In this document: positions 1-64,000 of the stretch, in pieces
How the letters are laid out: every line of letters begins with the position of its first letter
Numbering within the stretch: position 1 is the stretch's first letter
Source of the DNA: an uncultured bacterium
GTDB lineage: Bacteria > Oederibacteriota > Muellerivitia > Muellerivitales > Muellerivitaceae
Length of the DNA: 64,000 nt
Direction of reading: 5' to 3'
Assembly (NCBI GenBank): GCA_964525605.1
Contig: CAZGKT010000005.1
Location: 9,122 to 73,121, forward strand
Program-made: the position numbers and the translations under genes
Notes under the pieces: model-generated
Databases searched by the model: none
What the model was told of the DNA's origin: nothing
The model's input: the letters and a program-made list of their open reading frames with translations, nothing else

Positions 1-1553
1 ATCGCAGCGCGGTGACCGGGGGAACCCGGGTCATCTCCGACTGGCTGATCGTTCGGGTGTCTTCTGATCCCGGCGAATCATTCCTGGATCGCATGATTTC
101 GATGGTGGAGGGCGCCAAGCGGCAGAAAACCCCTAATGAAATCGCTTTGAACATACTCTTGGCGGCCCTGACCATCGTGTTCCTTATCGTTTGCGCGACC
201 CTGCTCCCCTATTCCATCTACAGCGTCGCTGTATCCGGGGCGGGGACGGTGGTCACCGTGACGGTTCTGGTGGCGTTATTTGTTTGCCTAGCCCCCACGA
301 CCATCGGCGGGCTTCTGTCCGCCATCGGCATCGCGGGCATGGACCGTATGATCCAAGCCAATGTGATTGCCATGTCGGGTCGTGCCGTCGAGGCCGCGGG
401 CGATGTGGATATGCTCCTTCTCGATAAGACAGGAACTATTACTTTGGGCAACCGTCAGGCGACCGAATTAATTCCCGCTTCCGACGTGGACGTCAAGGAT
501 CTGGCCGAGGCGGCCCAGTTGGCTTCTCTGGCGGATGAGACACCCGAAGGGCGAAGCATTGTGGTTTTGGCTAAGGAAAAGTATGGCTTACGGGGCAAGC
601 TCATCGAGAACCTCAACGCGACTTTCGTATCCTTTACGGCCCAAACCCGCATGAGCGGGGTGGATATCGGAAAACGTACGATCCGCAAGGGTGCCGCCGA
701 ATCCATTGAAAACTTTGTAAAGGAACAGGGGGGGAAATACCCCGAGGATGTGCGCAAGGGTGTCGATTCCATTTCCCGCCTGGGCGGTACGCCCCTGGTG
801 GTAGCCGAGGGTAAAAAGGTTTTGGGCGTCATCCATTTGAAAGACATCGTGAAGGGCGGCATCCAGGAGCGTTTCGCTGAGCTTCGTCGCATGGGCATTA
901 AGACCGTCATGATTACGGGCGACAACCCCCTGACCGCCGCGGCTATCGCGGCGGAAGCGGGCGTAGACGACTTTTTAGCGCAAGCCACCCCTGAAACCAA
1001 ACTGAAACTCATCCGCGAGTCCCAGGCGGGAGGCAGGCTGGTGGCTATGGCGGGGGACGGCACCAACGACGCACCGGCCCTGGCCCAAGCCGACGTGGCG
1101 GTCGCCATGAACACCGGCACCCAGGCCGCCAAGGAAGCGGGCAACATGGTGGATCTGGATTCCAACCCCACTAAGTTGATCGAGGTGGTCAAGATCGGCA
1201 AACAACTCTTGATGACCCGGGGGTCCTTGACCACCTTCAGCATCGCCAACGATGTGGCCAAGTATTTCGCCATCATTCCGGCGGCCTTCGCCCTGACTTA
1301 CCCCGAATTGGACGCCTTGAACATCATGCACCTGCATAGTTCCCAATCGGCCATCCTTTCCGCGGTCATCTTCAACGCGGTCATCATCGTGTTTCTGGTG
1401 CCCCTGGCCCTCAAAGGAGTCACCTATAGGCCGGCTCCGGCTTCCCTTCTGCTTTGGAACAATTTTCTGATCTATGGCATCGGGGGGCTGATCGTACCCT
1501 TCATCGGCATCAAACTGATCGACATGATTTTGGTTGGCTTGGGACTGGTTTAA
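1..1553 (+). CDS. kdpB: Potassium-transporting P-type ATPase subunit B, 5' truncated by the window edge
   Basis: P-type ATPase motifs ([27 protein letters not shown]) and a KdpB-like C-terminal membrane region. Followed 18 bp later by kdpC. Confidence 0.9.
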
Positions 1554-1571
1554 CAATTTTAGGAGGATTTC

Positions 1572-2159
1572 ATGTTTAAAGAATTAGTGAAAGAAACGAA
1601 AAATTCGATCCTATTCGTGGCTGTGTTCACGGTCCTGGTGGGTTTGATCTATCCCGCTGTCGTAACCCTGTTCGGCCAAATCTTGTTTCCCCATCAGGCC
1701 GGGGGAAGTTTGATTGTGGTAAAAGGTAAGACCGTGGGTTCGGAACTCATCGGTCAGCCCTTCGATGACGTGAAATATTTCTGGGGCAGGCCCAGTGCCA
1801 CCTCGCCCCAGGCCTATAACGCCGCCAGTTCGGGCGGTTCCAATTCGGGCCCCACCAATCCCGATTTCATCAACACGGTCAAGGGTCGAGTGGATGCCCT
1901 CCGGAAAGCCCATCCGGATATGGCGGATGCCCCGGTGCCCATGGATCTCGTTACGGCCTCCGGATCAGGATTGGACCCTCATATCAGTCCCGCCGCGGCC
2001 GAATACCAGGTAACTCGGGTGGCCAAGGCTCGTGGGTTGGATGTTCAAAAGGTGAGGGATCTGGTGGACCAAAACACGCAGGGCCGCTGGCTGGGATTCA
2101 TTGGAGATCCGGGAGTGAACGTGTTGAAGCTGAATCTGGCTTTGGATTCCATGAAATAA
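1572..2159 (+). CDS. kdpC: Potassium-transporting ATPase subunit C
   Basis: 195 aa with a KdpC-like N-terminal TM helix and the conserved '[11 protein letters not shown]' region. Operon position after kdpB; GGAGG ribosome-binding site upstream. Confidence 0.85.
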
Positions 2160-2360
2160 GGACTAGAATTTTTTGTTGTTAGAAGAAACTTTGGGGCATT
2201 TTGCACCCAAGGGCGCTGCGCGTTGAATTCAGCTGAAATACCACAAACGTTTCCATCTTGCGTTAATGTGGTTGTTAATGATGCGACTTCTTTCACAAGG
2301 CCTCGTCCTTTCGGACGGTCCTTCCCGCATAAGCAGGCAATTAGAGTCAACGCTGGGTTT

Positions 2361-2852
2361 TCAAGTCGAACTACTCACGCCGCTTATGGAGACGGCGCTT
2401 TCGCTTTCGGATAATTTCCTTTTAACCAAACCTTTTTTGGGTGATCGCATGGCGGCTAATACCTTAACCAAAAGAGCAGAGAAGATATTTCTCTCCTCCA
2501 TGGTCAGGGGTGAAATCATGAAGTCGTCCACATTGGCATAGATATGACTGATTTCGGAAGCAATTTGGCGGCCCTTCTCCGACAAGGAAATCAGCCAGCA
2601 GCGGTGATCACTCGCATGGTCATTTTTTTGAATGAGACCCTGGCCCACCAGCGATTTAACTAACCGGTTCACGGATGCCGGGTCGGTGACGTTGGTGCGT
2701 GAAATGTCCGCCAATGAACATGATCCGCGGACGCTCACATGCCTTAACATTGCGGCTTGGTTCGGGGTAATTTCCAAACGTTTGAGATTCCGCCGGAATT
2801 CCCGATTTATTTTTTTGCGTATCAATTCCATTATTGCCAGCGAATTCACCAT
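2361..2852 (-). CDS. MarR-family transcriptional regulator
   Basis: 163 aa winged-HTH protein; 'LTPNQAAMLRHV...LADISRTNVTDPASVNRLVKSLVGQGLI...NDHASDHRCWLISLSEKG' matches the MarR fold pattern. Confidence 0.7.
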   Translation of the reverse strand: MVNSLAIMELIRKKINREFRRNLKRLEITPNQAAMLRHVSVRGSCSLADISRTNVTDPASVNRLVKSLVGQGLIQKNDHASDHRCWLISLSEKGRQIASEISHIYANVDDFMISPLTMEERNIFSALLVKVLAAMRSPKKGLVKRKLSESESAVSISGVSSST

Positions 2853-3079
2853 TTAACCGCCTCCTGTGGATTTCCCGACGTTCCAAAACGGTTTCCCGAT
2901 ACCTATTTGAGAAAGCCCGTGATAATTTTTTTAAATAAATTACCCTTTTTTTAAGGAACCTTGTCCGTCCTTTTAAGACTTGAAGGGATCGAAAGGGGGA
3001 AGGCCGTTTTCTTCCCCCTTCCCCTCCACGCTCTCCAAGGTCAATTTCACGTCTTAGATCTTTTCAGCCGGGTTTGAGG

Positions 3080-3589
3080 TTAGTTCGTGGTAATGTCCAG
3101 TTCAACCCGTCGGTTTTTCGACCGGTTATCCGCCGTGTCATTCGGAGCTACCGGTTCCATATCCCCTTTCCCGACTGCGCTCACATAATCCACTACGATC
3201 CCTTTTTTCACGAGTTCGAGCTTGATAGCGTCCGCCCGTCTTTGTGAAAGTTTTAGATTTCCGGCGGATGATCCGCTGTTATCGGTATATTCCAGGATGT
3301 TTACCAGATCTCCGGGATGATTTGCCAATACCGCCGCGATCCCATCGATCGTTTGAAGGCCTTCAGTACTCAACCGGGTGTGGCCTACCTTAAAGAGCAG
3401 GTCGCCGGCCAAATTGATCTTGAGTCCCTTCTCGGTCTGGGACACATCCCCCCAGGCGGAAAACGCCTTGACCTGTGGATTCACCGGGTTTTGATCCGCC
3501 GCGGTGGATTGAACCATTTTGCCGGTCGTGCCACATCCAGTTAAGGCGATGGCGCTTACCATTAACGGAATAAACCAATAGCTTCTCAT
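3080..3589 (-). CDS. OmpA-family lipoprotein (peptidoglycan-associated, Pal-like)
   Basis: Lipobox 'IALTGCG' after a signal peptide. C-terminal OmpA_C motif 'NLKLSQRRADAIKLELVKKG...NRSKNRRVEL'. A GGAGG ribosome-binding site precedes the internal ATG at 3589 (MRSYWF). Confidence 0.7.
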   Translation of the reverse strand: MRSYWFIPLMVSAIALTGCGTTGKMVQSTAADQNPVNPQVKAFSAWGDVSQTEKGLKINLAGDLLFKVGHTRLSTEGLQTIDGIAAVLANHPGDLVNILEYTDNSGSSAGNLKLSQRRADAIKLELVKKGIVVDYVSAVGKGDMEPVAPNDTADNRSKNRRVELDITTN

Positions 3590-3753
3590 TGAACTACCTC
3601 CTCGATTTTTATCCCTTCGCCCGCCTAAAACCTTTAAGCGGGGTTGAACCGGGTCCGATTCAGGGAGCTGACTTTCCGAACCCATCCGGGGATAGGGGGT
3701 GACCCTATCCCCCGACGGGTTCCCCGGGAAACCTCCCGGGCCCGTTTGGACTA

Positions 3754-3939
3754 TTATTTTTTGACCGTTGGGGTTGAACTGGCCTTCATGGCCTTTTTCT
3801 TTTTTTTCTTATGCGCCCCCTTATGTTTCATGGTCTTGGCGGTGGGAGTCTTGGCCGGGACGGTTTCTGCCGCGAATGCGGAACCGGACACCACCGCCAG
3901 GAACAAAACCGCCGCCAAAGAAGCGATCAATCTTTTCAT
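3754..3939 (-). CDS. Small secreted Lys-rich protein
   Basis: 61 aa with a signal peptide and a KKKKKK-rich tail. No recognisable family. Confidence 0.35.
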   Translation of the reverse strand: MKRLIASLAAVLFLAVVSGSAFAAETVPAKTPTAKTMKHKGAHKKKKKKAMKASSTPTVKK

Positions 3940-4132
3940 GACTTACTCCTTATTTTTAAAATGAACGGCAGGTGGGACCGCCCTTTAAGGGGCGGCCCCT
4001 TCCTCTTTCTTCTCAAACCGTCGTTTCCAAACTCCCCTCGGTAAAATGGCCGGGGTTGGATTAATCGCCCGGCTGGAGGAAGCCGGGCTTAGGCCCGGGG
4101 CTGCACCCGGGCCAGTTTTGGGAGGTGAGGGC

Positions 4133-4564
4133 TTAAAAATAATCAACCGGCAGTGTCTCCCTTGGTTTTGAATGGGGCACGAACCTGGGCGTGGCCGAAG
4201 CCAATTGCTTCGCCTGGTTGATATCTTCCATGGATATACCCGTCCGCACTTTTAAATCCTGACGCGGGTAAATCAAATCGGGGTCCTTGATCTCATCCCG
4301 GTTTGCCTTAAAGAGAAGAGGCCATTCGAAGGAATCGGAATAAATTCCGGGCCGACCGGCAATTTCCCACAAGTTGTCATGCCTCTTAACAACATAGTGA
4401 CTCAAGGCAATCAACTTTGGCTTTGCCGTGGGAGACTCCTCGTTCGCCATCGATTTTCCGGGAATATCCTCGCTTACAATTTTCTTACTGCTCCCGCAGC
4501 CGCATATGAGTACGGCCAAGAGTAAACAACCACCCCTGCGGATTATTTTTCTAGGGTTCAACAT
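4133..4564 (-). CDS. LysM-domain lipoprotein
   Basis: Signal peptide with lipobox 'LICGCG'. LysM-like segment 'HYVVKRHDNLWEIAGRPGIYSDSFEWPLLFKANRDEIKDPDLIYPRQDLKV'. Confidence 0.6.
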   Translation of the reverse strand: MLNPRKIIRRGGCLLLAVLICGCGSSKKIVSEDIPGKSMANEESPTAKPKLIALSHYVVKRHDNLWEIAGRPGIYSDSFEWPLLFKANRDEIKDPDLIYPRQDLKVRTGISMEDINQAKQLASATPRFVPHSKPRETLPVDYF

Positions 4565-4652
4565 GGCACTTCTCCTTTCGATTTATGAATTGCAACCTTT
4601 GAATCCTTTGTGTCCGCAACTTTCAACAAATATTCCCCATTCGTTTGTTAAC

Positions 4653-5090
4653 TCAACCCTTGGAAGGTTCCGCTTCCAAAGTCATTTTCCCTTCCGGAAG
4701 TGGGGAAGGTTTTTTCATGATAGGTTTGCTGCCCAAAAACAAAGTTGGGTTCTTCGCAGGGACATCCCCCGATCTAGATCCCAAAGGATTTGGAATAGTC
4801 CTTTTCCCGTTTTCATTCCGAAATTGGCCGTTGGCAGTCCCATTCAAAACCACAAAAGACGGTTTTTGAGACGAAACCTTTTGGGGCCAAACACCGGAAA
4901 TTAAAATCGTGTTTTTATGGGTTACTATCACGGAAAGTTGTTGAGAAGGCTGGAAATAGCCGCTAATCAACTTGAGGATTGGCTTATCCCAAGCAAGTAT
5001 TTCCAGTTTTTTCATGATCGTTCCTGAAAACCCGGAAACGATAATCAAAATGTAAACGCAGACACCCAGCCAAAATTCTTCGCGGCTCAT
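4653..5090 (-). CDS. Hypothetical membrane protein
   Basis: 145 aa with an N-terminal TM helix. No recognisable family. Confidence 0.3.
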   Translation of the reverse strand: MSREEFWLGVCVYILIIVSGFSGTIMKKLEILAWDKPILKLISGYFQPSQQLSVIVTHKNTILISGVWPQKVSSQKPSFVVLNGTANGQFRNENGKRTIPNPLGSRSGDVPAKNPTLFLGSKPIMKKPSPLPEGKMTLEAEPSKG

Positions 5091-5190
5091 AGATCCTCCA
5101 TTCGCGAGTTATTTCCGGGCGTGAAAAATCACGCGCGAATACCCACCGGGCCGAAACCAATCCCGGTTGGGGACTACACGAAAGGAATTT

Positions 5191-5517
5191 TTAGATTCTT
5201 AAAACGAGGTAAGTTTTTGGGGAGGAACTACCGGAGGCCAAAACAAGGTTCGAAAGGGTTTCCGGAGGAGAAGAAAACTTCTCCCGGGAAACACAAGGTG
5301 TCAGGGCCGTGAATTCAGGCGCCTCTTTTGCGATAGTTTGAAGGGTTACATGGGATGCGGAAAGATATTGGGAATCAACGGAAAAAGAATGGGATTGTTG
5401 CTGGCCGCTGGATTGAATGGACCCGTTGGTGGCGCAAACCACGACGGGCCGCATGGCGAACGCGGCCACCAAAGCCAGTAATAAAGCCCTCACAGGAATG
5501 TTAATCTTTTTAAACAT
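5191..5517 (-). CDS. Hypothetical secreted protein
   Basis: 108 aa with signal peptide MFKKINIPVRALLLALVAAFA. Confidence 0.3.
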   Translation of the reverse strand: MFKKINIPVRALLLALVAAFAMRPVVVCATNGSIQSSGQQQSHSFSVDSQYLSASHVTLQTIAKEAPEFTALTPCVSREKFSSPPETLSNLVLASGSSSPKTYLVLRI

Positions 5518-5835
5518 CGCCTCAGCCCCAATTCATTGGTTATGAGTCCTGTTAATTGCCATGGTTTTCCAAAGGTGTTTTCACCCTTCAATCACCTACA
5601 TTTATTTGACGAATCCATTCCCAAAAAAGTTGCTTCATGATCCAAATAGTTATGAAATTCATTGTGAAAATCAACGATCATTCAACCCTAAGACTTGGTC
5701 ACGGGAAAGGGATAAGAGGGAGAAAACCATGAAAAAAAGGAAATCAAGGTTTTCATCCTTTCGCGAAATGGTTAAGGGTCGCCAGGTTCTTTTCGGGAGG
5801 AGAAAATGAGCTTTAGGATCGAGGCCGGATAGCTT

Positions 5836-5917
5836 CCTGGGCCGCCTTCAATTCATTGGGGACCCGAGTGGAATGATGTTGAAACTGAATATGGTTTTGG
5901 ATTCCATTAAAAATTAA
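5836..5917 (+). pseudogene. Degenerate remnant of the kdpC 3' end
   Basis: DNA and translation parallel kdpC 2091-2159. Remnant frame reads 'FIGDPSGMMLKLNMVLDSIKN*' against kdpC '[20 protein letters not shown]'. A 10-nt insertion breaks the frame upstream. Confidence 0.6.
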
Positions 5918-5978
5918 ATAAGTAGATTCCACACGACTGAGACCCCCTTAGTAAAAGGGGGCTTATTCGGACTTCTGT

Positions 5979-7307
5979 TTATTGCTGGGTTGTCGGAAGA
6001 TTTCCCGAACTGGGGTCTGGAGCCGGTATGGTTCCGTCTCCCATGGCCGTGGTTTCCAGCGGATTGCCCTGGAGATCGAAGAAATTCACGGTTCCATCCG
6101 CGAGAGTCAAGTCAATCTCATAGGGCCCCCCGTCGCCTGGATCCACGAATAAAACCTTTTGAACCTTGGACGCCAGGTACATGGGTTTAAAAGCGGCGGG
6201 GACATTGGTGTCATATAAGAAGGCGTCCTGCTCGGTTCCTAAAATCTTGATCAGACGGGTGCTATCCGGGCTCACGATGGAAACGGGATTGGAGATGGCC
6301 GCCGTGGTCACTTCCACCTGATCGTTGGCCGAGTTGCAGGGAATGTACTGATCCCCGTTGTAAAAATACAGGTCGCCCACATGATAGGGATCCTGCCACC
6401 ACCACCAGCCTTCACTCCAAAAGCACCAGCGGTTGAAATCCGTGTCGTACCACCACCAGAGATCGCCATAACAGCGGGTCCAGAAGTAATTGTTTCCCGC
6501 GTACCATCCGTACCATTGATTTCCGGAAGTATCCAGGTAATGGCAATAATTGAAACTTTTCGTTTCATGCCAATAGTAGTGGTTTGGTTTAGTCTCGGTG
6601 AGATTCCATTGGTTGATGGCTTTGCGCCAATCGTCCTGATCGATCAAGGACATGGGGCCCCGGACCAACTGGTCGTTGTATTCCCGGGGTGAGAGGGCGG
6701 TGGCGGTAAGGAGTTGATGGCCGGGGCCTTTACGGGGGGTGCGGATAATGGAATGGGCCCGGTCATCGTCCAGCAATTGGGATCGTTTCGTCAGGGGATA
6801 GGGGATCTTGGCCACTCCAAGTTTTTGCAATTTTTTTCGAACGTATCCGGGCTGGTAAGGATGGTGCTGGTGCGGGGCGCGGCTTCTCAGGGCGGGAGCC
6901 TCATCGGCGGAGGAAGCGGGGCTGATCGTCAAGTCCGCGTTCGAGCTGGCAGCGAGATTTTGGGGTATGAATTCGGTTTGCAACTGCGGAGGGTTTTCCA
7001 GGGTATCCCAGGTGCCGCTGGGCTGGCTCACGTCGATTTCAACGGCCCGGTTACCGGTCCATTGATCAATCGGGGTGGAGGGGCGAACGGTACGGGGATT
7101 GGAAAAATTTGAACCGACAACGGGCCGGGACGGGGTCGCAGGCCGGGATTCGCTCTGGGGTTTGGCGTTATCTTCCGGTTGCGCGGTCGGAGTCGAGGTC
7201 GTTTTGCTCTCTGCCTTGGTTCGGGACCAGTCAACCTGCTGGGCCAGAAGGGAGCATGGAAAGGCCACCCACAAGAAGAGGGATAACCAAGATTTAAATT
7301 GTTTCAT
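5979..7307 (-). CDS. Secreted Trp/Tyr-rich protein, unknown function
   Basis: 442 aa with a signal peptide. The central ~70 aa carry >12 Trp ('WYGWYAGNNYFWTRCYGDLWWWYDTDFNRWCFWSEGWWWWQD'). Confidence 0.6.
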   Translation of the reverse strand: MKQFKSWLSLFLWVAFPCSLLAQQVDWSRTKAESKTTSTPTAQPEDNAKPQSESRPATPSRPVVGSNFSNPRTVRPSTPIDQWTGNRAVEIDVSQPSGTWDTLENPPQLQTEFIPQNLAASSNADLTISPASSADEAPALRSRAPHQHHPYQPGYVRKKLQKLGVAKIPYPLTKRSQLLDDDRAHSIIRTPRKGPGHQLLTATALSPREYNDQLVRGPMSLIDQDDWRKAINQWNLTETKPNHYYWHETKSFNYCHYLDTSGNQWYGWYAGNNYFWTRCYGDLWWWYDTDFNRWCFWSEGWWWWQDPYHVGDLYFYNGDQYIPCNSANDQVEVTTAAISNPVSIVSPDSTRLIKILGTEQDAFLYDTNVPAAFKPMYLASKVQKVLFVDPGDGGPYEIDLTLADGTVNFFDLQGNPLETTAMGDGTIPAPDPSSGNLPTTQQ

Positions 7308-7406
7308 ATTGATAGAGCCTTTCTCTTGGGTGTTCCAATATATATGAGATTAGGACGTAGCAAGGTCTCATTTCACCCCGTGCTCCAAAACGGGTTTTCG
7401 CCTCGT

Positions 7407-7814
7407 TTATTCCAATCCTATGGCTCTTTTCCATTCAGGGGTCGGGGCCATCAATTTTCGGGCCTTCAGGTCGAATAGGCCGACGACAAAGGTACCATCC
7501 GCCCCCAATTGGCCGTCTTCTTTGATCATTTCCTGGTAAATGTAACTGATCCTGCCCTTTTGTTCCTTGAGGGAGGTATGGATCCGGATCTTTTCCCGCA
7601 ATTTGATCTCGCGTCTGAACCGAATCTCGGCTTCTAAAAGCACCGGACCGTATTGAATTTGCTGAACCCGATCCGCCCCGAAACCCTGGGGGGTGATCCA
7701 TTCCCAACGGGCCTCCTCAAAGAGAACCATATAAGCGGCGTTGTTGACATGGCCGTAAGCATCCAGGTGTTGTTCCCGGATGAGGACTTCGTGGATGTGC
7801 ACGGGGGAGGGCAT
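7407..7814 (-). CDS. Acyl-CoA thioesterase, hotdog fold (4HBT/YbgC family)
   Basis: 'HVNNAAYMVLFEEARWEW' matches the 4HBT signature. Start taken at MPSPVHIH. Confidence 0.7.
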   Translation of the reverse strand: MPSPVHIHEVLIREQHLDAYGHVNNAAYMVLFEEARWEWITPQGFGADRVQQIQYGPVLLEAEIRFRREIKLREKIRIHTSLKEQKGRISYIYQEMIKEDGQLGADGTFVVGLFDLKARKLMAPTPEWKRAIGLE

Positions 7815-8694
7815 CAAATCACCTTTTTGGAAAATGGGATGGGGATGGCACAAGAAGGTTAAGTGGGTGGGTATCTCCCGTCAAGGCTTCGGTTGAACGT
7901 AAGGGCGAAAATCACGCCCTCCAAAACCGGATATTTACTGATTTTTTAATATCTTCCAACCCAATCATAATGAAATCCTTGTCGGCCTCAGACGTAAACT
8001 TCTCAAAATTCAGCCAAGGGAGGCAAACATGGATTCGGGTGTCTGGTCACTTGTGGCTCTGGGACTCATGCTGGCTTTGATTATTTATTACCTGGTTGGT
8101 TATTCCAAATAAACCAAAAGGTCTTTCGGTAAATGAAGTTTATTAGTGCCTTGGCCGTGTGATCTTGCCCGGCTTTAAATTATTGGTGGGAGAATTCTTT
8201 TTTACGACTGCAACTGACCCTGTGTGTTGCCCTTTATCAAGTCTGATTTGATCGAACTGCTGCTGAAAAGCATCCGCTTTCCTCGACCCGAGCCAAAATT
8301 CTTTTCAGGATTTTCTTGCCAACAGTTTTGATGAAGCATACCCCGGTGCATTCGGCTCGCTGGGGAAATTTCGAAGAGATGGTGTAATTGTTTCGCATTG
8401 AGTGGCACTTTTGCTAACAGTTTCTTAATGCTTTCCGCTTCCTTCCTAAGAGAATTCTAATCGATCCCTGACATATCATTCGCTTGCTTTTCAAAAACAT
8501 TCGTTCATAAAACCAGAAAGTGAACATTCATTTTCCTGGAAATCAGCTAGAGAGTTGTTTGGAAAATTAATTTTTTTGTTAATGATTCGTTAGGAATTGT
8601 TTGATTGAACAATTAATGTTCCGCGTCACACAAATTTGTTTCTTGTTCGTAAATTTTTGGTTTTGATTTTTAGGAAATGACGCGTTGTTAGGAT

Positions 8695-8710
8695 TGGCAC
8701 GAGGGTTGCT
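8695..8710 (+). promoter_or_regulatory. Sigma-54 (RpoN) -24/-12 promoter
   Basis: TGGCAC-gaggg-TTGCt matches the TGGCAC-N5-TTGCW consensus exactly. It lies ~170 nt upstream of the putative porin start and is flanked by GTTAGGA repeats. Confidence 0.55.
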
Positions 8711-8882
8711 TTAGTGAGTGCACGTGTTAGGAATCCGAACGGGTAAATTGGAGAACCGGACGGACTGAAGAAAAAGGATGGAGAAGTAAAAAGAGGAAGA
8801 CGCCTCCGATGTGAGAGACGGGGGTTGGTCGGGAGATGGATTCCTCGAAATTTACCCTGAGCGGGGAAAGGTGGGTTTTGAT

Positions 8883-10421
8883 ATGAAAACGAATAGGCTG
8901 AAAAAAATAATCGCGAGGGGGATGCCTCTATTCCTTTTCCTGGCGATGGCCTGGACGGGGTTGATCGGGAAGTCGTGGGCGGATCCTGCTGCTACGCCGG
9001 CGGCTACTCCTGCTGCGACCGAGGCGGCAACGCCGGCGGGGCTGCAGGGCTTTATGAACGATTATGACTTCACCTGGGTGAACGGTAACACCCATGAGAA
9101 AGATTTTCCCATGGCGGGAAAAGTCTTCTCGCCGGAACTGCTTTTTGACACGAATTACGCCTATCAATTTACCAATCCGAACGACCATATGATCAACGGG
9201 TCAACGGCCATGGCCATGGGCAATGAAGTGGAAGTTGAGCATGTCGGATTCGGGGGCGATTTCACCCCAGATCCACACGTTCATGCCCGACTCATGACCG
9301 AATTCGGCATGTACGCTAACCAGGTGCCAAGAAACGACGAAACCCCGGCGCGTGGAACTTGGAACATCATGCAAGGAACTCAGTTTCTCACTGAGGCCTA
9401 CGGCGGTATCCACCTTGATATCCCTGGCACGAATGGTATGAACATTGAAATGGGCCAATTCCCATCATATGTCGGCCTTTTCAGCTTTTATAACTCGGAA
9501 AACTGGTGCTACCAGGCTTCCTACGTTTCTTCCAACACACCCTGGTTTTTCACAGGAATGCGCATCCAGTTCTTCCCCAGTGATGCTTTGAAGATCGAGC
9601 CCTGGATCATCAACGGCTGGCAAACCTATGGTACGTTCGACAGCGGACTGGGTGGATCAGGGGTAAATCTTGGCTTTGAACTCCGCTGGGCGCCCAGTGC
9701 TGATTTGGTTGTGATTTCGAACAATTATGCGGGTCCGGATACGCCTGATTCACCTAATTGCAACCGGTACCACACGGATGACAGCGTTCTCTACAAGTAT
9801 TTGGACGATCCAAAATCGAACGGGATCGATAAGATGGCCTTTTCCATTACGGCCGACGCAGGTTTTCAACAAGGACCTATGTTCATTGGAAATACTGGGG
9901 CTCCTTTCGCCCTCAATTCGGGTCAGATCATTCCGACAGGTGGCGGATTTGTTAACGTCGCCGCCAATGGTCCCAACGCCGAACGCTTCTTGGGAGCCAT
10001 GATGTACGATCGGACTTGGTTTGATCACGATCACTGGGCCTTTACCTTCGGTGGCGGTTTCATGGACAACCCAGGACGCTACTTGGCGCTTATTCCGTCG
10101 ATTGATGGAGATTCGGCCCAGAACTATTCAAACGATCCTGCTGCAAACGCCGCATTTACGGAGAGCCCGGGCTTGCCTTGGACTTGCTGGGATTACGATT
10201 TCGGCTTCCAATACATGCCAACCGAATACTTGACCTTTGACCTGGAATACACGCATCGCTTTTCAACGATCAATTACTTCAACGGTCCGGGCGGGGAAAC
10301 TTCTTCGGATGGATGGCAAGCGGGAGCTGGCACAGGGTCCCAACAAGTCAGCGGGGGCTATACACCTAACCTCGTGCAATTCGAAGACGTCATCGTCGGC
10401 TCTATCATGGTGCACATTTAA
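8883..10421 (+). CDS. Putative outer-membrane beta-barrel porin
   Basis: Signal peptide, then a Pro/Ala/Thr linker (PAATPAATPAAT) and a long Gly/aromatic-rich beta-strand region. GGAAAGGTGG ribosome-binding site before the ATG at 8883. Confidence 0.55.
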   Translation: MKTNRLKKIIARGMPLFLFLAMAWTGLIGKSWADPAATPAATPAATEAATPAGLQGFMNDYDFTWVNGNTHEKDFPMAGKVFSPELLFDTNYAYQFTNPNDHMINGSTAMAMGNEVEVEHVGFGGDFTPDPHVHARLMTEFGMYANQVPRNDETPARGTWNIMQGTQFLTEAYGGIHLDIPGTNGMNIEMGQFPSYVGLFSFYNSENWCYQASYVSSNTPWFFTGMRIQFFPSDALKIEPWIINGWQTYGTFDSGLGGSGVNLGFELRWAPSADLVVISNNYAGPDTPDSPNCNRYHTDDSVLYKYLDDPKSNGIDKMAFSITADAGFQQGPMFIGNTGAPFALNSGQIIPTGGGFVNVAANGPNAERFLGAMMYDRTWFDHDHWAFTFGGGFMDNPGRYLALIPSIDGDSAQNYSNDPAANAAFTESPGLPWTCWDYDFGFQYMPTEYLTFDLEYTHRFSTINYFNGPGGETSSDGWQAGAGTGSQQVSGGYTPNLVQFEDVIVGSIMVHI

Positions 10422-10519
10422 GTCAAAGGATGGTTTGAGGTTAATAAAGTTTGAACTTGAAACGCTGGGCCTGATTTCAGGGATCCGGCTCAGCGTTCTC
10501 TCCTCCTTAAAAGCTGTAA

Positions 10520-10556
10520 AGGGGGGCGGTCTCAAAGCCGCCCCTTCCTTATTTTC
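10520..10556 (+). terminator. Rho-independent terminator
   Basis: Hairpin GGGGGGCGG-tctcaaag-CCGCCCC followed by TTCCTTATTTT. Confidence 0.5.
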
Positions 10557-10609
10557 GAGGTGCTAAAATGGACCCACAAATTGAAGCGGCACCGAAGAGA
10601 GTATTCAAG

Positions 10610-11305
10610 ATGACGAATAAATATTTGGTCTTAATGATTGAAGATGAAAAGCCGATTCGCCGTTTTTTAAAACCCTATTTGGAAAATCATGATTTCAAAG
10701 TGGTTGAGGCGGAAACCGCCCATGAAGGCCTGGCCCTCGCTTCTTCCCATAAACCGGATCTCATTCTTTTGGATTTGGGGCTTCCGGATTTGGACGGCTT
10801 GGTCGTTCTTCGCCGTTTGCGTGAATGGACCCAGGTTCCCGTTATTATCCTGACGGCCCGGGGTAAAGAAAAAGAAAAGGTAGAGGGGTTGGACGCGGGT
10901 GCGGATGATTATCTCGCCAAGCCCTTTGATGTTGAAGAATTGATGGCCCGCATACGCGTGGCCTTGAAACACTTGAATAACATGAAACAGCAGGGCAATG
11001 AACCGGTCTTTGAAACCGCCGATTTCAAAGTGGATTTATCGGCTCGAATTGTTACGGTTCATGGCAAAGAAGTCCATTTGACGCCGAATGAATACAACCT
11101 TTTGGCTTTGCTTATCCGTCACGCGGGTAAAGTAGTGACGCAAAAATTGATTATTGGTGAAATTTGGGGTCCCGGCGGGGATGAACAGGGACGAAATCTG
11201 CGTCTTTATATTCATCAACTGCGGCAAAAATTGGAATCGGACCCGGCCCTTCCCCAGTATCTTCTCACCGAACCGGGTGTGGGTTACCGGCTGAAATACG
11301 AATAA
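10610..11305 (+). CDS. kdpE: OmpR-family response regulator KdpE
   Basis: REC domain with phospho-acceptor context 'DLILLDLGLPDLDG' plus a winged-helix C-terminus 'LTEPGVGYRL'. Located immediately upstream of kdpD. Confidence 0.85.
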   Translation: MTNKYLVLMIEDEKPIRRFLKPYLENHDFKVVEAETAHEGLALASSHKPDLILLDLGLPDLDGLVVLRRLREWTQVPVIILTARGKEKEKVEGLDAGADDYLAKPFDVEELMARIRVALKHLNNMKQQGNEPVFETADFKVDLSARIVTVHGKEVHLTPNEYNLLALLIRHAGKVVTQKLIIGEIWGPGGDEQGRNLRLYIHQLRQKLESDPALPQYLLTEPGVGYRLKYE

Positions 11306-11421
11306 ATCCTGTTCTTGACCCCTTAATAATTAATTAAATCTTGCCCGAGCCCCGGTTTTTCCAATCATCCATTGAATTATTTGCGGTTAAATGGGTATGG
11401 CTGACCATCAAAGATGGGATC

Positions 11422-14127
11422 GATATGAAAGATAAACGCCCGAATCCGGATGAACTACTCAAAAAATTTAACGAAGACGAAAAAGCGCGTCACCGTGGAA
11501 AACTAAAGATCTTTTTCGGGGCCTATCCCGGCGTGGGGAAAACTTACACCATGCTGGAAGCCGCCCGCCTTAAAAAGGCTGAAGGGGTGGATGTAGCTGT
11601 TGGAATTTTGGATACCCACGACAGCAAGGAAACGGAAGCCCTCCTCGCGGGCATGGATATCATCCCACCTTTGGAAATATGGCAAAGGGGTGTGCTTTTA
11701 AAAGAATTGGATTTGGATCAGGCATTGAAGCGGCGCCCCGGCCTCCTGATCGTGGATCATTTGGCTCATTTGAACGGGGAGGGTATCCGCCACCTGAAAC
11801 GCTGGCAAGACGTGGAAGAGATACTTGAAAGTGGAATCGACGTCTATACCACCCTCAATGTTCAGCAACTCGAAAGTCTGCACGATATCGTCATCCGGCT
11901 CACCGATATTATGGTTTGGGAGACGGTTCCCGATTCGGTTCTTGAAAACGCGGATGAACTGGAACTGGTGGACCTGCCCCCTAGCGACCTTTTGGAACGC
12001 CTGGATAAGGACCTGATCTTCATACCCGAGGCTCATCAACCGGCCAATTGGCATTTTTTCAAGCGGGCCAACCTGGACGCTTTCCGCGAGATGGCCCTAC
12101 GGATCACGACCGATTGGGTGAACGATCAGGTCCAGATTCATCACCGGGGCATGGCCAGTTCCCAGGCCTGGCCCATTCGAGAACGACTGCTGGTCTGTAT
12201 CAGCGCCAGTCCCTCCTCCGCCAAATTGGTCCGAGCCGCCCACCGCATGGCCAAAAGCATGCGGGCCGACTGGACGGCGGTTTACGTGGAAGCGTCTTTT
12301 CACTCGGAAAACAAAGAAAAAGATTTGGAAGCCATGGCCATCCAACATTTAAGGCTGGCCGAGAGGCTGGGAGCGGAAACGGCCATCCTGACGGGATCGG
12401 ACTTCGTGGATGAAGTTCTGACCTACGCCCGGGATAAAAGCGTGACCCGGATATTAGTGGGCTCCCCGTCCAAGCGATCCTGGAGACATCTATTTTCAGG
12501 CTCCAGGGTCAACCGGTTATTACGGGAGTGCAGGGATATTGAGGTGGCCGTGACACCCGGGGATTCGGACGAACTGGCGCCCAAGGTGGTGGGAAAGTCG
12601 CCCTTGAAGTGGGATTGGAAAGGTTTCGGATTCACCTTTTTGGAAATGGCGCTTTGCACGGCGTTCAACCAAATCATTTTTATGTATATGGACCCCTCCA
12701 GCCAGACGCTCATTTACGTCAACCAAATCATGGTCTATCTCCTGGGCGTAGCGGTTTTGTCCGCTTCCCAGGGTGTATGGCCTTGTGTGGCGGCCTGTAT
12801 CCTGAACGTCCTTGCCTTCGACTTTTTTTTCGTCCCGCCCCTGTATGAATTTGACGTTTATGACAGCCGATATATCACCATTTTCTTGGTCATGCTGACC
12901 GTGGGCCTCATCATCAGCAACTTGACGGTACGCATGAAAACCCAAACCCGGCTCTCTCGCTTAAGGGAGCGCCGAACGGAAGCCCTTTACGGCCTTTCCC
13001 GGGAACTGGCGTCTACCCGTGGTACGAACGAACTTTTAAACGCGGCGGTGAAGCATATTTCCGAGGTCTTCGAAAGTTCGGTTACCGCTTTTCTACCCAA
13101 TGAACAAAATCGGCTTGAGGCGCGATGCTCCACCACCGCGGACCCGCATCTTTCATCCAAGGAAATGGGGGTAGCCCAGTGGGCCTATGACTTGGGGCAA
13201 ATGGCGGGCAAGGGGACGGATACCCTTCCGGACGCGCAGGAGCTTTATGTTCCCCTTTTGGCCGGGGGCGAGCCAGTGGGAGCGTTGGGCGTGAAATCTC
13301 ATTTCCCGGACAGGCTTTTTATTCCGGAGCAGCTCCACCTCCTGGAAGCTTTCGCTCACCAGACCGCCCTGGCGGTTTTAGGGGACAAACTGGCCGAGGA
13401 AAAGCAGGAAGCCCAGTTGCAGATGGAAACGGAAAAATTACGAAGTTCCCTCTTGAGCTCCGTATCGCATGATTTGCGCACCCCCCTGGCCACCATCAAG
13501 GGAGCCATTGGAGGATTGTTGGAGTCGGGCGAGGCGATGGGGGCTGCGACCCGGCGGGATTTTCTGGAAAACGTCCACGAAGAAACCGGCCGTTTGGAGA
13601 GGCTGGTGACCAACCTGTTGGAAATGACCCAGATCGAAGCGGGCACGATCCAACCCAAAAAGGAACCCAACGACCCACTCGATGTCATCGGCTCCGCGGT
13701 AGCCCGGGTTCGCAAGCGGATGAACGGAAGGAAATTGGAAATGAATGTTCCGCCCGACCTTCCCCTGGTTCCCATGGATGGTCTCCTCATCGGCCAAGTG
13801 GTGACCAATCTTTTGGACAATGCCTTGAAATATACCCCGGAAGGAAGTCCCCTCGAAATCACGTCTTGGATCGATAAAAATATATGGGTGGTCCAGGTGG
13901 CGGACCGGGGTCCGGGAGTGCCCGCACAAGACCTGTTGCATTTATTCGACAAGTTTTATCGGGGCCCGCAGAAGGAAAAAAAGAGTGGCGCCGGATTGGG
14001 GTTGGCCATTTGTAAGGGCATGGTCGATATCCATCGGGGGACATTGACGGCTGAAAACCGGCCGGAGGGTGGAATGATTTTCCGCTTGGCTTTGCCGATT
14101 GAACCGGAAGTTATAAAAGGTTTGTGA
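11422..14127 (+). CDS. kdpD: Sensor histidine kinase KdpD
   Basis: N-terminal KdpD domain 'RGKLKIFFGAYPGVGKTYTML', a USP-like region, four TM helices, a GAF-like region, the H-box 'SSVSHDLRTPLATI' and an ATPase domain. Start set at MKDKRP by comparison with E. coli KdpD. Confidence 0.85.
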   Translation, partial: DMKDKRPNPDELLKKFNEDEKARHRGKLKIFFGAYPGVGKTYTMLEAARLKKAEGVDVAVGILDTHDSKETEALLAGMDIIPPLEIWQRGVLLKELDLDQALKRRPGLLIVDHLAHLNGEGIRHLKRWQDVEEILESGIDVYTTLNVQQLESLHDIVIRLTDIMVWETVPDSVLENADELELVDLPPSDLLERLDKDLIFIPEAHQPANWHFFKRANLDAFREMALRITTDWVNDQVQIHHRGMASSQAWPIRERLLVCISASPSSAKLVRAAHRMAKSMRADWTAVYVEASFHSENKEKDLEAMAIQHLRLAERLGAETAILTGSDFVDEVLTYARDKSVTRILVGSPSKRSWRHLFSGSRVNRLLRECRDIEVAVTPGDSDELAPKVVGKSPLKWDWKGFGFTFLEMALCTAFNQIIFMYMDPSSQTLIYVNQIMVYLLGVAVLSASQGVWPCVAACILNVLAFDFFFVPPLYEFDVYDSRYITIFLVMLTVGLIISNLTVRMKTQTRLSRLRERRTEALYGLSRELASTRGTNELLNAAVKHISEVFESSVTAFLPNEQNRLEARCSTTADPHLSSKEMGVAQWAYDLGQMAGKGTDTLPDAQELYVPLLAGGEPVGALGVKSHFPDRLFIPEQLHLLEAFAHQTALAVLGDKLAEEKQEAQLQMETEKLRSSLLSSVSHDLRTPLATIKGAIGGLLESGEAMGAATRRDFLENVHEETGRLERLVTNLLEMTQIEAGTIQPKKEPNDPLDVIGSAVARVRKRMNGRKLEMNVPPDLPLVPMDGLLIGQVVTNLLDNALKYTPEGSPLEITSWIDKNIWVVQVADRGPGVPAQDLLHLFDKFYRGPQKEKKSGAGLGLAICKGMVDIHRGTLTAENRPEGGMIFRLALPIEPEVIKGL

Positions 14128-15371
14128 TCGCCATTAATCCATTCAAGGGATATTTCGTGAAAAAAATATTTAAAATTCAAATCGCACTTATCCTCTTCAT
14201 GCTCTGGGAAGTGAGCCAGGCCCATTCCCAAGAAATCGCCCATGTTCAATTTACTTTGGACAGTCAAAACAAAGAAGTTCATATCACCTATGACTTTTAT
14301 GATTCCCAGGACAGGGCCGAGGATGTATTGATTCAAGCATCAAATGATCAGGGTAAAACATGGGACATCCAGCCTTCCCCCCAATCTCTTCAAGGAGACT
14401 TGCATGGGGTGAGGCCGGGCAAGGGAAAAAGCATTACCTGGAAGGCCGGGGACGATTTCCAGGCCTTCTCGGCCGAATTGTTCCAGGTGAGGCTCCTCTT
14501 GGTGCAAGTGGTGGCCTCCGCCTCCTCCGCCTCCACCCTCCTGGACCCAACGGCGGAAGCCACCAAGGAAGCCGGCGCGGAGGAAAAGGAAAACCAACTT
14601 GAGCTGGATCAAACGAAAAATCTTCCCCAGTCAATCACCGGCAAGGATGGAGCGGCCATGGTGTTGATTCCAGCGGGATATTTCAGGATGGGCTCTCCGA
14701 AAGACAAGGGAGAAAAGGACGAGAAACCCGCGCACCAGGTTTGGGTTAGTTCTTTTTACATGGATCAAACATTGGTAACGTTCGACCGCTATGACAAATT
14801 TTGCGACGCCACGGGTCGGCCAAAACCATCGGATGGCTTTGTTCTTTACAACAAGCCCTCACCTCATTGGGGAAGGGGTAGCCATCCTGTCTTAAACCTG
14901 ACCTGGAAGGCGGCGGACGCCTATTGCAAATGGGCCGGGGGGAGACTTCCCACGGAAGCTGAATGGGAAAAGGCCGTCCGGGGGGGAACTGAATCGACTT
15001 ATTTTTGGGGAAATGATGGGGGACAGGCCTCCCAATACGCCTGGTATGAGGGAAATTCCTACTATAAAACCTGGCCGGTGGGTCAGTTAAAACCTAACCC
15101 CTTCGGCCTTTATGACGCCGTGGGAGATCTATGGGAATGGGTGTCCGATTGGTACAGCGCTGATTATTACGTCTCAAGCCCGGGACGAAATCCGACAGGA
15201 CCGGTCGAGGGCAAATCAAAAGTTTTACGGGGCGGATCTTTTGCCAACGGCGATGACTGTCTGCAGTCCGCTCACCGGAGTAATTGGGATCCCGAAAAAG
15301 AGGATGGACAGGAACTGATGGGACATTTACATGAACATGGCTGTCGCTGTGTTCAGGAAGCAGTTCAATAA
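14124..15371 (+). CDS. Secreted FGE-sulfatase (SUMF1/formylglycine-generating-enzyme-like) domain protein
   Basis: C-terminal half shows FGE-domain hallmarks ('RLPTEAEWEKAVRGG', 'GLYDAVGDLWEWVSDWY', 'VLRGGSF'). N-terminal ~150 aa are unique. The ATG overlaps the kdpD stop (ATGA); a GTG at 14157 is an alternative start. Confidence 0.6.
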   Translation: MIAINPFKGYFVKKIFKIQIALILFMLWEVSQAHSQEIAHVQFTLDSQNKEVHITYDFYDSQDRAEDVLIQASNDQGKTWDIQPSPQSLQGDLHGVRPGKGKSITWKAGDDFQAFSAELFQVRLLLVQVVASASSASTLLDPTAEATKEAGAEEKENQLELDQTKNLPQSITGKDGAAMVLIPAGYFRMGSPKDKGEKDEKPAHQVWVSSFYMDQTLVTFDRYDKFCDATGRPKPSDGFVLYNKPSPHWGRGSHPVLNLTWKAADAYCKWAGGRLPTEAEWEKAVRGGTESTYFWGNDGGQASQYAWYEGNSYYKTWPVGQLKPNPFGLYDAVGDLWEWVSDWYSADYYVSSPGRNPTGPVEGKSKVLRGGSFANGDDCLQSAHRSNWDPEKEDGQELMGHLHEHGCRCVQEAVQ

Positions 15372-15477
15372 AAGTAGTTTTTCGGCACTCCTATTCCATT
15401 CAATTCTCTGATGGCCTCAAGACCCGGGAAAGAATTTTTTTGGTTCGCAAAACGTGTGGTGCCCTCATTTTTTTCAT

Positions 15478-15565
15478 CCTAAACACTTTCCTAACGATGT
15501 TCTAACTCCTTCCTAACAAACGCCCCCGCAACAAATCCGGAACACCATCTAACAGCATCCTAATC
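15478..15565. promoter_or_regulatory. Cluster of CCTAAC/TCTAAC direct repeats at 11-12 bp spacing
   Basis: CCTAAAC at 15478, CCTAAC at 15490, TCTAAC at 15501 and CCTAAC at 15512, plus TCTAACAGCA at 15549 and CCTAAT at 15559. Lies upstream of the 15788 gene and the P-II array. Confidence 0.5.
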
Positions 15566-15787
15566 GGCTCTCGCCGTATATTTACGTTGCAAGAAGGGAA
15601 TTGGTTCCCGAAAAAATTTCCAAATAGCGGAACCGAAGAAAGAGAGGGGATTCCATGATTCAACTCATCGTACTCATGCTGGGTTTAGTTCTCGCCACAA
15701 CCGGTTTGTCCGGGTTCATTCTTTTGAAAAAGGAGGAAATGTTTTGAATTAAAAATTTTTTTAAAATTGCTGAAAAGGAGAAACAAG

Positions 15788-16222
15788 ATGAAAACTTTAA
15801 AAAGCACTTCAACCTTAGCGTTGGCCTTAATACTAGGAACGACCTCACTAAGTTTCGCGGGAAATCACCCGGCTTTGACCTATCCAGGAGCAGCCCTGGC
15901 CTCGGCCAATGCGCCGGTTCAAATTGAAGAAGTGACCCCATGGCACAAAGGGGCCATCAAATACGCTTCAGGTATCATGATGATCGGCGCTTGGTACCAG
16001 GCCTGTCCGGTGAGCCACATGATTCTTAATTCCAAGCACGAGGCCGAAGTGACCTTGTCCAATGGAAAAAAGATCATGCTCGCCTCAGCGGCTTTAAAGG
16101 ATGAGGTGGAAGCGAACCTTGGTAAATACGCACCCTTTATGTATGGAGCTTCGGCGATCAGCGGCGATTCTTCGGCTCGATTTGCCCAAGCCAGCCTTGG
16201 GAGCGTGTCGGTTGTGAAGTGA
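15788..16222 (+). CDS. Hypothetical secreted protein
   Basis: Signal peptide MKTLKSTSTLALALILGTTSLSFA. No recognisable family. Confidence 0.4.
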   Translation: MKTLKSTSTLALALILGTTSLSFAGNHPALTYPGAALASANAPVQIEEVTPWHKGAIKYASGIMMIGAWYQACPVSHMILNSKHEAEVTLSNGKKIMLASAALKDEVEANLGKYAPFMYGASAISGDSSARFAQASLGSVSVVK

Positions 16223-16261
16223 AGGCGTTTCAGCGTCAATTAACGGGTCGGAGGTGACGAG

Positions 16262-16663
16262 ATGAAAAAGATAGAGGCCATTATCCGGCCCGTTAAATTT
16301 GACGAAGTGAAGGCGGCTTTAGCCGAAGCCGGCTACGGGGGAGTTACGGTCACGGAAGTCGAAGGCCATGGCACCCAAAAAGGCTTCACGCAGGTTTGGC
16401 GCGGCCGTGAGTACAAGGTGGAACTGCTACCCAAGATCAAACTGGAAATTGTCTGTCCCGCCAAGGACGCGGCAAAGATAGTCCGTGCCATTATGAGAAG
16501 CGCCCAAACGGGCCAAGTGGGGGACGGAAAGATTTTCGTTTATGAAATCGCCGAAGCCTACCGGATCAGCAGCGGGGAAGAAGGAGAAAGGGCCCTTTCC
16601 GAAAACCAGGTTCCGAACCCAAAACCCGGTCGTCTGGGTGAAATTCTTTTTAGCAGGGCTTAG
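16262..16663 (+). CDS. glnB: Nitrogen regulatory protein P-II (GlnB/GlnK-like, canonical T-loop)
   Basis: 'MKKIEAIIRP', T-loop 'RGREYKVELLPKIKLE' with the conserved Tyr, and B-loop 'TGQVGDGKIFV'. Confidence 0.8.
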   Translation: MKKIEAIIRPVKFDEVKAALAEAGYGGVTVTEVEGHGTQKGFTQVWRGREYKVELLPKIKLEIVCPAKDAAKIVRAIMRSAQTGQVGDGKIFVYEIAEAYRISSGEEGERALSENQVPNPKPGRLGEILFSRA

Positions 16664-16699
16664 ATCGGCTGAACCAAAAATTGTCCGCATAAGGGGGAG

Positions 16700-16731
16700 G
16701 CCGACCTGAAAAGGCCGGCCTTTTTTTTTGA
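16700..16731 (+). terminator. Rho-independent terminator
   Basis: Hairpin AGGCCG...CGGCCT followed by a T9 run. Confidence 0.6.
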
Positions 16732-16753
16732 AACAGCCTGAGGGGAGCACGTC

Positions 16754-17140
16754 ATGTTAAAAATTGAAGCGATAATTCGGCCCGAAAAATTAGAACCAGT
16801 TTGCGCTAGATTACGGCGGGTAGGTTACCCGGGAATGATGGTGATGGAACTGGAAGGTCATGGCCGCCAAGGGGGCCTGCATTCTCATTGGCCCCAGGGG
16901 ATGAGGGTCGATTTTCTCCCCAAAGTACGGATCGAAATGGTGGTGGAAAACAGGGATCAAGATAAGGTGATTCGCGCCATCCTTTTGGGTGCGCGGACCG
17001 GTGAAGAAGGGGACGGAAAGATTTTCATCACCGAGATCAAGGAAGCCATCCGGATCCGCACGGGCGAGAAGGGAATCAATGCCCTTTCGATGGAGAAGGG
17101 GTCTGTCCGTGAAAAGGTGGTCGTTTCCAGCCATTCTTAG
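16754..17140 (+). CDS. P-II-like signal-transduction protein, divergent T-loop
   Basis: 'MLKIEAIIRP', 'EGDGKIFITEI' and 'IRIRTGE' keep the P-II fold, but the T-loop 'HSHWPQGMRVDFLPKV' has no Tyr. Confidence 0.7.
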   Translation: MLKIEAIIRPEKLEPVCARLRRVGYPGMMVMELEGHGRQGGLHSHWPQGMRVDFLPKVRIEMVVENRDQDKVIRAILLGARTGEEGDGKIFITEIKEAIRIRTGEKGINALSMEKGSVREKVVVSSHS

Positions 17141-17209
17141 AACGCTTAAATATTCAAAGCTAAGCCGGGTATTTCTTTAAATTTAATTACGGAAAAAGGG
17201 ATTTCAATT

Positions 17210-17545
17210 ATGAAACGTATTGAAGCGATTGTTCGGCCGAATTCCTTAAGGGCGGTTTTGGCCAGTTTGGAAGCCGTCGGCTATGCCGGAGTGACAGTCC
17301 TGGAGGCCCAAGGCCATGGGACGCAAAAAGGCGCAACCGATATTTACCGAAGTCAAAGTGTGGAGGGGCTCCTTCCCAAGTTAGTGGTTTCGATGGTGGT
17401 GGAAGACAATTTGGTGGAAAAGACCATCGATTCTATCGTCAAGGCTGCCCGCAAGGGCGAAATTGGGGATGGAAAAATATTTATCTATTCGGTCGTGGAT
17501 GCCGTGCGGATCCGCACTGGAGACAGAGGCAAAGCCGCCCTCTGA
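17210..17545 (+). CDS. P-II-like signal-transduction protein, divergent T-loop
   Basis: 'MKRIEAIVRP', 'GEIGDGKIFIYSV' and 'VRIRTGD'. The T-loop 'ATDIYRSQSVEGLLPKL' is non-canonical. Confidence 0.7.
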   Translation: MKRIEAIVRPNSLRAVLASLEAVGYAGVTVLEAQGHGTQKGATDIYRSQSVEGLLPKLVVSMVVEDNLVEKTIDSIVKAARKGEIGDGKIFIYSVVDAVRIRTGDRGKAAL

Positions 17546-17724
17546 GAAGTCGCTCTCCAGAAAAACATTTCAACATCTTGCGCCGTTTGTTCTGTCGTTT
17601 CCTCATTTCCCATTTTGGGCCGTTAATCTGAAATTAACATTTGTTAATTGTTGCTAACACTTTCTAAACAATTCCGGCTTTCTTCTAACAGCAACTTAAT
17701 GCGCTCCTGTCGTACACTTCCGCC

Positions 17725-18369
17725 ATGAAGAATTCACATTTGTTAATTTTAATGCGCGAAACGAAACTTTCGCCTGAGCAGATGGCGAAACGCCTGGGAA
17801 TTTCCAATATGACTATCCGGCGCTGGATGAAAAATGCGCCGGGGAAAACAATCCCGGCGATCTACGAAAAAACCGTTTGGGACGCAGTTTACCAGATGGT
17901 CGCGGAGGGGATGCTTTTACCCGAATCGGCGTTCGTGCGGAAAGCCTTGAGGGAAAGCCAAAGGCTTTACTTCCGTGCCGCCATGAAGAGCCTGGGCTTC
18001 AAGGCTTCGGGTCGGAGGACGGAGCGGTTCTCGATGGATTCCATCATGAAGGGGCTGTCCGAGATCGGCGCCGCGCCCGGGCACCGGCTCGAAGTGGAGA
18101 AAAAACAAAAGAAGATTTCCTCCTTCGTAAACCTGGGAAGCGATTGGAAAGAGAGGATTTCCACCTTGAAGAGGGTGGTATCCAGTAAGCATTTGACTGC
18201 CGGGGAAAAGCTGGTGGCCTATGGGGCGTTGTTTTACCTCTTGTGCCCCTTTGACCTGATCCCGGACAGCGTTCCGGTTTTCGGAATGATGGACGATTAC
18301 TGCGTTTTGGGCTTAGCGGCGGAACACTACGGTAAACATAAAAAATTCATGGTCGGGGTTGAGTCATGA
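17725..18369 (+). CDS. HTH plus DUF1232 (YkvA-like) membrane-associated protein
   Basis: N-terminal HTH 'LSPEQMAKRLGISNMTIRRW'. C-terminal DUF1232-like 'LFYLLCPFDLIPDSVPVFGMMDD'. Confidence 0.5.
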   Translation: MKNSHLLILMRETKLSPEQMAKRLGISNMTIRRWMKNAPGKTIPAIYEKTVWDAVYQMVAEGMLLPESAFVRKALRESQRLYFRAAMKSLGFKASGRRTERFSMDSIMKGLSEIGAAPGHRLEVEKKQKKISSFVNLGSDWKERISTLKRVVSSKHLTAGEKLVAYGALFYLLCPFDLIPDSVPVFGMMDDYCVLGLAAEHYGKHKKFMVGVES

Positions 18370-19808
18370 AAAAAATACTCTCTACATACATTCTGGCGGT
18401 GTGGGGCCTGTCACTTGTGGCGAGGGCCCAAACCCTCACCCTGGAACAGGCCATCCGGACAACCTGGGAGAATTCTTCTCAATTGCAGGCCCAAAAGAAC
18501 CTGGCGGGCATTTTTTCGGACGATACCTGGAGGCGGTTCGTGCCCGAGGAGCCCAGCTTTTCCTATACGGATGATTACAGCCAGACCTTTTATACCCTTG
18601 GCCTTTCCCTCACCTACCCCTTCCCCTTGAAGAGCATCTTCATGAACCAGCTGGACTGCGCCAACGCGGAACAACAAAGGTTCGAGTTAACCGCTCAAAA
18701 ATACGACCTGGCCGTCGCCATCGCCCAGGCCTATATGACCGGCGCTACGGCACAGGCCATGATCGAGTTCCAGAAACAGAACGTCCAGGACCTGGAGACC
18801 ATCACCGAGGCTATCCGCCTCCAATACGTCCACGGCCAATCCAACCAGACCCAGAAAATCAGCGCCGAATTGCAGTTGACCCAGGCGCAAAGGGATCTCA
18901 AAACCGCCCAGGACCAGCTGACGACGGCCGTGGAACTGTACGCCCGGCTGATGAAGATTCCCTCGGGCCAGGTGACCGGTTTCGAACTGCCGGAGGATGT
19001 TTCCCCCGACATCATCCGTGAATTGGGCGGCAAAACCTCGGGCCAATTGCGCGACAGGGCCAATGTGGACGTGGGGGAAGCCACCCGGGCCACCGGCTTT
19101 TGGAACCAGTTTCCGGACCCGACCTTCAGCTTTACCAAGGATTACTACGACCCGAACAACGCCATCGCCCCCTACAACGACAGTCCCACCCAGCAGCCCA
19201 ACGACTATAACCTCACGGTTTCCTTCACCCTTCCCATCCTCTTCCCCTTCCGCGAGGTGGCGGAAGCCCAGCGAAGCGAGAACCAGGGGATTGTGGCCCG
19301 GGAACAGGCCCGGCTCCAGCTTTTGCAGGACAACTCGGCCCAGGAGGCGGGCGTCCTGGACTACAAGCGAAGCAAGGCGAGGTTCCACCAACTGCATGAC
19401 CGGGACCTGCTCCTGGCCGAAACCATGAGGCAGGCAGCGGTGGAGGCTTATAAAAGAGGCCAACTACATTTTGCCGACCTAATGCTGGCCCGGCAGACCT
19501 ATGCCAGCCTGAAAACCGAGGATATTCAGATCCGCCAGGAAATCGTCAACGCCCATCTGGCCGGCTTGAGGGAACTGGGCAATTCGGACGAAGTTTCAAC
19601 GACGAATGAATCCAACTTGGCACCGGCGAGTTCTTCTCCTACACCCACTTCTACCCCGGATCATCTTTTAGGATCACCCGATTCGGCGGTGGCGGCTCCG
19701 GTTGTTGAGAACGATCAAAAAGTTTTGAGTGGAAATGAAACCTCCATCCCCCTACCCACGCCCACCGTGGGAGCTGGAAACGGGGATGGGGAAAAAGAAG
19801 CGAAATAA
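18366..19808 (+). CDS. Outer-membrane efflux protein (TolC/OMF family)
   Basis: Signal peptide, then 'LTLEQAI' and long coiled-coil repeats typical of the OMF family. Overlaps the upstream gene by 4 nt and precedes the membrane-fusion and RND genes. Confidence 0.75.
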   Translation: MKKILSTYILAVWGLSLVARAQTLTLEQAIRTTWENSSQLQAQKNLAGIFSDDTWRRFVPEEPSFSYTDDYSQTFYTLGLSLTYPFPLKSIFMNQLDCANAEQQRFELTAQKYDLAVAIAQAYMTGATAQAMIEFQKQNVQDLETITEAIRLQYVHGQSNQTQKISAELQLTQAQRDLKTAQDQLTTAVELYARLMKIPSGQVTGFELPEDVSPDIIRELGGKTSGQLRDRANVDVGEATRATGFWNQFPDPTFSFTKDYYDPNNAIAPYNDSPTQQPNDYNLTVSFTLPILFPFREVAEAQRSENQGIVAREQARLQLLQDNSAQEAGVLDYKRSKARFHQLHDRDLLLAETMRQAAVEAYKRGQLHFADLMLARQTYASLKTEDIQIRQEIVNAHLAGLRELGNSDEVSTTNESNLAPASSSPTPTSTPDHLLGSPDSAVAAPVVENDQKVLSGNETSIPLPTPTVGAGNGDGEKEAK

Positions 19809-19831
19809 GACTTTTGAGGAGAGGTGCTGAG

Positions 19832-20785
19832 ATGAAAACATTCCAAATGCTTTTGCTGATGGGAACGCTAACTGTCGGGGCGAGGGCCTGGGCCAACGAC
19901 TTTCAATGGACAAAGGTGGTAGCGGGCGAGGAGATCACCGGAATCCGAACGACGGGAAAGATCATCCCCCAGGCGGGGGCCCTAAAAAGCCAGTCGGCCA
20001 ATACCCAGGGGCGGATTATCTCGGTTCTCAAGAAGGAAGGGGACTCCGTCGAGGTGGGCGACCCGCTTTTCCTGGTCAATGATTCGGAATGCGAGGCACT
20101 GGCCGAGGAAAAGCTCTTGGCCCAGAAAAATGGCGTTCAGGATCTTATCGACGCGGCCAACCAGCGTGAAAAGGAACTGGGCGTCAAAGTGGTATCCGGA
20201 CAGTACGAGATCGTTTCCCTCTTCAAGGGCGTTATTCTCCAGAACCTGGTCAGCGCCGGCACGATTTATAGCCAAGGCCAACAGTTGTCCAATATCCTGG
20301 ATATGCGCAAACTCACAATCGAGTTGGATTTTGCGGAAAAATATGTTTCAGACCTCCGCCGGGGTCAGAAGGTCACCTTCCAACTAGCATCCGACTCCCA
20401 GACGTCCTATAACTCCACCATCGAGACGATCGTACCCACGATCGATCCCAACCAACGCACGACTATCGTGCGTTTGCGACCGGTGGTGCTTCCTGCCACG
20501 GTCAACCTGTCCGAGCTGGTCTATGGCACCGTGCAGACTGGCGCGAGCCAGCCCATTCTCAAGGTTCCTTCCACATCCCTGGTCTTCAGTCACGATAAGC
20601 AATACGTCATGAAGGGGGACGAGAATAACCCCGTGGCGGTGGAAGTCCAGGTGGTCAACGAGACGGACGAATTAAGTTCCGTGAGGCCGGTGAACGCAGG
20701 CGAATTGAAGGAAGGGGATAACGTGGCCAGCGAAGGAGGAATCTTCCTCTGGGCAAAGGTCAATGGCATCTACGGGGGCGGCTGA
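19832..20785 (+). CDS. RND efflux membrane-fusion (periplasmic adaptor) protein
   Basis: Biotinyl/lipoyl-like hairpin 'GRIISVLKKEGDSVEVGDPLFLV' and a beta-barrel C-terminus. GAGGAGAGGTG ribosome-binding site upstream. Confidence 0.7.
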   Translation: MKTFQMLLLMGTLTVGARAWANDFQWTKVVAGEEITGIRTTGKIIPQAGALKSQSANTQGRIISVLKKEGDSVEVGDPLFLVNDSECEALAEEKLLAQKNGVQDLIDAANQREKELGVKVVSGQYEIVSLFKGVILQNLVSAGTIYSQGQQLSNILDMRKLTIELDFAEKYVSDLRRGQKVTFQLASDSQTSYNSTIETIVPTIDPNQRTTIVRLRPVVLPATVNLSELVYGTVQTGASQPILKVPSTSLVFSHDKQYVMKGDENNPVAVEVQVVNETDELSSVRPVNAGELKEGDNVASEGGIFLWAKVNGIYGGG

Positions 20786-20852
20786 TCCCCTCCGTGCGGA
20801 AAATACGGCCTGCGGTTGAGAGAATGATGGACAAAGGTTAAAAGGATCGAAA

Positions 20853-23800
20853 ATGGTAAAACTCATATTGAAATGGATGCAGTTCCAAAGGGAAGCCTTC
20901 GTATTGTTCCTTTTCCTCCTGATGGGCATCGTGGGTTACGGGGCTTACGTGGCCTTCAACAGTGAGATCATGGCCTTCCCCGAGTTCACCAACGTGCAAT
21001 TAAACGTGCAGACCCAATGGCCCGGCCACGCGGCGGAGGAAATCGAGCGATTGGTCACCATCCCCCTGGAAACGGCCACCCGCAGCGTGCCAGGGGTCAT
21101 CAATTCCACCTCTCTTTCCGAGTTCGGATTGAGCGTCATCCTCCTCACCTTTTCTGACGATACCCCGAATTGGAAGGCCCGAAGCGACACGGTGCAGTAC
21201 ATGTCCAACGCCAACATGCCCAGCGGAGTGACGCCCGGTCTTTCAACCGATACCACTCCCTTAGGGCAGATCATGCGTTATTCGCTGGAGGGCAACTTGC
21301 CCCCGGACGAGATGCGCATGATCCAAGATTGGCAGATCACGCGCTATCTGGCTACTGTCCCTGGAGTATCCGATGTGGAAGCCTTTGGGGGGCCCACCCG
21401 CACGGTGGAGATCAAAATCGACATCCCGAGGATGGAATCCCTGGGGCTTACCATCTCCCAAATTGCCCAGAATCTGGGCGCCAACCATCAAAACGCGGGC
21501 GGCGATTTCATTACCCACGGCGATGAAATGTATATCGTGCGGTCCATCGGGCTTTACCAGGATCCCATGGACCTGGAAAACGCCGTCATCGCGACCCAAG
21601 GGAACACCCCTATCCGCATCAAGGATATCGGGTCGGTGGTCATGAGCCACCATGTGCGCCTGGGGCAGACTGGACGGGACCATGATGATGACGTAGTGCG
21701 GGCCATGGTCAACCTACGGGTCGGCGCCAATACCATGCAGACCCTGGCCGGGTTGCATAAGAAAATCGACGAACTAAACAACCATCTATTGCCCAAGGGA
21801 TGCAAGATCAACATCTATTATGACCGGGGAGACCTGATCCGCCGCAGCAGCCGGACGGTCTTCCACAACGTCATTTTTGGAATCGTCCTGGTCTGTACCC
21901 TTTTGATCCTGGGTTTCGGGATCCAGTATTGGGCCATGTCCTCAGGGGTCGCCCTCATCATCCCCTTTGCCTTGTTGGTGGCCTTCGTGGGATTGCATAT
22001 ATGCGGTTACAACCCCAATCTGATTTCCCTTGGGGCTGTGGACTTCGGCATCATCGTGGAAACTGCGGTCTTTGGGGCCGAGGCACTAGCCGTCTCCCTA
22101 GCACGGCAAAAAAGGAAGGACGACGAGGCGAACGCCTTAGCCCTTTCGGAGGTCCTGGGTCCAGCCCTACTTTGCGCATTTCTTCTACTAATCGCATTCA
22201 TTCCCATCCTGAGCCTTCAGCGCATTGAAGGCCGCATTTTCCGGCCCCTGGGGATCACTTTGGTTTCGGCGCTCGTGGGGGGACAATTGGGAGCTTTTAT
22301 TTTCCTTCCCCTGGCCGCCTCCTGGGCGCCTATTGGACCCAAGCCCACCAAAGCAGACGATGTTTTCCATTGGATACTAGAACGTTGCAACCGGGTCATG
22401 CTTTGGTTTAACGGATTCAAGCACATCGGCTGGATCGCGGGCGCCATCATGGCGGCCCTCCTGATCCTCATTAATTGGGGCATGGGTACCGAATTCCTGC
22501 CCACCATGAACGAGGGCAACCTTTGGATCCGGGTGAGCGCACCGCCCACCATTTCCCGGGAAAAGGCTGTGCAGTTGGCCCACGATATTCGCGAAAGAAT
22601 GCTTCGGGTCAAGGAAGTCAAATCGGTGGTTTCCCAGCTGGGGAGACCCGATGACGGGAGCGACATCAGCGGTTTTGATACGCTAGAGTTTCAGGTGGAT
22701 CTGGGCGATCCGGAAGATTGGAAGAGCGCGGATTCCATCGAAGGTTTCGTGAAACTCATCCGAGAACAGGAAAAGGATATCGAAGGCTGCGACTTCTACT
22801 ATTCCCAATATATTAAAGACAACGTGGACGAGGCTATCACGGGGGTCATGGGTGAACTAGCCGTCAAAATCCACGGCCCGGATTTACGTGTCCTGCAGAG
22901 CTTGGGGGATCAGTTTGAAACAATCATAGCTAAAACGCCCGGGGCAGTTGATGTGGGCGAAGAGGACATACTCCAACAGCCCGAGCTGCAGTATGTGATG
23001 GATCGGGATAAGATGGACAGTTACGGCATCCAGGTTTCCCAGGCGGAGGACGTTCTCTCATCGGCTCTCTCCGGTAAATGGGCTGCTCAAATGGTGGATC
23101 CGCAGGGGCGCTATGTAGATATTATGGTGAAACCCCGGCTGCCCAGCCCGTTGAACCAAAACGTTTTGAATTCAATTCCTCTTTTGGCACCGGGCGGAGC
23201 GGAAATCCCCTTGGGTGAGGTGACCCAGGCCAAAGTGGTCGAAGGGATCTCGCATATTTACCGCGAGGAAGGAGACCGGCGCGTGGCCGCTAAGTGCTCG
23301 GTGAGGGGCAGGGCGGTCGTGGAATTCGTTAAGGAATGCGACGACCAGATCAAGAAGCAGGTCAAGCTTCCACCCAAGTACTGGTACTACTGGTCGGGAA
23401 CTTTTGAGAACGCTATTCGCGCCAGCCGGCAGTTGTCTATCATCGTGCCGATCTGCATCCTGGCCATGATTACCATTATGTACACCTGGTTTAAGGATTG
23501 GAGGCTCTTGGCCATCTTGCTTTGGGAAATTCCATTCGCCACTCTGGGCGGTTTGGCGGCCCTGCGTATGGCCGGATTGAACCTGAGTATTTCGGCGGCG
23601 GCGGGAGGCATCATCCGCATCGGGGTTTCCTTCCTGACGGGCATGATGATCATCTCGGCCTTCGTCAAGACCCGGGACGCCTCCAAGGCCCTGATGGAAA
23701 AGGGAAGAAGCATTCTGATTTCGAACGGGGTGGCCATTATCGGATTGCTACCTGCGGCTTTGTCTCACGCCATCGGTTCGGAAACCGCGCGGCCCTTCGC

Positions 23801-23900
23801 AGTGGCCATTTTGGGGGGGTTGGCGGCTTCGATGACGCTGAGCTTGACCTTGCTACCGGTGTTTTTGAAGAGGATCGAGCACTTCTACAAGCATAAATAA
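20853..23900 (+). CDS. RND efflux transporter, CzcA/CusA-like (heavy-metal-efflux type)
   Basis: 1015 aa with 12 TM helices, two large periplasmic loops and AcrB/CzcA family motifs throughout. Follows the OMF and adaptor genes. Confidence 0.85.
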   Translation: MVKLILKWMQFQREAFVLFLFLLMGIVGYGAYVAFNSEIMAFPEFTNVQLNVQTQWPGHAAEEIERLVTIPLETATRSVPGVINSTSLSEFGLSVILLTFSDDTPNWKARSDTVQYMSNANMPSGVTPGLSTDTTPLGQIMRYSLEGNLPPDEMRMIQDWQITRYLATVPGVSDVEAFGGPTRTVEIKIDIPRMESLGLTISQIAQNLGANHQNAGGDFITHGDEMYIVRSIGLYQDPMDLENAVIATQGNTPIRIKDIGSVVMSHHVRLGQTGRDHDDDVVRAMVNLRVGANTMQTLAGLHKKIDELNNHLLPKGCKINIYYDRGDLIRRSSRTVFHNVIFGIVLVCTLLILGFGIQYWAMSSGVALIIPFALLVAFVGLHICGYNPNLISLGAVDFGIIVETAVFGAEALAVSLARQKRKDDEANALALSEVLGPALLCAFLLLIAFIPILSLQRIEGRIFRPLGITLVSALVGGQLGAFIFLPLAASWAPIGPKPTKADDVFHWILERCNRVMLWFNGFKHIGWIAGAIMAALLILINWGMGTEFLPTMNEGNLWIRVSAPPTISREKAVQLAHDIRERMLRVKEVKSVVSQLGRPDDGSDISGFDTLEFQVDLGDPEDWKSADSIEGFVKLIREQEKDIEGCDFYYSQYIKDNVDEAITGVMGELAVKIHGPDLRVLQSLGDQFETIIAKTPGAVDVGEEDILQQPELQYVMDRDKMDSYGIQVSQAEDVLSSALSGKWAAQMVDPQGRYVDIMVKPRLPSPLNQNVLNSIPLLAPGGAEIPLGEVTQAKVVEGISHIYREEGDRRVAAKCSVRGRAVVEFVKECDDQIKKQVKLPPKYWYYWSGTFENAIRASRQLSIIVPICILAMITIMYTWFKDWRLLAILLWEIPFATLGGLAALRMAGLNLSISAAAGGIIRIGVSFLTGMMIISAFVKTRDASKALMEKGRSILISNGVAIIGLLPAALSHAIGSETARPFAVAILGGLAASMTLSLTLLPVFLKRIEHFYKHK

Positions 23901-23957
23901 AAAAAGCCCTGGTCCGGTATGTCGGATCAGGGCTTCTGTGTATCTGGTTAAAAAGAT

Positions 23958-24206
23958 TTAGGCGAGGGTTTTTTCGGGCCTTTGGGAGAGGATGCCGACG
24001 ACCACCCACAGGTCGAAGAGCACCATCATGGAGCAATAGATGGTCGTGACCCAGGCGAAGATCGCGTGCTGATCCCACATTTCAGTCCAGGCTTGTGAGA
24101 CCGTATAGTCGGGCTGTTGGGAAAGGCTCATGAATCCAGCCGAGACCATAGCAATTCCGGCTACCGTCAGCAGGCCCATCACCGTGAGTAATTGAGATTT
24201 TTTCAT
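23958..24206 (-). CDS. Small membrane protein
   Basis: 82 aa with two predicted TM helices. Confidence 0.35.
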   Translation of the reverse strand: MKKSQLLTVMGLLTVAGIAMVSAGFMSLSQQPDYTVSQAWTEMWDQHAIFAWVTTIYCSMMVLFDLWVVVGILSQRPEKTLA

Positions 24207-24321
24207 GTCGTCCCTCCCTCTTGGCGGATGTTGAAAATTTCTTTTTCAGTCATCCACTAATGAAACACTAACACAAGAAATTTATTTTTTGTAGTGAGAG
24301 GTGAAAATAATTGGGTTTACT

Positions 24322-24350
24322 GTTAGGGAACCGTTAGGAAGTTGTTAGGA
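24322..24350 (+). promoter_or_regulatory. Three GTTAGG direct repeats at exact 11-bp spacing
   Basis: TGTTAGGgaac-CGTTAGGaagt-TGTTAGGattt. This is OmpR/PhoB-style helical phasing. It sits directly beside the orphan kdpE-like gene. Confidence 0.55.
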
Positions 24351-24404
24351 TTTGGATCTACAAGATACATTTTTGAAGAAAGGCCGCCTCAAATATGTTC
24401 CAGG

Positions 24405-25154
24405 TCACAATTTGGGTTGTCGTGAGCGCTCGGTCGCTTTCGGTTTGGGCGGAAGGAATTCATTCTTAAGCCGGTAGCCCACGCCGGGTTCCGTCAGAAT
24501 GTATTGGGGAAGGGAGGGGTCTTCTTCAATTTTTTGACGCAGTTGATGGATAAAAAGTCTCAGTGAACTCGCTTGTTCTTCTTCTTCGATCCCCCATATC
24601 TCCCGGGTGATCATCTTTTGGGTGACCACTTTTCCCGCGTGACGGATCAGGATGATCAAGAGTTTGTATTCGTTTTGGGTTAGGTGCACTTCCTGATTAC
24701 GGACCGTCACGGTCCGGCTGGCTAAATCCACTTTGAAATCGGGTGTCTCAAAGCAGGGATCATTTCTCTGGGTTTTGAGGTGGGACTCGTGGCGTAGGGC
24801 CACTCGAATACGTGCCAAAAGTTCGCCCGTATCAAAGGGTTTGGTGAGGTAATCGTCGGCGCCCGCGTCCAGACCCTTTACCTTGTCCCTTTCTTGGTCC
24901 CGACAGGTCAGGATGATGATAGGGCACTGGGTCCATTCGCGAAGCCTCCCTAGGACCACTAGGCCGTCCAGATCCGGTAGTTCCAGATCCAGAAGAATCA
25001 GGTCGGGCTTATGGGAGGAAGCCAAGGCCATGCCCTCTTCGGCGTTATCCGCCTCAATGACCTTGAAATCGTGGCTTTCTAGAAAGGGTTTCAGGAAACG
25101 GCGGATGGGCTTTTCATCTTCAATAATAAGAACCACATATTTATTTATCGTCAT
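24405..25154 (-). CDS. OmpR-family response regulator, KdpE paralog with no adjacent kinase
   Basis: Roughly 70% identical to KdpE (10610-11305) over its full length ('MTINKYVVLIIEDEKPIRRFLKPFLESHDFKV...'). AGGTGA ribosome-binding site before the ATG. Confidence 0.8.
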   Translation of the reverse strand: MTINKYVVLIIEDEKPIRRFLKPFLESHDFKVIEADNAEEGMALASSHKPDLILLDLELPDLDGLVVLGRLREWTQCPIIILTCRDQERDKVKGLDAGADDYLTKPFDTGELLARIRVALRHESHLKTQRNDPCFETPDFKVDLASRTVTVRNQEVHLTQNEYKLLIILIRHAGKVVTQKMITREIWGIEEEEQASSLRLFIHQLRQKIEEDPSLPQYILTEPGVGYRLKNEFLPPKPKATERSRQPKL

Positions 25155-25744
25155 ATTCACCTGGTTTTATGCGGCGGTAGAAAATGGGTTTACGCCACGT
25201 TTAAATAACGGAACAATTATAAAAAAATCTAAGGTTTTGAATGTGATGAAAGACAGGAAAATAGTTTTGGTTTGTCGGGATTTATCGCGTGAGAATATTT
25301 TTAGAAAAACCCTTCATACGAGCCGTTTTTCATTATTCCCTAATAAATCACGCTCAAATCTTAACGGAATCCTAATGTCTCTCCGGACTAGAATTCAGAA
25401 AATCTACAAAGGGGAGGTGGCCCATGGATTCAGGCGTCTGGTCGCTCGTGATTCTGGCCTTCATGGTGGTTTTGTCTGGCTTTTATTTGAATAGCTATAA
25501 ATAATTTAAAGACTTTAAAAAGGTCCTTGGCCCACAAGCCAGAGGGCCTTTTTTATTGTCCTGAGAGATCAGGATCTACTTGAAGGCTCCTGCCGGATGA
25601 AAAAGGCCTTTAAATACTCTTCTGAATATAGTCGATTCAACAAAAAGGGTTTGAGCTTCCACCTTAAAAATCCTCCCAAAAACTAGCATCTGCGTTAGAA
25701 GTGCTGGTAATTTAGTTTGCGATAGAGTTACTTCTAATGAAAGG

Positions 25745-26383
25745 GTGGCCATGGCTAAAGAAACTGATATCAAGACGGGAAGCACGCAATCATTTGCCCG
25801 GTTTATTCTGTGGGAAATTTTAGGAATTGTCGGGTTTCTCCATATTCTTCAATATGCTCCCGCTAACGACGTTACACCTCTTTATTTTTTGGCCAACTCA
25901 GTCGTTTTCATCGCGGTTTATCCAGTCCTTTACTTCTTAAGCCAGTTAAACCTTCCGGCGGTTTTGAAAGTCATCGTCTCCCCTTTAAGTATCGTCTTGA
26001 GGCTCGTGCTGATGGTTTCTTGTTATGTTTGGGTCACCTATATCCTTTATGCGACCGGATATATGTTGGCCATGACTTCCTGTTACGCGGTTTTTCGGGA
26101 TGATTTCATGTATCTGGGACCTTTTTTTGCCTTGGATTACGTTTTCTTCATCGAGCACCTCTGGGGCGTCGGCAAGAACAACCTGTCCTTTTGGAGGGCC
26201 CTGGGCATCATCTCGGATGCAGTCAGCGGAGTGGTGGGTGGGTTCTATCTGGGCCGCATTTTGAATACTAAATGGGGAATGTTTTTTGGAACAGATGAAA
26301 CAAGGGCCATCATCTGGATTCTCTTTATTCTTGGCGGTGTCGCCGCTGTGGTTTGGTTTAGCAACAAGACCCGGCAGGGATAA
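25745..26383 (+). CDS. Hypothetical polytopic membrane protein
   Basis: 212 aa with 5-6 hydrophobic helices. Confidence 0.4.
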   Translation: MAMAKETDIKTGSTQSFARFILWEILGIVGFLHILQYAPANDVTPLYFLANSVVFIAVYPVLYFLSQLNLPAVLKVIVSPLSIVLRLVLMVSCYVWVTYILYATGYMLAMTSCYAVFRDDFMYLGPFFALDYVFFIEHLWGVGKNNLSFWRALGIISDAVSGVVGGFYLGRILNTKWGMFFGTDETRAIIWILFILGGVAAVVWFSNKTRQG

Positions 26384-26408
26384 ATTTCATTTACAAAGGA
26401 GGAGGGGA

Positions 26409-26900
26409 GTGGCCCAGGCGAATACCGTAAAAATAAAAACGACTGTTGATAGAGAACAATGTCAAGCAACGCTCAAGGCCTACGAAATCCTCGTGGCCGA
26501 AAGGGGGATTCGGTTTAAAGACAACCTTCAATGGCCGGACCAATATGTCGTGACATGGAAGGACCCTCTTCATTTCAAGATCGCCAATTGGGTGCATCGC
26601 GTGGGGTTGCCTGCTGACGGATATACAGAACAAGAATCCTGGGAAGTGGAATTGTCCCAAGATAATAAAACGGTCTTGAGCCTTCAAAAGCCTCAAGTGG
26701 ATTTGAAAAACATCCTTCTGGTCCTATTGGGGTTGGTGTTGGTCAGCGTTGTATTAATTGCCGGAAAATCGGTGCCTCGTGTTTATGTGGGTCTGGCATG
26801 GGCCGGCTTGTTTCTCATTTTTTTCTTTCGAGTCTTCATTTTTGATGACGAAACCACCCTTTGCGTCCGTTTTTTGGGAAGGGTTTTGAACCCCGAATGA
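26409..26900 (+). CDS. Hypothetical protein with C-terminal TM anchor
   Basis: AAAGGAGGAGG ribosome-binding site before the GTG at 26409. The upstream part of the listed ORF overlaps the preceding gene. Confidence 0.35.
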   Translation: MAQANTVKIKTTVDREQCQATLKAYEILVAERGIRFKDNLQWPDQYVVTWKDPLHFKIANWVHRVGLPADGYTEQESWEVELSQDNKTVLSLQKPQVDLKNILLVLLGLVLVSVVLIAGKSVPRVYVGLAWAGLFLIFFFRVFIFDDETTLCVRFLGRVLNPE

Positions 26901-27301
26901 ATCTGGAAATGAAAGCCTTCAAACCTCCGGGTTCCTATTAAAATGGAATGAATTCTTCGCTGATTTTTCCCCGTGATTGTGCATGGACCATCTTTTCACC
27001 AGGCGCTTGGGTTCCTCTCTGGAATTGGTGAAGCTAACCCTAAGGTTTCGAATTGTACCAACCATTTGGCAGTGGGTAATACAACCCGTTACCTCTTGGC
27101 TTGGGGGCAAAGGGCAGGCTAAAAGTTCTTACTCCAGGTTCTAAATGCTTTGTTTTACACCCCCGAAAACTACAATATTGTCGCTAATAACCACATTGGT
27201 ATGTATTAACCATTGTGGAGAACTTTTTCTGAGCCTCTCAAAACTAACTTTTTCCTAACGCTTTATTGCCAAATAAATAGAAATATTTGATTTGTCCAAA
27301 A

Positions 27302-27317
27302 TGGCACAACAGTTGCT
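27302..27317 (+). promoter_or_regulatory. Sigma-54 -24/-12 promoter
   Basis: TGGCAC-aacag-TTGCt, about 40 nt upstream of the permease ATG. Preceded by CTAAC repeats at 27244 and 27255. Confidence 0.55.
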
Positions 27318-27355
27318 TTATGACCTCCTGCCAATTCAAACAAAAGGAGGAAGTT

Positions 27356-29326
27356 ATGGCTAAGCAAGCAACTATCCAGGCGCCGTCGGTGGTGACCCGG
27401 GTACTCGATTGGAAAGGGGCGACCACTAACGCCATGGCGCTGATCGCGCCGGGCGCGTTTTTGTGGATCACCTATCAAGCGCAAGTGGGTCTCACGGTCC
27501 CGAGCGGGGCTTCCTGCGCGAACGACATGTGGGCGGGCATCCTGGTGGCCTTGGGTCTGGCTCTCTTGACGGCCTTGTCCTATTCGGAACTGGCGAAGAT
27601 TTACCCTGAAGCCGGTTTCGCCGGTGCCGTTTATTTCGCCGAAAAAGCCTTTATCGACGACCAGGGCTTGAAACGCCCCGGGCCGACCTCGATGGCCCGC
27701 GTCGCCAAGTTGATTACCGGTTGGGCGGCCCATTTGTTCTATTGGGTTTATCCTGGCGTCATGGTGGCCTTCATGGGCACCCTGGCTTCATACGTCTATG
27801 GAGCGGTCACAGGAAAGACCATGACGATCATGTGGGAACTGGTGATTGCCTGGGTATTCGCCTTCGCCGTTGGATACATCGCCTACAAGGGCGTGGCGGG
27901 TTCCACCAAGGCCAATATGTGGGGCAACATCATCCAATGGGTTACGCTAACGATTTTTAGCGTGTTAGCCATCGCGTACCGGTTTATCAATCCGGATCAC
28001 GCCACCACTTGGGCCTATTCGGGTGGGTTTGATATCGTGAAGTTCCATTCGGTCACGGGCGTTTTGGTGCAAGCTACCGTCGCCATCCTGATTCTCGTCG
28101 GATTCGAGAGTTGTACCTCGCTTTCCGCGGAAACCAAGGAGCCGGAAAAGAACATCCCGAAAGCCATTATCATCGCTTTGATCGTCCAATGCGTGTTCGC
28201 CTATATGTTCGAGTACTTCGCGGCGAACTACATGGTGAGCGAGAAATTGGTGGGTAGTGTTGCGGTTCCTGCCGTGGCCGCCGTCGCTGCCGTACCTATG
28301 TCCGTTAGCGCCGCAGGTGTAACGACGGCCGCTGTGGCCGCTGTAGCCGCCGCTCCCGCCACCACCAAAGCGGTTTATGGGTTCGACGCCATGGCCGCTT
28401 CCAGCGCCCCCATTGGGGACATGGTGGTCCGCTTGGGGGACAGCTTCTTCGGGCATCTGGGTTTTGCCCTGATGCTGATCATGGCATGTACGGTCGCCAT
28501 TGCTGTTATTGGAACGACCCTGGCCTGCTATAACACAGCCGTTCGTGTGACTGCCGGTATGGCGGAGGATCGGGAACTGCCCGGCTTCCTGGGGTTCATC
28601 CACTTGAAAAATGCCTCACCCCATACGGCCATCTGGCTTTTGGTCGCGGTCTCCTGCGTGATCGCCACCGTCGGTTGTCAATCGGTGGACGGTTTGACGG
28701 GTATCACGCTGGCCTCCAACTTTGGAACCTTCGTGCTCTATGGCGCGGTCTGCATCTGGACCTTCATCGCCTATAAGAAGCGCAAAGACTTCAACGCCTT
28801 CAAGCATGCGTTGATACCCCTGGGAGGGTTGATCCTGAACATACTGATGTGCTGGGGGGTCATTTACCTCTACACCATTGGTAACGCCGACTCGCAGTTG
28901 GAAGCTAAGATCTTCTTCTATATCGCGGGCGGATGGGGCTTGGTCTGGTTCCTCTATGTGTTCTTCTCTTCAACCCTGAAGTCCCACGGGATGAAGATGA
29001 TCTCGGCCATTATTCGGCCGGATTCGCTGGACGCGCTGGCGGATGCCTTGAACAAGGAAGAATTGGTACAGGGCATGACGGTCTCTGAGGTGAAGGGCTT
29101 CGGCCGCACCAAGGGTTCCAAGACCGACGACTCGCCTTCCAAGGTCAAGTTCCTCGACAAGGTCCGAGTGGACGTAGTCGTGAATACCTGGGATGTGCCC
29201 CACGTCATAGATGTAATGAAGGACGTTCTGCAAACTGGCCAAAAGGGGGACGGTAAGATTTTCGTCCTGGAAACGGATGAAGCGGTCCGTGTCCGCACCG
29301 GGGAAACAGGGGTGGTGGCGGTTTAG
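27356..29326 (+). CDS. APC-family amino-acid permease fused to a C-terminal P-II-like domain
   Basis: Twelve-TM APC core. The last ~110 aa read 'MKMISAIIRPDSL...VSEVKGFGRTKG...QKGDGKIFVLETDEAVRVRTGE', which is a P-II fold. AAAGGAGGAAG ribosome-binding site upstream. Confidence 0.75.
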   Translation: MAKQATIQAPSVVTRVLDWKGATTNAMALIAPGAFLWITYQAQVGLTVPSGASCANDMWAGILVALGLALLTALSYSELAKIYPEAGFAGAVYFAEKAFIDDQGLKRPGPTSMARVAKLITGWAAHLFYWVYPGVMVAFMGTLASYVYGAVTGKTMTIMWELVIAWVFAFAVGYIAYKGVAGSTKANMWGNIIQWVTLTIFSVLAIAYRFINPDHATTWAYSGGFDIVKFHSVTGVLVQATVAILILVGFESCTSLSAETKEPEKNIPKAIIIALIVQCVFAYMFEYFAANYMVSEKLVGSVAVPAVAAVAAVPMSVSAAGVTTAAVAAVAAAPATTKAVYGFDAMAASSAPIGDMVVRLGDSFFGHLGFALMLIMACTVAIAVIGTTLACYNTAVRVTAGMAEDRELPGFLGFIHLKNASPHTAIWLLVAVSCVIATVGCQSVDGLTGITLASNFGTFVLYGAVCIWTFIAYKKRKDFNAFKHALIPLGGLILNILMCWGVIYLYTIGNADSQLEAKIFFYIAGGWGLVWFLYVFFSSTLKSHGMKMISAIIRPDSLDALADALNKEELVQGMTVSEVKGFGRTKGSKTDDSPSKVKFLDKVRVDVVVNTWDVPHVIDVMKDVLQTGQKGDGKIFVLETDEAVRVRTGETGVVAV

Positions 29327-29343
29327 CTGTCAACCATCTAATC

Positions 29344-29378
29344 TTTAAGTCGCAATCAAAAAGCCGACCCGAAAGGGT
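29344..29378 (+). terminator. Rho-independent terminator
   Basis: Hairpin AGCCGACCC-gaaa-GGGTCGGCT followed by TTTTTTG. Confidence 0.65.
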
Positions 29379-29480
29379 CGGCTTTTTTGTTATGGAGAGG
29401 AACCTGAAAAATATTTCAAATTCGTTTTAAGGAGTGTGGGTTAAAATCAATGAGGCATATGGGGAGAGAGGAGGAAAAAC

Positions 29481-30044
29481 ATGGACGCGAAGGAATTGAA
29501 AGAATATGGACCCTTGGGCGCCTTGATCGGCAGATGGCAGGGGGACAAGGGTGACGACATTGCCCCGGGGGATGATCTAGGAAAAGAAAACAACAAGTAT
29601 CGCGAGGAAATCCTATTTGAACCCTGCGGAGCCACCTTCAATCATGAGCAGAGGCTCATGGGGGTTCATTATGCTTTACACGCCTGGCGTCTGACAGAAA
29701 CAAAACCCTTCCACGAGGAATCGGGCTATCTACTTTGGGATGAAAAGGAAAAACTCATTATTCGGAGCACCATCATCCCACGGGGCATGACCGTTCTGGC
29801 CGGGGGCAAGGCAGAAGCGGATGCCAAACAATTTATCGTATCGGCCAAGCTGGGATCACCGGTCTTTGGCATCTGCTCCAATCCCTACCTGGACAAGGAG
29901 TTCAAGACCCTGGCTTTCGACCACACCCTAAAAGTTTTGGGGCCGGACCAGATCAGTTATGAACAGGACACCCAAATCCAGATCGCCGGGCAAAAGGAAA
30001 TTTTTCATCACACGGATAAGAATGTTTTGAAAAAAGTGGGGTGA
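29481..30044 (+). CDS. Nitrobindin/DUF1794-like beta-barrel protein
   Basis: N-terminal 'LGALIGRWQGDKG' matches the GxWxG motif of THAP4/nitrobindin-type heme-binding barrels. Assignment is weak. Confidence 0.4.
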   Translation: MDAKELKEYGPLGALIGRWQGDKGDDIAPGDDLGKENNKYREEILFEPCGATFNHEQRLMGVHYALHAWRLTETKPFHEESGYLLWDEKEKLIIRSTIIPRGMTVLAGGKAEADAKQFIVSAKLGSPVFGICSNPYLDKEFKTLAFDHTLKVLGPDQISYEQDTQIQIAGQKEIFHHTDKNVLKKVG

Positions 30045-30073
30045 TGGATATTTAAAAAATAAGATCACCTAGC

Positions 30074-30103
30074 CGCAATAAAAAGCCGGCCCATTTGGGC
30101 CGG
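30074..30103. terminator. Bidirectional rho-independent terminator
   Basis: AAGCCGGCCC-attt-GGGCCGGCTT flanked by A and T runs, between two convergent genes. Confidence 0.6.
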
Positions 30104-30141
30104 CTTTTTGCATTTCAGCTCAGCGGTTTTTATTTCGGCAA

Positions 30142-32118
30142 CTACAATACCCTGACGGGCACGATCACCATGTTGAACCCCTTGAAAAGGAGCCTGCGCT
30201 GGATTTCGATGGAGGTTTGGTTGTGCAGGAGCCCCGAGAACAGGGTTTCCTTGGCGAAGATGAGCTTGCCTGAAAAGAAGGTGGGGTCATTGAATTCCCC
30301 GGAGACCAATTCGCAAAGTTTTTCCATTCCTTCGATGACATCTATGCTCTCCACGTGTCGGAAATCCGCCCGGTAGCCCATCTTGTGGGCCAGGGCCACG
30401 TATTTTCGCAAATTATCCTCGGTGTAGTTTTTGAGGTTCTGTAGCTCTTCGATGCCTTTGAACTTACTCGTGTCGATCCGGCCGATGGAGACAAAGAGAA
30501 AATCTTGGAAACGGTTGGCGAATAGTTTCTGTATGGAAAAGATGGCGTGGATGCCCAACCCGTTGTACCGCTCGACCATGACCACGGCCACGGGTTTGGC
30601 CTTTTCAGGCGGGCCAAGAGGCGGTTCGGTGGCGTCCCGGTCGGGCAGGGGAAGGTTGGTCAAGGCGTCATCCAGGCGTTTCAAGCCAGATTGGACGCCC
30701 TTGTAATGGCCTTTCACCCGGAAACAAACCCAAATCAGGGCCCCGGTCAGCAGGATGGTCACAAACCCCCCCTCCAGGAATTTCGCCATGATAGTGGCCA
30801 CCAGAATGATGGTGGTCAGGGCCAGTCCCAAGCCGTTGATGAAAAATCGGCTTTTCCAATCCTTTTGTTGTTTACGGGCCTGCCACCAATGAACGCACAT
30901 GGAAAGCTGAGAGAGGCTGAAGGTGATATAAACATTGATGGCGTAAAGAACGATGAGGGCGTCCACATTACCCTTGAAAACAAGGAGGATCACCAGGGAG
31001 AAGACCCCCATGACCAGGATGCCATTCATGCGCACGAGTCGGTGGGACAGGTTGGCAAAACGGTGGGGAAGCCAGGAATCCATCGCCATGTTGGAAAGCA
31101 CGTTCGGCCCGTCGATGAAGCCGGTCTGGGCCGCGATGAAGAGCAGCAATCCTTCCGAAAGCAGGGTCAAGTAGACCATCGCCTGGCCCAAGGGAACCCC
31201 ATAGAGGGTCCAGGAGCCGAAGATTTGTTTAGAGAGGGTCCCGTTCATGGTCTCGTTCTCCACGGTCGGTGTATCCCACAGCATATAAAGCATCAGGATG
31301 CCCCCGGCCGTCAGGGCCAGGGAAGTCGCCATGTAAAGCATTGTGCGCTTGCCGGTTTGGACACGCGGCTCGCGTAGATTCGCCAACCCGTTGGAGACGG
31401 CCTCGATACCCGTGTAGGTTCCGCCGCCCAAACTGTAGGCCGTAAAGAAGATGACCAGGAAACCCCACAAACCCAGGGGGCCGCCGACGATCTGGTGGGT
31501 TTCTTGTAATGTGGAATGAACGACGGGAACGATCTGAGCGCCGTGGCCGATCAGACCCGCTCCGATGAGAAGAATGTGGGTGATCACGAAAAGAATGAAG
31601 ATCGGGAGAAGAGAAGTGACCGATTCCTTGATGCCCCGCATATTGAGCCAGATCAAGAGAACGATGAGGAGGGCCTTGATCCAGAGCTTATAGGTGGTGA
31701 AAGCGGCTGGCATGAAATCGGCGATGGTGTCCACCCCCGCGGCGATGGAAAGGGTGATGGTGAGCACATAGTCCACGATGAGTGCGGAACCGGAAAAAAG
31801 ACCTGCCGTTGGATGAAGGAGCTTGCTAGCCACAACGTAACCCCCGCCGCCCGAGGGGAAGTATTCGATGATCTGGCTGTAGCTGGCGGAAATGATGAAA
31901 ACGGTGGCAGCCACCGCGATGGCCAGGTAAAGGGCAATATGGTGGTACTGGCCCCCTAATGCTTTGTAGGTTTCCTCGGGTCCGTAAGAAGAGGAAGAAA
32001 GCCCGTCCGCTCCGAGGCCCACCCAGGCCAGGAAAGCGACGAGGCTTAATTTATGAAAAACCTTTGAATCGAGGGGATCTTTGTCCTTGCCGAAAATCAG
32101 TTCTTTGACTTTTTCCAT
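30142..32118 (-). CDS. APC-superfamily permease with a ~200-aa C-terminal cytoplasmic domain (KimA-like architecture)
   Basis: 658 aa with a 12-TM APC core and a soluble tail. Confidence 0.65.
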   Translation of the reverse strand: MEKVKELIFGKDKDPLDSKVFHKLSLVAFLAWVGLGADGLSSSSYGPEETYKALGGQYHHIALYLAIAVAATVFIISASYSQIIEYFPSGGGGYVVASKLLHPTAGLFSGSALIVDYVLTITLSIAAGVDTIADFMPAAFTTYKLWIKALLIVLLIWLNMRGIKESVTSLLPIFILFVITHILLIGAGLIGHGAQIVPVVHSTLQETHQIVGGPLGLWGFLVIFFTAYSLGGGTYTGIEAVSNGLANLREPRVQTGKRTMLYMATSLALTAGGILMLYMLWDTPTVENETMNGTLSKQIFGSWTLYGVPLGQAMVYLTLLSEGLLLFIAAQTGFIDGPNVLSNMAMDSWLPHRFANLSHRLVRMNGILVMGVFSLVILLVFKGNVDALIVLYAINVYITFSLSQLSMCVHWWQARKQQKDWKSRFFINGLGLALTTIILVATIMAKFLEGGFVTILLTGALIWVCFRVKGHYKGVQSGLKRLDDALTNLPLPDRDATEPPLGPPEKAKPVAVVMVERYNGLGIHAIFSIQKLFANRFQDFLFVSIGRIDTSKFKGIEELQNLKNYTEDNLRKYVALAHKMGYRADFRHVESIDVIEGMEKLCELVSGEFNDPTFFSGKLIFAKETLFSGLLHNQTSIEIQRRLLFKGFNMVIVPVRVL

Positions 32119-32486
32119 TTAAACAGCCTCCGAAGTCCCTGGGAAATGGACTGAATTGGGGCCGTCTATTTCGACGCACCCTTCGTTGCCTGCGGGGTTA
32201 GCTGTCGGGCTCGGCGCGAAAGGCTCGCCGCCCATTCTCCAAACAGAAGTAAGTTAAGGAGATTGGATTAGCCCCAAACTTCTTGGGTCCCCCGTTCACC
32301 CTTGTGTGGGTGACTCGGCTTTTCAACTTTTGTTTCTATCAAGGAAACAATGAAGGGGTGATATTAATGAATTTTTAATTAAATACAATACCCTCTGAAA
32401 AAGAGCCATTTACCCATGAATCTGCGACAATATCCGCAAACAAATCTGCAATGTCAGCTAAACGACCCCCTTCATGAGGAGTAACC

Positions 32487-33251
32487 ATGGCGGAATCTCG
32501 AATTCATTTAGTTGTGGCAACTCCCTGCTACGGGGGAATGGTCACCAGCCTGTACGCCACTTCTCTCATGCGTCTTCAAAACGCCTGCCTGCAGAGGGGC
32601 GGGATTGATTTGACCGTCTTCATGACTTCGGGAGACGCCTTGATCCCGAGGGCCCGTCAGGGTCTGGTAGCCCAGTTTCTCCATAACGATGCGGCCACCC
32701 ACTTGATCTTCATCGATGCGGATATTTCCTTTGCCCCCGATCAGGTTTTCCGACTTTTGGATTTTAATAAGGACGTGGCAGCGGGAGTCTATCCCACCAA
32801 GAAGGTGGATTGGGCCAAGGCCATCACTCAGGCCAAGGAAGGCCAAACCAACCTGGAATCCTCCGCATTGAGCTATGTCATGGGTTTGGAAGACCCGGCG
32901 AAAACGGCGACCCAGAACGGTTTCGCCAAGGCCCTCTACGCGGGAACGGGGTTCATGATGATCAAGCGCAAGGTGTTTCTTGCCATGATCGAACGTTACG
33001 CGGACTTGAAATACACCCGGGAGGATCAGGCCGAGGATGGCTTGCGGGGAAGTCCCTATCGGTGCGCGCTCTTCAATTGCCTGGTGGATAAACCCACCGG
33101 TACCTATTTAAGCGAGGACTATAGTTTCTGTAAGCGGTGGCGGGACATGGATGGCGAGATTTGGATTGATCTGCAAAGCAAGCTCACTCACACGGGCCCC
33201 ATCTCCTTCAAGGGAGATGTCACATCCCAGTTCAGGCAATTCACTTCCTAG
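32487..33251 (+). CDS. Putative GT-A-fold glycosyltransferase-like protein
   Basis: 'HLVVATPCYGGM' start and a DxD-like 'FIDADISF'. Assignment is weak. Confidence 0.3.
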   Translation: MAESRIHLVVATPCYGGMVTSLYATSLMRLQNACLQRGGIDLTVFMTSGDALIPRARQGLVAQFLHNDAATHLIFIDADISFAPDQVFRLLDFNKDVAAGVYPTKKVDWAKAITQAKEGQTNLESSALSYVMGLEDPAKTATQNGFAKALYAGTGFMMIKRKVFLAMIERYADLKYTREDQAEDGLRGSPYRCALFNCLVDKPTGTYLSEDYSFCKRWRDMDGEIWIDLQSKLTHTGPISFKGDVTSQFRQFTS

Positions 33252-33378
33252 GCATAGTCTCTTCGCTTATCTTCCCATTCATGACAGAACAATGAATCCG
33301 GTTTCTGCCTTGCCCGAAACTTTCGGGGAGGCCGTTTCGTCTAATGAATTAGTGAAGTGAATACCGAGGAGTTAGAAA

Positions 33379-34035
33379 ATGAAAAATAAAATTTGGCTAT
33401 TTTGGATGGTTTTAGGTTTCTGGGGCTTTGCCCTTCAATCCTCCCAAGCCCAGGTTCAAGTGGGTGTGGGCGTCAACTTAGGCGGCGGCGGGGATAGTTT
33501 TCACCTGGCCATCGGCAATTATTACCACGCCCCTCCGGCCCAGGTCACCATCGTTGCGCAAAGGCATATTCCCGATGAGGAATCTCCAGTGGTCTTTTTT
33601 GTGGCCGGACAGGCCCATGTGCCTCCGGGTGTAATCATTGACCTGAGGGCCGGTGGAATGCCATGGGTGGAAATCCTCCACCGCTACCATTTGAGCCCGA
33701 GAATCTTTTACGTGCCCGTCCATGTTTCTGTTTGGAACACGCCCTACTCGAACTTTTACGCCTATTACAACGAACGGGGACATCACCGGATCCGTCTTAT
33801 GGACGCGGATATCATCAACATGGTGAACCTGAGGTTCGCTTCCGATTATTATCACCGAACCCCGGAAGAAGTTATTCGGTTGCGGGCCGGGGGCCACAAT
33901 TACGCCTATATCCACGACCAATACCGCCATCCCGAACCCTATCATCCGAACGACCACCCGGAAGATCGGCCGGAACACCACTTTGGCCAGCATCAGGATG
34001 ACAACGGATATGGGCACCGAGATGGGGGTTATTAA
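33379..34035 (+). CDS. Secreted His/Tyr-rich protein
   Basis: Signal peptide. The C-terminal 60 aa contain more than 12 His ('HDQYRHPEPYHPNDHPEDRPEHHFGQHQDDNGYGHRDGGY'). Confidence 0.45.
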   Translation: MKNKIWLFWMVLGFWGFALQSSQAQVQVGVGVNLGGGGDSFHLAIGNYYHAPPAQVTIVAQRHIPDEESPVVFFVAGQAHVPPGVIIDLRAGGMPWVEILHRYHLSPRIFYVPVHVSVWNTPYSNFYAYYNERGHHRIRLMDADIINMVNLRFASDYYHRTPEEVIRLRAGGHNYAYIHDQYRHPEPYHPNDHPEDRPEHHFGQHQDDNGYGHRDGGY

Positions 34036-34240
34036 ACCAAAAACTTCTTTTTGATTCGAAATCAAAGAAGACAAATCTAGTCTTCTTTCGGGGTCATTCA
34101 GGGGCTGACCGGATTCTGGGGTCGGCCCCTTTTTTTATCTGGAGCGATGGGATTGGCCTTAAAAAACAGATATAACCTTTACCATTCTGGTGTGAATCCC
34201 ACCCCGGGGTTATACCCATCCGGTTCTTCTGAAGGCGCAC

Positions 34241-35599
34241 ATGAATTCAATCGTTAACTGGTGGCAAGTGGATGGGGCGCAAACGGCCTTGGCCTTTACA
34301 CCCTTCTTTCTTTTGCTATTTCTCATCGCGGTTATGCCCTATGTCCGGTGGACCTCCCATTGGTGGGGGTCCCTTACCCACAAATTCATCGTGGCGGTCC
34401 TTTTCGCCGGTGCCGGTGTTCTCCTCTATGTTCATGCCACGGGTGATTGGATCAAGGTGGGGGAAACTTATCTCGACTATTTTTCCTTTCTTATTTTGCT
34501 GGGGTCGCTTTTCACGGTGGCAGGGGGAATCCATATTTCGGGCGCATTCATGGGCTACCCGGGGGTGAACACGCTCTTTTTAGGACTCGGCGCCCTGCTT
34601 TCCAATGTTTTGGGCACCTTGGGTGCCAGTATGCTCCTCATCCGGCCGCTTCTTCACGCGAACCAACACCGCCAGCACAAGGGACATATTGTCCTATTCT
34701 TCATTTTCATCGTCTCGAATTGCGCCGCCTGCTTGATTCCCCTGGGTCCTCCACTTTATCTGGGATATCTGCGGGGGGTTCCTTTTTTCTGGACCTTGTG
34801 GCTGACGGCGCCCTGCGCCTTGGTGGTCGGAACCCTGCTTCTGGTTTTCTATTTTTGCGATGAGCATTTTTTTGAGAAGGAAAACTGGACCAGCAAAGGG
34901 CATATGGTCGGGGAACTCAAAAAAGCCCATCGGAAAATTCACATCCAGGGCAAAGGAAACCTGTTGTTGTTGGCTGTGATGATCGGCGGAATCCTTCTCG
35001 CCGGATATGTTTTACATCCCTTCTTTAACCAAACGTTGGGAGAAAAAGAGGGGGACCTTTGGATCAAAATCGTCCAAACGCTTTTCATGGTCGGTGTGGC
35101 GGCTGTTTCTTTCAAAACCACCCCCCGGGAACTCCATGTCCAAAACCGGTTTCATTTTGGGCCCCTTTGGGAAGTGGCGATCCTCTTTTTTGGAATTTTC
35201 GGCGCCATGATTCCGGTGTTGGCCTACCTGGAAGCCCACGGACCCGAATTGGCCTACCACCATGACTGGGAATATTTCTGGGCTTCGGGGTTGTTGAGCG
35301 CTTTCCTCGATAACGCTCCCACCTACCTGACCCTGACGGCCATGGCCTCCGGTCAGCATGGCCTCTCTCCGGCCCACCTGGGCGAACTGGCCGGTCAATT
35401 TCCGCAGATTCTTATCGCCATTTCCTGCGGGTCGTCTTTCATGGGGGCCTTGACCTATATCGGAAATGGGCCGAATTTTATGGTGAAGGCCATTGCGGAA
35501 GAGGCCGGGGTCGAAATGCCATCCTTCGGAGGTTACATGATCTGGTCGGGCGTGATCCTGATTCCGATATTTCTCGTCGTGACCTTTATCTTTTTTTAA
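34241..35599 (+). CDS. Ion/anion permease (ArsB/NhaD/CitMHS-like superfamily)
   Basis: 452 aa with about 11 TM helices and an internally duplicated architecture. The family call is tentative. Confidence 0.5.
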   Translation: MNSIVNWWQVDGAQTALAFTPFFLLLFLIAVMPYVRWTSHWWGSLTHKFIVAVLFAGAGVLLYVHATGDWIKVGETYLDYFSFLILLGSLFTVAGGIHISGAFMGYPGVNTLFLGLGALLSNVLGTLGASMLLIRPLLHANQHRQHKGHIVLFFIFIVSNCAACLIPLGPPLYLGYLRGVPFFWTLWLTAPCALVVGTLLLVFYFCDEHFFEKENWTSKGHMVGELKKAHRKIHIQGKGNLLLLAVMIGGILLAGYVLHPFFNQTLGEKEGDLWIKIVQTLFMVGVAAVSFKTTPRELHVQNRFHFGPLWEVAILFFGIFGAMIPVLAYLEAHGPELAYHHDWEYFWASGLLSAFLDNAPTYLTLTAMASGQHGLSPAHLGELAGQFPQILIAISCGSSFMGALTYIGNGPNFMVKAIAEEAGVEMPSFGGYMIWSGVILIPIFLVVTFIFF

Positions 35600-35738
35600 C
35601 GGTCTTTTCCTTCGCTTGGTTTCAACAGAGGCGGCGTGCAACCGCGGCTGCAATTAACCGTGCTACACTACTCTCAGGTCGGTTAGGCCCGTTGACTGGG
35701 GAGGATGAAGATAGCCTGATTCACCAGAAAGCCTTGAT

Positions 35739-36722
35739 ATGAAGCCAATTTTTATCCTCCTTATGGGTTTGGTGTTTTTTGCTTCTCCCCCGTTCAGTTA
35801 TTCCCAATCCGCAGCCACTCCGTCCGTCACCCCAACCCCCGGTCCGGAGAGCCTTCTCCCTCCTGACGCGAAAATCCTCAAGGCCCAATGGGGATATTTT
35901 CGGGGGAAGAAGACCCAGGAAGTTTTGTTCCTTACTCGAACCAAAGATTCCAAGATTCAGACCGATGTGATCGCGCGGTCAAAGAATCATTTTTTCGTTC
36001 TGTGGGAACAAATTTATCAGTCTAGGGGCCAGATGGACCCCAACTCCGGCGCTTATGTTTTGGACACGGCATCAAAGATTCCCAGTTTGATCATAGCTCC
36101 CTATATGGGAGCCGACTTGGGAGGTCAGGCTTATCTCTATCAATGGAACGGAAAAACCTTCGAGAAAATTTCGGGGGCCGAGGTTCCCATGGAATCCATG
36201 GAGATTCAGGATTTGAAGGGCGATAAACGCCTAGAATTGATCTGCACCGAACGATATGGGGATGACCGTATTTTCGGCATTCAAAAGGGGAGTCTCGCGG
36301 ATGAAAGCGCCGATTTTCCGGATTACTACCAGAGGCCGGCGGGGCGTTATTATCCAGAAAAGGAAATTCTTTTTGGCTCCGATCGCCTTAATCGATTCGA
36401 TATCTACATGACCGGTTATGACTCTTCGGGCAAGGCCTTGCTTATCCCAAAACCTGCGGCCCGGCTTTGGCTGATGAATACCGCAACGAATAAAGACCTT
36501 TCAATCAATATCACCCGATTCCAGGTGCATGGGACTACTTTCAGCGCCGGGATGACCGATCCTTCCTTCGGGTCCCTTTCAATTGATGGAAAGTTCCTGG
36601 ACAAGAAATTCAGCTTTAAAGCCCATCCTCCCGCCAATAAGACCGTATTGAAATGCAATGTCCGATTCACGGGATCCGATCAAACGAAGCATACTTTTAC
36701 CGATGCCAGGTTCATCTACTAG
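35739..36722 (+). CDS. Hypothetical secreted protein
   Basis: Signal peptide MKPIFILLMGLVFFASPPFSYS. Confidence 0.4.
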   Translation: MKPIFILLMGLVFFASPPFSYSQSAATPSVTPTPGPESLLPPDAKILKAQWGYFRGKKTQEVLFLTRTKDSKIQTDVIARSKNHFFVLWEQIYQSRGQMDPNSGAYVLDTASKIPSLIIAPYMGADLGGQAYLYQWNGKTFEKISGAEVPMESMEIQDLKGDKRLELICTERYGDDRIFGIQKGSLADESADFPDYYQRPAGRYYPEKEILFGSDRLNRFDIYMTGYDSSGKALLIPKPAARLWLMNTATNKDLSINITRFQVHGTTFSAGMTDPSFGSLSIDGKFLDKKFSFKAHPPANKTVLKCNVRFTGSDQTKHTFTDARFIY

Positions 36723-36724
36723 AA

Positions 36725-37330
36725 ATGGGACTGGAAAGATTTCTGGTTCTTCATAAGCCCAAAGGCTACGAAGTCACCCGCCCGAAAAGTGTCGACGAAT
36801 CAACCCATTCCCAAACCGTCTATTCATTTCTTCCAAAAAAATTTCACGCCGAAGGATGGGTGCCCGTCGGGAGATTAGATAAAGATTCCAGTGGCCTGCT
36901 GATCTTCGTGCGGGAGGGCTTTTGGGTCCGCCTGTTACAAACGCCAGGAAATATCCCGAAGGTCTACGAGGTTTGGGTAAAGGGCCGCCTGGGCCCGGAA
37001 CATCTGGAACAGGTCTTAAAGGGGATCGAAACTCCGCTCGGGATCTTGAGAGCCAAGGCGATCAGCTTTTTAGGCGTCACCGGGCCCAATACCCTCGTGA
37101 AGATGACTCTGGACGAAGGCAAAAACCGCCACATCCGCCGGATTTTTTCTTCGATGAAAGACACATGGATCAACAAGTTTTTTAGGGTCGTGGACTTACA
37201 TCGAGTTTCGATCGGTCCGATTAACCTGGATATCGAACCGGGACAATGGCGTTATTTGACCGAGGTCGAATCCGAATCGCTTATGAATTGTCTGCCTAAG
37301 AAAATGAAGACGGCCCAGCGGCCCAAATAA
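36725..37330 (+). CDS. Pseudouridine synthase, RsuA/RluB family (no S4 domain)
   Basis: Catalytic motif 'VGRLDKDSSGLLIF' and 'GKNRHIRRIF'. Confidence 0.7.
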   Translation: MGLERFLVLHKPKGYEVTRPKSVDESTHSQTVYSFLPKKFHAEGWVPVGRLDKDSSGLLIFVREGFWVRLLQTPGNIPKVYEVWVKGRLGPEHLEQVLKGIETPLGILRAKAISFLGVTGPNTLVKMTLDEGKNRHIRRIFSSMKDTWINKFFRVVDLHRVSIGPINLDIEPGQWRYLTEVESESLMNCLPKKMKTAQRPK

Positions 37331-37351
37331 TTATTTTATCTTCGCGACCCA

Positions 37352-38764
37352 TTACAAATTCAAATCTACCGCCGCGTCTCCGTCCAGGGCCACTCGGCCC
37401 TCCAGCCCATAATCACTGACGAAGGCCTCTTCCATCTTAAGGGAGGTGATGGTGGTGTGAAGTCTCGCGAATCGCCCCAGGGGGCGGTTGAGCAATTTGG
37501 TCAACTGCTGCTGCAGATCATCCAGACTTTTTCCCACAGGCACCACTGCTTTTTTGCGTAATTCTTCCCGGATGCCCGAACCGGCGACGAACTCGGCCAT
37601 CTGCACCAGGAAGTCGTTGGTCTGGATATCAAAATCCATATCAGGAAAATCGATCAACTGGGTGTCCTCGTGGTAGATGGGCGTGCCCACCAGATAAATG
37701 GTCAGTTGGGACTGATTGCCGGAAAGGCTGACGAGCGAGTCGTAATCCACCGTGGCCTCCACCACCAGTTGGCCTCCCGAGCCGTAAACCGAGATGTTGG
37801 TGATTTTGAGATGATGGTCTCCACTTCCAGGAAGGGCTTTGTTCAAGATGCCCGTCTTGGGATCGATCAGAAGCTTGTTGACTTCATGGAAGCTTATCTT
37901 CAGGTTGGTCTCAATGTGGAATCCCTCCGGTCCCGGCTGGTAGTCGGAAAGGGGAGGGAGTTCACTTTTCTCCAGAGTGGGTTTTTGTCCGATGATCACG
38001 TTGGGCTGGGCGTAGACCTCAAAGACTGTTTCCAGCCTGGGTGACTTGGCGTCGGGAATCAAACGGTAGGAACCCACACTTACCTTGTTAGTCTTGATCT
38101 GAAGCCAGGTATCCTCGGCCATGCGGATGGGTTCTTGCAGGGATTCCCAGAGTTCCTTGACCTGGGCGCGGATGTTGGTCGTTCGCTTCATACCCTCGTG
38201 AAACTTGGCCGTGCCCTTTCGGAGCAATCGTTCACCCTTTTTGAGGTCCGATTCTTCCGCCGCCCCTGTGTTTCCCGATGATTCCGGCGCCTCGTCAAAG
38301 TTTGGCGCTTCCAGGTGCCAATCCTTGTTCCACTGCAGCGCCGAGGAAAGGTCCACCTTCGCGTCCTGTTCCACCTCCTCCGCGATCTTTTCGGCCTCCT
38401 TCACGTCCGCGCCCAGGGTTCGGTGGGGTTTTTTATAGTGCATGTGCATGTGGGCGGTCAGGCTGTTTCCGTTGAATTCCCACTCCATGGGGTCCCACCA
38501 GACAGTGGCGCCGATGCTATGGGTGAGAGATTTCTCGGCCATTTTAAAATCAGTCTTCACAAATTCCGCCAGGTGTTTTTCCACTTCGCTTAATTGCGGA
38601 AGGTTTATCACCACGGGGATACGCAGCCGGGCAGGCGGAGGTGGTTTCAGCGTATGGAGGGGGGAAGGCCGGACGGGGACACGCAAGTGCGGCCCCGTGG
38701 CGCAACCAACGACCCAAAGGCCAAATAGGGACAATAAAAATAGCCGGGTAAAGGTTCTTTTCAT
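37352..38764 (-). CDS. Hypothetical lipoprotein
   Basis: Signal peptide with lipobox 'WVVGCATG'; 470 aa. Confidence 0.45.
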   Translation of the reverse strand: MKRTFTRLFLLSLFGLWVVGCATGPHLRVPVRPSPLHTLKPPPPARLRIPVVINLPQLSEVEKHLAEFVKTDFKMAEKSLTHSIGATVWWDPMEWEFNGNSLTAHMHMHYKKPHRTLGADVKEAEKIAEEVEQDAKVDLSSALQWNKDWHLEAPNFDEAPESSGNTGAAEESDLKKGERLLRKGTAKFHEGMKRTTNIRAQVKELWESLQEPIRMAEDTWLQIKTNKVSVGSYRLIPDAKSPRLETVFEVYAQPNVIIGQKPTLEKSELPPLSDYQPGPEGFHIETNLKISFHEVNKLLIDPKTGILNKALPGSGDHHLKITNISVYGSGGQLVVEATVDYDSLVSLSGNQSQLTIYLVGTPIYHEDTQLIDFPDMDFDIQTNDFLVQMAEFVAGSGIREELRKKAVVPVGKSLDDLQQQLTKLLNRPLGRFARLHTTITSLKMEEAFVSDYGLEGRVALDGDAAVDLNL

Positions 38765-38908
38765 GGCGGTATTTTACACCTGGATAAAGCCTTCGGCTTC
38801 ATGGGATTCAACACGTTCAACCCTTCGTCTGAAGAACCTTGCGGAAGTACGTCCGTTTTTAAGGTGACTTAGGGTAGAATTTCAGGGTTCTTCCGCTGAT
38901 GTTATATT

Positions 38909-41452
38909 TTGAAAATGCCTGCACGGCCTGAACCGATCCTGAATGATTGGAGTTCTCCCTTGAAACGGTTTTATGGGGTGTTTCGGTTGGGCTTGTGTAT
39001 GACTCTCTTTCAACCTTTTCCCCTTTTTGCGCTTTCATTTGATCTGACACCAACTCCTAGGCCGAATCCTTCCTCTAAACCTGACTCAGCCATCCAGAAA
39101 AAAATCCACCAGGCTTATATGAATATTCCTCTCTCGTTTGAGAAAAACGAGGGTCAAACAGATCCACAAGTTCGTTTTCTGGCCAGAGGCCAGGGCTACA
39201 GCCTGTTTCTCACCCCAGCCGAAGCGGTATTAACGCTGTGTAAATCCAAAAACACCAAACCGCAAACTCAATCAAGGGATGTGGTGCGCATGCGTCTCAT
39301 GGGCGGTAACCGTCTCTGTCGGTTCGAGGGGCAGGAGAAGCAGTCAGGCAAATCCAACTATTTCATCGGCCCTAATCCGGAGAAGTGGAGAACCGGAATC
39401 GAGCAATACTCGAAAGTGCGCATGTCCAATGTCTATCCCGGTATCGATATGGTTTATTACGGCAAACAAAGCCGGATGGAATACGACTTCGTCGTGCAGC
39501 CAGGCGCGGATCCATCCAACATACGCTTAAAGTTTGAAGGGATGAAAAGCGCGAAGGTTGGTAATGAAGGGAACCTCCAAATCAAGACCAGCGGTGGAAA
39601 CCTGACCTTTCATTCGCCTGTGATTTACCAAGGAGAGGGAAGCGAAAGAACCCGGGTTCAAGGGCAGTTTGTTCAAATGGCCCAGGGCGAGGTGCGGTTT
39701 GAGGTGGGAGCCTATGATGCCACGAAAACACTTGTGATTGATCCCACCCTCGTTTACTCAACCTACTTGGGTGGAAGCGCCGATGACTTTGCGAGCGCGA
39801 TCGCGGTGGATGGGGGCGGAAACGCCTATGTCACGGGTCAAACGGACGGTAATTTCCCCACGACTGCCGGGACCTACCAGAATGCTTTTGGCGGCGGTGG
39901 AACGGACGCTTTTGTGGCAAAAATAGGCGTTACCGGAAACGTTTTGATCTATTCGACTTATTTGGGCGGAAATGGAATGGATGTAGGTTGGGGTATCGCG
40001 GTTAATGGTGCGGGGAACGCTTATGTGACAGGACAAACCACCGGAAATTTTCCAATCACCGGCGGGGTTGTTCAGACGGTTTTTAACGGTGGCGGCAATC
40101 CCTCGGCCTTTGTGACTGAATTGAACCCCTTTGGGAGCGCGCTTGTCTTTTCCACCTATCTGGGCGGAAGCGGCGGTAGCTGGGGTTACGGGATCACGGG
40201 GGATGGCGGGGGTGACATTTATGTGACGGGTGTAGCTCTCGCGAACTTTCCAACAACAGCCGGAGCCTACCAACCCCTATTTGGTGGGAGTGCTTCAAAC
40301 GGATTTGTAACCAAGTTGAATCCAAACGCGACCGTCATGCTTTATTCCACTTATCTGGGCGGCGCCAGTTCGACCGGTGCACTTGCCGTCGCGGTGGATG
40401 GGGCTGGAGATGCCTACGTCACGGGAGAAGCCCAAGCCAATTTTCCGACTACCGCTGGGGCCTACCAAACGGTCTATGGGGGAGGGACCTCCAATGCAAT
40501 GATCGTGAAATTAAACCCTGCCGGAAGCGCCCTGCTTTATGCAACCTATCTGGGTGGTAACGGAAACGATTTTGGGTATGCCATCACGATTGATGGCGCC
40601 GGAAGCGCTTATGTGACGGGGAACACAACTTCGGGGAATTTTCCAACCACCGGAGGGGCCTATCAGACGGCTTTGAACGGGGGTCAAGACGCTTTTGTCT
40701 CGAAATTGAACCCGGCTGGCTCCGCCCTCTCCTATTCCACCTTCCTAGGTGGGAATGGCATGACGAGCGGACAAGGCATCGCGGTGGATCCGAGCGGGAA
40801 TATCTATGTGACTGGCTCCACAAGCGGAAACTTTCCTACAACCACAGGGGCCATCCAGGCCGCCTATGGAGGGGGCAATTCGGATGCTTTTGTGGCAGAG
40901 ATTAAACCGGCGGGGGGCGGCGCAAACGATCTGGTGGCTTCAACCTATTTGGGTGGGGGTGGCAATGATACCGCCCATGGATTGGCATTGGATTCATCGC
41001 AGAATGTTTATATCGCGGGAATCACCAGCGGGGCTTTTCCAACAACTGGAGGAGTCTTTCAACCGAATTATGGCGGTGGGAATTCCGACGCATTCATCGC
41101 TAAATTATCCTTGGCCACCCCCACCAACACGCCCCAACCCACCAACACCCCTGTTCCGCCCTGTTCCGCCCAATTTTTGATTTCAAAAAATGAGTATTCT
41201 CCCAAGACCTCCCTGACCCAACTCGCCATCAATTACAGCCTTTGCGCACCGGGGTCTTGCTCGATCAAGATTTACAACACCGCCGGGGAAAAGGTGAGGA
41301 CGTTAACCGATTCCAGCCAGAACATCGGGGTTTACCAGTTACCCTGGGACGGAAGAAACGACAAACAAGCCTATGTGGCCAGCGGGGTTTACCTCCTCGT
41401 CTTTACGGAGCCCCTGGGAATCCACTATGGCAGGGTCATGATCGTTAATTAG
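38909..41452 (+). CDS. SBBP beta-propeller repeat protein with C-terminal FlgD-Ig-like domain
   Basis: Roughly 15 tandem units of 'YSTYLGGxGxDxGxxIAVDxxGNAYVTGxTxSxNFPTTxGAYQ' (SBBP, PF06739-like). The C-terminus 'SIKIYNTAGEKVRTL...WDGRND...VASGVYLLV' matches the FlgD Ig-like pattern. Confidence 0.6.
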   Translation: MKMPARPEPILNDWSSPLKRFYGVFRLGLCMTLFQPFPLFALSFDLTPTPRPNPSSKPDSAIQKKIHQAYMNIPLSFEKNEGQTDPQVRFLARGQGYSLFLTPAEAVLTLCKSKNTKPQTQSRDVVRMRLMGGNRLCRFEGQEKQSGKSNYFIGPNPEKWRTGIEQYSKVRMSNVYPGIDMVYYGKQSRMEYDFVVQPGADPSNIRLKFEGMKSAKVGNEGNLQIKTSGGNLTFHSPVIYQGEGSERTRVQGQFVQMAQGEVRFEVGAYDATKTLVIDPTLVYSTYLGGSADDFASAIAVDGGGNAYVTGQTDGNFPTTAGTYQNAFGGGGTDAFVAKIGVTGNVLIYSTYLGGNGMDVGWGIAVNGAGNAYVTGQTTGNFPITGGVVQTVFNGGGNPSAFVTELNPFGSALVFSTYLGGSGGSWGYGITGDGGGDIYVTGVALANFPTTAGAYQPLFGGSASNGFVTKLNPNATVMLYSTYLGGASSTGALAVAVDGAGDAYVTGEAQANFPTTAGAYQTVYGGGTSNAMIVKLNPAGSALLYATYLGGNGNDFGYAITIDGAGSAYVTGNTTSGNFPTTGGAYQTALNGGQDAFVSKLNPAGSALSYSTFLGGNGMTSGQGIAVDPSGNIYVTGSTSGNFPTTTGAIQAAYGGGNSDAFVAEIKPAGGGANDLVASTYLGGGGNDTAHGLALDSSQNVYIAGITSGAFPTTGGVFQPNYGGGNSDAFIAKLSLATPTNTPQPTNTPVPPCSAQFLISKNEYSPKTSLTQLAINYSLCAPGSCSIKIYNTAGEKVRTLTDSSQNIGVYQLPWDGRNDKQAYVASGVYLLVFTEPLGIHYGRVMIVN

Positions 41453-41596
41453 GGCCCTGTCTTTTTTTGGTCGGCCTGCGGTAAAGTCTGCGGGCTACCT
41501 CAATACTCTTCGTGCCGCAAGAAAGACACTATGTCTCAAGAGTTTCACTCGAATCCCCCGGATGTGCCCCCAAACCTAATCCGACAGGTTCGGACG

Positions 41597-41974
41597 ATGG
41601 CCCTGGGGTTGGTTTATTTTGCGGCGGCTTTTTCCTTTGCTCAGCCGGTTCCCACGCCGACTCCCACGGTTGTTCCTTCTTGCTCCACGTATTTCTTTGT
41701 TTCGAGAAACGAGTATTCGCCCTCGGCCAATATGCCCCAGCTCTATGTCCAAAGTGATCTTTGTTATGCCGGGAATTATTCCATTAAAATCTATAATACC
41801 GCGGGGGAAAAGGTAAGAACCTTGCGGGATACCACCAGTCAGCCCGCAGGGCCCGATCAAGTGACATGGGACGGAAAAAATGACGGTGGCCAAAACGTGG
41901 CCAGCGGGGTTTACATCATCATCATGCTTGACACCCTGTCCTATCACGCCGCTAAGGTGGTGGTAATCCGTTAG
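41597..41974 (+). CDS. Small secreted protein made only of the FlgD-Ig-like domain
   Basis: 'NEYSP...YSIKIYNTAGEKVRTL...WDGKNDGGQNVASGVYIIIM' repeats the C-terminal domain of 38909-41452. Confidence 0.5.
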   Translation: MALGLVYFAAAFSFAQPVPTPTPTVVPSCSTYFFVSRNEYSPSANMPQLYVQSDLCYAGNYSIKIYNTAGEKVRTLRDTTSQPAGPDQVTWDGKNDGGQNVASGVYIIIMLDTLSYHAAKVVVIR

Positions 41975-42067
41975 GTCGTCAGTCGGTTTGATTGGAAAAA
42001 ACTGCGTTGAAGTTTCGGCTTGTTTGAAGGGGGGAAACAGTCGATAAAAAAATACGGTGATCGTGCC

Positions 42068-42379
42068 ATGCCCAAACTTTTTTTCGCGATTGTCGCATCC
42101 GGTCCCCTCAAGGGAAAAAAATTTCCTATTTCCGCCGATTCCAAAATCCTCATCGGCCGGGACGAGGAGGCCCAGATCAAACTTGAATCGGATCTGTTCT
42201 GTTCCAGGAAGCACGCTTTATTGTATTTAGAAGGTGATGGTTGTTTTGTCGAGGATTTGAACAGCACGAACGGGACTTCGCTCAATCGAATGAGAATCAC
42301 CGACAAAACAGAAGTGAAAAACAAAGATATTATTCATGCGGGTGACACCGACATCCTTATTGCGGAAATCAACAAGTGA
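42068..42379 (+). CDS. FHA-domain protein
   Basis: 'LIGRD...CSRKHALLYLEGDGCFVEDLNSTNGTSLN' matches the FHA signature (G-R...S-xx-H...NGT). Confidence 0.6.
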   Translation: MPKLFFAIVASGPLKGKKFPISADSKILIGRDEEAQIKLESDLFCSRKHALLYLEGDGCFVEDLNSTNGTSLNRMRITDKTEVKNKDIIHAGDTDILIAEINK

Positions 42380-42614
42380 GCTTATGGGGGGGGCTCTACC
42401 GATCCGGATCCAACCCCTTGACTGGCTAAACCTTGGTTCGCTCTCATCCATTTCCTTCCAATACCCTAAAAACGATTATTCTGGAGCCCAAATCAGCCTC
42501 TCGAAAGAAGCTGGGGGGGTATTCCGGGCCGGATATGCAGAAATCCCTTGTAAAACCTGCGTTACTTTGGATAAATATGCCCGTAGTTAGTCCCCATCTC
42601 CAGGAGGTGATTTT

Positions 42615-42893
42615 GTGACCAAGAGTGAAATGTTGGTAGCGTTGGCTGAAGCGAGTGGTCTTAAGAAGAAAGATGTTGTTACGTTGATGGATGCCCAGCG
42701 GGAACTCATCTACAAAACCCTGAAAAAAGAAGGCCAGATCAAGCTGGATGGCCTCGGAGTATTCCAACTCAAGGACCGGAAGGCCCGCGTCGCTCGCAAT
42801 CCCCGCACTGGCGAGATGGTCAATGTTCCCGCCAAGAAGGTTGTCAAGATTCGCGTGGTGAAGGCCCTGAAGGTGGCGGTTTTGGGCAAATAA
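42615..42893 (+). CDS. HU/IHF-family DNA-binding protein
   Basis: 'MTKSEMLVALAE...GLGVFQLKDRKARVARNPRTGEMVNVPAKKVVKI' is the HU arm signature. GTG start with a GGAGG ribosome-binding site. Confidence 0.8.
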   Translation: MTKSEMLVALAEASGLKKKDVVTLMDAQRELIYKTLKKEGQIKLDGLGVFQLKDRKARVARNPRTGEMVNVPAKKVVKIRVVKALKVAVLGK

Positions 42894-42910
42894 GTAGTCG
42901 AAGAATTACG

Positions 42911-42945
42911 AAAGGGGCCCCTTGGGGCCCCTTTTTTTTTGTCCT
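42911..42945 (+). terminator. Rho-independent terminator
   Basis: GGGGCCCC-ttg-GGGCCCC followed by a T9 run. Confidence 0.75.
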
Positions 42946-42969
42946 TGTAGCCTATCTGGTAATATCAGT

Positions 42970-45342
42970 TCCATGAAACATTCATTTATTTCCCTTGGTT
43001 GGGCCTTCGTTCTTCTGGCGGGCTGGGCGACAACCCTGCGGGCCCAGGGCCTTTCGACCGAAACGACACCTTCGACCAATGCGGTTTATACCCTTTCGGG
43101 CCGCATCCTTGAAAAAGGGAACAAGAGCCCGGTGTTGGGAGGAACTCTTTTCCTGGAACCTACGGGAAATACGCTTATGACCCAATCGACGACGCTCACC
43201 CCGGCCAAGCCCCTTTCAGCGGACGCGGACCTCAATGGGAATTACAGCGTTTCAGTTCCGGCAGGCCCTTATCGATTGATCGCGGCGGGGGAAGGCTTCA
43301 AGAAAATCACTCTCGCTTTTTTCTCTATTCAAAAAGACACCCATAAGGATTTTTACCTGGAGCGGGATGGGTTTACTTTGCCCGAGGTGGTGGTGACCAC
43401 CCAAAAGATTCCCAAGACACAGGTTAGCCAGGAAACCCTTTCCAAGGAAGAATTGACCGAGGTGCCGGGAACCCAGGAGGATGTCTTGAAGGCTCTACAG
43501 GCCCTTCCGGGAGTCATCACCGCCGGGTCCCTCGATGGACAGCTTTTGGTCCGGGGGAGCGGGCCCGACGACAACCTGTATTTCGTCGATAACGTTCCCA
43601 TCGCCTTCCCCTACCATTTCGGCATCATCTCGACCCTGGACTCCAACCTGATCAAGGGAATCGATTTTTATTCCGGGGGATTCGGACCCCAATTTCCCAA
43701 TGCGATGGGAGGGCTAGTGGATTTGACCCAGAGAGACCCTCGGTCCGACCACTGGGGTTTCCGCGCTGATGTGAACCTTTTCCTTTCCGAGTTCGAGGTG
43801 GAGGGGCCGATTACCTCCAACAGTTCCCTGGCCGTCGCCGGACGCCGGAGCTACCTGGATGTTTTCGTCAAGGATTTCAGCGGAAACACGGGGGATATCG
43901 AGGTACCGGTCTTCGACGATTACCAGGTGAAGTACAGTTACAACCCATCTCCCAAGGTTCATTGGGATTTCGTGGCTTTCGGGAGCGACGACACCGTCAG
44001 TGGCTCTCTTTCCGCCTCCTCCACCGTCGCCGCGCAGGATCCGGTTCTCGCGGGGGCCTTTAATTTCAACGACGGCTACAATAGCCAGGGGATTAATTAC
44101 CGCGACACCACCGACAGCGAAAACATAATCGCGAATACCCTTTACCGCACCCATATGTATTTCAACCTCCTCCTGGGCCAGGGTTTCTACGACAACAGCA
44201 CGAGCGACGATATCGGGAACAAGTTCTCATGGAATCACGAGTTCGACGTCGATACCACCCTGGAGGGAGGGCTGCAGTACGACCATTTCATCAATTGGAC
44301 GAACGCCTATATCTTCGTGACGCCTACATCCGACCCCGAAGGCTTCAACCCGAGCACCGTGCCCTCCATCCGCTCGCAGAACACGGTTCAGGAGGACGAT
44401 TTTTCGGCCTACCTGGACCAGAAATTCAAGGCGCTCGACCAAAGACTGAGTGTCTCGGCGGGGGCCCGGCTTGACTACGTGAATTCGGACGAGACCTTCC
44501 TTTTAGCGCCACGGGTCTCAGCGGCCTACCAGCTTTATCCCGCCACCACGCTCAAGGGCTCCTGGGGCTATTACTACGAGGCCCCTGACCGCATTTTCAC
44601 CGAGTCCTACCTGGACCCGAGTCTGGGGAACCCCCATTTGGGCGCGCAGTTATCCGACGCCGCCGTGCTGGGGTTGGAACAGAAACTAGACGAATCGGGG
44701 CTTCTTTTTAGGGTGGAAGGATACGAAAAGGACCTCTCTCAACTGATCGTGTACGACCCTGAACCGGGCGTCAACTATACCAATGGCGGAACTGGGACTG
44801 CCCATGGTGTGGAATTTTTCCTACGTCAGCCTCCCACCGAGAGGTTTTTTGGGTGGATTGCCTATTCGCTCAGCTCCTCCGTGAGGCAGGATTCGCCGGT
44901 CTCGGCGGTCCACCCCTTCGACTACGACGAGCCCAACGTGATCACCGCTGTGGCCAACTATAAGATCAACCCGGGCTGGGACGCGGGGGTCAAGGTGCTC
45001 TATAACACGGGACATCCCTACACCCCGGAATCAGAGGGCGTAACCGTGCCGGAAATGATCAACAACCAACCGGTCACCACGAACGGGGTGCCTGTCTCAT
45101 TAATAACGGCCAAAATCGACTCCCTCGATTCGGCTCGGCTTCCGGATTATTTACGGGTCGATTTTTCCACCTCCATCAAGACTGTTTACGACACCTGGGA
45201 ATGGAAGGTTTATCTGGATGCCTATAATCTTTTGGGTACCAAGAACGTCTTGGGGTATCGATACAACACCAATTACTCCCAACCCACACCGGTTTACGAC
45301 CTGCCCTTTTTGCCTTACCTCGGATTTGAAGTGAAGTATTGA
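42970..45342 (+). CDS. TonB-dependent receptor-like outer-membrane protein
   Basis: Signal peptide, then a carboxypeptidase-regulatory-like N-domain ('YTLSGRILEKGNKSPVLGGTLFLE'), a plug region and a long beta-barrel ending 'LGFEVKY'. Confidence 0.6.
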   Translation, partial: SMKHSFISLGWAFVLLAGWATTLRAQGLSTETTPSTNAVYTLSGRILEKGNKSPVLGGTLFLEPTGNTLMTQSTTLTPAKPLSADADLNGNYSVSVPAGPYRLIAAGEGFKKITLAFFSIQKDTHKDFYLERDGFTLPEVVVTTQKIPKTQVSQETLSKEELTEVPGTQEDVLKALQALPGVITAGSLDGQLLVRGSGPDDNLYFVDNVPIAFPYHFGIISTLDSNLIKGIDFYSGGFGPQFPNAMGGLVDLTQRDPRSDHWGFRADVNLFLSEFEVEGPITSNSSLAVAGRRSYLDVFVKDFSGNTGDIEVPVFDDYQVKYSYNPSPKVHWDFVAFGSDDTVSGSLSASSTVAAQDPVLAGAFNFNDGYNSQGINYRDTTDSENIIANTLYRTHMYFNLLLGQGFYDNSTSDDIGNKFSWNHEFDVDTTLEGGLQYDHFINWTNAYIFVTPTSDPEGFNPSTVPSIRSQNTVQEDDFSAYLDQKFKALDQRLSVSAGARLDYVNSDETFLLAPRVSAAYQLYPATTLKGSWGYYYEAPDRIFTESYLDPSLGNPHLGAQLSDAAVLGLEQKLDESGLLFRVEGYEKDLSQLIVYDPEPGVNYTNGGTGTAHGVEFFLRQPPTERFFGWIAYSLSSSVRQDSPVSAVHPFDYDEPNVITAVANYKINPGWDAGVKVLYNTGHPYTPESEGVTVPEMINNQPVTTNGVPVSLITAKIDSLDSARLPDYLRVDFSTSIKTVYDTWEWKVYLDAYNLLGTKNVLGYRYNTNYSQPTPVYDLPFLPYLGFEVKY

Positions 45343-45493
45343 CGGATCACCCCTCTTTTATGGTCCCGGAAGAGTCTGCTCCTCTGTTATAACGGTTAAG
45401 TCCTTTTAAAATATTGAAAGGGTGTCACATCAAATCTGGGATGAAGCCATTCCTTTATATCGAAGGAGAAATAAATTGAAAAAATCTTTAACG

Positions 45494-45763
45494 ATGCGGG
45501 CTGGATTGTTTTTGGCTGGTTTGTTGGCCGTTGCCGTTGGTTCCGCCCCAAAACTTTACGCGGCTGTGATGGACCCCAGCCTGGGAGTTACGAGTTCAGG
45601 ACCCTATCACCACCCTGACCTGGAGAATACGACCCCGGTGATAGTCCCCAACGATCAACCGCAGAATACACCCGTGGTCCACAAAAAAAAGGCCGTGAAG
45701 AAACATCATTCGACCCCTAAAAAATCCGCGACTCCTGTGAGCCAACCCACTCCCGAAAAATGA
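45494..45763 (+). CDS. Small secreted Lys/His-rich protein
   Basis: Signal peptide MRAGLFLAGLLAVAVGSAP and tail 'HKKKAVKKHHSTPKK'. Confidence 0.35.
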   Translation: MRAGLFLAGLLAVAVGSAPKLYAAVMDPSLGVTSSGPYHHPDLENTTPVIVPNDQPQNTPVVHKKKAVKKHHSTPKKSATPVSQPTPEK

Positions 45764-45978
45764 GTTTGGCTTTACTTTAACCTTGAAAAATCCAGCCGAT
45801 TTAGCGTTCTCGCGTTGGCCCGGCCTAACGTTTCTTTACGGCGCAATGCAGGCTTTGATTCATGCCCATTCCTCAGGGATGATTTGAAAAAGAGTTCGAA
45901 AGTGCCTTTCTAGGCGTGGTCATAGGGGCGGTGACTGGAGTTCGCGGTTTGGCCATGATCAATTAAAAAAGAGAAAAA

Positions 45979-46329
45979 ATGGCTTTCCTCGCAGTTAAGT
46001 TATTACCGCCTCTCCTTCTGACCATTCTCATTGAACTATCCGTTGGAATCCTTCTGGGCTACCGAAAAAAAGTCGAGATGGCGGCGATTGTTTTGGTCAA
46101 TATGGTCACCAACCCCCTGCTGAATTATCTGGTCTTCCTCAACAATCATTTTTCCTTTATCGCGCTTACCCAGCCGATCATCGGGGGATTGGAATTTCTC
46201 GTGGTATTGGCGGAATGGGGAATGCTGGTTTTTGCGCTGCATGGAAAACCGAAGCCGTTATTTGGTTTATCCCTGGCAATGAATGCCTGTTCCTACATCG
46301 TTGGCGTGTGGATCTATGGGGCCCATTAA
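45979..46329 (+). CDS. Small integral membrane protein
   Basis: 116 aa with four hydrophobic helices. Confidence 0.35.
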   Translation: MAFLAVKLLPPLLLTILIELSVGILLGYRKKVEMAAIVLVNMVTNPLLNYLVFLNNHFSFIALTQPIIGGLEFLVVLAEWGMLVFALHGKPKPLFGLSLAMNACSYIVGVWIYGAH

Positions 46330-46449
46330 CCTTTGAGGGTTCCCCTATGACGGAATTTGTAGAGATTTTTTTGGCAAAAGGGTGATTGCCGATGCGAAAT
46401 TCAAAGATAATGATGGCGGTTCAACCAAAACTATAGGGGAATCTGGAAT

Positions 46450-49400
46450 TTGACCGACCAGCGGTTCGAATATTACGCTTTCATCAGCTACAGCCACAAG
46501 GACGAGAAATGGGCCCAGTGGCTTCATCGAAAGCTCGAAAGCTATCGGCTGCCCAACACCGTCCGCAAGGAACTGGGCGAGAACTTGCCCAAGCCCCCCT
46601 ACAAGGTCTTCCGCGACGTCACCGACCTGGGGATCGGCGCCCTACGGGAAAATCTCCACCAGGAACTGGAGGAATCCCGCTTCCTGATCGTCATCTGCTC
46701 CCCCAACTCGGCCCGGCCCAACGACGAGGGCAAGCATTGGGTGAACGACGAGATCAAGAAATTCATCGACATGGGGCGCATCGACCGCGTCGTTCCCTTC
46801 ATCGTGGGGGGCACCCCTTTTTCCCATGATCCGCTCCAGGAATGCCTTCCCCCTGCTCTCAAAGAGAACAACATCCTCGGGACCAACGTGGCGGTGGCCG
46901 GTAAAGAATCCGCTTTCGTGCATGTGGTGGCGAAGATCCTGGGCCTCAAGTTCGACCATCTCTATCAGCGCCACCTGCGGGCCGAGCGCAAAAAAAAATG
47001 GCTCCTGGGCGCGGTTGTGGCTGTTCTGCTGGCCCTTCTGGGGGTCTTCGTCGATTACGAACGAACCCAGACGGCCTATTACGCCGACTATGTGGAAAAA
47101 TATTGCGTGCCCCAGGGCCTCTTCCCCCTCACGAAGGACCAGGTGGGCCGCCGGGCCCAATCGTGGAAATTCATCTCCCGCCATTGGAAGGTCGCTTCCG
47201 TCTCCCGGGTGAACGCCTTCGGGACGGTGAGGGCCGCGGACGACGCGATCGAGGATCCCCGGCCATGCCTGATGAAATATTTTTACCGGGATAACGGCAC
47301 GGTGGACCGGGTCGAGGTTTGCGATGACCAGGGAAAGACACAGGTCATCCGGGCCCTATCGGCCGACCTGAATTTCATTTCCTTTAAGGACGCCTCCGGC
47401 CATGGGGAACAGATGGGGGAAACCCTGGCCGTCCAGAAGCCCTCGGATACGGACAACACGATCGCGAGCAACACGGTGGCCGGCTGGGAACTGGTTTACG
47501 GGCTCGACGGCACCACCCGCGAGATCCACTACCGGAACAGTTTCAACCAGCCGGCGGCCGACTCGAACGGCCTTTACGGGGAGCGAACCACCTACACGGC
47601 CCAGGGCCAGCTCCAGGCCCTCCAGTTCCTGGATGACAAGGGTGCCGTCATGTCCATCGCGGGCGGGCTGGCGGGCAAAAGCATCCGCTACGACCCCCCG
47701 GCGAATGGGAAATTCCTGGGGAGTCCCACCCACATCACCTGGCAGAACGCGCATGGGACGGAATGGCCGAGCCAGAACAACGTGGCCGAGGAAACGGACC
47801 AATACGACGCCTATGGGAACGTCACGCAGAAGGATTATTTCGACGTCCATTCCAACCCCGTGACCTGCGCGGAGGGCTACGAGCGAGTCCTGATGCGCTA
47901 CGACGACCATGGGGACATCCTCGAATGGGATTACCAGACCCATGGGGGCCTCCCCATGCTCAACAAGCACGGCTTCGCCAAGGTCACCGAGCGGTACGAC
48001 GCCCGGGGGTTGTATGCCGAAGGGATGGGATACGGGATGGACGGGAAACCCGCCTATTCGGAGGATTACGGCTGGTCCGAGATCAGGGTGCAGCGGGACG
48101 CGACGGGCCGACAGGTGGAAGCCGCCTATTTCGGGGTCGACCAGAAACCCTGTTTGAGCGCAAATGGATACGCCCGCGCCACCTCCCGCTACGACGCCGG
48201 GGGCAAGATCACCGATTACGCCGTCTTCGGCGTGGACGGCAAGCCCATCCTGGGGAAGGACGCCTACGCCCGGCTGACCGCCCGCTACGATTCGCGGGAG
48301 CTGTTGCTGGAAGCCGATTATTTCGGCGCGAAGGGCGAACCCGTCCTCATGGGCGACGGCTACGCCAAATGGACCAACCAGTACGACGCCATGGGCCGGC
48401 TGACCCAGGCGGACTTTTTCGGCGTGGACGGGAAGGGCTGTCTCACCACGGACGGCTACGCGCGCGTGACCCGCAAGTACGACGAACGGGGACATGTGGT
48501 GGAGGAAGTCTACCTGGGCACGGACGGCCAGCCGGTGCTCGATAAGGACGGCTATGCCCGGATCGATTACGCCTATGACGACCACGGCAACTGGACCGGG
48601 TGCAAAACCTACGGCACGGACGGCCAGTTGATCAACATCAAGGACGGCTATGCTACCTGGGAGGCCCAGTTCGACGCCTACGGCCACAAGGTCCGCATGG
48701 CCTACTTCGACAGCGCGGGGAAACCGGTGGTGAGTACCCAGAACCGGTTCGCCGCCCAAACCGCCCAATGCGACGACGCGGGCAATTTGACCGGGGTTGC
48801 GAACTTCGGGGCGGACGGGAAACCCATGATCGGGATCTACGGCTACGCTAGCTACGCCAAGAAATTCGACGCCCGGGGCAACGCCACCGAGGTCTCCTAT
48901 TTCGGCGTGGACGGCCAGCCCATGGCCTTCGGCGCCGCCGGTTACGCCCGCATGACCCGCACCTACGACGACCGGGGTTATGTCACGGAGGAAAGCACCT
49001 TCGGGACGGACGGCAAACCCTTCGTCAACGACCAGGGATATTCCCGCAAAACCGACCAGTACGACACGAACGGATTCATCACCGAGGAGGCGGTTTACGG
49101 GGCGGACGGGAACCCCATCCTGCTGAAGGACCATGTTTACTCCAAATGGACTGCCCAGTACGACGGCCACGGCAACCAGACCGACCACGCCTATTTCGGC
49201 GCCGACGGCAAGCCGGTCACGATCGACGCGGGCTACGCGCGCGTGACAGACAGCTACGACGAGCATGGGAGGGAAACGGCGGAAGCCTATTACGGGCTGG
49301 ATGGGAAGCCCACGTTGATCACCGATGGCTACGCCAGCCTCGCCTATCTGTACGACGCCAAGGGTTACAAAACCGAGGAGGCCTTTTTCGGCATTGACGG

Positions 49401-50406
49401 CAAACCCATCGTGCCTCCCAACAGCTACGCAAAGATCGACTATCAATACGACGACCATGGCTACATGACCGGCATCACGCTATTTGGGACGGATGGAAAA
49501 CCCGTGGTCGGGAGCAACGGTTACGCCCGAAAGACCACGCGCTATAACGCTCAGGGCCAGGAACTGGAAGTGGACACGTTCGGGGTCGACGGCAAACCCA
49601 TCATGAATGATGGCTACGCGCGGTTTACGGACCAATACGATGCGGCGGGAAACGAGACCGAAAGGGCCTATTTCGGGGTGGGGGGAGAACCCGTTACGCT
49701 GGCCGGTGGCGGGGGATATGCCCGCGAAACGATGAAATATGACGATCAGCGGCGCATAGTCGAGCAGGCCTATTTCGGCGTTGACGGCAAGCCTTTCGTG
49801 ATCGAGGCGGGTTTCGCGCGGGAGACCATGAAATACGACGCGAAGGGCCATGTCCTCGAATGGGATTATTTCGGGCCGGACGGGAACCCCATGAACTGTC
49901 TGAAGGGCTACGCGCGTTTTCTTTGCCAGTACGACGACAACGGAAATGTCACCGAACAATCGGCCTTCGGCGTGGGCGGAAAACCCATCGTCTCAAAAGA
50001 GGGCTTTGTCCGGGTGACCGACCAATATGATGCGAACGGCAACAAAATCGTTGAGGCTTATTACGGGGTCAATGGAAAGCCCATGATCGACAAGACATGG
50101 GGCTGTGCGAGATGGACTGCTAAATATGACGAACGGGGCTATAACCTTGAAAGGGATTATTTTGGCGTTAAGGATAAACTAGTTCTAAACATCGAAGGAT
50201 ATGCTCGTGTCGTTAAAAAATACGACGCGCGAGAAAATGAGGTGGAAGAAGATTTTTTTGGTGTGCGGGGCACGCCTGTTCTATCTAAAAAGGGGTTCTC
50301 AAAAAAGAAGATCTTGTATGACAATGCGGGAAACAAAATCAAGGTAGAATATTTCGGAAAAAACGGAAAACCGGTTCATCCCAAGGACGTTTCTGACAAC
50401 GGTTGA
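46450..50406 (+). CDS. TIR-domain protein with one TM helix and ~25 tandem 38-aa YD-like repeats (1318 aa)
   Basis: N-terminal 'YYAFISYSHKDEKWAQWL...FLIVICSP...WVNDEIKKF' is a TIR-fold signature. A TM helix 'WLLGAVVAVLLALLGVFV' lies near aa 185. From about aa 450 the protein is periodic 'YFGxDGKPxxxxxGYARxTxxYDxxGNxTE'. TTG start. Confidence 0.8.
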   Translation: MTDQRFEYYAFISYSHKDEKWAQWLHRKLESYRLPNTVRKELGENLPKPPYKVFRDVTDLGIGALRENLHQELEESRFLIVICSPNSARPNDEGKHWVNDEIKKFIDMGRIDRVVPFIVGGTPFSHDPLQECLPPALKENNILGTNVAVAGKESAFVHVVAKILGLKFDHLYQRHLRAERKKKWLLGAVVAVLLALLGVFVDYERTQTAYYADYVEKYCVPQGLFPLTKDQVGRRAQSWKFISRHWKVASVSRVNAFGTVRAADDAIEDPRPCLMKYFYRDNGTVDRVEVCDDQGKTQVIRALSADLNFISFKDASGHGEQMGETLAVQKPSDTDNTIASNTVAGWELVYGLDGTTREIHYRNSFNQPAADSNGLYGERTTYTAQGQLQALQFLDDKGAVMSIAGGLAGKSIRYDPPANGKFLGSPTHITWQNAHGTEWPSQNNVAEETDQYDAYGNVTQKDYFDVHSNPVTCAEGYERVLMRYDDHGDILEWDYQTHGGLPMLNKHGFAKVTERYDARGLYAEGMGYGMDGKPAYSEDYGWSEIRVQRDATGRQVEAAYFGVDQKPCLSANGYARATSRYDAGGKITDYAVFGVDGKPILGKDAYARLTARYDSRELLLEADYFGAKGEPVLMGDGYAKWTNQYDAMGRLTQADFFGVDGKGCLTTDGYARVTRKYDERGHVVEEVYLGTDGQPVLDKDGYARIDYAYDDHGNWTGCKTYGTDGQLINIKDGYATWEAQFDAYGHKVRMAYFDSAGKPVVSTQNRFAAQTAQCDDAGNLTGVANFGADGKPMIGIYGYASYAKKFDARGNATEVSYFGVDGQPMAFGAAGYARMTRTYDDRGYVTEESTFGTDGKPFVNDQGYSRKTDQYDTNGFITEEAVYGADGNPILLKDHVYSKWTAQYDGHGNQTDHAYFGADGKPVTIDAGYARVTDSYDEHGRETAEAYYGLDGKPTLITDGYASLAYLYDAKGYKTEEAFFGIDGKPIVPPNSYAKIDYQYDDHGYMTGITLFGTDGKPVVGSNGYARKTTRYNAQGQELEVDTFGVDGKPIMNDGYARFTDQYDAAGNETERAYFGVGGEPVTLAGGGGYARETMKYDDQRRIVEQAYFGVDGKPFVIEAGFARETMKYDAKGHVLEWDYFGPDGNPMNCLKGYARFLCQYDDNGNVTEQSAFGVGGKPIVSKEGFVRVTDQYDANGNKIVEAYYGVNGKPMIDKTWGCARWTAKYDERGYNLERDYFGVKDKLVLNIEGYARVVKKYDARENEVEEDFFGVRGTPVLSKKGFSKKKILYDNAGNKIKVEYFGKNGKPVHPKDVSDNG

Positions 50407-50499
50407 GGCTGATCCTAGCTGAAAGATAAGACCTGCTCCACATTGCGGTATGGGATGCGAGTTGGATGGGTCGGAAAAAAACGAATATCGGGGTGATAA

Positions 50500-51633
50500 A
50501 TGGTTTCTAGCGAACCGAATCTGGCGAGCTGGATGAAAGAAGAGGCCCTTCCCCTTTGGGCGGAACGGGGCGTGGACCGCCAAAAGGGCGGTTTCGTGGA
50601 AGAACTGAATCAGGATGGTAGCCCCTCCAGTGTGGCCTTCAAACGGGTGCGGGTTCAGGGCCGCCAGCTTTTCTCTTTCTCGATCGCCGCGATCCTGGGG
50701 TGGAACAAAGACGCGGCCCGGATCGCCGACCTGGGTTTTGAATATCTCAAGACCCGTTGCCGGGGCAAGGATGGCGTCTGGGTCAAAAAGCTTTCCCGGG
50801 ATGGGGCCATCCTCGACTCCCAGCTTGACCTCTATGACACCGCCTTCATCGTGCTGGGGCTCATCACCTATTACCGACTGACCAAGAATTCCGAAGCCCT
50901 GGCGCTGGTCGAGGATACCCTCCGCATGGTCCAAACCCATCTGGCCGCGGACTCGCCCGCCGGTTACCGCCAATTGATCGCCGAAAAGGACATTTTGCGC
51001 CAGAACCCGAACATGCATTGGTTTGAGTGCATGCTTTTCTGCTACGAGGCTACTCAGGATTCACGGTTCCTTGCAGAGGTTTCAAAGTTCTACAAACGCA
51101 TGGAAGATTCGGTCATCGACGGGAAAACGGGAGCCTTGCGTGAGATCTTCGACAACCAATGGAAGCCGATTCGGGAAGGCGGAAAGATTCTGGTGGAGCC
51201 GGGGCACCATTACGAATGGGCCTGGTTGTTCAACCGGGCCTCGAGCAAAATCGCTGTGAATCCGGACCTAATCACAAGAATCGCGGGTTTCGCCGACAGG
51301 TACGGGGTAAATGCCCAGACTGGTCTCGTCTATGACCAGGTGAGCGACCAGGGGGAACTAACCCAATCCACCCACCGCCTCTGGGTGCAGACGGAAGCCC
51401 TCAAGGCTTGGTTGGTGCGTCCCGATGTGGGAGAAGCGGCCCGGATTCAACGCATCAAGCAGATCGAATCGAACCTGTTGAAATACTATCTCACCCGCGA
51501 GCCGAAGGGCTCCTGGAGCGACCGGCTGGATTCGGACGGGCGGTGTCATCCCGGCCCAATTCCCGCCAGCTCGATGTACCACATCATGGTCTGCGTGACA
51601 GAGTTTGCGGCCTGGCGGACGGCTCAAGCCTAA
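50500..51633 (+). CDS. N-acylglucosamine 2-epimerase (AGE)-family sugar isomerase/epimerase
   Basis: 'HHYEWAWLF' and 'RLWVQTEALKAWL' match conserved AGE / alpha6-alpha6 barrel motifs. Confidence 0.65.
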   Translation: MVSSEPNLASWMKEEALPLWAERGVDRQKGGFVEELNQDGSPSSVAFKRVRVQGRQLFSFSIAAILGWNKDAARIADLGFEYLKTRCRGKDGVWVKKLSRDGAILDSQLDLYDTAFIVLGLITYYRLTKNSEALALVEDTLRMVQTHLAADSPAGYRQLIAEKDILRQNPNMHWFECMLFCYEATQDSRFLAEVSKFYKRMEDSVIDGKTGALREIFDNQWKPIREGGKILVEPGHHYEWAWLFNRASSKIAVNPDLITRIAGFADRYGVNAQTGLVYDQVSDQGELTQSTHRLWVQTEALKAWLVRPDVGEAARIQRIKQIESNLLKYYLTREPKGSWSDRLDSDGRCHPGPIPASSMYHIMVCVTEFAAWRTAQA

Positions 51634-51670
51634 CGGTGTGGTTCATGAATTTAAATGAAAGTTGGTTTGA

Positions 51671-52255
51671 ATGCCCGGGAAAATAAAAAGTATTTGCGTC
51701 AATTGTGCCTCCAGCCCGGGAGCCCAACCTGAATATCTCGAAGCCTCCCGTGCGTTGGGGAAGGTGTTGGCCCAACAGGGATTAACGCTCGTCTATGGCG
51801 GTGCCAATGTGGGACTGATGGGCGAAGTGGCTGACGCGGTCTTGAACAACGGGGGCCGGGTGGTGGGGGTCATTACCGAGAAACTTAATGAAAAGGTCGG
51901 GCACCAAGGGCTTCAAGAACTTCACGTCGTTTCCACCATGCATGAAAGAAAAACCAAGATGTTCGAATTGTCCGACGGTTTCATCGCCATGCCCGGGGGC
52001 ATTGGAACACTTGAAGAAGTGACGGAAGTATTGACCTGGGCTCAGTTGGGCCTGCATACCAAGCCGGTCGGCTTTTTGAACATCCGGGCTTATTACGACC
52101 CCTTGATGAAATTCTTGGATCATGCCGTTAATGAGCGTTTCTTGAGATCGGAAAACATGAGAATGATTTTGATGTCTCCCGATCCGGTTCAACTTCTCGT
52201 GGAAATGGAAGCCTATGTACCATCCCCGGTTGAAAAATGGATGGACCGCAGGTAA
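51671..52255 (+). CDS. LOG-family nucleotide 5'-monophosphate phosphoribohydrolase
   Basis: 'LVYGGANVGLMG' and 'PGGIGTLEEVTEVLTWAQLG' are the TIGR00730/LOG signature. Confidence 0.8.
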   Translation: MPGKIKSICVNCASSPGAQPEYLEASRALGKVLAQQGLTLVYGGANVGLMGEVADAVLNNGGRVVGVITEKLNEKVGHQGLQELHVVSTMHERKTKMFELSDGFIAMPGGIGTLEEVTEVLTWAQLGLHTKPVGFLNIRAYYDPLMKFLDHAVNERFLRSENMRMILMSPDPVQLLVEMEAYVPSPVEKWMDRR

Positions 52256-52302
52256 CTCTCAAAAGCCTATTCCCAAAACCCGATACTTTGTGAAAAATAA
52301 AA

Positions 52303-52340
52303 AAGGCCTTCCCGTGAACAGGGAAAGCCTTTTTTATTTA
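52303..52340. terminator. Bidirectional rho-independent terminator
   Basis: AGGCCTTCCCG-tgaac-AGGGAAAGCCT followed by TTTTTTATTT, flanked by A-runs, between convergent genes. Confidence 0.55.
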
Positions 52341-52360
52341 TAAGCGACGGATAAACCCTT

Positions 52361-52909
52361 TTACCCTTTGCGGGGGGGATTATTCTTGTTGGAACTCTTG
52401 GGGGCTAGAACATCACGCGCTTGTTCTCCGCCCTTTCCCGCAGGGGGGGGAGGTGGAGGAGGAGGCGGTCTCAGACCTGCTGATCCACCCGTGTTGTTTT
52501 GCGAGGGCGGTAGATCGTCATCCCCTTTCTTCATCTTCGACCAGGCCCATCGTCCTCCCAGGATCAGGAGAATGAGGAGAAGAAGCCAAAGCCACCAATT
52601 GCCGCCCAGCATCGACGTCGGGGCGGGGGTGGGAACGGGGGTTGGAGCCGAAACGACCGCCACCGTCGGGGTCGCTAGGGCCGGGACCTGGGTGACGGCG
52701 GCCGTGTTGTCCGATGAACCGTGTTTCGCATGGTGGTTCTTGCCATGGCCCGAATCCGCTATTTCCGTTGGGAGTGGAGTCGGGTCGGCATTCAACATGG
52801 TTGTGGGTTGCGGCTCGGTGCGGACATGACTCTGGTTACAGGCGGGCAAAAGCAGGGCGCCGGCTCCCAGGAAGATCGACGAGCATAAAACGGCGAAGAT
52901 TCGGTTCAT
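52361..52909 (-). CDS. Pro-rich membrane protein
   Basis: Signal/lipobox-like N-terminus (LLLPACN), a Pro/Thr/Ala linker, a TM helix 'WWLWLLLLILLILGG' and a PPPPPPPPP tract. Confidence 0.4.
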   Translation of the reverse strand: MNRIFAVLCSSIFLGAGALLLPACNQSHVRTEPQPTTMLNADPTPLPTEIADSGHGKNHHAKHGSSDNTAAVTQVPALATPTVAVVSAPTPVPTPAPTSMLGGNWWLWLLLLILLILGGRWAWSKMKKGDDDLPPSQNNTGGSAGLRPPPPPPPPPAGKGGEQARDVLAPKSSNKNNPPRKG

Positions 52910-53100
52910 GGGGCTCCTTCATTTCTTGGCATGTAAAACGACCGACGGGCAGATACCGAGTCACCAATTATTGTGGACCGGGCGCCAAAATCAAACCTTT
53001 TTATCAACCCTTTTTGGCCCGTAAACCGAAAACCGAAAGAAGAAAGCAGGCTTGTCTTCGTTCTGATAAGCTTTTCCCGTATGACCCGGGGAGACAAACC

Positions 53101-56061
53101 ATGAGCGACCAGCGTTTTGAGTATTACGCCTTCATCAGCTACAGCCACAAAGACGAGAAATGGGCCAAGTGGCTTCACCAGAGGCTGGAGGCCTACAAAC
53201 TTCCCAACACGATCCGCAAAGAACTGGGCGATAACGTCCCCAAGCCACCCTACAAGGTTTTTCGCGATGTCACCGATCTGGGAGTGGGTGCCCTCAAGGA
53301 AAATCTGAGCCGCGAACTGGAAGACTCCCGTTTTCTTATCGTCGTTTGTTCCCCCCACTCGGCCAAACCTAACGCGGAGGGCAAGCACTGGGTCAACGAC
53401 GAGATCACGAAATTCATCGAGATGGGGCGCCTCGACCGGATTGTGCCTTTTATCGTGGATGGCACGGCCTTCTCTACCGACCCGAACCAAGAATGCCTCC
53501 CGCCCGCCGTCAAGGAGAACAACATCCTCGGCACCAGCGTGGCCGTCGGGGGCAGGGAGCAGGCGTTCATCCACGTGGTGGCGAAGATCCTAGGGCTCAA
53601 GTTCGACCAACTCTACCAGAGGCATCTTCGCGCGGAACGCAAAAAAAAGTGGCTTCAGGCGGCCGCGACGCTCCTGGTCCTGGGGCTGTTGGGATTGGGA
53701 GCGGATTACGAGCGGGTGAAGACCGCCTATTTCGCCGACTATGTGGAAAAATATTACGCGCCCCAGGGCATTCTGCCCCTTAAACCCGAACAAGTTCAGC
53801 ACCGCAACCAATCGTGGAAATTTTCCTACCACCACTGGAAGGTCGTTTCGGTGGCCTGCGTCAACTCGGCCGGTACCTTGATGGACCCTGGAAGTTCGGG
53901 CCCGAGGAACAACGCGCCGATGATCAAGATCATTCCCCGCGCTCCCATGACCCGGATTTATTACCGGGACAACGGCGCGGTGGAGCGCCTCGAGGAATTT
54001 GACCTGAACGGCAACGCGGTCCGGACCAAAAACATCGCCTCGGACATGAAGTTCGAGTCGTTCAAGGATCCGGCGGGCCACGGGGTTCAGCTGGGGGGGA
54101 GCGTGCAGGTGGGTTCCAGCCCCGGTTCTTCCAACGATCATTCCAAAAATATCGTCGCGGGGTGGGAAGTCACGTTTCAGCCTGACGGCAAAATCGACAC
54201 GCTTCAGTACAAAAGCAGTTTCAATGCTCCCGCCTGCGACCTCAACGGCATCTTCGGCCAGCGCACCACTTACACGTCCCCGGGACAGGTGCAGAGCATC
54301 CAGAACCTGGACGCCGAGGGAAAACCGGCGCTGGACGCATACGGCTCCACCGGCGTGAGCTTCAAATATGACGGCCAGGGTAATCTGCAGGACACCGCCT
54401 GGCAGTTCAGTTCCACTTCCACCCGGCTGAACTCCTTCGGGTTCGCCGAGGAAAAAGACGCCTTCGACCCCGATGGAAACGTGCTGGTGAAGGCCTTTTA
54501 CGACGCGTACGGCCAGCCGGTGACGAACATGGACGGCATCGCGAAAGCCACGTTCAAGTACGACGGGCGGGGCAACCGGACGGAGGGGGTCGACTACGGA
54601 CAAGACCCGGGAACCGCCGGGGGCAACACAGCCCTGATCCTCAGCTGGAAGGCCCAATACGATGCCCGGGGATATGAGACTCAATTCGTGCTTTACGACA
54701 AGGATGTGGAGCAATATGTCCGCACGGACCAGTATGACGCGCGCGGCAACCTGACGGGGGAGGCCTATTTCGGGCCGGACGGCAAACCGGTGTGGCACAA
54801 CGACAGCTACTCGAGATGGGTAGGCCAATATGATGAACGCGGAAAGGAAATATCGGAAAGCTATTTCGGCGTGGATGAAAAACCGGTGCTCGGCAAGGAT
54901 GGGTACGCGCAAATTCGGTACCTCGACGACGAAAACGGCAATGAAACAGGGGAAAGTTACTGGGGCGTGGATGGGAAACCCGTGACCTGTCAGCAAGGCT
55001 ACGCCCGGTGCGACATCAAGCGTGATGAGCGCGGTAACGGGGTGGAATGGAAATACTATGGAATCGACGGGAATCTCATTGAGAATGCCCTCGGTTATGC
55101 GCGGGTCACCAAAAAATATGACGAAAGCGGCCATGAATTGGAATGGGCCTGTTGGGGCGAAAACGGCGATCCGGTTTTATGCCGGGACGGGTACGCTCAA
55201 ATCACCACCCAGTACGATGAGAGTGGCCATCTGGTGGATTGGGCCAGCTGGGGCCTGAAGGGGGAACCGGCAATCTGCAAGAGTAACGGTTACGCCCGCA
55301 TGACGAAAAAATACGACGTCCAGGGCAATGAGATCGAGGAGGCCTATTTCGGGTTGAGTGGAAAGCCCATGTTGAATTCACAATACGGGGACGCGAAATG
55401 GACGGCCCAGTATGACAAGTGGGGTCATGAGACCCTCTTGGCCTATTACGGCACCCGGGGCCAACTGGTGATGGGCCCCTATGGTTACGCCAAAACACTA
55501 TCCGTATTCGATGAAAGCGGCCAGCAAATCGAATGGGAAATTGACGGATCGGATGGGAAGCTTTTACTGGACAAAAAACGCGGATACGCGAAATGGACCC
55601 AGAAATACGACGGAAAGCACAACCTGATTGAGACAGCCTATTGGGGGGCCAAAGACCAGCTGGTCTTGGGCCCGGACGAATGCGCCCGATGGACCCAGAC
55701 CTACGATGATCGGGGCAATGTGACCGAAACCGACTACTTCGGGGTGAGGGACCAGCTGATCCTGGGCCCGGATGGCTACGCGAAAATCATCGCCCAGTGG
55801 GACCCGAACAATGATGAAATCGCGGCCCAGTTGTACGGCGTCAACGGGAAGCCGATGATCGGGCCCAAGGGATACGCGAGCTGGACTGCTCGGTACGACG
55901 CGCGCCACAACGATTTGGAGTGGGCGTGCTTTGGCCTAAAAGGTGAACCGGTGGAAGACAAGGATGGATTGGCGAGATGGACCGCCACCTACGATGATCA
56001 AGGAAAAGCTCTGACGGTGCAAAAATACAACGCGGACGGGAACCAGATCCAAGCTTATTGA
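53101..56061 (+). CDS. TIR-domain protein with one TM helix and YD-like repeats, paralog 2 (986 aa)
   Basis: The first ~220 aa are about 80% identical to 46450-50406 ('MSDQRFEYYAFISYSHKDEKWAKWL...'), including the same TM helix position. The C-terminal repeats are of the same type but divergent in sequence and number. Confidence 0.8.
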   Translation: MSDQRFEYYAFISYSHKDEKWAKWLHQRLEAYKLPNTIRKELGDNVPKPPYKVFRDVTDLGVGALKENLSRELEDSRFLIVVCSPHSAKPNAEGKHWVNDEITKFIEMGRLDRIVPFIVDGTAFSTDPNQECLPPAVKENNILGTSVAVGGREQAFIHVVAKILGLKFDQLYQRHLRAERKKKWLQAAATLLVLGLLGLGADYERVKTAYFADYVEKYYAPQGILPLKPEQVQHRNQSWKFSYHHWKVVSVACVNSAGTLMDPGSSGPRNNAPMIKIIPRAPMTRIYYRDNGAVERLEEFDLNGNAVRTKNIASDMKFESFKDPAGHGVQLGGSVQVGSSPGSSNDHSKNIVAGWEVTFQPDGKIDTLQYKSSFNAPACDLNGIFGQRTTYTSPGQVQSIQNLDAEGKPALDAYGSTGVSFKYDGQGNLQDTAWQFSSTSTRLNSFGFAEEKDAFDPDGNVLVKAFYDAYGQPVTNMDGIAKATFKYDGRGNRTEGVDYGQDPGTAGGNTALILSWKAQYDARGYETQFVLYDKDVEQYVRTDQYDARGNLTGEAYFGPDGKPVWHNDSYSRWVGQYDERGKEISESYFGVDEKPVLGKDGYAQIRYLDDENGNETGESYWGVDGKPVTCQQGYARCDIKRDERGNGVEWKYYGIDGNLIENALGYARVTKKYDESGHELEWACWGENGDPVLCRDGYAQITTQYDESGHLVDWASWGLKGEPAICKSNGYARMTKKYDVQGNEIEEAYFGLSGKPMLNSQYGDAKWTAQYDKWGHETLLAYYGTRGQLVMGPYGYAKTLSVFDESGQQIEWEIDGSDGKLLLDKKRGYAKWTQKYDGKHNLIETAYWGAKDQLVLGPDECARWTQTYDDRGNVTETDYFGVRDQLILGPDGYAKIIAQWDPNNDEIAAQLYGVNGKPMIGPKGYASWTARYDARHNDLEWACFGLKGEPVEDKDGLARWTATYDDQGKALTVQKYNADGNQIQAY

Positions 56062-56420
56062 ACGGTTCTTTTGGGGCGGCTTTTTTGGTAAAGGAATAGG
56101 TTTAGGATATTTCGATCCTTTTCTTTCATGGGCCTGAATTGAAGACCCAACCCCGTATCGGTGGACCAGACCACATCGCCAAAAATCGAGAGTGGGGGGA
56201 GTCCGGGCAGGGTGATTTCAAGCGACAGCACGGTGCCGACCTCCAGCGCCATATCCGCGAGGAGAAAAACACCGCTCAAGCTTACGTCCAGCGTCTTGGT
56301 GACTCTGGGCGTTTTTCGGTGTTGGGGAATCGATTTGGGATTCGAGGGGTTCTCGACCACTTGATATTGAACCGGCACATTGACCGAGATCCGGGGATGA
56401 ATTCTTTTTTCCAGGTGCAT
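56055..56420 (-). CDS. PilZ-domain (c-di-GMP-binding) protein
   Basis: 'RIHPRISV' (RxxxR) and 'DVSLSGVFL' (DxSxGG) are the PilZ motifs. Confidence 0.6.
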   Translation of the reverse strand: MHLEKRIHPRISVNVPVQYQVVENPSNPKSIPQHRKTPRVTKTLDVSLSGVFLLADMALEVGTVLSLEITLPGLPPLSIFGDVVWSTDTGLGLQFRPMKEKDRNILNLFLYQKSRPKRTVQ

Positions 56421-56715
56421 ATTCGTTGAAGGCATAGGTTCTATTTCCTTAAAAAAGACCCTCTCTTCTTAGTGCTCCCAAGGGGAGCCGCTGGGGTGGA
56501 GGGGACCTTTTATTCATTTTCAATTTTCAGGCGGTGTTCACAAGGAAAAACAGGATGAATTCAGGGTAAACGTGAATAATTCTTAAACCACCCCTACGAT
56601 CTAAAAACCATCCTCGGGCCCTTGAAGATCTATGGAGTGTTCCTTTTATGTTGTGAATGGGGGGGGACAAAGGCCAGGGAAAGTTTTGGGTTGCCTACAG
56701 CCAATGGGGGCTGGA

Positions 56716-57900
56716 TTACTTCAATTCGGGGTGCACGGCGATGAGCTTTTCCAGGTTCTGGGCCGCCATGAGGTGGTTGGGCTTGATCTTGAGGGTTTCT
56801 TCCCAGTATTTTTTCGCCCCGGCCCAATCTTCCGCCCGGTAGCTGTTCAAACCCTGGTTATAAAAATCATCCGCCTGTGCGTCCGCTTGGCTTTTGGGGG
56901 CGGGGGCTTGAATGCCGTCTAACTGTTTTTTCCAATCCGCCAACTTGGAGTTGTCGGGGTCCAGGGCCTTGAGTTTTGCGAAAGCGGACTTGGCCTCCGT
57001 CACGTTTTTATCTTTAATTGCCGTATTAAACTTTTGCAAAGCCAATTTGCGGTTTATTTGATCCAGGGCGGATGTCCAATCGGATTGATCAGGCTTCAAA
57101 CGAACGGCTTTTCCGTAAAGGATTCGGGCTTTGATCAGATCTCCGTTAGACTCGGCCTTTTTGGCCCCGTTCGCTAGATCCTCAGCACTCTCTCCGTCCG
57201 CGTGATCCCCGTCATCTTGCCCATGGGATGGTTTAACGCCGGAGGTCGGCGTCCCGCTTGGTTTTTCAAGGCTTCCGGCCTGGATCATCCGGCGAAAAGT
57301 TTGAACCTGAGCTTGGGTGGGGTCCAGTGCCGCAGCTTGGTTCAAGAAATTGAGCGCGCTAGTTTTATCCCCTATCGAATAGGCCTGGCTCGCCTGCTTG
57401 TAGAGGCTCCCCACCATGGCATTATAGGGATGATCGGCGTTTTCCTCGAAATCGGGTAAGAAAGCATCGGTTGTCCCGTTCGACTCCTTTTTCCCTTCGC
57501 GGGGGATCAGGTTCAACACCACCGGAGCCTGGTCCTGGTCCGCCTTGACGAAAACCGTCAAGCGATACCCATCCTTGAAAGTTTTTAATATTTCTACGGT
57601 GAAAGTTTTGACTCCTCCCAGCCCGCCCTTTTGGGTTACTTCGTTGGTCGAGGCATCACGCAAAATCCAGCCTGTCAAAACCGCGTCGCTTTTGACCGTG
57701 ATGTTGAACCCATCCTGGTGGTCGCGAACGATTGTCTCCAGGTGGGCCCACACGGCGTCCTGTTGAAACCGGTAAGTGGTCGTGAGGTTCTGGAGCGCAA
57801 GGGGTGAAGTCGCGGGAGTGGGGAGGGTTTCTTCCGATCTTCCGGCGGGAGGCATGAAAAACGATAGAAGGATAAAAGAAAACAGGAAGCGCAGGCTCAA
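56716..57900 (-). CDS. Secreted TPR-repeat protein
   Basis: Signal peptide and several TPR-like helical repeats in the C-terminal half. Overlaps the upstream outer-membrane-protein gene by 4 nt (ATGA). Confidence 0.5.
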   Translation of the reverse strand: MSLRFLFSFILLSFFMPPAGRSEETLPTPATSPLALQNLTTTYRFQQDAVWAHLETIVRDHQDGFNITVKSDAVLTGWILRDASTNEVTQKGGLGGVKTFTVEILKTFKDGYRLTVFVKADQDQAPVVLNLIPREGKKESNGTTDAFLPDFEENADHPYNAMVGSLYKQASQAYSIGDKTSALNFLNQAAALDPTQAQVQTFRRMIQAGSLEKPSGTPTSGVKPSHGQDDGDHADGESAEDLANGAKKAESNGDLIKARILYGKAVRLKPDQSDWTSALDQINRKLALQKFNTAIKDKNVTEAKSAFAKLKALDPDNSKLADWKKQLDGIQAPAPKSQADAQADDFYNQGLNSYRAEDWAGAKKYWEETLKIKPNHLMAAQNLEKLIAVHPELK

Positions 57901-59108
57901 AACTCCACTCCGGTTCTCACGAGAAAGGCGATCCGGTTATAAGCATTCGACCGCAAACCCGTGCCCGGTCCGTCGGTTTCGTTGCCAGGGCCAAAACCTC
58001 CGTTGAAAGGAACGCCGATCGCGGAGGGGACCAGCCGGTCCAGGGTGAAATCATTTTGGTTGTTGGTGGCGTGAAATTCGAGGAAGAGGCCTTTGATCCG
58101 CGTCTTTAACTTGGCGTACCAGGATGTTTGGGGCGACTGGGCCTGGTCGGGGATAAACCCATTGCCTCCCGTGAAAGGGTTATCCAGGGATTTTCCCATG
58201 GGAACCTGAGCCTCCAGAATAAATTGATCAATTGAAAAAGCGCCCCAGGTTCCCAGTTGTTCGGTCTTGAAGCCCAGGGAGAGAGCGCTGGTATCGTTGA
58301 AGAGCGAGGTGTTTTGAACGCCGTATTCGGCGGTCAAGTCGATATGTTGATGGAGGTCCATATCCGCCGCGAGGGAAGCGGCCGGGCCGCCATTGAGGGA
58401 GGAATAGTCAAAATAATCGGTGGCGGAGACGCCCACATTGGCCTTGATCGTCAAATCGAAATCACTGGAATTGATCCGGCATCTTAACTGTCCAAGGCCA
58501 AAAGCCTGGGTGGAGTCTTCTTGAACCTGTTGGGCGGAAAAAAGACTGGGGGTGTAAAAGAAACTCAGGGCCAGGGGGGAGGACCCCTGCGCCTGGGTGT
58601 TCTTGGTGTCGCCGAAACCCAGAAAGAGGGAGATGGGGATCGTGGCCATGACGCCATCCACCCGGTGGATGCCCATAATGGGATAGGCGCCGAAGAAAGA
58701 GTTGGAAGTGAGCATTTGAAAAAGATCAAAGCGCCCCACGGAAACCTGAAAGGCGGGATCCATGTAGGATAGTTTCGCCAGGCGGAGGTCCACTTCCGAG
58801 GCGGTATCCGAGGAGGAAAGACTTTTGCGGATTCGGATCAACCCGTCCGCCAGGACTGAATTTTCATCCAGGCTGCGCTTGGCGGAAAGGTCGAACATGG
58901 AGAAGGCCTGGCCCTGCAGATCCGCGTCCTGCTGGTAATCCGCCTGAAGAAGAAATTTTATTTCGCGGTCACTGTCGGTCGCCGGCGGCGGAGACACCCA
59001 TTTGTTTTCTTGGCCCGACGCGAGGAAGGAGTTTTGGGAAAGAGGCTCTTGTCCGAGAAGAAGAGTCGGCAAAGCAATGACGATCAAAAGAAATGTTTTT
59101 ATTTTCAT
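57897..59108 (-). CDS. Outer-membrane beta-barrel protein
   Basis: Signal peptide, alternating amphipathic beta-strand pattern, and a C-terminal Phe ('RTGVEF'). Confidence 0.5.
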   Translation of the reverse strand: MKIKTFLLIVIALPTLLLGQEPLSQNSFLASGQENKWVSPPPATDSDREIKFLLQADYQQDADLQGQAFSMFDLSAKRSLDENSVLADGLIRIRKSLSSSDTASEVDLRLAKLSYMDPAFQVSVGRFDLFQMLTSNSFFGAYPIMGIHRVDGVMATIPISLFLGFGDTKNTQAQGSSPLALSFFYTPSLFSAQQVQEDSTQAFGLGQLRCRINSSDFDLTIKANVGVSATDYFDYSSLNGGPAASLAADMDLHQHIDLTAEYGVQNTSLFNDTSALSLGFKTEQLGTWGAFSIDQFILEAQVPMGKSLDNPFTGGNGFIPDQAQSPQTSWYAKLKTRIKGLFLEFHATNNQNDFTLDRLVPSAIGVPFNGGFGPGNETDGPGTGLRSNAYNRIAFLVRTGVEF

Positions 59109-59516
59109 ATATCACCTAACAAAATTAAATTTTATAAGTCTGGTTTAAAGCGGTGGTATTTTACATTTTCTTAAAATTTGGAAAACAATTTTTTTTAAAA
59201 TCTGGGGGGAAACCGTGCTGGGTTTGGGTTGTGGAAACTACGGACAACGGGCTGGGGATGATTGTCTTTTTATTGATCGGAACGCTAAATCCCAAAGTCC
59301 AATATTTCTTGTTTTGATATTTTTATGGGTTTAACGTGTTCAAGAGGGAAGTCGCTCGAAGAAATAAAAAAGCCTGAACGGAATGTTCAAGCTTTTGTGA
59401 AATGAATGAACCGGCCTTAGTGTCTTTTTTTTGCTTTAGCGGTTTTCTTGGCTTTCTTAGCCATAGGGGTCCTCCTTGCTTCGCAATGGATAGCTCACTC
59501 TAACATACTTGGGCGG

Positions 59517-59882
59517 CTAAAAAGGGGGAGGTTCCTTCGTTTCAGGGGAAGGCGGGGTGGGTTTGGACTGGTTTTTTTTTGTGGGCAATGGGCCGCTCAA
59601 CCAGTCAAGAAAACGGTCTTTCAAATAGCCGAGAAAAGATATCACCAAGATGAGGACGATGAATCCCAGAAAAAAGAGAAACAAATCTAAAGCAGTTGAT
59701 CCAACGGCGCTCCAAAGCCCGCTGTGTAGTTTGGGTAAAAACAGCGCAAGGCCAATGCCGATCATGAGGATGATAACCCTGATTTCTGTATGCCAGGCAT
59801 GCCCGCTTTGATTTCGTAAGAGGCTGGTCGCCTTTTGCCGGACCATGACGCGCTCCTTGAGTGCGAATAAGCCTTCTATCAC
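59517..59882 (-). CDS. Hypothetical small membrane protein
   Basis: 121 aa with two hydrophobic helices. The coding status is uncertain. Confidence 0.25.
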   Translation of the reverse strand: MIEGLFALKERVMVRQKATSLLRNQSGHAWHTEIRVIILMIGIGLALFLPKLHSGLWSAVGSTALDLFLFFLGFIVLILVISFLGYLKDRFLDWLSGPLPTKKNQSKPTPPSPETKEPPPF

Positions 59883-60001
59883 TATTGTCCATGGATCGAT
59901 GGGTTGATGTCAAAGTCTGACGAAGCTGAACCAAAGGGGGCGATGCCCCCCCATGTGAAAAAACCATAGATGGAATTTGAGGAATTAAAATTGAGGGGAA
60001 A

Positions 60002-60039
60002 TAAAAAAAGGGGCGCCGGAAAACCGGCGCCCCTTTTTC
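60002..60039. terminator. Bidirectional rho-independent terminator downstream of the superoxide dismutase gene
   Basis: A-run, then GGGGCGCCGG-aaaa-CCGGCGCCCC, then TTTTTC. Confidence 0.7.
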
Positions 60040-60050
60040 ATTCGAAGCGG

Positions 60051-60641
60051 TTATTTGCCTTCGAAGTTCTTTCCGGCGAAATGCCAGTTCAAAACCTTCC
60101 AGAAGGCTTCCACGTACTTGGCCCGGGCGTTGCGGTAGTCGATGTAGTAGGCGTGTTCCCACACATCGCAGGTGAAGAGGGGAATATGCCCGGCCGTCAG
60201 GGGCGTGGCGGCATTGGCCGTGGTCTCGATCTTCAGGCTCTTATCGGCGGGATTCAGGCTCAGCCAGGCCCAACCGGAACCGAACTGGCCCAGGGCGGCG
60301 GCCGTAAACTGCTTCTCAAACTCGGCTCGGGACCCGAAGGTTTTGTCCAGGGCCTGGCCCAAGGCGCCTGAGGGAGACTGGTTCTTGTCCGCCGAAAGGC
60401 TGTTCCAATAGAAAGAATGGTTGTAGTGCTGGGCTGCGTTGTTGAAGAGGGGGCCGGTGGCCTTGCGCATCAGGTCTTCCAAATGGAGGGCCTCGTCGGG
60501 GGTTCCGGCGATCAGCTTGTTCAAATTATCCACGTAGGTCTGGTGATGCTTTCCGTAATGGTATTCGAAGGTCTCAACGCTCAGATAGGGGGCTAAGGCG
60601 TCCTTGGAATAGGGCAGTTGGGGTAATTCATACTTCGGCAT
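60051..60641 (-). CDS. sodB: Fe/Mn superoxide dismutase
   Basis: 'LPYSKDALAPYLSVETFEYHYGKHH' and 'DVWEHAYYIDYRNAR' are the Fe/Mn-SOD signatures. Confidence 0.9.
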   Translation of the reverse strand: MPKYELPQLPYSKDALAPYLSVETFEYHYGKHHQTYVDNLNKLIAGTPDEALHLEDLMRKATGPLFNNAAQHYNHSFYWNSLSADKNQSPSGALGQALDKTFGSRAEFEKQFTAAALGQFGSGWAWLSLNPADKSLKIETTANAATPLTAGHIPLFTCDVWEHAYYIDYRNARAKYVEAFWKVLNWHFAGKNFEGK

Positions 60642-60794
60642 GGCGGCTCCTTTTTTCGATCAATAGTGCGACAACCTCCGCAATTTGACAGCCGAGGGTT
60701 AAAAAATCAATCCAACCTTGTAAAAAAATCAGGGAAGAGGCCTTTTAAGGGTTCGGTGGGGAATGAGGAGCTTTTTAAGCTACAATACGCGCCC

Positions 60795-61388
60795 ATGAAA
60801 ACGCTATCCGGCCGACTCCTCTTTCCCCCCCATCAAATCCAGACTGCCGTGGCGGAAATCGCCCGCCAGGTGGACGGATGGGTTCAATCGGGTTCTTTCA
60901 AGACCCTGGGTTGGATCACCGTAGCGGAGGGGGGGCGCACCTTTTCGGCGGATCTTTCACGCCAGGTTTTGGCCCTTCTACCTTCCCTATCCCTGATTCG
61001 GGGCGAGGTCCGGGTGAAGGGGACGACGGGGACTAAACTTCTTCAGGACAGGGAAGTGAGCCTGACGGGATGGGATTCGGACCGATTTCAGCATTTACCC
61101 GTTTTGCTGGTGGACGATCTGGTGGATTCGGGACGCACCCTTTTGGCCGTGAAGGAGACCCTCGGCCAGTTGGGAATGGTGGAAATCAAGACCGCGGTGG
61201 CGTTGAACAAACACAGCTCCCTGCGAGCCACGGCCGATTTTGTCGCTCTCGACCTGGGTTTAACGCCGGAAGATTTGAGCGGGAAGGGTCTTCAAGACAT
61301 TTGGGTTTACGGTTACGGAATGGATTTGAACGGACTCCACCGCGGGGACCCCGCGATTTGGGGAATGGAAATGAAAAGTTCCGGTTAG
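60795..61388 (+). CDS. Type I phosphoribosyltransferase (hypoxanthine/guanine PRTase-like)
   Basis: PRPP-binding motif 'VLLVDDLVDSGRTL'. Confidence 0.6.
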   Translation: MKTLSGRLLFPPHQIQTAVAEIARQVDGWVQSGSFKTLGWITVAEGGRTFSADLSRQVLALLPSLSLIRGEVRVKGTTGTKLLQDREVSLTGWDSDRFQHLPVLLVDDLVDSGRTLLAVKETLGQLGMVEIKTAVALNKHSSLRATADFVALDLGLTPEDLSGKGLQDIWVYGYGMDLNGLHRGDPAIWGMEMKSSG

Positions 61389-61398
61389 AACCCGCCTG

Positions 61399-61782
61399 TC
61401 AATCCTCGACGAACTTCTCGTCAAAGTCATACCCGATGGTTTTGGGATCGATCCCGTGGCTCTTGGCGTATTTTTCCTTCACGGCGGTATGCTCGAAAGA
61501 TCTCTTCAGCCGTTCCGCGTCCACCCGTTGGAAATCCTCGGGCTTCATCAGACTCATTTCCTTGATGCCTTCCGGCGTCAGGTAAGCCAATCCTGCCGGA
61601 AAGGTGAAGTCCGCCAGGTGGCCGGCTTTCATGGCGTTGAGCGTTTCCTTGATCGTGGATTTTTTCAACCAACACAGGCGGCTCAAGGTTTCGATGGATA
61701 AACAATAGGGTTTGATCTTGATGTTTTCGTTCGGAAGCTTCTTGAAGTTATAAAGAATGGTTTTCTTTGCCAGTTCATCCAT
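61399..61782 (-). CDS. Hypothetical protein
   Basis: 127 aa with no recognisable family. It is convergent with the PRTase gene. Confidence 0.3.
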   Translation of the reverse strand: MDELAKKTILYNFKKLPNENIKIKPYCLSIETLSRLCWLKKSTIKETLNAMKAGHLADFTFPAGLAYLTPEGIKEMSLMKPEDFQRVDAERLKRSFEHTAVKEKYAKSHGIDPKTIGYDFDEKFVED

Positions 61783-61827
61783 ATTTAAATCCTCATGATT
61801 GAACTTCGAATAGAGGCTTCCTTATAC

Positions 61828-62643
61828 CTAACGCAAGATCATCCAAAAGCTTAAGCCCAAGATGGGCCAAAGGGCCGTCACCAGACATCCGGCGCACAGG
61901 AAGGGGCCGTAGGGCAAGGGCGTTTTGACTTTCAACCGGCCCGTCAAAATCATCGAGGCTCCCCAGATTCCGCTAAGAATAGAGCCCAGAAAAAGCCCAT
62001 CCAACACCCCCTGCCATCCCAGGATCATCCCCAGGGCACCCAAAAGTTTAATATCTCCCCCGCCCAGGGCGTCCTTTCCCAAGATCAGGGTTCCCAACCA
62101 GCCGAACAAGAATAGGATTCCCGCCCCGACGAGAAACCCCAAAATCATATCCATCAGGCGGGCGTCCCAATGGGTTCCCAACCAGGGGTTCCAGGGAGCG
62201 TAGAGGGTGGCCGCCGCCATGAGGGGAAAAACCACCGCGTTGGGTAACGTCAGGGTGCGGATGTCGATCGTGGAAAGGACGATGCAGAACGCTCCCAGAA
62301 CCAGGAAGCCGCCCAACTTCAGGGGGTCCGCGTCAAAGCGCACTGCGGACACCGCGAAAAGCAAACCCGTCATCGCTTCTACCAGGGGGTATTGCCAGGA
62401 AATGGGGTTGGCGCAGGAACAGCATCGGCCCTTGAGCGCCAGGAAACTGAGAATGGGAATATTCTCAAACCAGGGGAGGGTATGCCCGCAACGCGGGCAG
62501 CGGGAAGGGGGGCGGACAATCGAGAGTCCTTCGGGGATCCGCAGGGCGCAAACGTTGAGGAAACTTCCCAGGCATGCCCCGACCGCGAAATAAAAAAGGA
62601 CCGGCAAGGCCTGAAGAAGAACCCATCCAAGACTGTTGTTCAC
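61828..62643 (-). CDS. pilD: Prepilin peptidase (A24 family, PilD-like)
   Basis: Zn-binding 'CPRCGHTL...CCSC', multiple TM helices and an A24 catalytic-Asp context ('TIDIRTLTLPN', 'GGGDIKLLGALG'). Confidence 0.75.
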   Translation of the reverse strand: MNNSLGWVLLQALPVLFYFAVGACLGSFLNVCALRIPEGLSIVRPPSRCPRCGHTLPWFENIPILSFLALKGRCCSCANPISWQYPLVEAMTGLLFAVSAVRFDADPLKLGGFLVLGAFCIVLSTIDIRTLTLPNAVVFPLMAAATLYAPWNPWLGTHWDARLMDMILGFLVGAGILFLFGWLGTLILGKDALGGGDIKLLGALGMILGWQGVLDGLFLGSILSGIWGASMILTGRLKVKTPLPYGPFLCAGCLVTALWPILGLSFWMILR

Positions 62644-62700
62644 GCGGCCTCCCAGAGAGTAGGGCCTTCTAACCTGTGAATATTAACACATTCCAATCGT

Positions 62701-63924
62701 TCACCTGTTGATTCCAAAAGCCTCATTGGGAATGATTTCATCCTTATTCGCCCCGGGTTTTTGCCAATAAAGGTCCAAGCACCAGGAATTTTCACCCCCC
62801 GGGTTTTGAAAAATCACCTCAATCGGGTGCGCCCCCTCCTGAAGGAAACAATCCGCGTGGTCTTCTCCCGTTGATATTTGTTCCTTCCCGTCCAAAAGGA
62901 GGGAAGCGTCGCACCAGGTGCTGATGAAAAAATGGTAGGTGCCTGATCGGGGAGCTTCCAGAATTCCTTTCCAGAGGATGACAGGGGCCTTGAGGGGAAA
63001 AGACCCTTCGTTGGAAAAATTCAGCAGGGGATCGTTGTGAACCAGGGCGGGGGTTTTAAGGTTTTTGGGATCGTCATAGTAATAACCCCTCAGGCCCCGG
63101 GGAACCAATTGGTCCGGGGAGAGGCCCTTTTTCTTCGCCAGCTCCTCCGGAGGGACCAGGTAAAGCCGCATGCTGAGATTTCCCTTTGGATTCAAAAAGT
63201 CTTCCATCTTTCCCCCGGGATAGAGGCGTTTCAGGAGGGCGTAGAGTCCGTTCCGGTCCGATTCGAGAAAAAATCCCTTGCCCATCCCATTCGGCTTCGC
63301 GGGTGGGGCCAAATCCTCCGGGGCCTTGAATAGATGGATGTGGTCCCGGTGAAAGTAACTCAAGAATTTAAGGGAATAAATCGGCGAATAGTAGGGCGAG
63401 AAATAAAGGTCATAGGCCCCGCCGTACTGGCCGGTTTTTTGTCCCACAAACGTTTCCTCCGAATCGTATTGCTCAAAGGCGTCCGGATCGGCGGGCTGGG
63501 CGTGGAAATAAAGATCTGCGTTTTGCCAGGTGATGAAGGCCAGGGCTAAACCCGCGAGCGTCAGGGTGAAAAATTTATGGCCGGAAACCGCAAGCCTTTC
63601 CCAGAGGGCGCTTAAGGGCAGGGCGGCCATGAGGGCGATCAAGGGGGTCAACCCCAGCAGCCGGTTGGCGTGGGCGGAATTAATGGATAGAACACCCGGG
63701 AGACTCATGACGAAAAAACCCGTCAGGGCAAAGAAGGAAACTTTATTCGAGGGCGTGAGGAGCGCCATCACGAAGCCGAACAAGAAAAGGATTCCCGTGC
63801 CGTCATCGAGCATTCGGTGCAGGGACAGGTTGTGGCGCGATAAGGGATCCCCCTGCCATTGGAACATCAGGGCCGTTTTATGGATGTTTTCCAAGAGCGG
63901 AGAAAGGTTCCCTGCCTCCACCAC
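62701..63924 (-). CDS. Membrane protein with a C-terminal PA14-like beta-domain; N-terminus may extend past the window
   Basis: N-terminal TM helices. The C-terminal 'GSFPLKAPVILWKGILEAPRSGTYHFFISTWCDASLLLDG' resembles a PA14/GLEYA fold. Confidence 0.35.
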   Translation of the reverse strand: MVEAGNLSPLLENIHKTALMFQWQGDPLSRHNLSLHRMLDDGTGILFLFGFVMALLTPSNKVSFFALTGFFVMSLPGVLSINSAHANRLLGLTPLIALMAALPLSALWERLAVSGHKFFTLTLAGLALAFITWQNADLYFHAQPADPDAFEQYDSEETFVGQKTGQYGGAYDLYFSPYYSPIYSLKFLSYFHRDHIHLFKAPEDLAPPAKPNGMGKGFFLESDRNGLYALLKRLYPGGKMEDFLNPKGNLSMRLYLVPPEELAKKKGLSPDQLVPRGLRGYYYDDPKNLKTPALVHNDPLLNFSNEGSFPLKAPVILWKGILEAPRSGTYHFFISTWCDASLLLDGKEQISTGEDHADCFLQEGAHPIEVIFQNPGGENSWCLDLYWQKPGANKDEIIPNEAFGINR

Positions 63925-64000
63925 CCGGGTCAGGATCGAAATGGAGTCTTCCCGGGACCCTAGCCCCTGTTGATTCAGATTGTGAAGGAGAAAGGGGAGG

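Follow-up and report, generated by a model that had tools for sequence, protein, structure and literature searches.

The tail of kdpC in an uncultured soil bacterium of candidate division FCPU426 recurs, in decayed form, on the far side of a ~3.7-kb block of genes pointing the other way. We asked what kind of event left this second copy and whether it broke the operon, since the first-pass annotation had described the kdp operon as split. The features of the window (the whole 64,000-nt stretch of DNA that was analyzed) are collected in Table 1, and the relatives discussed below are also FCPU426.

The repeated tail of kdpC

We aligned the last 90 nt of kdpC to the rest of the window and obtained a best local alignment score of 66. 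One hundred shuffled queries gave a mean of 25.4 (sd 2.1, maximum 33), placing the repeat ~19 sd over the shuffles. The two copies (2096-2156 and 5851-5911) are identical at 48 of 61 bases (79%), ungapped and at a constant offset of 3755, and the longest exact run common to both is 11 nt, TTGGATTCCAT. The similarity holds at the protein level: in a tblastn comparison of the kdpC tail with the downstream copy, 14 of 22 residues were identical in frame (LQFIGDPSGMMLKLNMVLDSIK on one side), and the downstream copy reads in frame as FIGDPSGMMLKLNMVLDSIKN followed by a stop. One additional codon follows the matched part, and then TAA at 5915-5917. The repeat is confirmed as real. The annotated recurrence of the last ~70 bp of kdpC near 5836-5917 is borne out by this 61-nt core; the 10-nt insertion described within it was not found inside the core.

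The 5' edge of the right copy is sharp. Alignment of its upstream flank revealed no significant homology to kdpC 5' of ~5850; beyond the secure core only a GGGCCGC 7-mer (5839-5845) aligns, and this requires a 3-nt gap. By these alignments, the fragment extends securely over 5851-5917, with an extension to ~5839 possible. It differs from its own species' kdpC at 11-13 of 60 sites and from the kdpC of seven relatives at 15-22 of 60, and it contains the clade-specific FIGDP motif. The closeness to the species' own kdpC and the presence of this motif place the origin of the fragment in this lineage. It is a marker of the old gene end and has no function.

Table 1 Features of the kdpC region (window coordinates).
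Feature	Coordinates	Strand	Basis
kdpB, 3' part, runs off the left window edge	12..1553	+	91-96% aa identity to KdpB of FCPU426 relatives
kdpC, intact, 195 aa	1572..2159	+	Pfam KdpC E=3.8e-79, positions 3-181 of 182; 93% identical to KdpC of L087
Left repeat copy, functional 3' end of kdpC	2096..2156	+	Repeat families D3 and D1
Inserted segment, ~3.7 kb; left edge 2160-2182, right edge 5839-5850	2160..5850 (approximate)	.	Breaks in homology to empty-site relatives; GC
MarR-family regulator, last module gene	2361..2852	-	Pfam MarR, MarR_2; 35% identical to MarR after OmpA-like gene in L090
OmpA-like peptidoglycan-binding lipoprotein	3080..3685	-	Pfam OmpA E=9e-17
orf61, small conserved module protein	3754..3939	-	62-67% identical in L088, L090, equivalent module position
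LysM-domain lipoprotein, 143 aa	4133..4564	-	Pfam LysM; 57% identical in L088, L090
orf145, module protein	4653..5090	-	35-41% identical in L088, L090, equivalent position; no Pfam match
orf108, signal-peptide protein, first module gene	5191..5517	-	44% identical in L088, L090; no Pfam match
AT-rich spacer upstream of orf108, holding mechanical ORF 5561-5809	5518..5850	.	GC 0.415
Pseudogene fragment: decayed last 20 codons of kdpC, extra codon and stop	5851..5917 (possibly from ~5839)	+	Repeat, tblastn, shuffle test, FIGDP, divergence counts
Stable stem-loop, core 5943-5949 / 5955-5961, between fragment and p442 stop codon	5917..5983	+	Folding
p442, conserved hypothetical, convergent kdpC neighbor in empty-site relatives	5979..7307	-	Homologues P0002, P0003, P0006
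4HBT-type thioesterase, syntenic partner of p442	7407..7853	-	Pfam 4HBT_2; adjoins p442 in L084, L085
Separate unit outside the insertion: BBP2 porin 8811-10421, kdpE 10568-11305, kdpD 11341-14127	8811..14127	+	Pfam BBP2; domains in L100; order in L084

An empty site in relatives and an intact kdpC

In three relatives, L087 (KdpC 93% identical), L104 (90%) and L085 (79%), kdpC is followed by a small hydrophobic ORF and then by convergent p442; the kdpC-p442 distance is 110-145 nt, with only the small ORF between. At the DNA level, L087 and L104 match the window up to 2159-2182 and again from 6042 onward. Their kdpC ends both align with the fragment, which in the window occupies the orthologous kdpC-end position, 61 nt from p442. 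The kdpC/p442 adjacency is missing in L004, L006, L007 and L008. The empty sites show the state in the ancestor of this species, where kdpFABC ended ~110-145 nt from convergent p442. The first-pass annotation had looked to relatives with an equal layout and no repeat as a sign that no insertion had occurred; the synteny comparison gave the opposite outcome.

The proposal of an old insertion or rearrangement at the kdpC/kdpD junction holds for the insertion, given the three empty-site relatives, and fails for the junction, which never existed here: L085 and L087 carry kdpD-kdpE divergently upstream of kdpF. A canonical kdpFABCDE interrupted between kdpC and kdpD was rejected as a candidate, as uninterrupted relatives have no kdpD directly after kdpC. 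Nor is the operon split, kdpC being complete across its Pfam domain (Table 1); the kdp pump genes are undisrupted. The kdpE and kdpD genes do lie further downstream in that order, as annotated, and KdpD and response-regulator domains were found in the identical genes of L100. The porin-kdpE-kdpD order is the same in L084 and recurs in part in L007; the E-then-D order, called atypical at first, is therefore typical of the unit in this lineage and not a by-product of the insertion. Judged by this recurrence, porin-kdpE-kdpD is an independent unit.

The right-hand junction retains more of the old arrangement. The stem-loop at 5917-5983 has an MFE of -24.2 kcal/mol (z = -3.9), and none of 200 shuffles was as stable. 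This terminator-like hairpin comes after the fragment, not after intact kdpC, and probably once served as the terminator of both kdpC and p442. We detected no significant remnant of the small ORF on either side of the insert; it is absent downstream of the right copy, and at least one extra deletion must therefore be assumed. All conspecific contigs spanning the site (L001, L092-L095 and L100-L102), which come from different samples and are 97.7-99.7% identical, carry the insert, and the insertion thus appears fixed in the species.

The inserted module and its arrival

The segment between the copies is one conserved cell-envelope module of six genes (2361-5517); the annotated MarR, OmpA-like, LysM and small-protein genes are all there, and all on the opposite strand. 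The OmpA-like gene probably has its true start at 3589, which would give a protein of 169 aa with the lipobox LTGC; its homologues have 168-169 aa. ORF 5561-5809 in the spacer is probably no gene: strain L092, 98% identical, carries a frameshift in it, and it has no family matches. The spacer (5518-5850) showed no homology to kdpC or to the relatives' module flanks. Elsewhere, the module follows rpsA in L090 and neighbors OmpH in L088, L096 and L098, and its context differs in every relative examined. Deep divergence alone may account for these differences, but they leave some room for mobility.

No frame of 2045-5810 gave a match to a recombinase or transposase domain, in agreement with the earlier statement, for the stretch screened, that no integrase or transposase is left. 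Pfam searches of the annotated ORFs and ten alternative-frame ORFs, and searches of PHROGs, gave no integrase, recombinase, transposase or phage families. There are no terminal inverted repeats at 2160 / 5850, and no repeats flank the module in four other genomes. The GC of the insert is 0.485, compared to 0.529 for the window, and ranks in the lowest 4% among same-size windows. The suggested reading of a GC deviation as evidence of foreign origin is not upheld: in L090 the module is equally GC-poor at another location, and low GC is intrinsic to the module.

As a whole, we regard an illegitimate insertion of the module at the kdpC end, with target duplication, as the probable, though not secure, account of the locus. 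The comparisons show that a 3.7-kb block with the clade-conserved module became inserted, inverted, directly behind kdpC, and that the last 60-90 nt of the gene came to lie on both sides of it. The left copy stayed joined to kdpC and is still under selection, while the right copy, cut off next to p442 and the earlier terminator hairpin, became a pseudogene fragment, which has since gained ~8 private substitutions in 60 nt and the extra codon before its stop. For the mechanism, we infer a one-off event independent of a recombinase, in which chromosomal DNA was inserted or translocated into a staggered break whose fill-in would have given the long target duplication, or else a replication template switch; the small ORF after kdpC would have disappeared at that time or later. 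The block may be a translocated module or a second copy of one kept at a home locus. Several points weigh against this account: the target duplication, at least 61 nt, is far longer than the short ones made by transposases; the missing small ORF calls for an extra deletion; the varied contexts of the module leave some room for mobility; and L004, L006, L007 and L008 lack the kdpC/p442 adjacency.

Direct repeats flanking an insert, one of them rebuilding the 3' end of the target gene, are the classical signature of an integrative island, and the empty sites in L085, L087 and L104 and the low GC of the insert fit one as well. A decayed island of the e14/icd type would require that an element entered by site-specific integration at the kdpC 3' end, supplied the tail that now completes kdpC and pushed the native end to the far junction, and that the integrase and mobility genes were later deleted and the cargo left. 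However, no frame of the insert holds a recombinase or its remnant, the six genes all come from a clade-conserved chromosomal module, which is untypical cargo, and this module is just as GC-poor in L090, where it lies elsewhere, and lacks flanking repeats in four other genomes. With a longest exact match of 11 nt between the repeat copies, no distinct core site stands out, although decay may have erased the core. We consider such an island unlikely.

The arrangement could instead have been imported from a related strain that already carried the MarR-OmpA-LysM module after kdpC; this, too, strikes us as unlikely. On its left side, the incoming DNA would have paired with the kdp genes of the recipient; on its right, an illegitimate joint within the recipient's kdpC tail would have left that tail orphaned. 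Homology-facilitated illegitimate recombination is documented (PMC3240628) and has been proposed for orphaned Rhs 3' regions and for displaced immunity genes at T6SS effector loci (PMC5361080), and the window has an orphaned 3' fragment (5851-5917) downstream of new DNA and beside a native neighbor, p442. Homologous recombination demonstrably acts on this species' kdpC, as judged from two strains that show a patch of 18 synonymous differences at 1889-1988 but otherwise match at ~99% across kdpB and the remainder of kdpC. However, apart from conspecific contigs, kdpC was found beside the module in none of 80 genome loci, 80 metagenome loci or seven OmpA-homologue contexts, and an import would therefore only shift the original insertion to an unseen donor. 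Furthermore, the sliding identity to L087 across 1-2159 has no step along kdpB-kdpC, although the anchor could lie past the left edge of the window, and the fragment is closest to its own species' kdpC.

It is improbable that a second, tandem kdpFABC or a larger duplicated segment once lay between the module and p442 and was later deleted down to the 60-90 nt of the fragment. The sharp 5' edge is deletion-like, and kdp regulatory and porin genes occur as multiple paralogues in several relatives; duplication is therefore common in kdp regions. By contrast, no trace of kdpA, kdpB or the 5' part of kdpC lies beside the fragment, just one operon adjoins p442 in the empty-site relatives, and at least two large events plus the arrival of the module would be needed where one insertion suffices. 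We give still less credence to a module that is a recombinase-less mobile cassette, whose movement, by a mechanism not yet described, would duplicate tens of target bases, a reading based on its differing context in every FCPU426 genome examined, or to the related possibility that placement antisense to kdpFABC read-through was kept, with MarR coupling potassium limitation to envelope remodeling. Finally, that the similarity is chance or a functional motif in an ancestral layout can be dismissed as next to impossible: L004, L006, L007 and L008 also have no kdpD right after kdpC, and varied downstream genes, but this reading is refuted by the score ~19 sd above shuffles and by the position of the fragment, which is orthologous to that of the kdpC end in the three empty-site relatives, and the in-frame protein similarity includes a clade-specific motif.

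The duplicate of the kdpC tail is thus an ordinary scar of genome rearrangement, not the sign of a broken operon. It provides an example, from a candidate phylum known only from metagenomes, of a gene block inserted at the end of an operon of essential function without damage, and the decaying pseudogene tail is a dated marker of the insertion for the species. The local annotation is corrected in that kdpFABC is intact here and the nearby porin-kdpE-kdpD is an independent, lineage-typical unit. Beyond this value for annotation and as a marker, the scar is routine and raises no new biological question.

Comparison with known systems

The locus resembles e14 and phage 21 in icd of Escherichia coli, where the insert also lies at the 3' end of a protein-coding gene that stays intact, a diverged duplicate of the displaced tail sits at the far junction (e14 leaves a 163-bp pseudo-icd'; PMC6379469), and relatives have an empty site. 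By contrast, the insert in the window has no integrase, excisionase, phage genes or recognizable identical core, its genes are a native clade-conserved envelope module, and it appears fixed rather than excisable. The orphaned 3' fragments of Rhs genes and of T6SS immunity genes in V. cholerae likewise combine a conserved gene, new DNA and a stranded 3' remnant, and need no mobile-element genes. In those cases, a variable toxin tip gives way to the incoming DNA, and repeated rounds build up arrays, whereas the window records one event, with no toxin/immunity logic and no identified donor arrangement. Insertion sequences and transposons are likewise flanked by direct repeats of the target; an origin of this kind was rejected, as the duplication here spans at least 61 nt and there are neither terminal inverted repeats nor a transposase. 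As in the kdpFABC-kdpDE operon of the E. coli type, the window carries intact kdpB and kdpC, close relatives have a full kdpFABC in the usual order, and KdpD/KdpE-type two-component genes lie near the kdp genes of the window. The lineage differs in the divergent kdpD-kdpE upstream of kdpF in L085 and L087, in a second, porin-linked kdpE-kdpD unit, and in the native neighbors of kdpC, where a small hydrophobic ORF and an unrelated gene in convergent orientation stand in place of kdpD.

The duplicated kdpC tail and the genes between the copies

The window contains an intact kdpC (Pfam KdpC, E = 3.8e-79, positions 3-181 of 182) and a decayed second copy of its 3' end. A repeat finder matched 2096-2156 to 5851-5911, an ungapped 61 nt with 79% identity and a constant offset of 3755. 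When the final 90 nt of kdpC were aligned locally to the remaining window on both strands, the score was 66, compared to 25.4 ± 2.1 (maximum 33) for 100 shuffled queries, which excludes chance similarity. The fragment keeps the kdpC reading frame, ending in LQFIGDPSGMMLKLNMVLDSIKN and a stop, and 14 of 22 residues are identical to kdpC by tblastn. The repeat proposed in the first-pass annotation is therefore real, but neither the 10-nt insertion nor the 5836 start given there held up: local alignments of 5518-5850 to kdpC were at shuffle level, with no significant similarity upstream of ~5850. On the same grounds we rejected a MAFFT alignment that made the fragment ~70 decayed bases longer upstream. 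The sole possible extension is a GGGCCGC heptamer at 5839-5845, which requires a 3-nt gap.

Features of the kdp region in the window and in related loci
Feature	Position	Strand	Remark
kdpB	12-1553		window begins within kdpB
kdpC	1572-2159		intact
MarR	2361-2852	minus	
OmpA-like lipoprotein	3080-3685	minus	probably 3080-3589
orf61	3754-3939	minus	
LysM lipoprotein	4133-4564	minus	
orf145	4653-5090	minus	
orf108	5191-5517	minus	
kdpC fragment	5851-5917		
Stem-loop	5917-5983		
p442	5979-7307	minus	directly right of fragment
BBP2 porin	8811-10421		ahead of kdpE
kdpE	10568-11305		
kdpD	11341-14127		
KdpE paralogue	24459-25193	minus	71% identical
Small hydrophobic ORF	L087:1550-1659		also downstream of kdpC in L004, L005, L006, L008
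Small hydrophobic ORF	L085:11336-11444		
Small hydrophobic ORF	L104:1648-1790		
ORF between kdpA and kdpB	L087:4378-4662		closest relative
ORF between kdpA and kdpB	L092:7345-7632		conspecific
porin-kdpE-kdpD relative	L084:1-9018		
porin-kdpE-kdpD relative	L007:12471-20437		
Module, L090			after cmk, DAHP synthase gene, plsC, rpsA; before 982-aa gene and exbBD/tonB; with MarR
Module, L088, L096, L098			adjoins OmpH (Skp-like) gene; without MarR
Module, L099			partial, short contig; without OmpH and MarR

Every plausible gene between the copies lies on the minus strand, as first annotated. Neither recombinases, transposases nor phage-specific families were found in any frame of the insert, and it has no terminal inverted repeats; the window holds no tRNA gene, and positions 1-16000 gave no Rfam match. 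The six genes recur in the same order, at 35-67% amino-acid identity, in relatives labelled candidate division FCPU426, where they occupy other chromosomal places. In four other genomes, no direct repeats flank this module. Within the window there is no second module copy or "home" context, and neither the non-coding ends of the insert nor the gap at 7854-8810 holds traces of the possible former neighbors rpsA, p982 or OmpH. The composition of the insert is mildly atypical (tetranucleotide distance in the top 6%), and a GC deviation, which the first-pass annotation proposed to check, is present (0.485 versus 0.529 for the window, the 4th percentile). However, this is no argument for foreign origin, because the module is equally GC-poor at its other location in L090 (0.477 versus 0.524 in its flanks).

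The empty site and the age of the insertion

The closest KdpC proteins in the genome collection come from the FCPU426 MAGs L004-L008 (76-88% identity), a group for which the literature search found nothing but surveys of soil, peat and other environments. Three relatives, L087 (KdpC 93% identical), L104 (90%) and L085 (79%), carry kdpF-A-B-C followed by a small hydrophobic ORF (26-35 aa) and a convergent p442, a gene with clear orthologues and no Pfam family. Only 110-145 nt separate the kdpC and p442 stops. L085 and L090 belong to one assembly, not necessarily to one genome. The DNA of L087 and L104 is homologous to the window through kdpB-kdpC up to 2159-2182 and again from 6042, inside p442, and the fragment, whose stop lies 61 nt from that of p442, aligns with the kdpC ends of both. 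Sequence comparison of this layout with the empty sites of the relatives establishes that the fragment is the former end of kdpC and that 2160-5850 is a derived insertion. This bears out the insertion proposed in the first-pass annotation; relatives sharing the layout without a repeat were looked for, and L087, L104 and L085 instead show the empty site. At least 61 nt of target were duplicated, leaving kdpC intact and a relic tail beyond the insert, and the small ORF was lost.

This single-helix ORF of 25-39 aa lies directly 3' of kdpC in seven FCPU426 relatives. Its C-terminus is mostly ..(Y/F)Y(V/L)FFN(D/E/K), and in L087 its stop overlaps that of p442. One possibility is that it encodes a small subunit or accessory peptide of the clade's Kdp system that has escaped annotation. 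In the window it is absent from both sides of the insert and has no copy elsewhere, and the right flank holds no remnant of it. By eye, 2160-2205 resembled the L087 spacer and small-ORF start, as if a native spacer followed the intact kdpC; this candidate was dropped after shuffling (z = 1.2). A further ORF, of 94-95 aa and without a Pfam family, separates kdpA from kdpB in a conspecific strain and in the closest relative, which is unusual for kdpFABC operons.

The gap between the fragment and p442 is occupied by a very stable stem-loop (-24.2 kcal/mol, z = -3.9), and no comparable structure follows the intact kdpC. In a 98% identical strain (L093:1-28 and L094:1-27), the fragment stop is followed by a different sequence (TAAGGGAACCTCTAAAAATTGATTGTAG) from the one in the window; this matches neither the window nor any of the loci fetched, and it lies at the end of both contigs. 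The right junction, just after 5919, may be polymorphic. We discarded the distal end of the L092 contig (L092:1-920) as an alternative right junction, since its low-complexity sequence, of the (CA)n/(GT)n type, encodes His-Thr and Cys-Val repeats and is probably an assembly artefact.

The same insertion and fragment, with identical or 97.7-99.7% identical DNA, are present wherever a conspecific contig spans the site (L001, L092-L095 and L100-L102, from several independent samples), so the sampled population is fixed for this arrangement. The insertion predates the 2% split of the two sampled strains; lineages with 90-93% KdpC identity lack it. Over 60 comparable sites, the right copy has 13 differences from the left copy in the window, 11 from the one in the 98% strain, and 15-22 from the end of kdpC in seven relatives. 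Its FIGDP motif is specific to the clade, more distant KdpC proteins having LGEP instead. With L087 as the third taxon, ~8 changes fall on the fragment branch, 2-4 on the functional copy and 8 on the L087 branch. As the sample is small, these counts are no more than consistent with a duplicate of the lineage's own kdpC tail that has drifted neutrally since, the functional copy having changed at silent sites only.

Within kdpC, the window and the L092/L093 strain have 18 differences in the 100 nt at 1889-1988, almost entirely synonymous, compared to only ~0.8% over kdpB; they are otherwise ~99% identical over kdpB and the remaining kdpC. The patch resembles a short tract acquired by homologous recombination from an allele outside the sample, and no sampled relative is clearly closer to one version than to the other.

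The kdpE-kdpD unit and other paralogues

The first-pass annotation held that the insertion had split the operon at a kdpC/kdpD junction and that the order of kdpE and kdpD was atypical. Neither claim survives: L085 and L087, which have the empty site, carry a divergent kdpD-kdpE upstream of kdpF, with D preceding E, and L084 carries porin-kdpE-kdpD in the same order as the window, with another kdpD-kdpE pair placed back to back with it, followed by a thioesterase gene and p442. L007 has three porin and two kdpE genes downstream of kdpC. Porin-kdpE-kdpD is thus a separate paralogous unit, with E then D its usual order in this lineage. Between the thioesterase and porin genes of the window, 7854-8810 is ~950 nt of AT-rich DNA (GC 0.415) with no convincing ORF, no kdpD or kdpE remnants and no Rfam family; the corresponding place in L084 is the kdpD-kdpE pair.

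Elsewhere in the window, three tandem paralogues at 16262-17545 (133, 128 and 111 aa, 45-50% identical to each other) have a fourth member 11 kb on, at 28991-29374; judged by eye, these would be P-II-like nitrogen-regulatory proteins. The strongest tetranucleotide outlier is ~45500-48500 (distance 0.31-0.36 versus a mean of 0.18), which overlaps a 1318-aa ORF at 46450-50406.

Possible origins of the insertion

We favor one illegitimate event, in which chromosomal DNA was inserted or translocated, because the insert lacks mobile-element-like content and the fragment resembles the lineage's own sequence. A replication template switch, or fill-in of a staggered break, would have produced the long target duplication. 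It seems to us very improbable that the module is a mobile envelope cassette without a recombinase, or that an antisense coupling of kdp read-through and the MarR module has been selected. Against the fragment being the remnant of a second kdp operon, no further kdp remnants are present. Homology-facilitated illegitimate recombination is a documented mechanism (PMC3240628; PMC5361080), and the silent patch between near-identical strains indicates that homologous recombination acts on kdpC. However, the donor arrangement is absent from every sampled lineage and no divergence step is visible across kdpB-kdpC.

Another alternative is a decayed island of the e14/icd type. Such islands combine a restored end of the target gene with a displaced pseudo-tail (PMC6379469), and the signature at kdpC matches; yet a search of all frames for a recombinase found none, and the cargo here is a native module. 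Collectively, these data describe a well-supported but ordinary rearrangement scar, like the e14/icd type in its gene ends and unlike it in machinery and cargo. It adds a further example of a familiar class of event, from a phylum that is poorly known.

Follow-up and report, generated by a model that had tools for sequence, protein, structure and literature searches.

Results

The window, by which we mean the whole 64-kb stretch of DNA analyzed here, comes from an uncultured soil or peat bacterium of candidate division FCPU426. It carries kdpBC, genes for the sensor kinase KdpD and two KdpE paralogs, a porin gene, three P-II genes, an RND pump, and a KimA homologue with a c-di-AMP riboswitch. 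The C-terminal part of kdpB and kdpC lie at the left end (12-2159, + strand; E1-E2 ATPase/HAD and KdpC domains), and the host's kdpFABC promoter is beyond that edge. The first KdpE-like response regulator, RR1 (10568-11305, + strand; Response_reg and Trans_reg_C domains), is encoded next to KdpD (11341-14127, + strand; KdpD, Usp, DUF4118, GAF, HisKA, and HATPase_c domains; 775 bits to NCBIfam KdpD, cut-off 1123). The paralog, RR2 (24405-25160, - strand), has no kinase gene beside it and, as the preliminary description had noted, sits next to a repeat array at 24322. KdpE is the best NCBIfam match of both proteins, at 259 bits for RR1 and 240 bits for RR2 (equivalog cut-off 325, not reached); PhoB models give 165-175 bits. 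The top structure match was regulator 6LGQ, with an aligned sequence matching E. coli KdpE; KdpE itself came next, and the best named PDB match of RR1 was E. coli KdpE 4KNY (1.3e-71). RR1 and RR2 are 74% identical with near-identical recognition helices, and the DNA-contact residues of KdpE, R193, R200, and T215 (PMC3264566), are conserved here. RR1 is a candidate binder of the repeats described below.

The GTTAGG/CCTAAC words phased at 11 bp are real and conserved. All of the sites named in the preliminary description are present in the sequence at the positions given there, and the phasing proposed for them was borne out. The bare GTTAGG hexamer is not over-represented in the window (19 copies vs 19.4 expected). 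When the spacing of same-strand CTAA words was tabulated from 4 to 40 bp, a single peak appeared at 11 bp, with 8 pairs against 0-3 at other spacings; Markov simulations predicted 0.57 pairs at 11 bp (maximum 4 in 300). Same-strand YTAAY words lie exactly 11 bp apart 14 times in the window, with 0.86 expected. In gene orientation, the half-site reads (T)YCTAAC(R), with the variants CTTAAC and CCTAAT, and arrays contain two to six copies, head to tail at 11-bp intervals. An 11-nt half-site matrix was derived from the window sites, pairs 11 bp apart were scored, and a score of at least 15 was considered strong. In line with the intergenic enrichment that the preliminary description proposed to look for, all 14 strong pairs are intergenic and none is coding (intergenic DNA is 15.4% of the window), and they all fall between 8.4 and 32.4 kb. 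Intergenic-trained Markov models of order 1-3 yield 0.21-0.26 such pairs (maximum 3). Since these sites also supplied the matrix, independent tests are provided by the spacing histogram and by the comparison with relatives.

The half-sites lie upstream of at least five sigma-70-type promoters. At P1 to P5, the proximal pair is followed after 12 bp by a TAnnnT hexamer, a predicted -10, and none of the five has a -35 element. Among 65 pairs, 18 have TAnnnT at offset 10 from the 22-mer, with 0-4 at any other offset, and the offset-10 cases within the window are exactly the proximal pairs of P1 to P5. A second pair or array is found about three helical turns upstream of the proximal pair. This architecture, with a proximal pair at a fixed distance from the -10, appears to be PhoB-like and activator-dependent, with the -10 hexamers and start sites being predictions.

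P1 would serve porin-kdpE-kdpD as a sigma-70-type promoter. Its distal pair, GCTAAC-N5-CTTAAT (8413-8429, + strand; score 21.6), spans roughly -73 to -57 relative to the predicted start and is conserved in L090 and L092 (L numbers denote the compared loci). The proximal pair, CCTAAG-N5-TCTAAT (8445-8461, + strand; score 19.5), is invariant as CCTAAGAGAnnnCTAAY in three genomes, and equivalent pairs lie upstream of the porin gene in L094. The putative -10, TATCAT (8474-8479, + strand), begins 12 nt after the proximal half-site, fits the offset-10 peak, and is kept as TATCAT or TATTAT in relatives. The same operon has a sigma-54 promoter, TGGCAC-N5-TTGCT (8695-8710, + strand), invariant in L090 and L092; the window holds two sigma-54 promoter matches vs 0.11 expected. 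About 100-130 bp upstream of it are the reverse half-sites TCCTAAC, ATTAAC, and ATTAAT (8566-8595, - strand; score 20.2), with no -10 at the canonical offset. Here, L090 and L092 keep GTTAGGAATTGT unchanged and L013 also has it, and the second half-site varies. The single GTTAGGA at 8687-8693 (+ strand), listed as a site at 8685-8695 in the preliminary description, abuts the -24 element and is not conserved (GTTGGTT in L090, ATTGATA in L092); it is probably not functional. Another lone GTTAGGA, immediately past the sigma-54 promoter (8726-8732, + strand), is identical in L090 and TTTAGAA in L092.

P2 precedes genes for a 30-aa peptide, a 151-aa secreted protein, and the three P-II proteins. 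Its distal array has four half-sites, CCTAAA, CCTAAC, TCTAAC, and CCTAAC (15478-15517, + strand; scores 15.3-19.4), within which TTCCTAACAAAC is invariant in four genomes. The proximal pair, TCTAACAGCATCCTAAT (15548-15564, + strand; score 18.8), is followed after a 12-nt spacer by the predicted -10 TATATT (15577-15582, + strand). TCTAACAGCAnCCTAAY, at the proximal pair, does not vary among the window, L090, L092, and L094, and TATATTT is also invariant. P3, upstream of an HTH-DUF1232 gene and the RND efflux operon, has a distal pair, GCTAAC-N5-CTAAA (17653-17668, + strand; score 15.3), found as GCTAACGCTTTCCTAAY in relatives, and a proximal pair, TCTAACAGCAACTTAAT (17684-17700, + strand; score 17.6), within which TAACAGCAA is invariant in four genomes. 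Its likely -10, TACACT (17713-17718, + strand), again follows a 12-nt spacer and is conserved as TAnnnT in relatives. The GTTAAT at 17643, previously counted with this box, is instead half of a separate conserved palindrome.

P4 would serve a gene for an 82-aa membrane protein (24206-23958). Three CCTAAC half-sites stand there in perfect 11-bp phase (24322-24349, - strand; scores 23.3 and 25.2), and 12 nt after the last is a -10-like TATTTT (24304-24309, - strand) in a conserved AT-rich block. The window, L004, L005, and L006 all have AAATCCTAACAACTTC without change, the rest of the P4 block is nearly invariant, and a related site precedes a paralogous gene in L011 and L012. An inverted-orientation pair in the 5' leader of the 82-aa gene, CTAAT-N6-CTAAC (24257-24272, + strand; score 13.2), is conserved in L004, L005, and L006. 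P5, overlooked in the preliminary description, has the pair CTTAAC-N5-CCTAAT (25360-25376, + strand; score 22.3) and, after a 12-nt spacer, the putative -10 TAGAAT (25389-25394, + strand), upstream of a gene for a 26-aa hydrophobic peptide (25424-25504). The P5 box aligns with the kdpFABC promoter boxes of L014, L013, and L011 and with a peptide promoter in L090, which also has TAGAAT; its core, TCTTAACGGAATCCTAAT, is identical in L014. The inverted pair reported at 25694/25730 turned out to be an ordinary 8-bp inverted repeat, of which the window has 73 (49 expected).

The P6 pair, ACTAAC-N5-CCTAAC (27243-27259, + strand; score 19.4), has no sigma-70 -10 at the canonical offset. It lies 43-59 bp upstream of the -24 element of the sigma-54 promoter (27302-27317, + strand) of a gene for an APC-permease::P-II fusion (27356-29326), and it is conserved in L170 and L171 but absent at that position in L172. 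The GG and GC core elements of this promoter and most of its other positions are conserved in four genomes. A weak candidate pair, TTAAT-N6-TTAAT (32360-32381, + strand; score 16.0), is flanked by the KimA riboswitch leader and a 254-aa gene, at a non-canonical distance to a -10; L092 and L010 have a stronger CTTAAT-N5-CTTAAT at this position. Sites at 8566-8595, 8726, 24257-24272, 27243-27259, and 32360 are outside the sigma-70 recruitment model.

In the footprinting suggested in the preliminary description, the boxes are conserved islands in diverged flanks at orthologous promoters of related FCPU426 genomes. The footprinted loci have marker proteins 62-91% identical and include one locus at 64% GC. 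The kdpFABC promoters of L011, L012, L013, L014, and L094 carry TCTTAAC-N4-TCC(T/A)(A/T)AT-N12-TAnnnT or a close variant, and boxes are also found at the kdpE and kdpD promoters of L006 and the kdpDE operon promoter of L101. Pairs per 10 kb number 2.34 in eight FCPU426 loci and 0.06 in 75 kdp loci from other phyla, and the density tracks a KdpE identity of about 70% or more. Those 75 loci hold 11 weak matches, of which 4, from Gemmataceae, Planctomycetota, and NC10, are in the sense orientation some 220-290 nt ahead of kdpA. One of the four, TATCTTTACGAAATCTTAACAT, bridges E. coli TTTACA and CTAAC, and related yTTwAC repeats lie upstream of kdpA in Planctomycetota and NC10.

Discussion

Most likely, the potassium-sensing regulator KdpE docks at these repeats, which are found at about six promoters in an island of potassium-homeostasis genes. 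As a general explanation, we consider a KdpE box specific to this FCPU426 lineage the best available and a probable one. Phasing, fixed distance to the -10, footprints, and boxes at kdp promoters all support the earlier assignment to an OmpR/PhoB-family regulator of KdpE type, with binding itself predicted from sequence, and all the computational tests that could be applied agreed with it. The local regulon proposed in the preliminary description (porin, P-II array, efflux operon, and P-II permease) is supported as a whole. However, its membership appears wider, taking in the genes for the small membrane peptides and the 82-aa membrane protein, as well as the relatives' kdpFABC, and the porin and P-II permease carry sigma-54 promoters, so the repeats there cannot act by the simple sigma-70 recruitment proposed elsewhere. 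We regard the regulatory finding as solid but fairly ordinary.

Under this interpretation, potassium limitation would be sensed by KdpD, leading to phosphorylation of KdpE (RR1, and possibly its paralog RR2), and phosphorylated dimers would occupy the tandem half-sites head to tail. The proximal dimer, at about -41 to -25, could contact sigma-70 region 4 and substitute for a -35, as PhoB does at pho boxes. A distal dimer may add cooperativity from about -73 to -57, where the KdpE box of E. coli also lies. The outcome would be co-induction of the island. The pairs at the porin and P-II permease sigma-54 promoters, with putative enhancer palindromes on one side and the core promoter on the other, might modulate activation by bending or blocking rather than by recruiting polymerase.

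In E. coli, KdpE has a single target (PMC5934670), and its box at the kdpFABC promoter, TTTATA-N5-TTTACA, is at -72 to -50. The resemblance extends to the regulator, for which E. coli KdpE is the closest homologue by sequence, with the same contact residues and a KdpD partner, as well as to the location of the relatives' boxes before kdpFABC and of the P1 distal pair. Set against E. coli, a box in the proximal position and a regulon of several operons, with at least six target promoters within 25 kb, would be departures, as far as sequence alone can tell. Other differences are the half-site, (C/T)(C/T)TAAC vs TTTAYA, an extra promoter-proximal dimer site in place of the -35, arrays of up to six half-sites, and two KdpE paralogs.

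The two paralogs might instead share out the sites in two overlapping regulons, RR1 with KdpD acting on CTTAAC-N5-CCTAAT (P5 and the kdp operon) and the orphan RR2, with another signal, on CCTAAC arrays (P2, P4, and P6). Boxes at kdp and P5 always begin CTTAAC and the P4 and P2 arrays are CCTAAC; the paralogs, at their level of identity, differ slightly just before the recognition helix (GRN vs ASS); and L013, L094, and L092 also have two KdpE-like genes per locus. However, the recognition-helix core, LRL(Y/F)IHQLRQK, is essentially identical in both, and single arrays mix half-site types (P1 and P3). In L005, the sequenced stretch around the P2-P4 sites keeps all three boxes without an RR2 gene, but the same contig has a second KdpE-like gene ahead of the porin gene (L092). 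We consider this division of labor possible but rather unlikely.

Considerably less probable is that a PhoB- or OmpR-like regulator encoded elsewhere uses the sites and that kdp is nearby by coincidence. The analyzed sequence covers just 64 kb of the genome, and the geometry is generic to the OmpR/PhoB family: PhoB-dependent promoters have tandem direct repeats with an 11-bp period, ending about 10-12 bp from the -10 and replacing the -35, with stacked boxes at strong promoters, much as seen here. However, the pho box is CTGTCAT rather than CCTAAC, the regulators score as KdpE-like rather than PhoB-like, no phosphate genes are among the targets, and the window has no pho, pst, or osmoporin-type genes. 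In addition, five relatives have the box before kdpFABC and two have it before kdpD/kdpE operons, related boxes occur at kdp promoters in three other lineages, and all strong sites are within 25 kb containing the kdp regulators. That the repeats are chance AT-rich words, phased curvature elements, or remnants of small repeated or mobile elements fits the chance-level GTTAGG count and the AT-richer intergenic DNA (46% GC), but is already largely refuted by the unique 11-bp peak, composition-matched nulls of 0.2 pairs vs 14, conserved islands in diverged orthologous regions, fixed orientation and distance to the -10 and gene, and flanks lacking the shared similarity that a mobile element would leave.

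For the KdpE box that we favor, there is also a functional analogy, and only that, with actinomycete GlnR, which belongs to the OmpR family and has a-site/b-site repeats ahead of amtB-glnK. In both cases, phased OmpR-family half-sites lie upstream of P-II and transporter genes. The regulator family and motif differ, and the FCPU426 lineage uses sigma-54 promoters, whereas actinomycetes, to our knowledge, lack sigma-54.

Phased repeats and promoter anatomy

The preliminary description of this DNA read its GTTAGG(A) repeats as OmpR/PhoB-family operators of KdpE-like proteins that form a local regulon, and the words it named are present at every position it gave. Counting the GTTAGG hexamer over the whole window revealed no enrichment (19 copies, with 19.4 expected from shuffles), and plain counting was replaced by an analysis of spacing. 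Same-strand distances between CTAA words (4-40 tested) have a sole peak, at 11 bp, where 8 pairs fall, with 0-3 at other distances; Markov simulations predict 0.57 such pairs (maximum 4 in 300). With the less strict word YTAAY, 14 pairs at 11 bp were found and 0.86 expected. The phasing claimed earlier is thus borne out, and it matches the head-to-tail repeat of OmpR/PhoB-type operators, whose half-sites of 6-7 bp stand ~10-11 bp from centre to centre.

An 11-nt half-site matrix was built from 27 half-sites, and pairs 11 bp apart were scored at a threshold of 15. Fourteen pairs in the window score at least 15, while 0.21-0.26 are expected when Markov models (orders 1-3) are fitted to the same intergenic DNA; since the matrix was derived from these very sites, it is the spacing histogram and the independent loci that give unbiased evidence. 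All 14 are intergenic and none is coding, in a window that is 15.4% intergenic. They all lie within 8.4-32.4 kb, and the other 5.7 kb of the window's intergenic DNA holds none. A weak match at 5914 (minus strand), with no -10 at the canonical offset, was dropped, and Rfam returned no RNA family at any repeat site.

In the direction of the downstream gene, the motif reads (T)YCTAAC(R), arranged head-to-tail, with the variants CTTAAC, CCTAAT and TCTAAA. At five predicted sigma-70-type promoters (P1-P5), exactly 12 nt separate the end of the last half-site from a TAnnnT hexamer, and nothing resembling a -35 hexamer is present. P1 (proximal pair 8445-8461, +; -10 TATCAT at 8474-8479) has the porin, kdpE and kdpD downstream; P2 (15548-15564, +; TATATT at 15577-15582) precedes genes for a 30-aa peptide, a 151-aa secreted protein and three P-II proteins; and P3 (17684-17700, +; TACACT at 17713-17718) precedes the HTH-DUF1232 gene and an RND efflux pump. 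P4, an array of three half-sites (24322-24349, minus strand; TATTTT at 24304-24309), precedes the gene for an 82-aa membrane protein. P5 (25360-25376, +; TAGAAT at 25389-25394) stands before a 26-aa hydrophobic peptide; the earlier site list lacked this one. Placement is in a fixed register with the core promoter elements: of 65 non-identical pairs, taken from both the window and its relatives, 18 have TAnnnT at the canonical offset (10), versus 0-4 at each other offset. An extra distal pair or array lies about three helical turns upstream at P1 (8413-8429), P2 (15478-15517) and P3 (17653-17668). The recurring 9-mer noted at 15550 and 17686, CTAACAGCA, is indeed shared, being part of the proximal box TCTAACAGCAnCYTAAT common to P2 and P3. 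A -35 element of an alternative sigma factor, or a mobile repeat, was rejected because there are 3-6 phased copies, conserved at specific orthologous promoters, with no similarity in the flanks.

Conservation in related genomes

The nearest genomes are MAGs that carry the label candidate division FCPU426. Syntenic loci (L004/L090, L005/L092, L006, L094, L101 and L010-L014) were obtained through exact-protein look-ups and two collection scans, and the marker proteins that fetched them are 62-91% identical to those of the window. With the window-derived matrix, eight FCPU426 loci give 2.34 pairs per 10 kb and 75 kdp loci from other phyla give 0.06; across metagenome loci, pair density tracks KdpE identity, at ~70% or more. 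Orthologous intergenic regions were aligned for P3 (A1), P4 (A2), P1 with a sigma-54 promoter (A3), P2 (A5) and P5 with kdp promoters (A6). The boxes and -10 hexamers form conserved blocks in otherwise diverged flanks, so the phylogenetic footprinting suggested at the outset favours the sites. For example, AAATCCTAACAACTTC is invariant in the P4 alignment and the remainder of the array nearly so. Four genomes share two other elements near P4: an invariant CAAAAATGT (minus strand, 24367-24375) upstream of the array, and a conserved opposite-orientation pair, CTAAT-N6-CTAAC (24257-24272, +), within the 5' leader of the 82-aa gene.

Sigma-54 promoters and sites reassigned

The window has only two sigma-54 promoters of the form TGGCAC-N5-TTGCT (0.11 expected), at 8695-8710 and 27302-27317 (+), and the core elements of both are conserved in relatives. 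A palindrome that is likewise conserved lies ahead of each promoter (GAACAATTAATGTTC, 8609-8623, and TACAATATTGT, ~27172-27184); these are likely enhancer-binding-protein sites, and no enhancer-binding protein is encoded in the window. Pairs at 8566-8595 and 27243-27259 are each located upstream of one of these promoters, beside the palindrome, and were considered as possible sigma-54 enhancer or IHF-type architectural sites. In relative L013, a conserved module of a reverse TCCTAAC and the palindrome occurs twice, at 12188 and 17514.

Several of the originally listed sites are read differently here. GTTAGGA at 8687-8693 abuts the sigma-54 -24 element and is not conserved, relatives having GTTGGTT or ATTGATA instead; it is probably not functional. 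The site at 8726-8732 is conserved in one relative but degenerate in another. That at 8589-8595 is invariant, but it is reverse-oriented, has no -10 and sits beside GAACAATTAATGTTC, upstream of the porin sigma-54 promoter. The pair at 27243-27259 is kept in the two closest permease loci and missing from a third. The sigma-54 promoter 43-59 bp downstream of it has a core that all four share, and the pair would therefore act, if at all, as a modulator.

GTTAAT at 17643, taken previously as a repeat of the same kind, is half of a palindrome, ATTAACATTTGTTAAT (17633-17648, +), which lies upstream of P3 and is conserved in four genomes. In all four, ACATTTGTTAAT appears again (at 17735-17746 in the window), just inside or after the annotated HTH-DUF1232 start. 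The palindrome is thus probably not a KdpE half-site but the operator at which the HTH-DUF1232 protein acts, and ATTAACATTTGTTAAT and the second ACATTTGTTAAT resemble a pair of autoregulatory operators on either side of P3. Only 6 nt lie between the P3 -10 and the ATG at 17725, so either the gene truly starts at 17752 or the mRNA is leaderless. The inverted pair at 25694/25730, once grouped with the repeats, is an ordinary 8-bp inverted repeat, of which the window has 73 where 49 are expected. None of the fetched loci contains an orthologue of the gene downstream of it, which precludes footprinting of the pair.

Probable assignment to KdpE

The kind of element, a direct-repeat operator of the OmpR/PhoB family and most likely a KdpE box, is a textbook one. 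In five relatives (L011, L012, L013, L014 and L094) such a box lies upstream of kdpFABC, in promoters that read TCTTAAC-N4-TCC(T/A)(A/T)AT-N12-TAnnnT or a close variant, and the P5 core is identical to the L014 kdpFABC promoter core. The window's own kdp promoter is off-window; an exact-protein look-up with KdpC gave contigs of at most 5 kb that end within kdpB. Boxes also precede the regulatory genes, as expected for autoregulation: P1 stands before porin-kdpE-kdpD, L006 boxes at 3449 and 18013 precede kdpE and kdpD, and an L101 box at 6584 precedes a kdpDE operon.

Both response regulators of the window, RR1 (10568-11305) and RR2 (24405-25160), match KdpE best by far (259 and 240 bits; next best model, 184), at scores below the equivalog cut-off of 325; KdpD likewise reaches 775 bits against a cut-off of 1123. 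The best named structure match of RR1 is E. coli KdpE (1.3e-71), and synteny with kdpBC favours KdpE orthology. RR2 is 74% identical to RR1, and the recognition helices of the two are virtually the same. In E. coli, the KdpE target at -72 to -50 consists of two direct repeats, each of 6 bp, with 5 bp between them, and the protein uses R193, R200 and T215 to bind it (PMC3264566); all three residues are conserved in RR1. The repeats are quite probably operators of the KdpE paralogs, which may share the sites or divide them. Several relatives (L013, L092 and L094) also carry two KdpE-like genes per locus, which places the duplication of KdpE early within the clade.

The half-site differs from the enterobacterial one, being YCTAAC/CTTAAC here where E. 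coli has TTTAYA. The predicted distal dimer site, at ~-73 to -57, is placed comparably to the E. coli box. A strict E. coli box, TT[TA]A[CT]A-N5-TT[TA]A[CT]A, has one trivial match in 80 kdp promoter zones, a CTTAAT pair in L010. At a lower PWM threshold, the 1.18 Mb of control loci from other phyla gave only 11 weak matches. Four of these, from two Gemmataceae, one Planctomycetota and one NC10 MAG, are on the sense strand ahead of kdpA, at a distance of ~220-290 nt, and have sequences (e.g., TATCTTTACGAAATCTTAACAT and CGATTTAACGACTTCCTAACGC) intermediate between E. coli TTTACA and CTAAC. Intermediate forms such as CTTTAC and CTTAAC at kdp promoters of other phyla link the TTTAYA and YCTAAC/CTTAAC half-sites. 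The Pho box, with CTGTCAT-type repeats upstream of pst/pho, differs in sequence, and the window has no pho genes.

Proposed mechanism and regulon

PhoB at pho boxes replaces the -35 element and recruits sigma-70 polymerase. Under a similar scheme, K+ limitation would be sensed by KdpD, which would phosphorylate KdpE, and dimers of phosphorylated KdpE would occupy the tandem half-sites head-to-tail. The proximal dimer, at ~-41 to -25, would substitute for the -35 and recruit sigma-70 polymerase, and the distal dimer, at the E. coli position, would contribute cooperativity. The porin-kdpED genes, P-II cluster, efflux operon and small membrane proteins would then be co-induced with kdpFABC.

We found no description of the motif or the regulon for FCPU426 in the searchable literature. 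What is new is the sequence variant of the half-site, its PhoB-like placement next to the promoter, the breadth of the regulon (P-II proteins, RND pump, porin and small membrane peptides) and its juxtaposition with two sigma-54 promoters; no established principle is overturned. KdpE of E. coli has a single target (PMC5934670); the regulon proposed here would be an expanded one, in which KdpE appears to govern a whole K+-homeostasis island of Kdp ATPase, porin, P-II proteins, RND pump and membrane peptides, adjoining a KimA gene under c-di-AMP-riboswitch control. For an uncultured candidate phylum of peat and soil that lacks genetics, this provides a two-component system with an operator code and a promoter architecture that can be put to the test; it enables regulon prediction in MAGs and raises a possible link from K+ to nitrogen/P-II signalling. 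A more ambitious proposal, which we consider doubtful, is that KdpDE acts in this candidate phylum as a multi-operon integrator coupling K+ status to P-II signalling. Expression of the cluster of three divergent P-II paralogs, of the RND cation-type efflux pump and of small membrane peptides would depend on KdpE, which would also sit between enhancer and core at both sigma-54 promoters (porin and APC-permease::P-II), K+ limitation gating sigma-54/nitrogen-type activation, with two KdpE paralogs sharing one operator code.

Gene context

The gene map was drawn from Pfam, NCBIfam and PDB searches. On the plus strand lie the C-terminal part of kdpB with kdpC (12-2159), an OmpL-like (BBP2) porin (8811/8884-10421), RR1, KdpD (11341-14127), an FGE-sulfatase-domain protein (14124-15371), the three P-II genes (16262-17545), the HTH-DUF1232 gene with the RND efflux operon (17725-23900) and an APC permease fused to a P-II domain (27356-29326). 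RR2 is on the minus strand, as are a homologue of the K+ transporter KimA (30142-32118; PDB 6S3K, 5e-59) and the c-di-AMP riboswitch in its leader (32172-32330; RF00379, 71 bits). The region is therefore a K+-homeostasis island, one that joins KdpDE control and c-di-AMP control of K+ uptake. Part of the riboswitch leader is identical in L092.

Three small hydrophobic-peptide genes (8029-8112, 25424-25504 and 15655-15747, all +) were observed, two of them directly behind KdpE-type boxes. Two are paralogs starting MDSGVWSLV (27 and 26 aa) and the third encodes 30 aa, MIQLIVLMLGLVLATTGLSGFILLKKEEMF; L013 and L014 have two additional small membrane ORFs ahead of kdpF. Such peptides may be accessory to Kdp or KdpD. 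Among the three tandem P-II proteins and the permease-fused domain (28991-29326), only the first tandem copy keeps the T-loop Tyr51 of E. coli GlnB, and the first two tandem paralogs carry C-terminal extensions. The permease::P-II fusion family is very large, with more than 7,900 matches in metagenomes at E <= 1e-50. Farther along, two very large paralogous proteins of 1318 and 1115 aa (46450-50406 and 52714-56061, +) have a TIR domain near the N-terminus (TIR_2/ThsB-like) and may be related to defence.

Follow-up and report, generated by a model that had tools for sequence, protein, structure and literature searches.

The three consecutive P-II genes of the 64-kb stretch of soil-bacterial DNA analysed here (the window), P1 (16262-16663), P2 (16754-17140) and P3 (17210-17545), form a trio of the candidate phylum FCPU426 which resembles a known, still uncharacterised arrangement, that of PII-NG genes with czc efflux genes. 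Their unit is apparently switched on together with the neighbouring putative cation efflux pump and not with an ammonium transporter, as a shared promoter box suggests, and the chances seem to us evenly balanced that GlnB/GlnK-type P-II sensors have here been recruited into a co-regulated cation-transport regulon, as in the PII-NG/czc case.

The three genes are intact P-II reading frames on the + strand, uninterrupted and equipped with ribosome-binding sites, and code for proteins of 133, 128 and 111 residues. All match PF00543 from end to end (Pfam E-values 3.6e-30, 1.3e-27 and 1.9e-25 for P1, P2 and P3; 105, 97 and 90 bits against a curated cutoff of 25; profile positions 1-102 covered), which places them in the canonical P-II family, and their top PDB matches are GlnB/GlnK structures (E 1e-27 to 1e-38). 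The P-II-like families PstA/DarA, CutA and SbtB were considered and rejected, as PF00543 is the sole Pfam match at E<0.01 and no SbtA-type gene was seen; as canonical PF00543 members, P1-P3 differ from the SbtB, CutA and PstA type. Scores against the NCBIfam equivalogs of GlnB (NF008111: 133, 89 and 100 bits, cutoff 202) and GlnK (NF007946: 106, 82 and 86 bits, cutoff 181) lie below threshold for all three. Since their mutual identity is 45-47%, the genes are not recent duplicates, and they appear to be three different, functional GlnB/GlnK-type P-II sensors, old paralogs brought together and not the outcome of a fresh duplication.

An earlier note on this DNA had reported three tandem P-II genes with no adjacent amt or gln gene, which the reading frames and PF00543 matches confirm, as the alignment of P1 with P2 and P3 does for its distinction between a single GlnB-like gene whose T-loop has Tyr51 and two with divergent T-loops. 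Its account of the surroundings also holds: the upstream protein has a signal peptide and no family match, and HTH+DUF1232, outer-membrane efflux, membrane-fusion and CusA/CzcA-type RND genes follow downstream. The same is true of its count of four P-II modules within 13 kb (13.1 kb, the fused permease at 27287-29326 included). The note had also found no ammonium transporter, glnA or nif partner. Within the 64-kb window this stands, no amt, glnA, glnD or nif gene having been detected there in Pfam scans of the other long reading frames, and no Amt or GlnA by tblastn.

Gene order and promoter boxes around the P-II unit

The operon upstream of the P-II genes, like them on the + strand, starts with a BBP2 (OmpL-like) outer-membrane porin (8811-10421; PF07642, E 1e-29; syntenic in L009-L011, L017 and L095). 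It is followed by a KdpE-like OmpR-family response regulator assigned by Pfam (10568-11305; best NCBIfam match KdpE with 259 bits, below the cutoff of 325), by a KdpD-like sensor histidine kinase (11341-14127; Pfam KdpD, Usp, DUF4118, GAF, HisKA and HATPase; NCBIfam KdpD 775 bits, below the cutoff of 1123) and by an FGE-sulfatase-domain protein (14124-15371; PF03781, E 3e-53), the start of which overlaps the kinase stop by 4 bases. Between this operon and P1 lie, also on the + strand, a reading frame for a 30-aa hydrophobic peptide (15655-15747), which has its own ribosome-binding site, counterparts in L009, L010, L011 and L017 and no Pfam match, and sec151 (15788-16222), coding for a secreted orphan protein of 144 aa with a signal peptide and likewise no Pfam match. 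The sec151 family comprises only 17 clusters among 5.8 billion proteins. Its predicted structure is poor (pLDDT 53), and Foldseek gave no significant match, the best, non-significant ones being eL24 zinc-ribbon proteins; a degenerate YHS/TRASH-like domain is possible, the Cys pattern of distant family members being what suggests it.

Downstream, the pump operon (+ strand) opens with an HTH + DUF1232 protein assigned by Pfam (17725-18369), whose stop overlaps the start of the outer-membrane efflux protein (OEP, TolC/CzcC-like; 18366-19808; PF02321). A membrane-fusion protein (MFP, CusB/CzcB-like; 19814-20785; HlyD_D23; best NCBIfam match CzcB/NccB, below cutoff) and an RND permease of the CusA/CzcA heavy-metal type (20853-23900; ACR_tran, E 5e-176; TIGR00914 637 bits against a cutoff of 701; variant TM4 motif DFGIIVETAVFGAE) complete it, so that the pump genes proper begin 180 nt plus one gene 3' of P3. 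On the - strand follow an 82-aa reading frame with two hydrophobic, predicted membrane-spanning stretches (23958-24206) and a second KdpE-like response regulator (24405-25160), of which no ortholog was detected by the pump in L009, L010, L011 and L093. A c-di-AMP riboswitch in the window belongs to a KimA homolog and not to the P-II genes. KdpC protein matches occurred only on contigs of at most 5 kb, and the last gene of the window has no database record.

The same trio recurs in ten further loci (L009, L010, L011, which is on the same contig as L004, L017, L018 and L091-L095) and is therefore more than a chance assembly. Across these 11 loci, which represent one sublineage, the order is fixed: BBP2 porin, KdpE-like regulator, KdpD-like kinase and FGE protein; small peptide, secreted protein and P1-P2-P3; HTH/DUF1232 and the CzcCBA-like RND pump. 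It is kept in spite of saturation at synonymous sites and of a P2 identity that drops to 65%. P3 is followed by a response-regulator gene in L017 and L018, and in L017 about 5 kb separate P3 from DUF1232.

A direct-repeat box, CTAAC-N6-CTAAY, with a period of 11 bp, is found at 14 sites in the window (2.67 +/- 1.58 expected; none of 100 shuffles reached 14). With the exception of the site at 57134 all lie between 8.4 and 27.3 kb, most of them in the promoter regions of those units that the box precedes, which are the porin/two-component operon, the P-II unit, the pump operon, a gene for a small membrane protein and a permease-P-II fusion gene. The porin operon has sites at 8414 and 8446 (8414-8461, + strand) and a further one at 8578 on the - strand. 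Three boxes, including CTAACAGCATCCTAAT followed by GTATATTT, lie at the promoter of the P-II unit (15491-15564, + strand), with orthologous ones some 240 nt before the gene of the secreted protein in L009, L010, L011, L017, L094 and L095. For the pump operon, a CTAACAGCAACTTAAT box (17685-17700, + strand) ends 40 nt before the point at which DUF1232 starts to be translated, as counted from its start codon; the spacing is the same in L009, L011, L093, L094 and L095, and amounts to 69-101 nt in L010 and L017. The CTAACAGCAAC-CTAAY box is present at orthologous positions in front of the P-II unit and of DUF1232 across seven related loci. Three direct repeats (TCCTAAC, TTCCTAAC and CCCTAAC; 24322-24348, - strand) with 11-bp spacing precede the 82-aa reading frame, an arrangement that L093 and L095 also have 3' of their RND genes, and a CTAACTTTTTCCTAAC box (27244-27259, + strand) lies 28 nt upstream of the permease-P-II fusion, with an identical box before its L019 ortholog. 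The CTAACAGCAACCTAAT box is a putative site for the KdpE-like regulator at 10568-11305, which we infer to be the candidate binder.

The pump operon having a box of its own, and given the regulator gene in L017 and L018 and the gap of about 5 kb in L017, strict co-transcription of the P-II genes with the pump is unlikely. Within the P-II unit, a G+C-rich hairpin followed by nine T (16697-16729, + strand) lies between P1 and P2 and could act as a terminator or attenuator; P1 may accordingly be transcribed separately from P2-P3. A similar hairpin with a T-run is found in L010 and L094 and is missing in L011. A simple promoter/terminator scan of 15.3-18.4 kb returned nothing above chance, and missed this hairpin.

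P-II types of FCPU426 and nitrogen control

In established P-II structures and biochemistry, Gln39, Lys58 and the GDGKIF B-loop bind ATP/ADP and Mg-ATP/2-oxoglutarate. According to the alignment, P2 and P3 have all of the ligand residues considered (Gly37, Gln39, Lys58, the B-loop GDGKIF, Arg101 and Arg103), and P1 has all but Arg103, which is replaced by a Ser (YRISSGE) that is invariant across the P1 group. The T-loop of P1 (GHGTQKGFTQVWRGREYKVELLPK) is of canonical length and GlnB-like, with Arg47 and Tyr51, while those of P2 (GHGRQGGLHSHWPQGMRVDFLPK; GLHSHWP, with K40 replaced by G) and P3 (GHGTQKGATDIYRSQSVEGLLPK; short loop YRSQSVEGLLPK) are one residue shorter and lack Tyr51; P3 retains Arg47. 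None of the three matches what we take to be the PROSITE-type uridylylation site, Y-[KR]-G-[AS]-[AE]-Y, P1 having WRGREY. The C-terminal signature, presumably [ST]-x3-G-[DY]-G-[KR]-[IV]-[FW]-[LIVM], is matched by P1 and P2, and P3 has a Lys in place of Ser/Thr at its first position. The C-terminal tails of P1 and P2 are odd, that of P1 being non-conserved.

Each protein falls into its own conserved FCPU426 group (bootstrap 80, 89 and 99% for P1, P2 and P3) in a tree that resolves these groups but not its deep nodes; by profile and structure matches all three are nearest to canonical GlnB/GlnK and far from NifI. Relatives that carry the trio have the label candidate division FCPU426. About 96 clusters scoring at least 153 bits make up the P2 family as a discrete set, separated by a gap from canonical 112-aa P-II proteins at 131 bits or less. 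Among species-representative genomes the P2 type occurs only in FCPU426-labelled MAGs or close relatives, and P2 is a P-II type specific to this phylum. In the related FCPU426 genome L001 the gene order is Amt-P1a-P1b-CitMHS_2-BBP2-P2-GGACT and, separately, Amt-P3, the 560-aa gene upstream being an Ammonium_transp gene (Pfam E 4e-103). Because the P3-type gene and the P1-type pair each directly follow such a gene, P1 and P3 look like GlnK derivatives that have moved. P3 and its amt-linked ortholog share the short T-loop and group together at a bootstrap of 99%; P3 is the amt-linked GlnK type of FCPU426, and P1 apparently a second GlnK-derived type in which Arg47 and Tyr51 were kept and Arg103 was lost. 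A 148-aa gene between P1 and P2 in L002 was considered as kin of the window's secreted protein and rejected as unrelated.

This ancestry speaks for the main alternative, namely that the three are ordinary nitrogen regulators, P1 and P3 as GlnK and P2 as a GlnB-like protein, with their targets (Amt, glutamine synthetase, an NtrB-like kinase) encoded elsewhere and a pump neighbourhood that is merely inherited order without functional meaning. The trio shares with the GlnK-AmtB and GlnB systems the fold family, the ATP/ADP and 2-oxoglutarate residues, Arg47 in P1 and P3, Tyr51 in P1, and the position of P1 and P3 orthologs directly after amt in a related genome. In other FCPU426 genomes, P1, P2 and P3 orthologs adjoin amt, CitMHS_2, BBP2, GGACT or glnA with no RND neighbour, which fits ordinary nitrogen signalling; among them, the type-B loci have P1/P2 close to glnA, amt and GGACT and no RND pump. 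The trio differs from the GlnK-AmtB and GlnB systems in its equivalog scores far below cutoff, in the shortened T-loops of P2 and P3 without Tyr51 and in the loss of Arg103 from P1. Neither amt nor glnA occurs in its 64 kb, where no P-II gene is next to amtB, the linkage that marks a GlnK, and in those related loci whose sequence extends for 10 kb around the trio, amt was absent over that distance as well. A merely inherited order is further opposed by its persistence in 11 loci at such sequence divergence, and by the conservation in seven of them of the promoter box shared with the pump. We therefore hold nitrogen control to be a real if minor possibility.

The permease-P-II fusion and less probable readings

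The fourth P-II module of the window is the C-terminal domain of an APC-family permease (27287-29326, + strand; Pfam AA_permease and P-II, with PDB matches to the P-II part). It shares with SbtB-SbtA and transporter-P-II fusions the genetic tie between a P-II module and a membrane transporter. Permease-P-II fusions recur both beside kdp genes (potassium) and beside amt, glnA and glnD (ammonium). In the literature searched, neither an APC-permease-P-II fusion nor canonical P-II genes in a KdpDE context were found described. The fusion family is large and unstudied, and these neighbours hint that potassium homeostasis may be connected with that of nitrogen.

The free P-II proteins could mainly serve this fusion, with one or two free subunits completing a mixed trimer or docking onto it and so gating the APC-family transporter. 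Outside FCPU426, one or two free P-II genes come next after the fusion gene in L121-L124, L126, L129, L134, L146, L149, L150, L166 and L167. The metagenome set was chosen for P-II carriage and its counts are biased accordingly; among fusion contexts sampled regardless of P-II neighbours, a P-II gene is next in three of four, after a gap of 11 nt in L177 and L178 and as a 77-aa P-II fragment 70 nt downstream in L176. According to the alignment the fused domain lacks Gln39 and may need partners for sensing 2-oxoglutarate, and the CTAAC box stands before the fusion gene both in the window and in L019. In FCPU426, however, fusion and free genes do not adjoin each other: in the three loci where both are seen (the window, L001 and L002) it lies 2-10 kb from P1/P2. 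The free P-II genes 3' of fusions form a clade of their own (bootstrap 94%), which joins the P1 group in the tree at a bootstrap of only 11%. Service to the fusion as the main role is in our view quite unlikely.

Regulation of nitrogenase or a nitrogenase-like enzyme by NifI1/NifI2-like proteins is hardly credible and effectively refuted: tandem P-II genes whose T-loops differ are characteristic of nifI1-nifI2, and NifI offers a precedent for mixed P-II oligomers, but the trio has three genes in place of two and does not lie between nifH and nifD, nif and nif-like genes are absent from the window, and the sequences of the trio are remote, with NifI chains (9p1x) among the weakest PDB matches of P1, P2 and P3 and the Desulfovibrio NifI1/NifI2 pair (L171), the NifI reference of the tree, outside the three groups. 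Decay of duplicates without separate function, for which nothing would speak but the divergence of the T-loops and the odd C-terminal tails that P1 and P2 have, has next to no probability and is effectively refuted by conservation, as each gene is under purifying selection (dN/dS 0.03-0.13), the T-loop is conserved inside each group, and frames and ribosome-binding sites are intact.

Relation to PII-NG and possible role

The 'PII-New group' or PII-NG goes back to Sant'Anna et al. 2009, as described in PMC7726332 and PMC11617674. Its genes are linked to heavy-metal efflux pumps (PMC11617674), and GSU2134 of Geobacter sulfurreducens is the first gene of czcABC and induced with it (PMC7726332). 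The likeness of the trio to this group is judged by gene linkage and co-regulation, and not by sequence clade. Both have PF00543 genes conserved beside a CzcCBA-type RND efflux operon, a linkage kept in 11 loci for the trio, small exported proteins encoded just 5', and co-regulation with the pump, which is indicated by the shared promoter box in the one case and by co-induction by cobalt in the other. They differ in that the trio consists of three different P-II genes instead of one, with an HTH/DUF1232 gene and a separate promoter between them and the pump, and in that P1 and P3 look GlnK-derived from their amt-linked orthologs. PII-NG is known from Proteobacteria and some Bacteroidetes, while the host of the trio belongs to the candidate phylum FCPU426. 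The arrangement is apparently the functional equivalent of PII-NG/czc, built from GlnK-type ancestors. On plasmids (tblastn with P1 against 72,556 plasmids, 104 records) no czc-linked P-II gene was present among the inspected contexts, which were glnB, glnK-amt, nifI, or an Acinetobacter P-II gene in a sarcosine/dimethylamine catabolic cluster.

Of the two resemblances proposed in the earlier note, to NifI and to P-II-NG, the second thus gains from the RND linkage and the box common with the pump, and the first is lost. The phylogeny that the note had called for yields three separate FCPU426 groups, and by profile and structure matches all three proteins are nearest to canonical GlnB/GlnK. The note would have abandoned its view if all three proteins grouped tightly with ordinary GlnB/GlnK clades and amtB lay just outside the window; of this, a GlnK lineage was found for P1 and P3, through their amt-linked orthologs in L001.

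If the trio does belong to a cation-transport regulon, the units would be turned on together, upon a cation signal, by a regulator of the OmpR family, most probably the KdpE-like neighbour. P-II trimers, possibly mixed, would next use their distinct T-loops to adjust at least one of the co-induced components, depending on ATP/ADP and 2-oxoglutarate. As direct targets of P1-P3, gene order and the common DNA motif point to the trimeric RND pump, the permease-P-II fusion and the KdpD-like kinase as candidates, and P3 may in addition have kept as a target an Amt whose gene lies in another part of the genome. The distance of 2-10 kb between the fusion gene and P1/P2 and the pairing of fusions with free P-II genes in other lineages also favour this regulon reading. 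Known P-II-regulated transporters work as trimers (PMC10710835). Taken further, P-II proteins could form a layer of cation homeostasis, in which the KdpD/KdpE-like system would induce the trio, the RND pump and the permease fusion, and free subunits would act directly on the transporters, by mixed trimers or by trimer-on-trimer docking on the RND pump, thereby coupling K+, NH4+ or metal flux to ATP/ADP and 2-oxoglutarate. In this complete form we consider the proposal unlikely.

Few signalling proteins are as widespread as P-II, yet to our knowledge few P-II targets outside nitrogen control are known. The locus is a compact, conserved test case for such targets, with three distinguishable P-II types, three candidate targets nearby and a candidate regulator for which there is a clear DNA box. 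If the three proteins are ordinary nitrogen regulators after all, FCPU426 would employ a GlnK with an unusual short T-loop lacking Tyr51. If they do form a layer of cation homeostasis, this would provide the first mechanism for the uncharacterised PII-NG class and for the widespread module of a permease-P-II fusion with free P-II proteins.

The tandem P-II genes and their ancestry

The three P-II genes of the trio, P1 (16262-16663, +), P2 (16754-17140, +) and P3 (17210-17545, +), code for proteins of 133, 128 and 111 aa, each matching the Pfam P-II family (PF00543) over its full length (E 3.6e-30, 1.3e-27 and 1.9e-25, respectively), which confirms the tandem described in the earlier note. The proteins were aligned with E. 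coli GlnB. The T-loop of P1 has the canonical length and keeps Arg47 and Tyr51, and Ser replaces Arg103 (YRISSGE). Those of P2 and P3 are shorter by one residue and lack Tyr51; P2 has a Gly at position 40, and the first B-loop position of P3 is Lys. The description of one GlnB-like gene with a Tyr T-loop and two genes with divergent T-loops is thus borne out. Gln39, Lys58 and GDGKIF are kept in all three. The T-loop is conserved inside each of the P1, P2 and P3 groups, and dN/dS values of 0.03-0.13 (against four orthologs, with synonymous sites saturated) argue that all three genes are functional. Judged by their sequences, they are three intact P-II sensors from three conserved groups.

The mutual identity of the three proteins is 45-47%, and E. 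coli GlnB is about as distant from each of them, consistent with three old paralogs and no fresh duplication. In a neighbour-joining tree (109 representative P-II domains from all fetched loci, 100 bootstraps), P1, P2 and P3 form clades with bootstrap values of 80%, 89% and 99%, respectively, the deeper nodes being without resolution. A search of 5.8 billion proteins delimits a discrete P2 family: about 96 clusters score at least 153 bits, and after a gap come canonical P-II proteins of 112 aa with at most 131 bits. When one genome per GTDB species was scanned with P2, genes of this type (65-83% identity) were confined to MAGs bearing the title candidate division FCPU426 and two titled "proteobacterium" with the same synteny (L009-L019). 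The remaining matches (46-57% identity) come chiefly from Acidobacteria and are pairs of the usual amt-glnK or glnB-glnA kind. This distribution places the source of the window among FCPU426 bacteria living in peat or soil.

The best solved-structure matches of all three proteins are GlnB/GlnK (E 1e-27 to 1e-38); their scores are well under the NCBIfam equivalog cutoffs for GlnB and GlnK. The suggested resemblance to NifI is wrong: NifI chains (9p1x) are among the weakest structure matches of all three, and in the tree the NifI1/NifI2 pair of Desulfovibrio lies apart from all three groups. One stretch of a related FCPU426 genome (L001) carries Amt (Ammonium_transp, E 4e-103), two P1-type genes, CitMHS_2, BBP2, P2 and GGACT, and downstream of a second amt gene of this genome comes a P3-type gene that shares the short T-loop of P3, ESYRGQSVEGLLPK. 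Given the positions of their L001 counterparts after amt genes, P3 would be the GlnK of the phylum and P1 a second GlnK-derived type; two of the three groups evidently have GlnK ancestry. Other loci of this "type B" read BBP2-(P1)-P2-(BBP2)-GGACT or P1...P2-CitMHS_2, and one (L002) holds a permease-P-II fusion, glnA and a second permease in the opposite direction. In FCPU426 genomes without the trio (L012-L016, L001, L019), the P2-type gene repeatedly has a BBP2 porin gene before it and GGACT (gamma-glutamyl cyclotransferase-like) after it. On Acinetobacter plasmids of 85-310 kb (L006, L089, L090), a P-II gene lies inside a catabolic cluster with sarcosine oxidase, dimethylamine monooxygenase, purU and folD, and neither amt nor glnA is nearby.

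A conserved block around the trio

Pfam and family scans recovered the neighbours described earlier: a signal-peptide protein without family match upstream (15788-16222, +), and HTH+DUF1232 followed by a heavy-metal-type RND operon (OEP, MFP, RND permease) downstream. Also as described, there is no ammonium transporter, glnA or nif partner: none of the other long ORFs of the window scored as amt, glnA, glnD or nif in Pfam scans, and the window gave no tblastn match to Amt or GlnA. The RND permease (20853-23900) has CusA/CzcA as its best family, just under the cutoff (637 bits vs 701). The CzcA-type TM4 motif is DFG..DGA..VEN; in view of the variant found here, DFGIIVETAVFGAE, and the sub-cutoff score, the substrate of the pump may be no classical heavy metal.

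The trio has a fixed place in a conserved block, which runs BBP2 porin, KdpE-like regulator, KdpD-like kinase, FGE-domain protein, small peptide, secreted protein, P1, P2, P3, HTH/DUF1232, OEP, MFP and RND. It is seen in the window, L009, L010, L011 (same contig as L004), L017, L018 and L091-L095, and its order is kept down to 65% P2 identity. L017 and L018 have an extra regulator gene after P3, and in L017 the distance from P3 to DUF1232 is about 5 kb; with such insertions between P3 and the pump, the trio is linked more closely with its upstream genes than with the pump. In the window, 6.6 kb of unrelated genes separate kdpBC (12-2159) from the KdpD/KdpE-like pair (10568-14127), and a related genome has two KdpD paralogs near each other (L004, 1-64, -, and 3984-6671, +), so the pair beside the trio may not be the true kdp regulator.

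The small peptide is a 30-aa hydrophobic ORF (MIQLIVLMLGLVLATTGLSGFILLKKEEMF; 15655-15747, +) with its own ribosome-binding site, its position being kept in L009, L010, L011 and L017. The secreted protein is an orphan: the whole database has 17 clusters of it, and no Pfam family matches. Its structure model is weak and gave no significant match in a fold search. Its distant relatives retain a CPV...SNGK..VCC.PCK...KY pattern that could be read as YHS/TRASH-like, a hint of periplasmic metal-binding ancestry. A further ORF of 82 aa (23958-24206, -), with no annotation and two hydrophobic stretches, runs towards the end of the RND gene.

A promoter box common to the trio and the pump

CTAAC repeats at 11-bp spacing were seen in intergenic spacers. 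CTAAC-N6-CTAAY (at most 1 mismatch) occurs at 14 sites in the window vs 2.67 +/- 1.58 expected, a number reached by none of 100 shuffles. All but one (57134) lie within 8.4-27.3 kb, where most precede one of five units: the porin/two-component operon (8414-8461), the peptide-secreted-protein-P-II unit (15491-15564), the DUF1232-pump operon (17685-17700), the 82-aa ORF (three direct repeats, 24322-24348, -) and the permease-P-II fusion (27244-27259). Seven related loci (L009, L010, L011, L017, L093, L094, L095) have the box at the orthologous promoters. In six of them the core CTAACAGCAAC-CTAAY precedes the secreted-protein gene by about 240 nt. It also precedes the DUF1232 start, by 40 nt in five loci and by 69-101 nt in L010 and L017; the box ahead of the fusion is identical in L019, and the boxes of the 82-aa ORF recur on the 3' side of the RND gene in L093 and L095. 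The trio, the CzcCBA-like pump, the porin/two-component operon and the fusion evidently have a conserved promoter box in common. OmpR-family regulators bind direct repeats with an 11-bp period, and the sites suggest one regulon under such a regulator. The first candidate for binding is the KdpE-like one, since it stands beside the KdpD-like kinase in every block reaching that far.

A G+C-rich hairpin with nine T after P1 (16697-16729), similar in L010 and L094 and absent in L011, may lower the expression of P2 and P3 relative to P1. Long palindromic elements of the GTCGACAG type fill the spacer before P2 in L017 (7394-7496), L092 (1236-1326) and L016 (9803-9990), where the window, L010 and L094 have the terminator-like hairpin instead.

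Transport surroundings and likely role of the trio

The surroundings share a cation and nitrogen transport theme. The window starts with kdpB and kdpC and contains a CitMHS_2 transporter gene, the AA_permease+P-II fusion (Pfam; 27287-29326) and a homolog of the potassium/proton symporter KimA (30142-32118, -; PDB 6s3k, E 5e-59), directly upstream of which is a c-di-AMP riboswitch (32172-32330, -; Rfam RF00379, 71 bits). Further on, two very large proteins (46450-50406 and 52714-56061; 1318 and 1115 aa), each with an N-terminal TIR domain (ThsB-like), may be defence-related. The fusion family is large: over 120 clusters share at least 56% identity, and all have both domains. Four members were sampled regardless of P-II neighbours: one adjoins kdpABC-kdpDE and three precede a P-II gene. 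The gap is 11 nt in L177 and L178, and in L176 the P-II gene is a 77-aa fragment at a distance of 70 nt; the L178 member in addition faces amt-glnK-glnD. In other lineages, including many metagenome contigs of a set selected for P-II genes, one or two free P-II genes come after the fusion, which also recurs beside kdpABC-kdpDE or amt-glnK-glnD/glnA (L121-L167, L175-L178). In the tree, the permease-fused domains and the free P-II genes 3' of fusions form clades of their own (bootstrap 95% and 94%, respectively).

The main rival explanation holds that the trio are ordinary nitrogen regulators whose position beside the pump is a historical accident; the conserved gene order of the block and the promoter box common to trio and pump argue against it. 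We favour a scheme in which the KdpE-like regulator would co-induce the P-II unit, the pump, and the porin/two-component and fusion units, while the P-II proteins would act at the post-translational level on at least one of three partners: the pump, the fused permease or the KdpD-like kinase, the last in the way that GlnB acts on NtrB. An Amt encoded far away might also be served by P3.

Among known arrangements, the closest is that of the PII-New group (PII-NG) with czcABC, whose function is uncharacterised (PMC7726332, PMC11617674, PMC4316997). The PII-NG-type resemblance proposed earlier stands in part: the trio likewise lies beside a czc-like pump, and by this linkage PII-NG is the best functional analogy, but FCPU426 is outside the taxonomic range of PII-NG and the proteins look GlnK-derived. 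The trio would be a variant on a known, yet uncharacterised, kind of P-II/pump arrangement.
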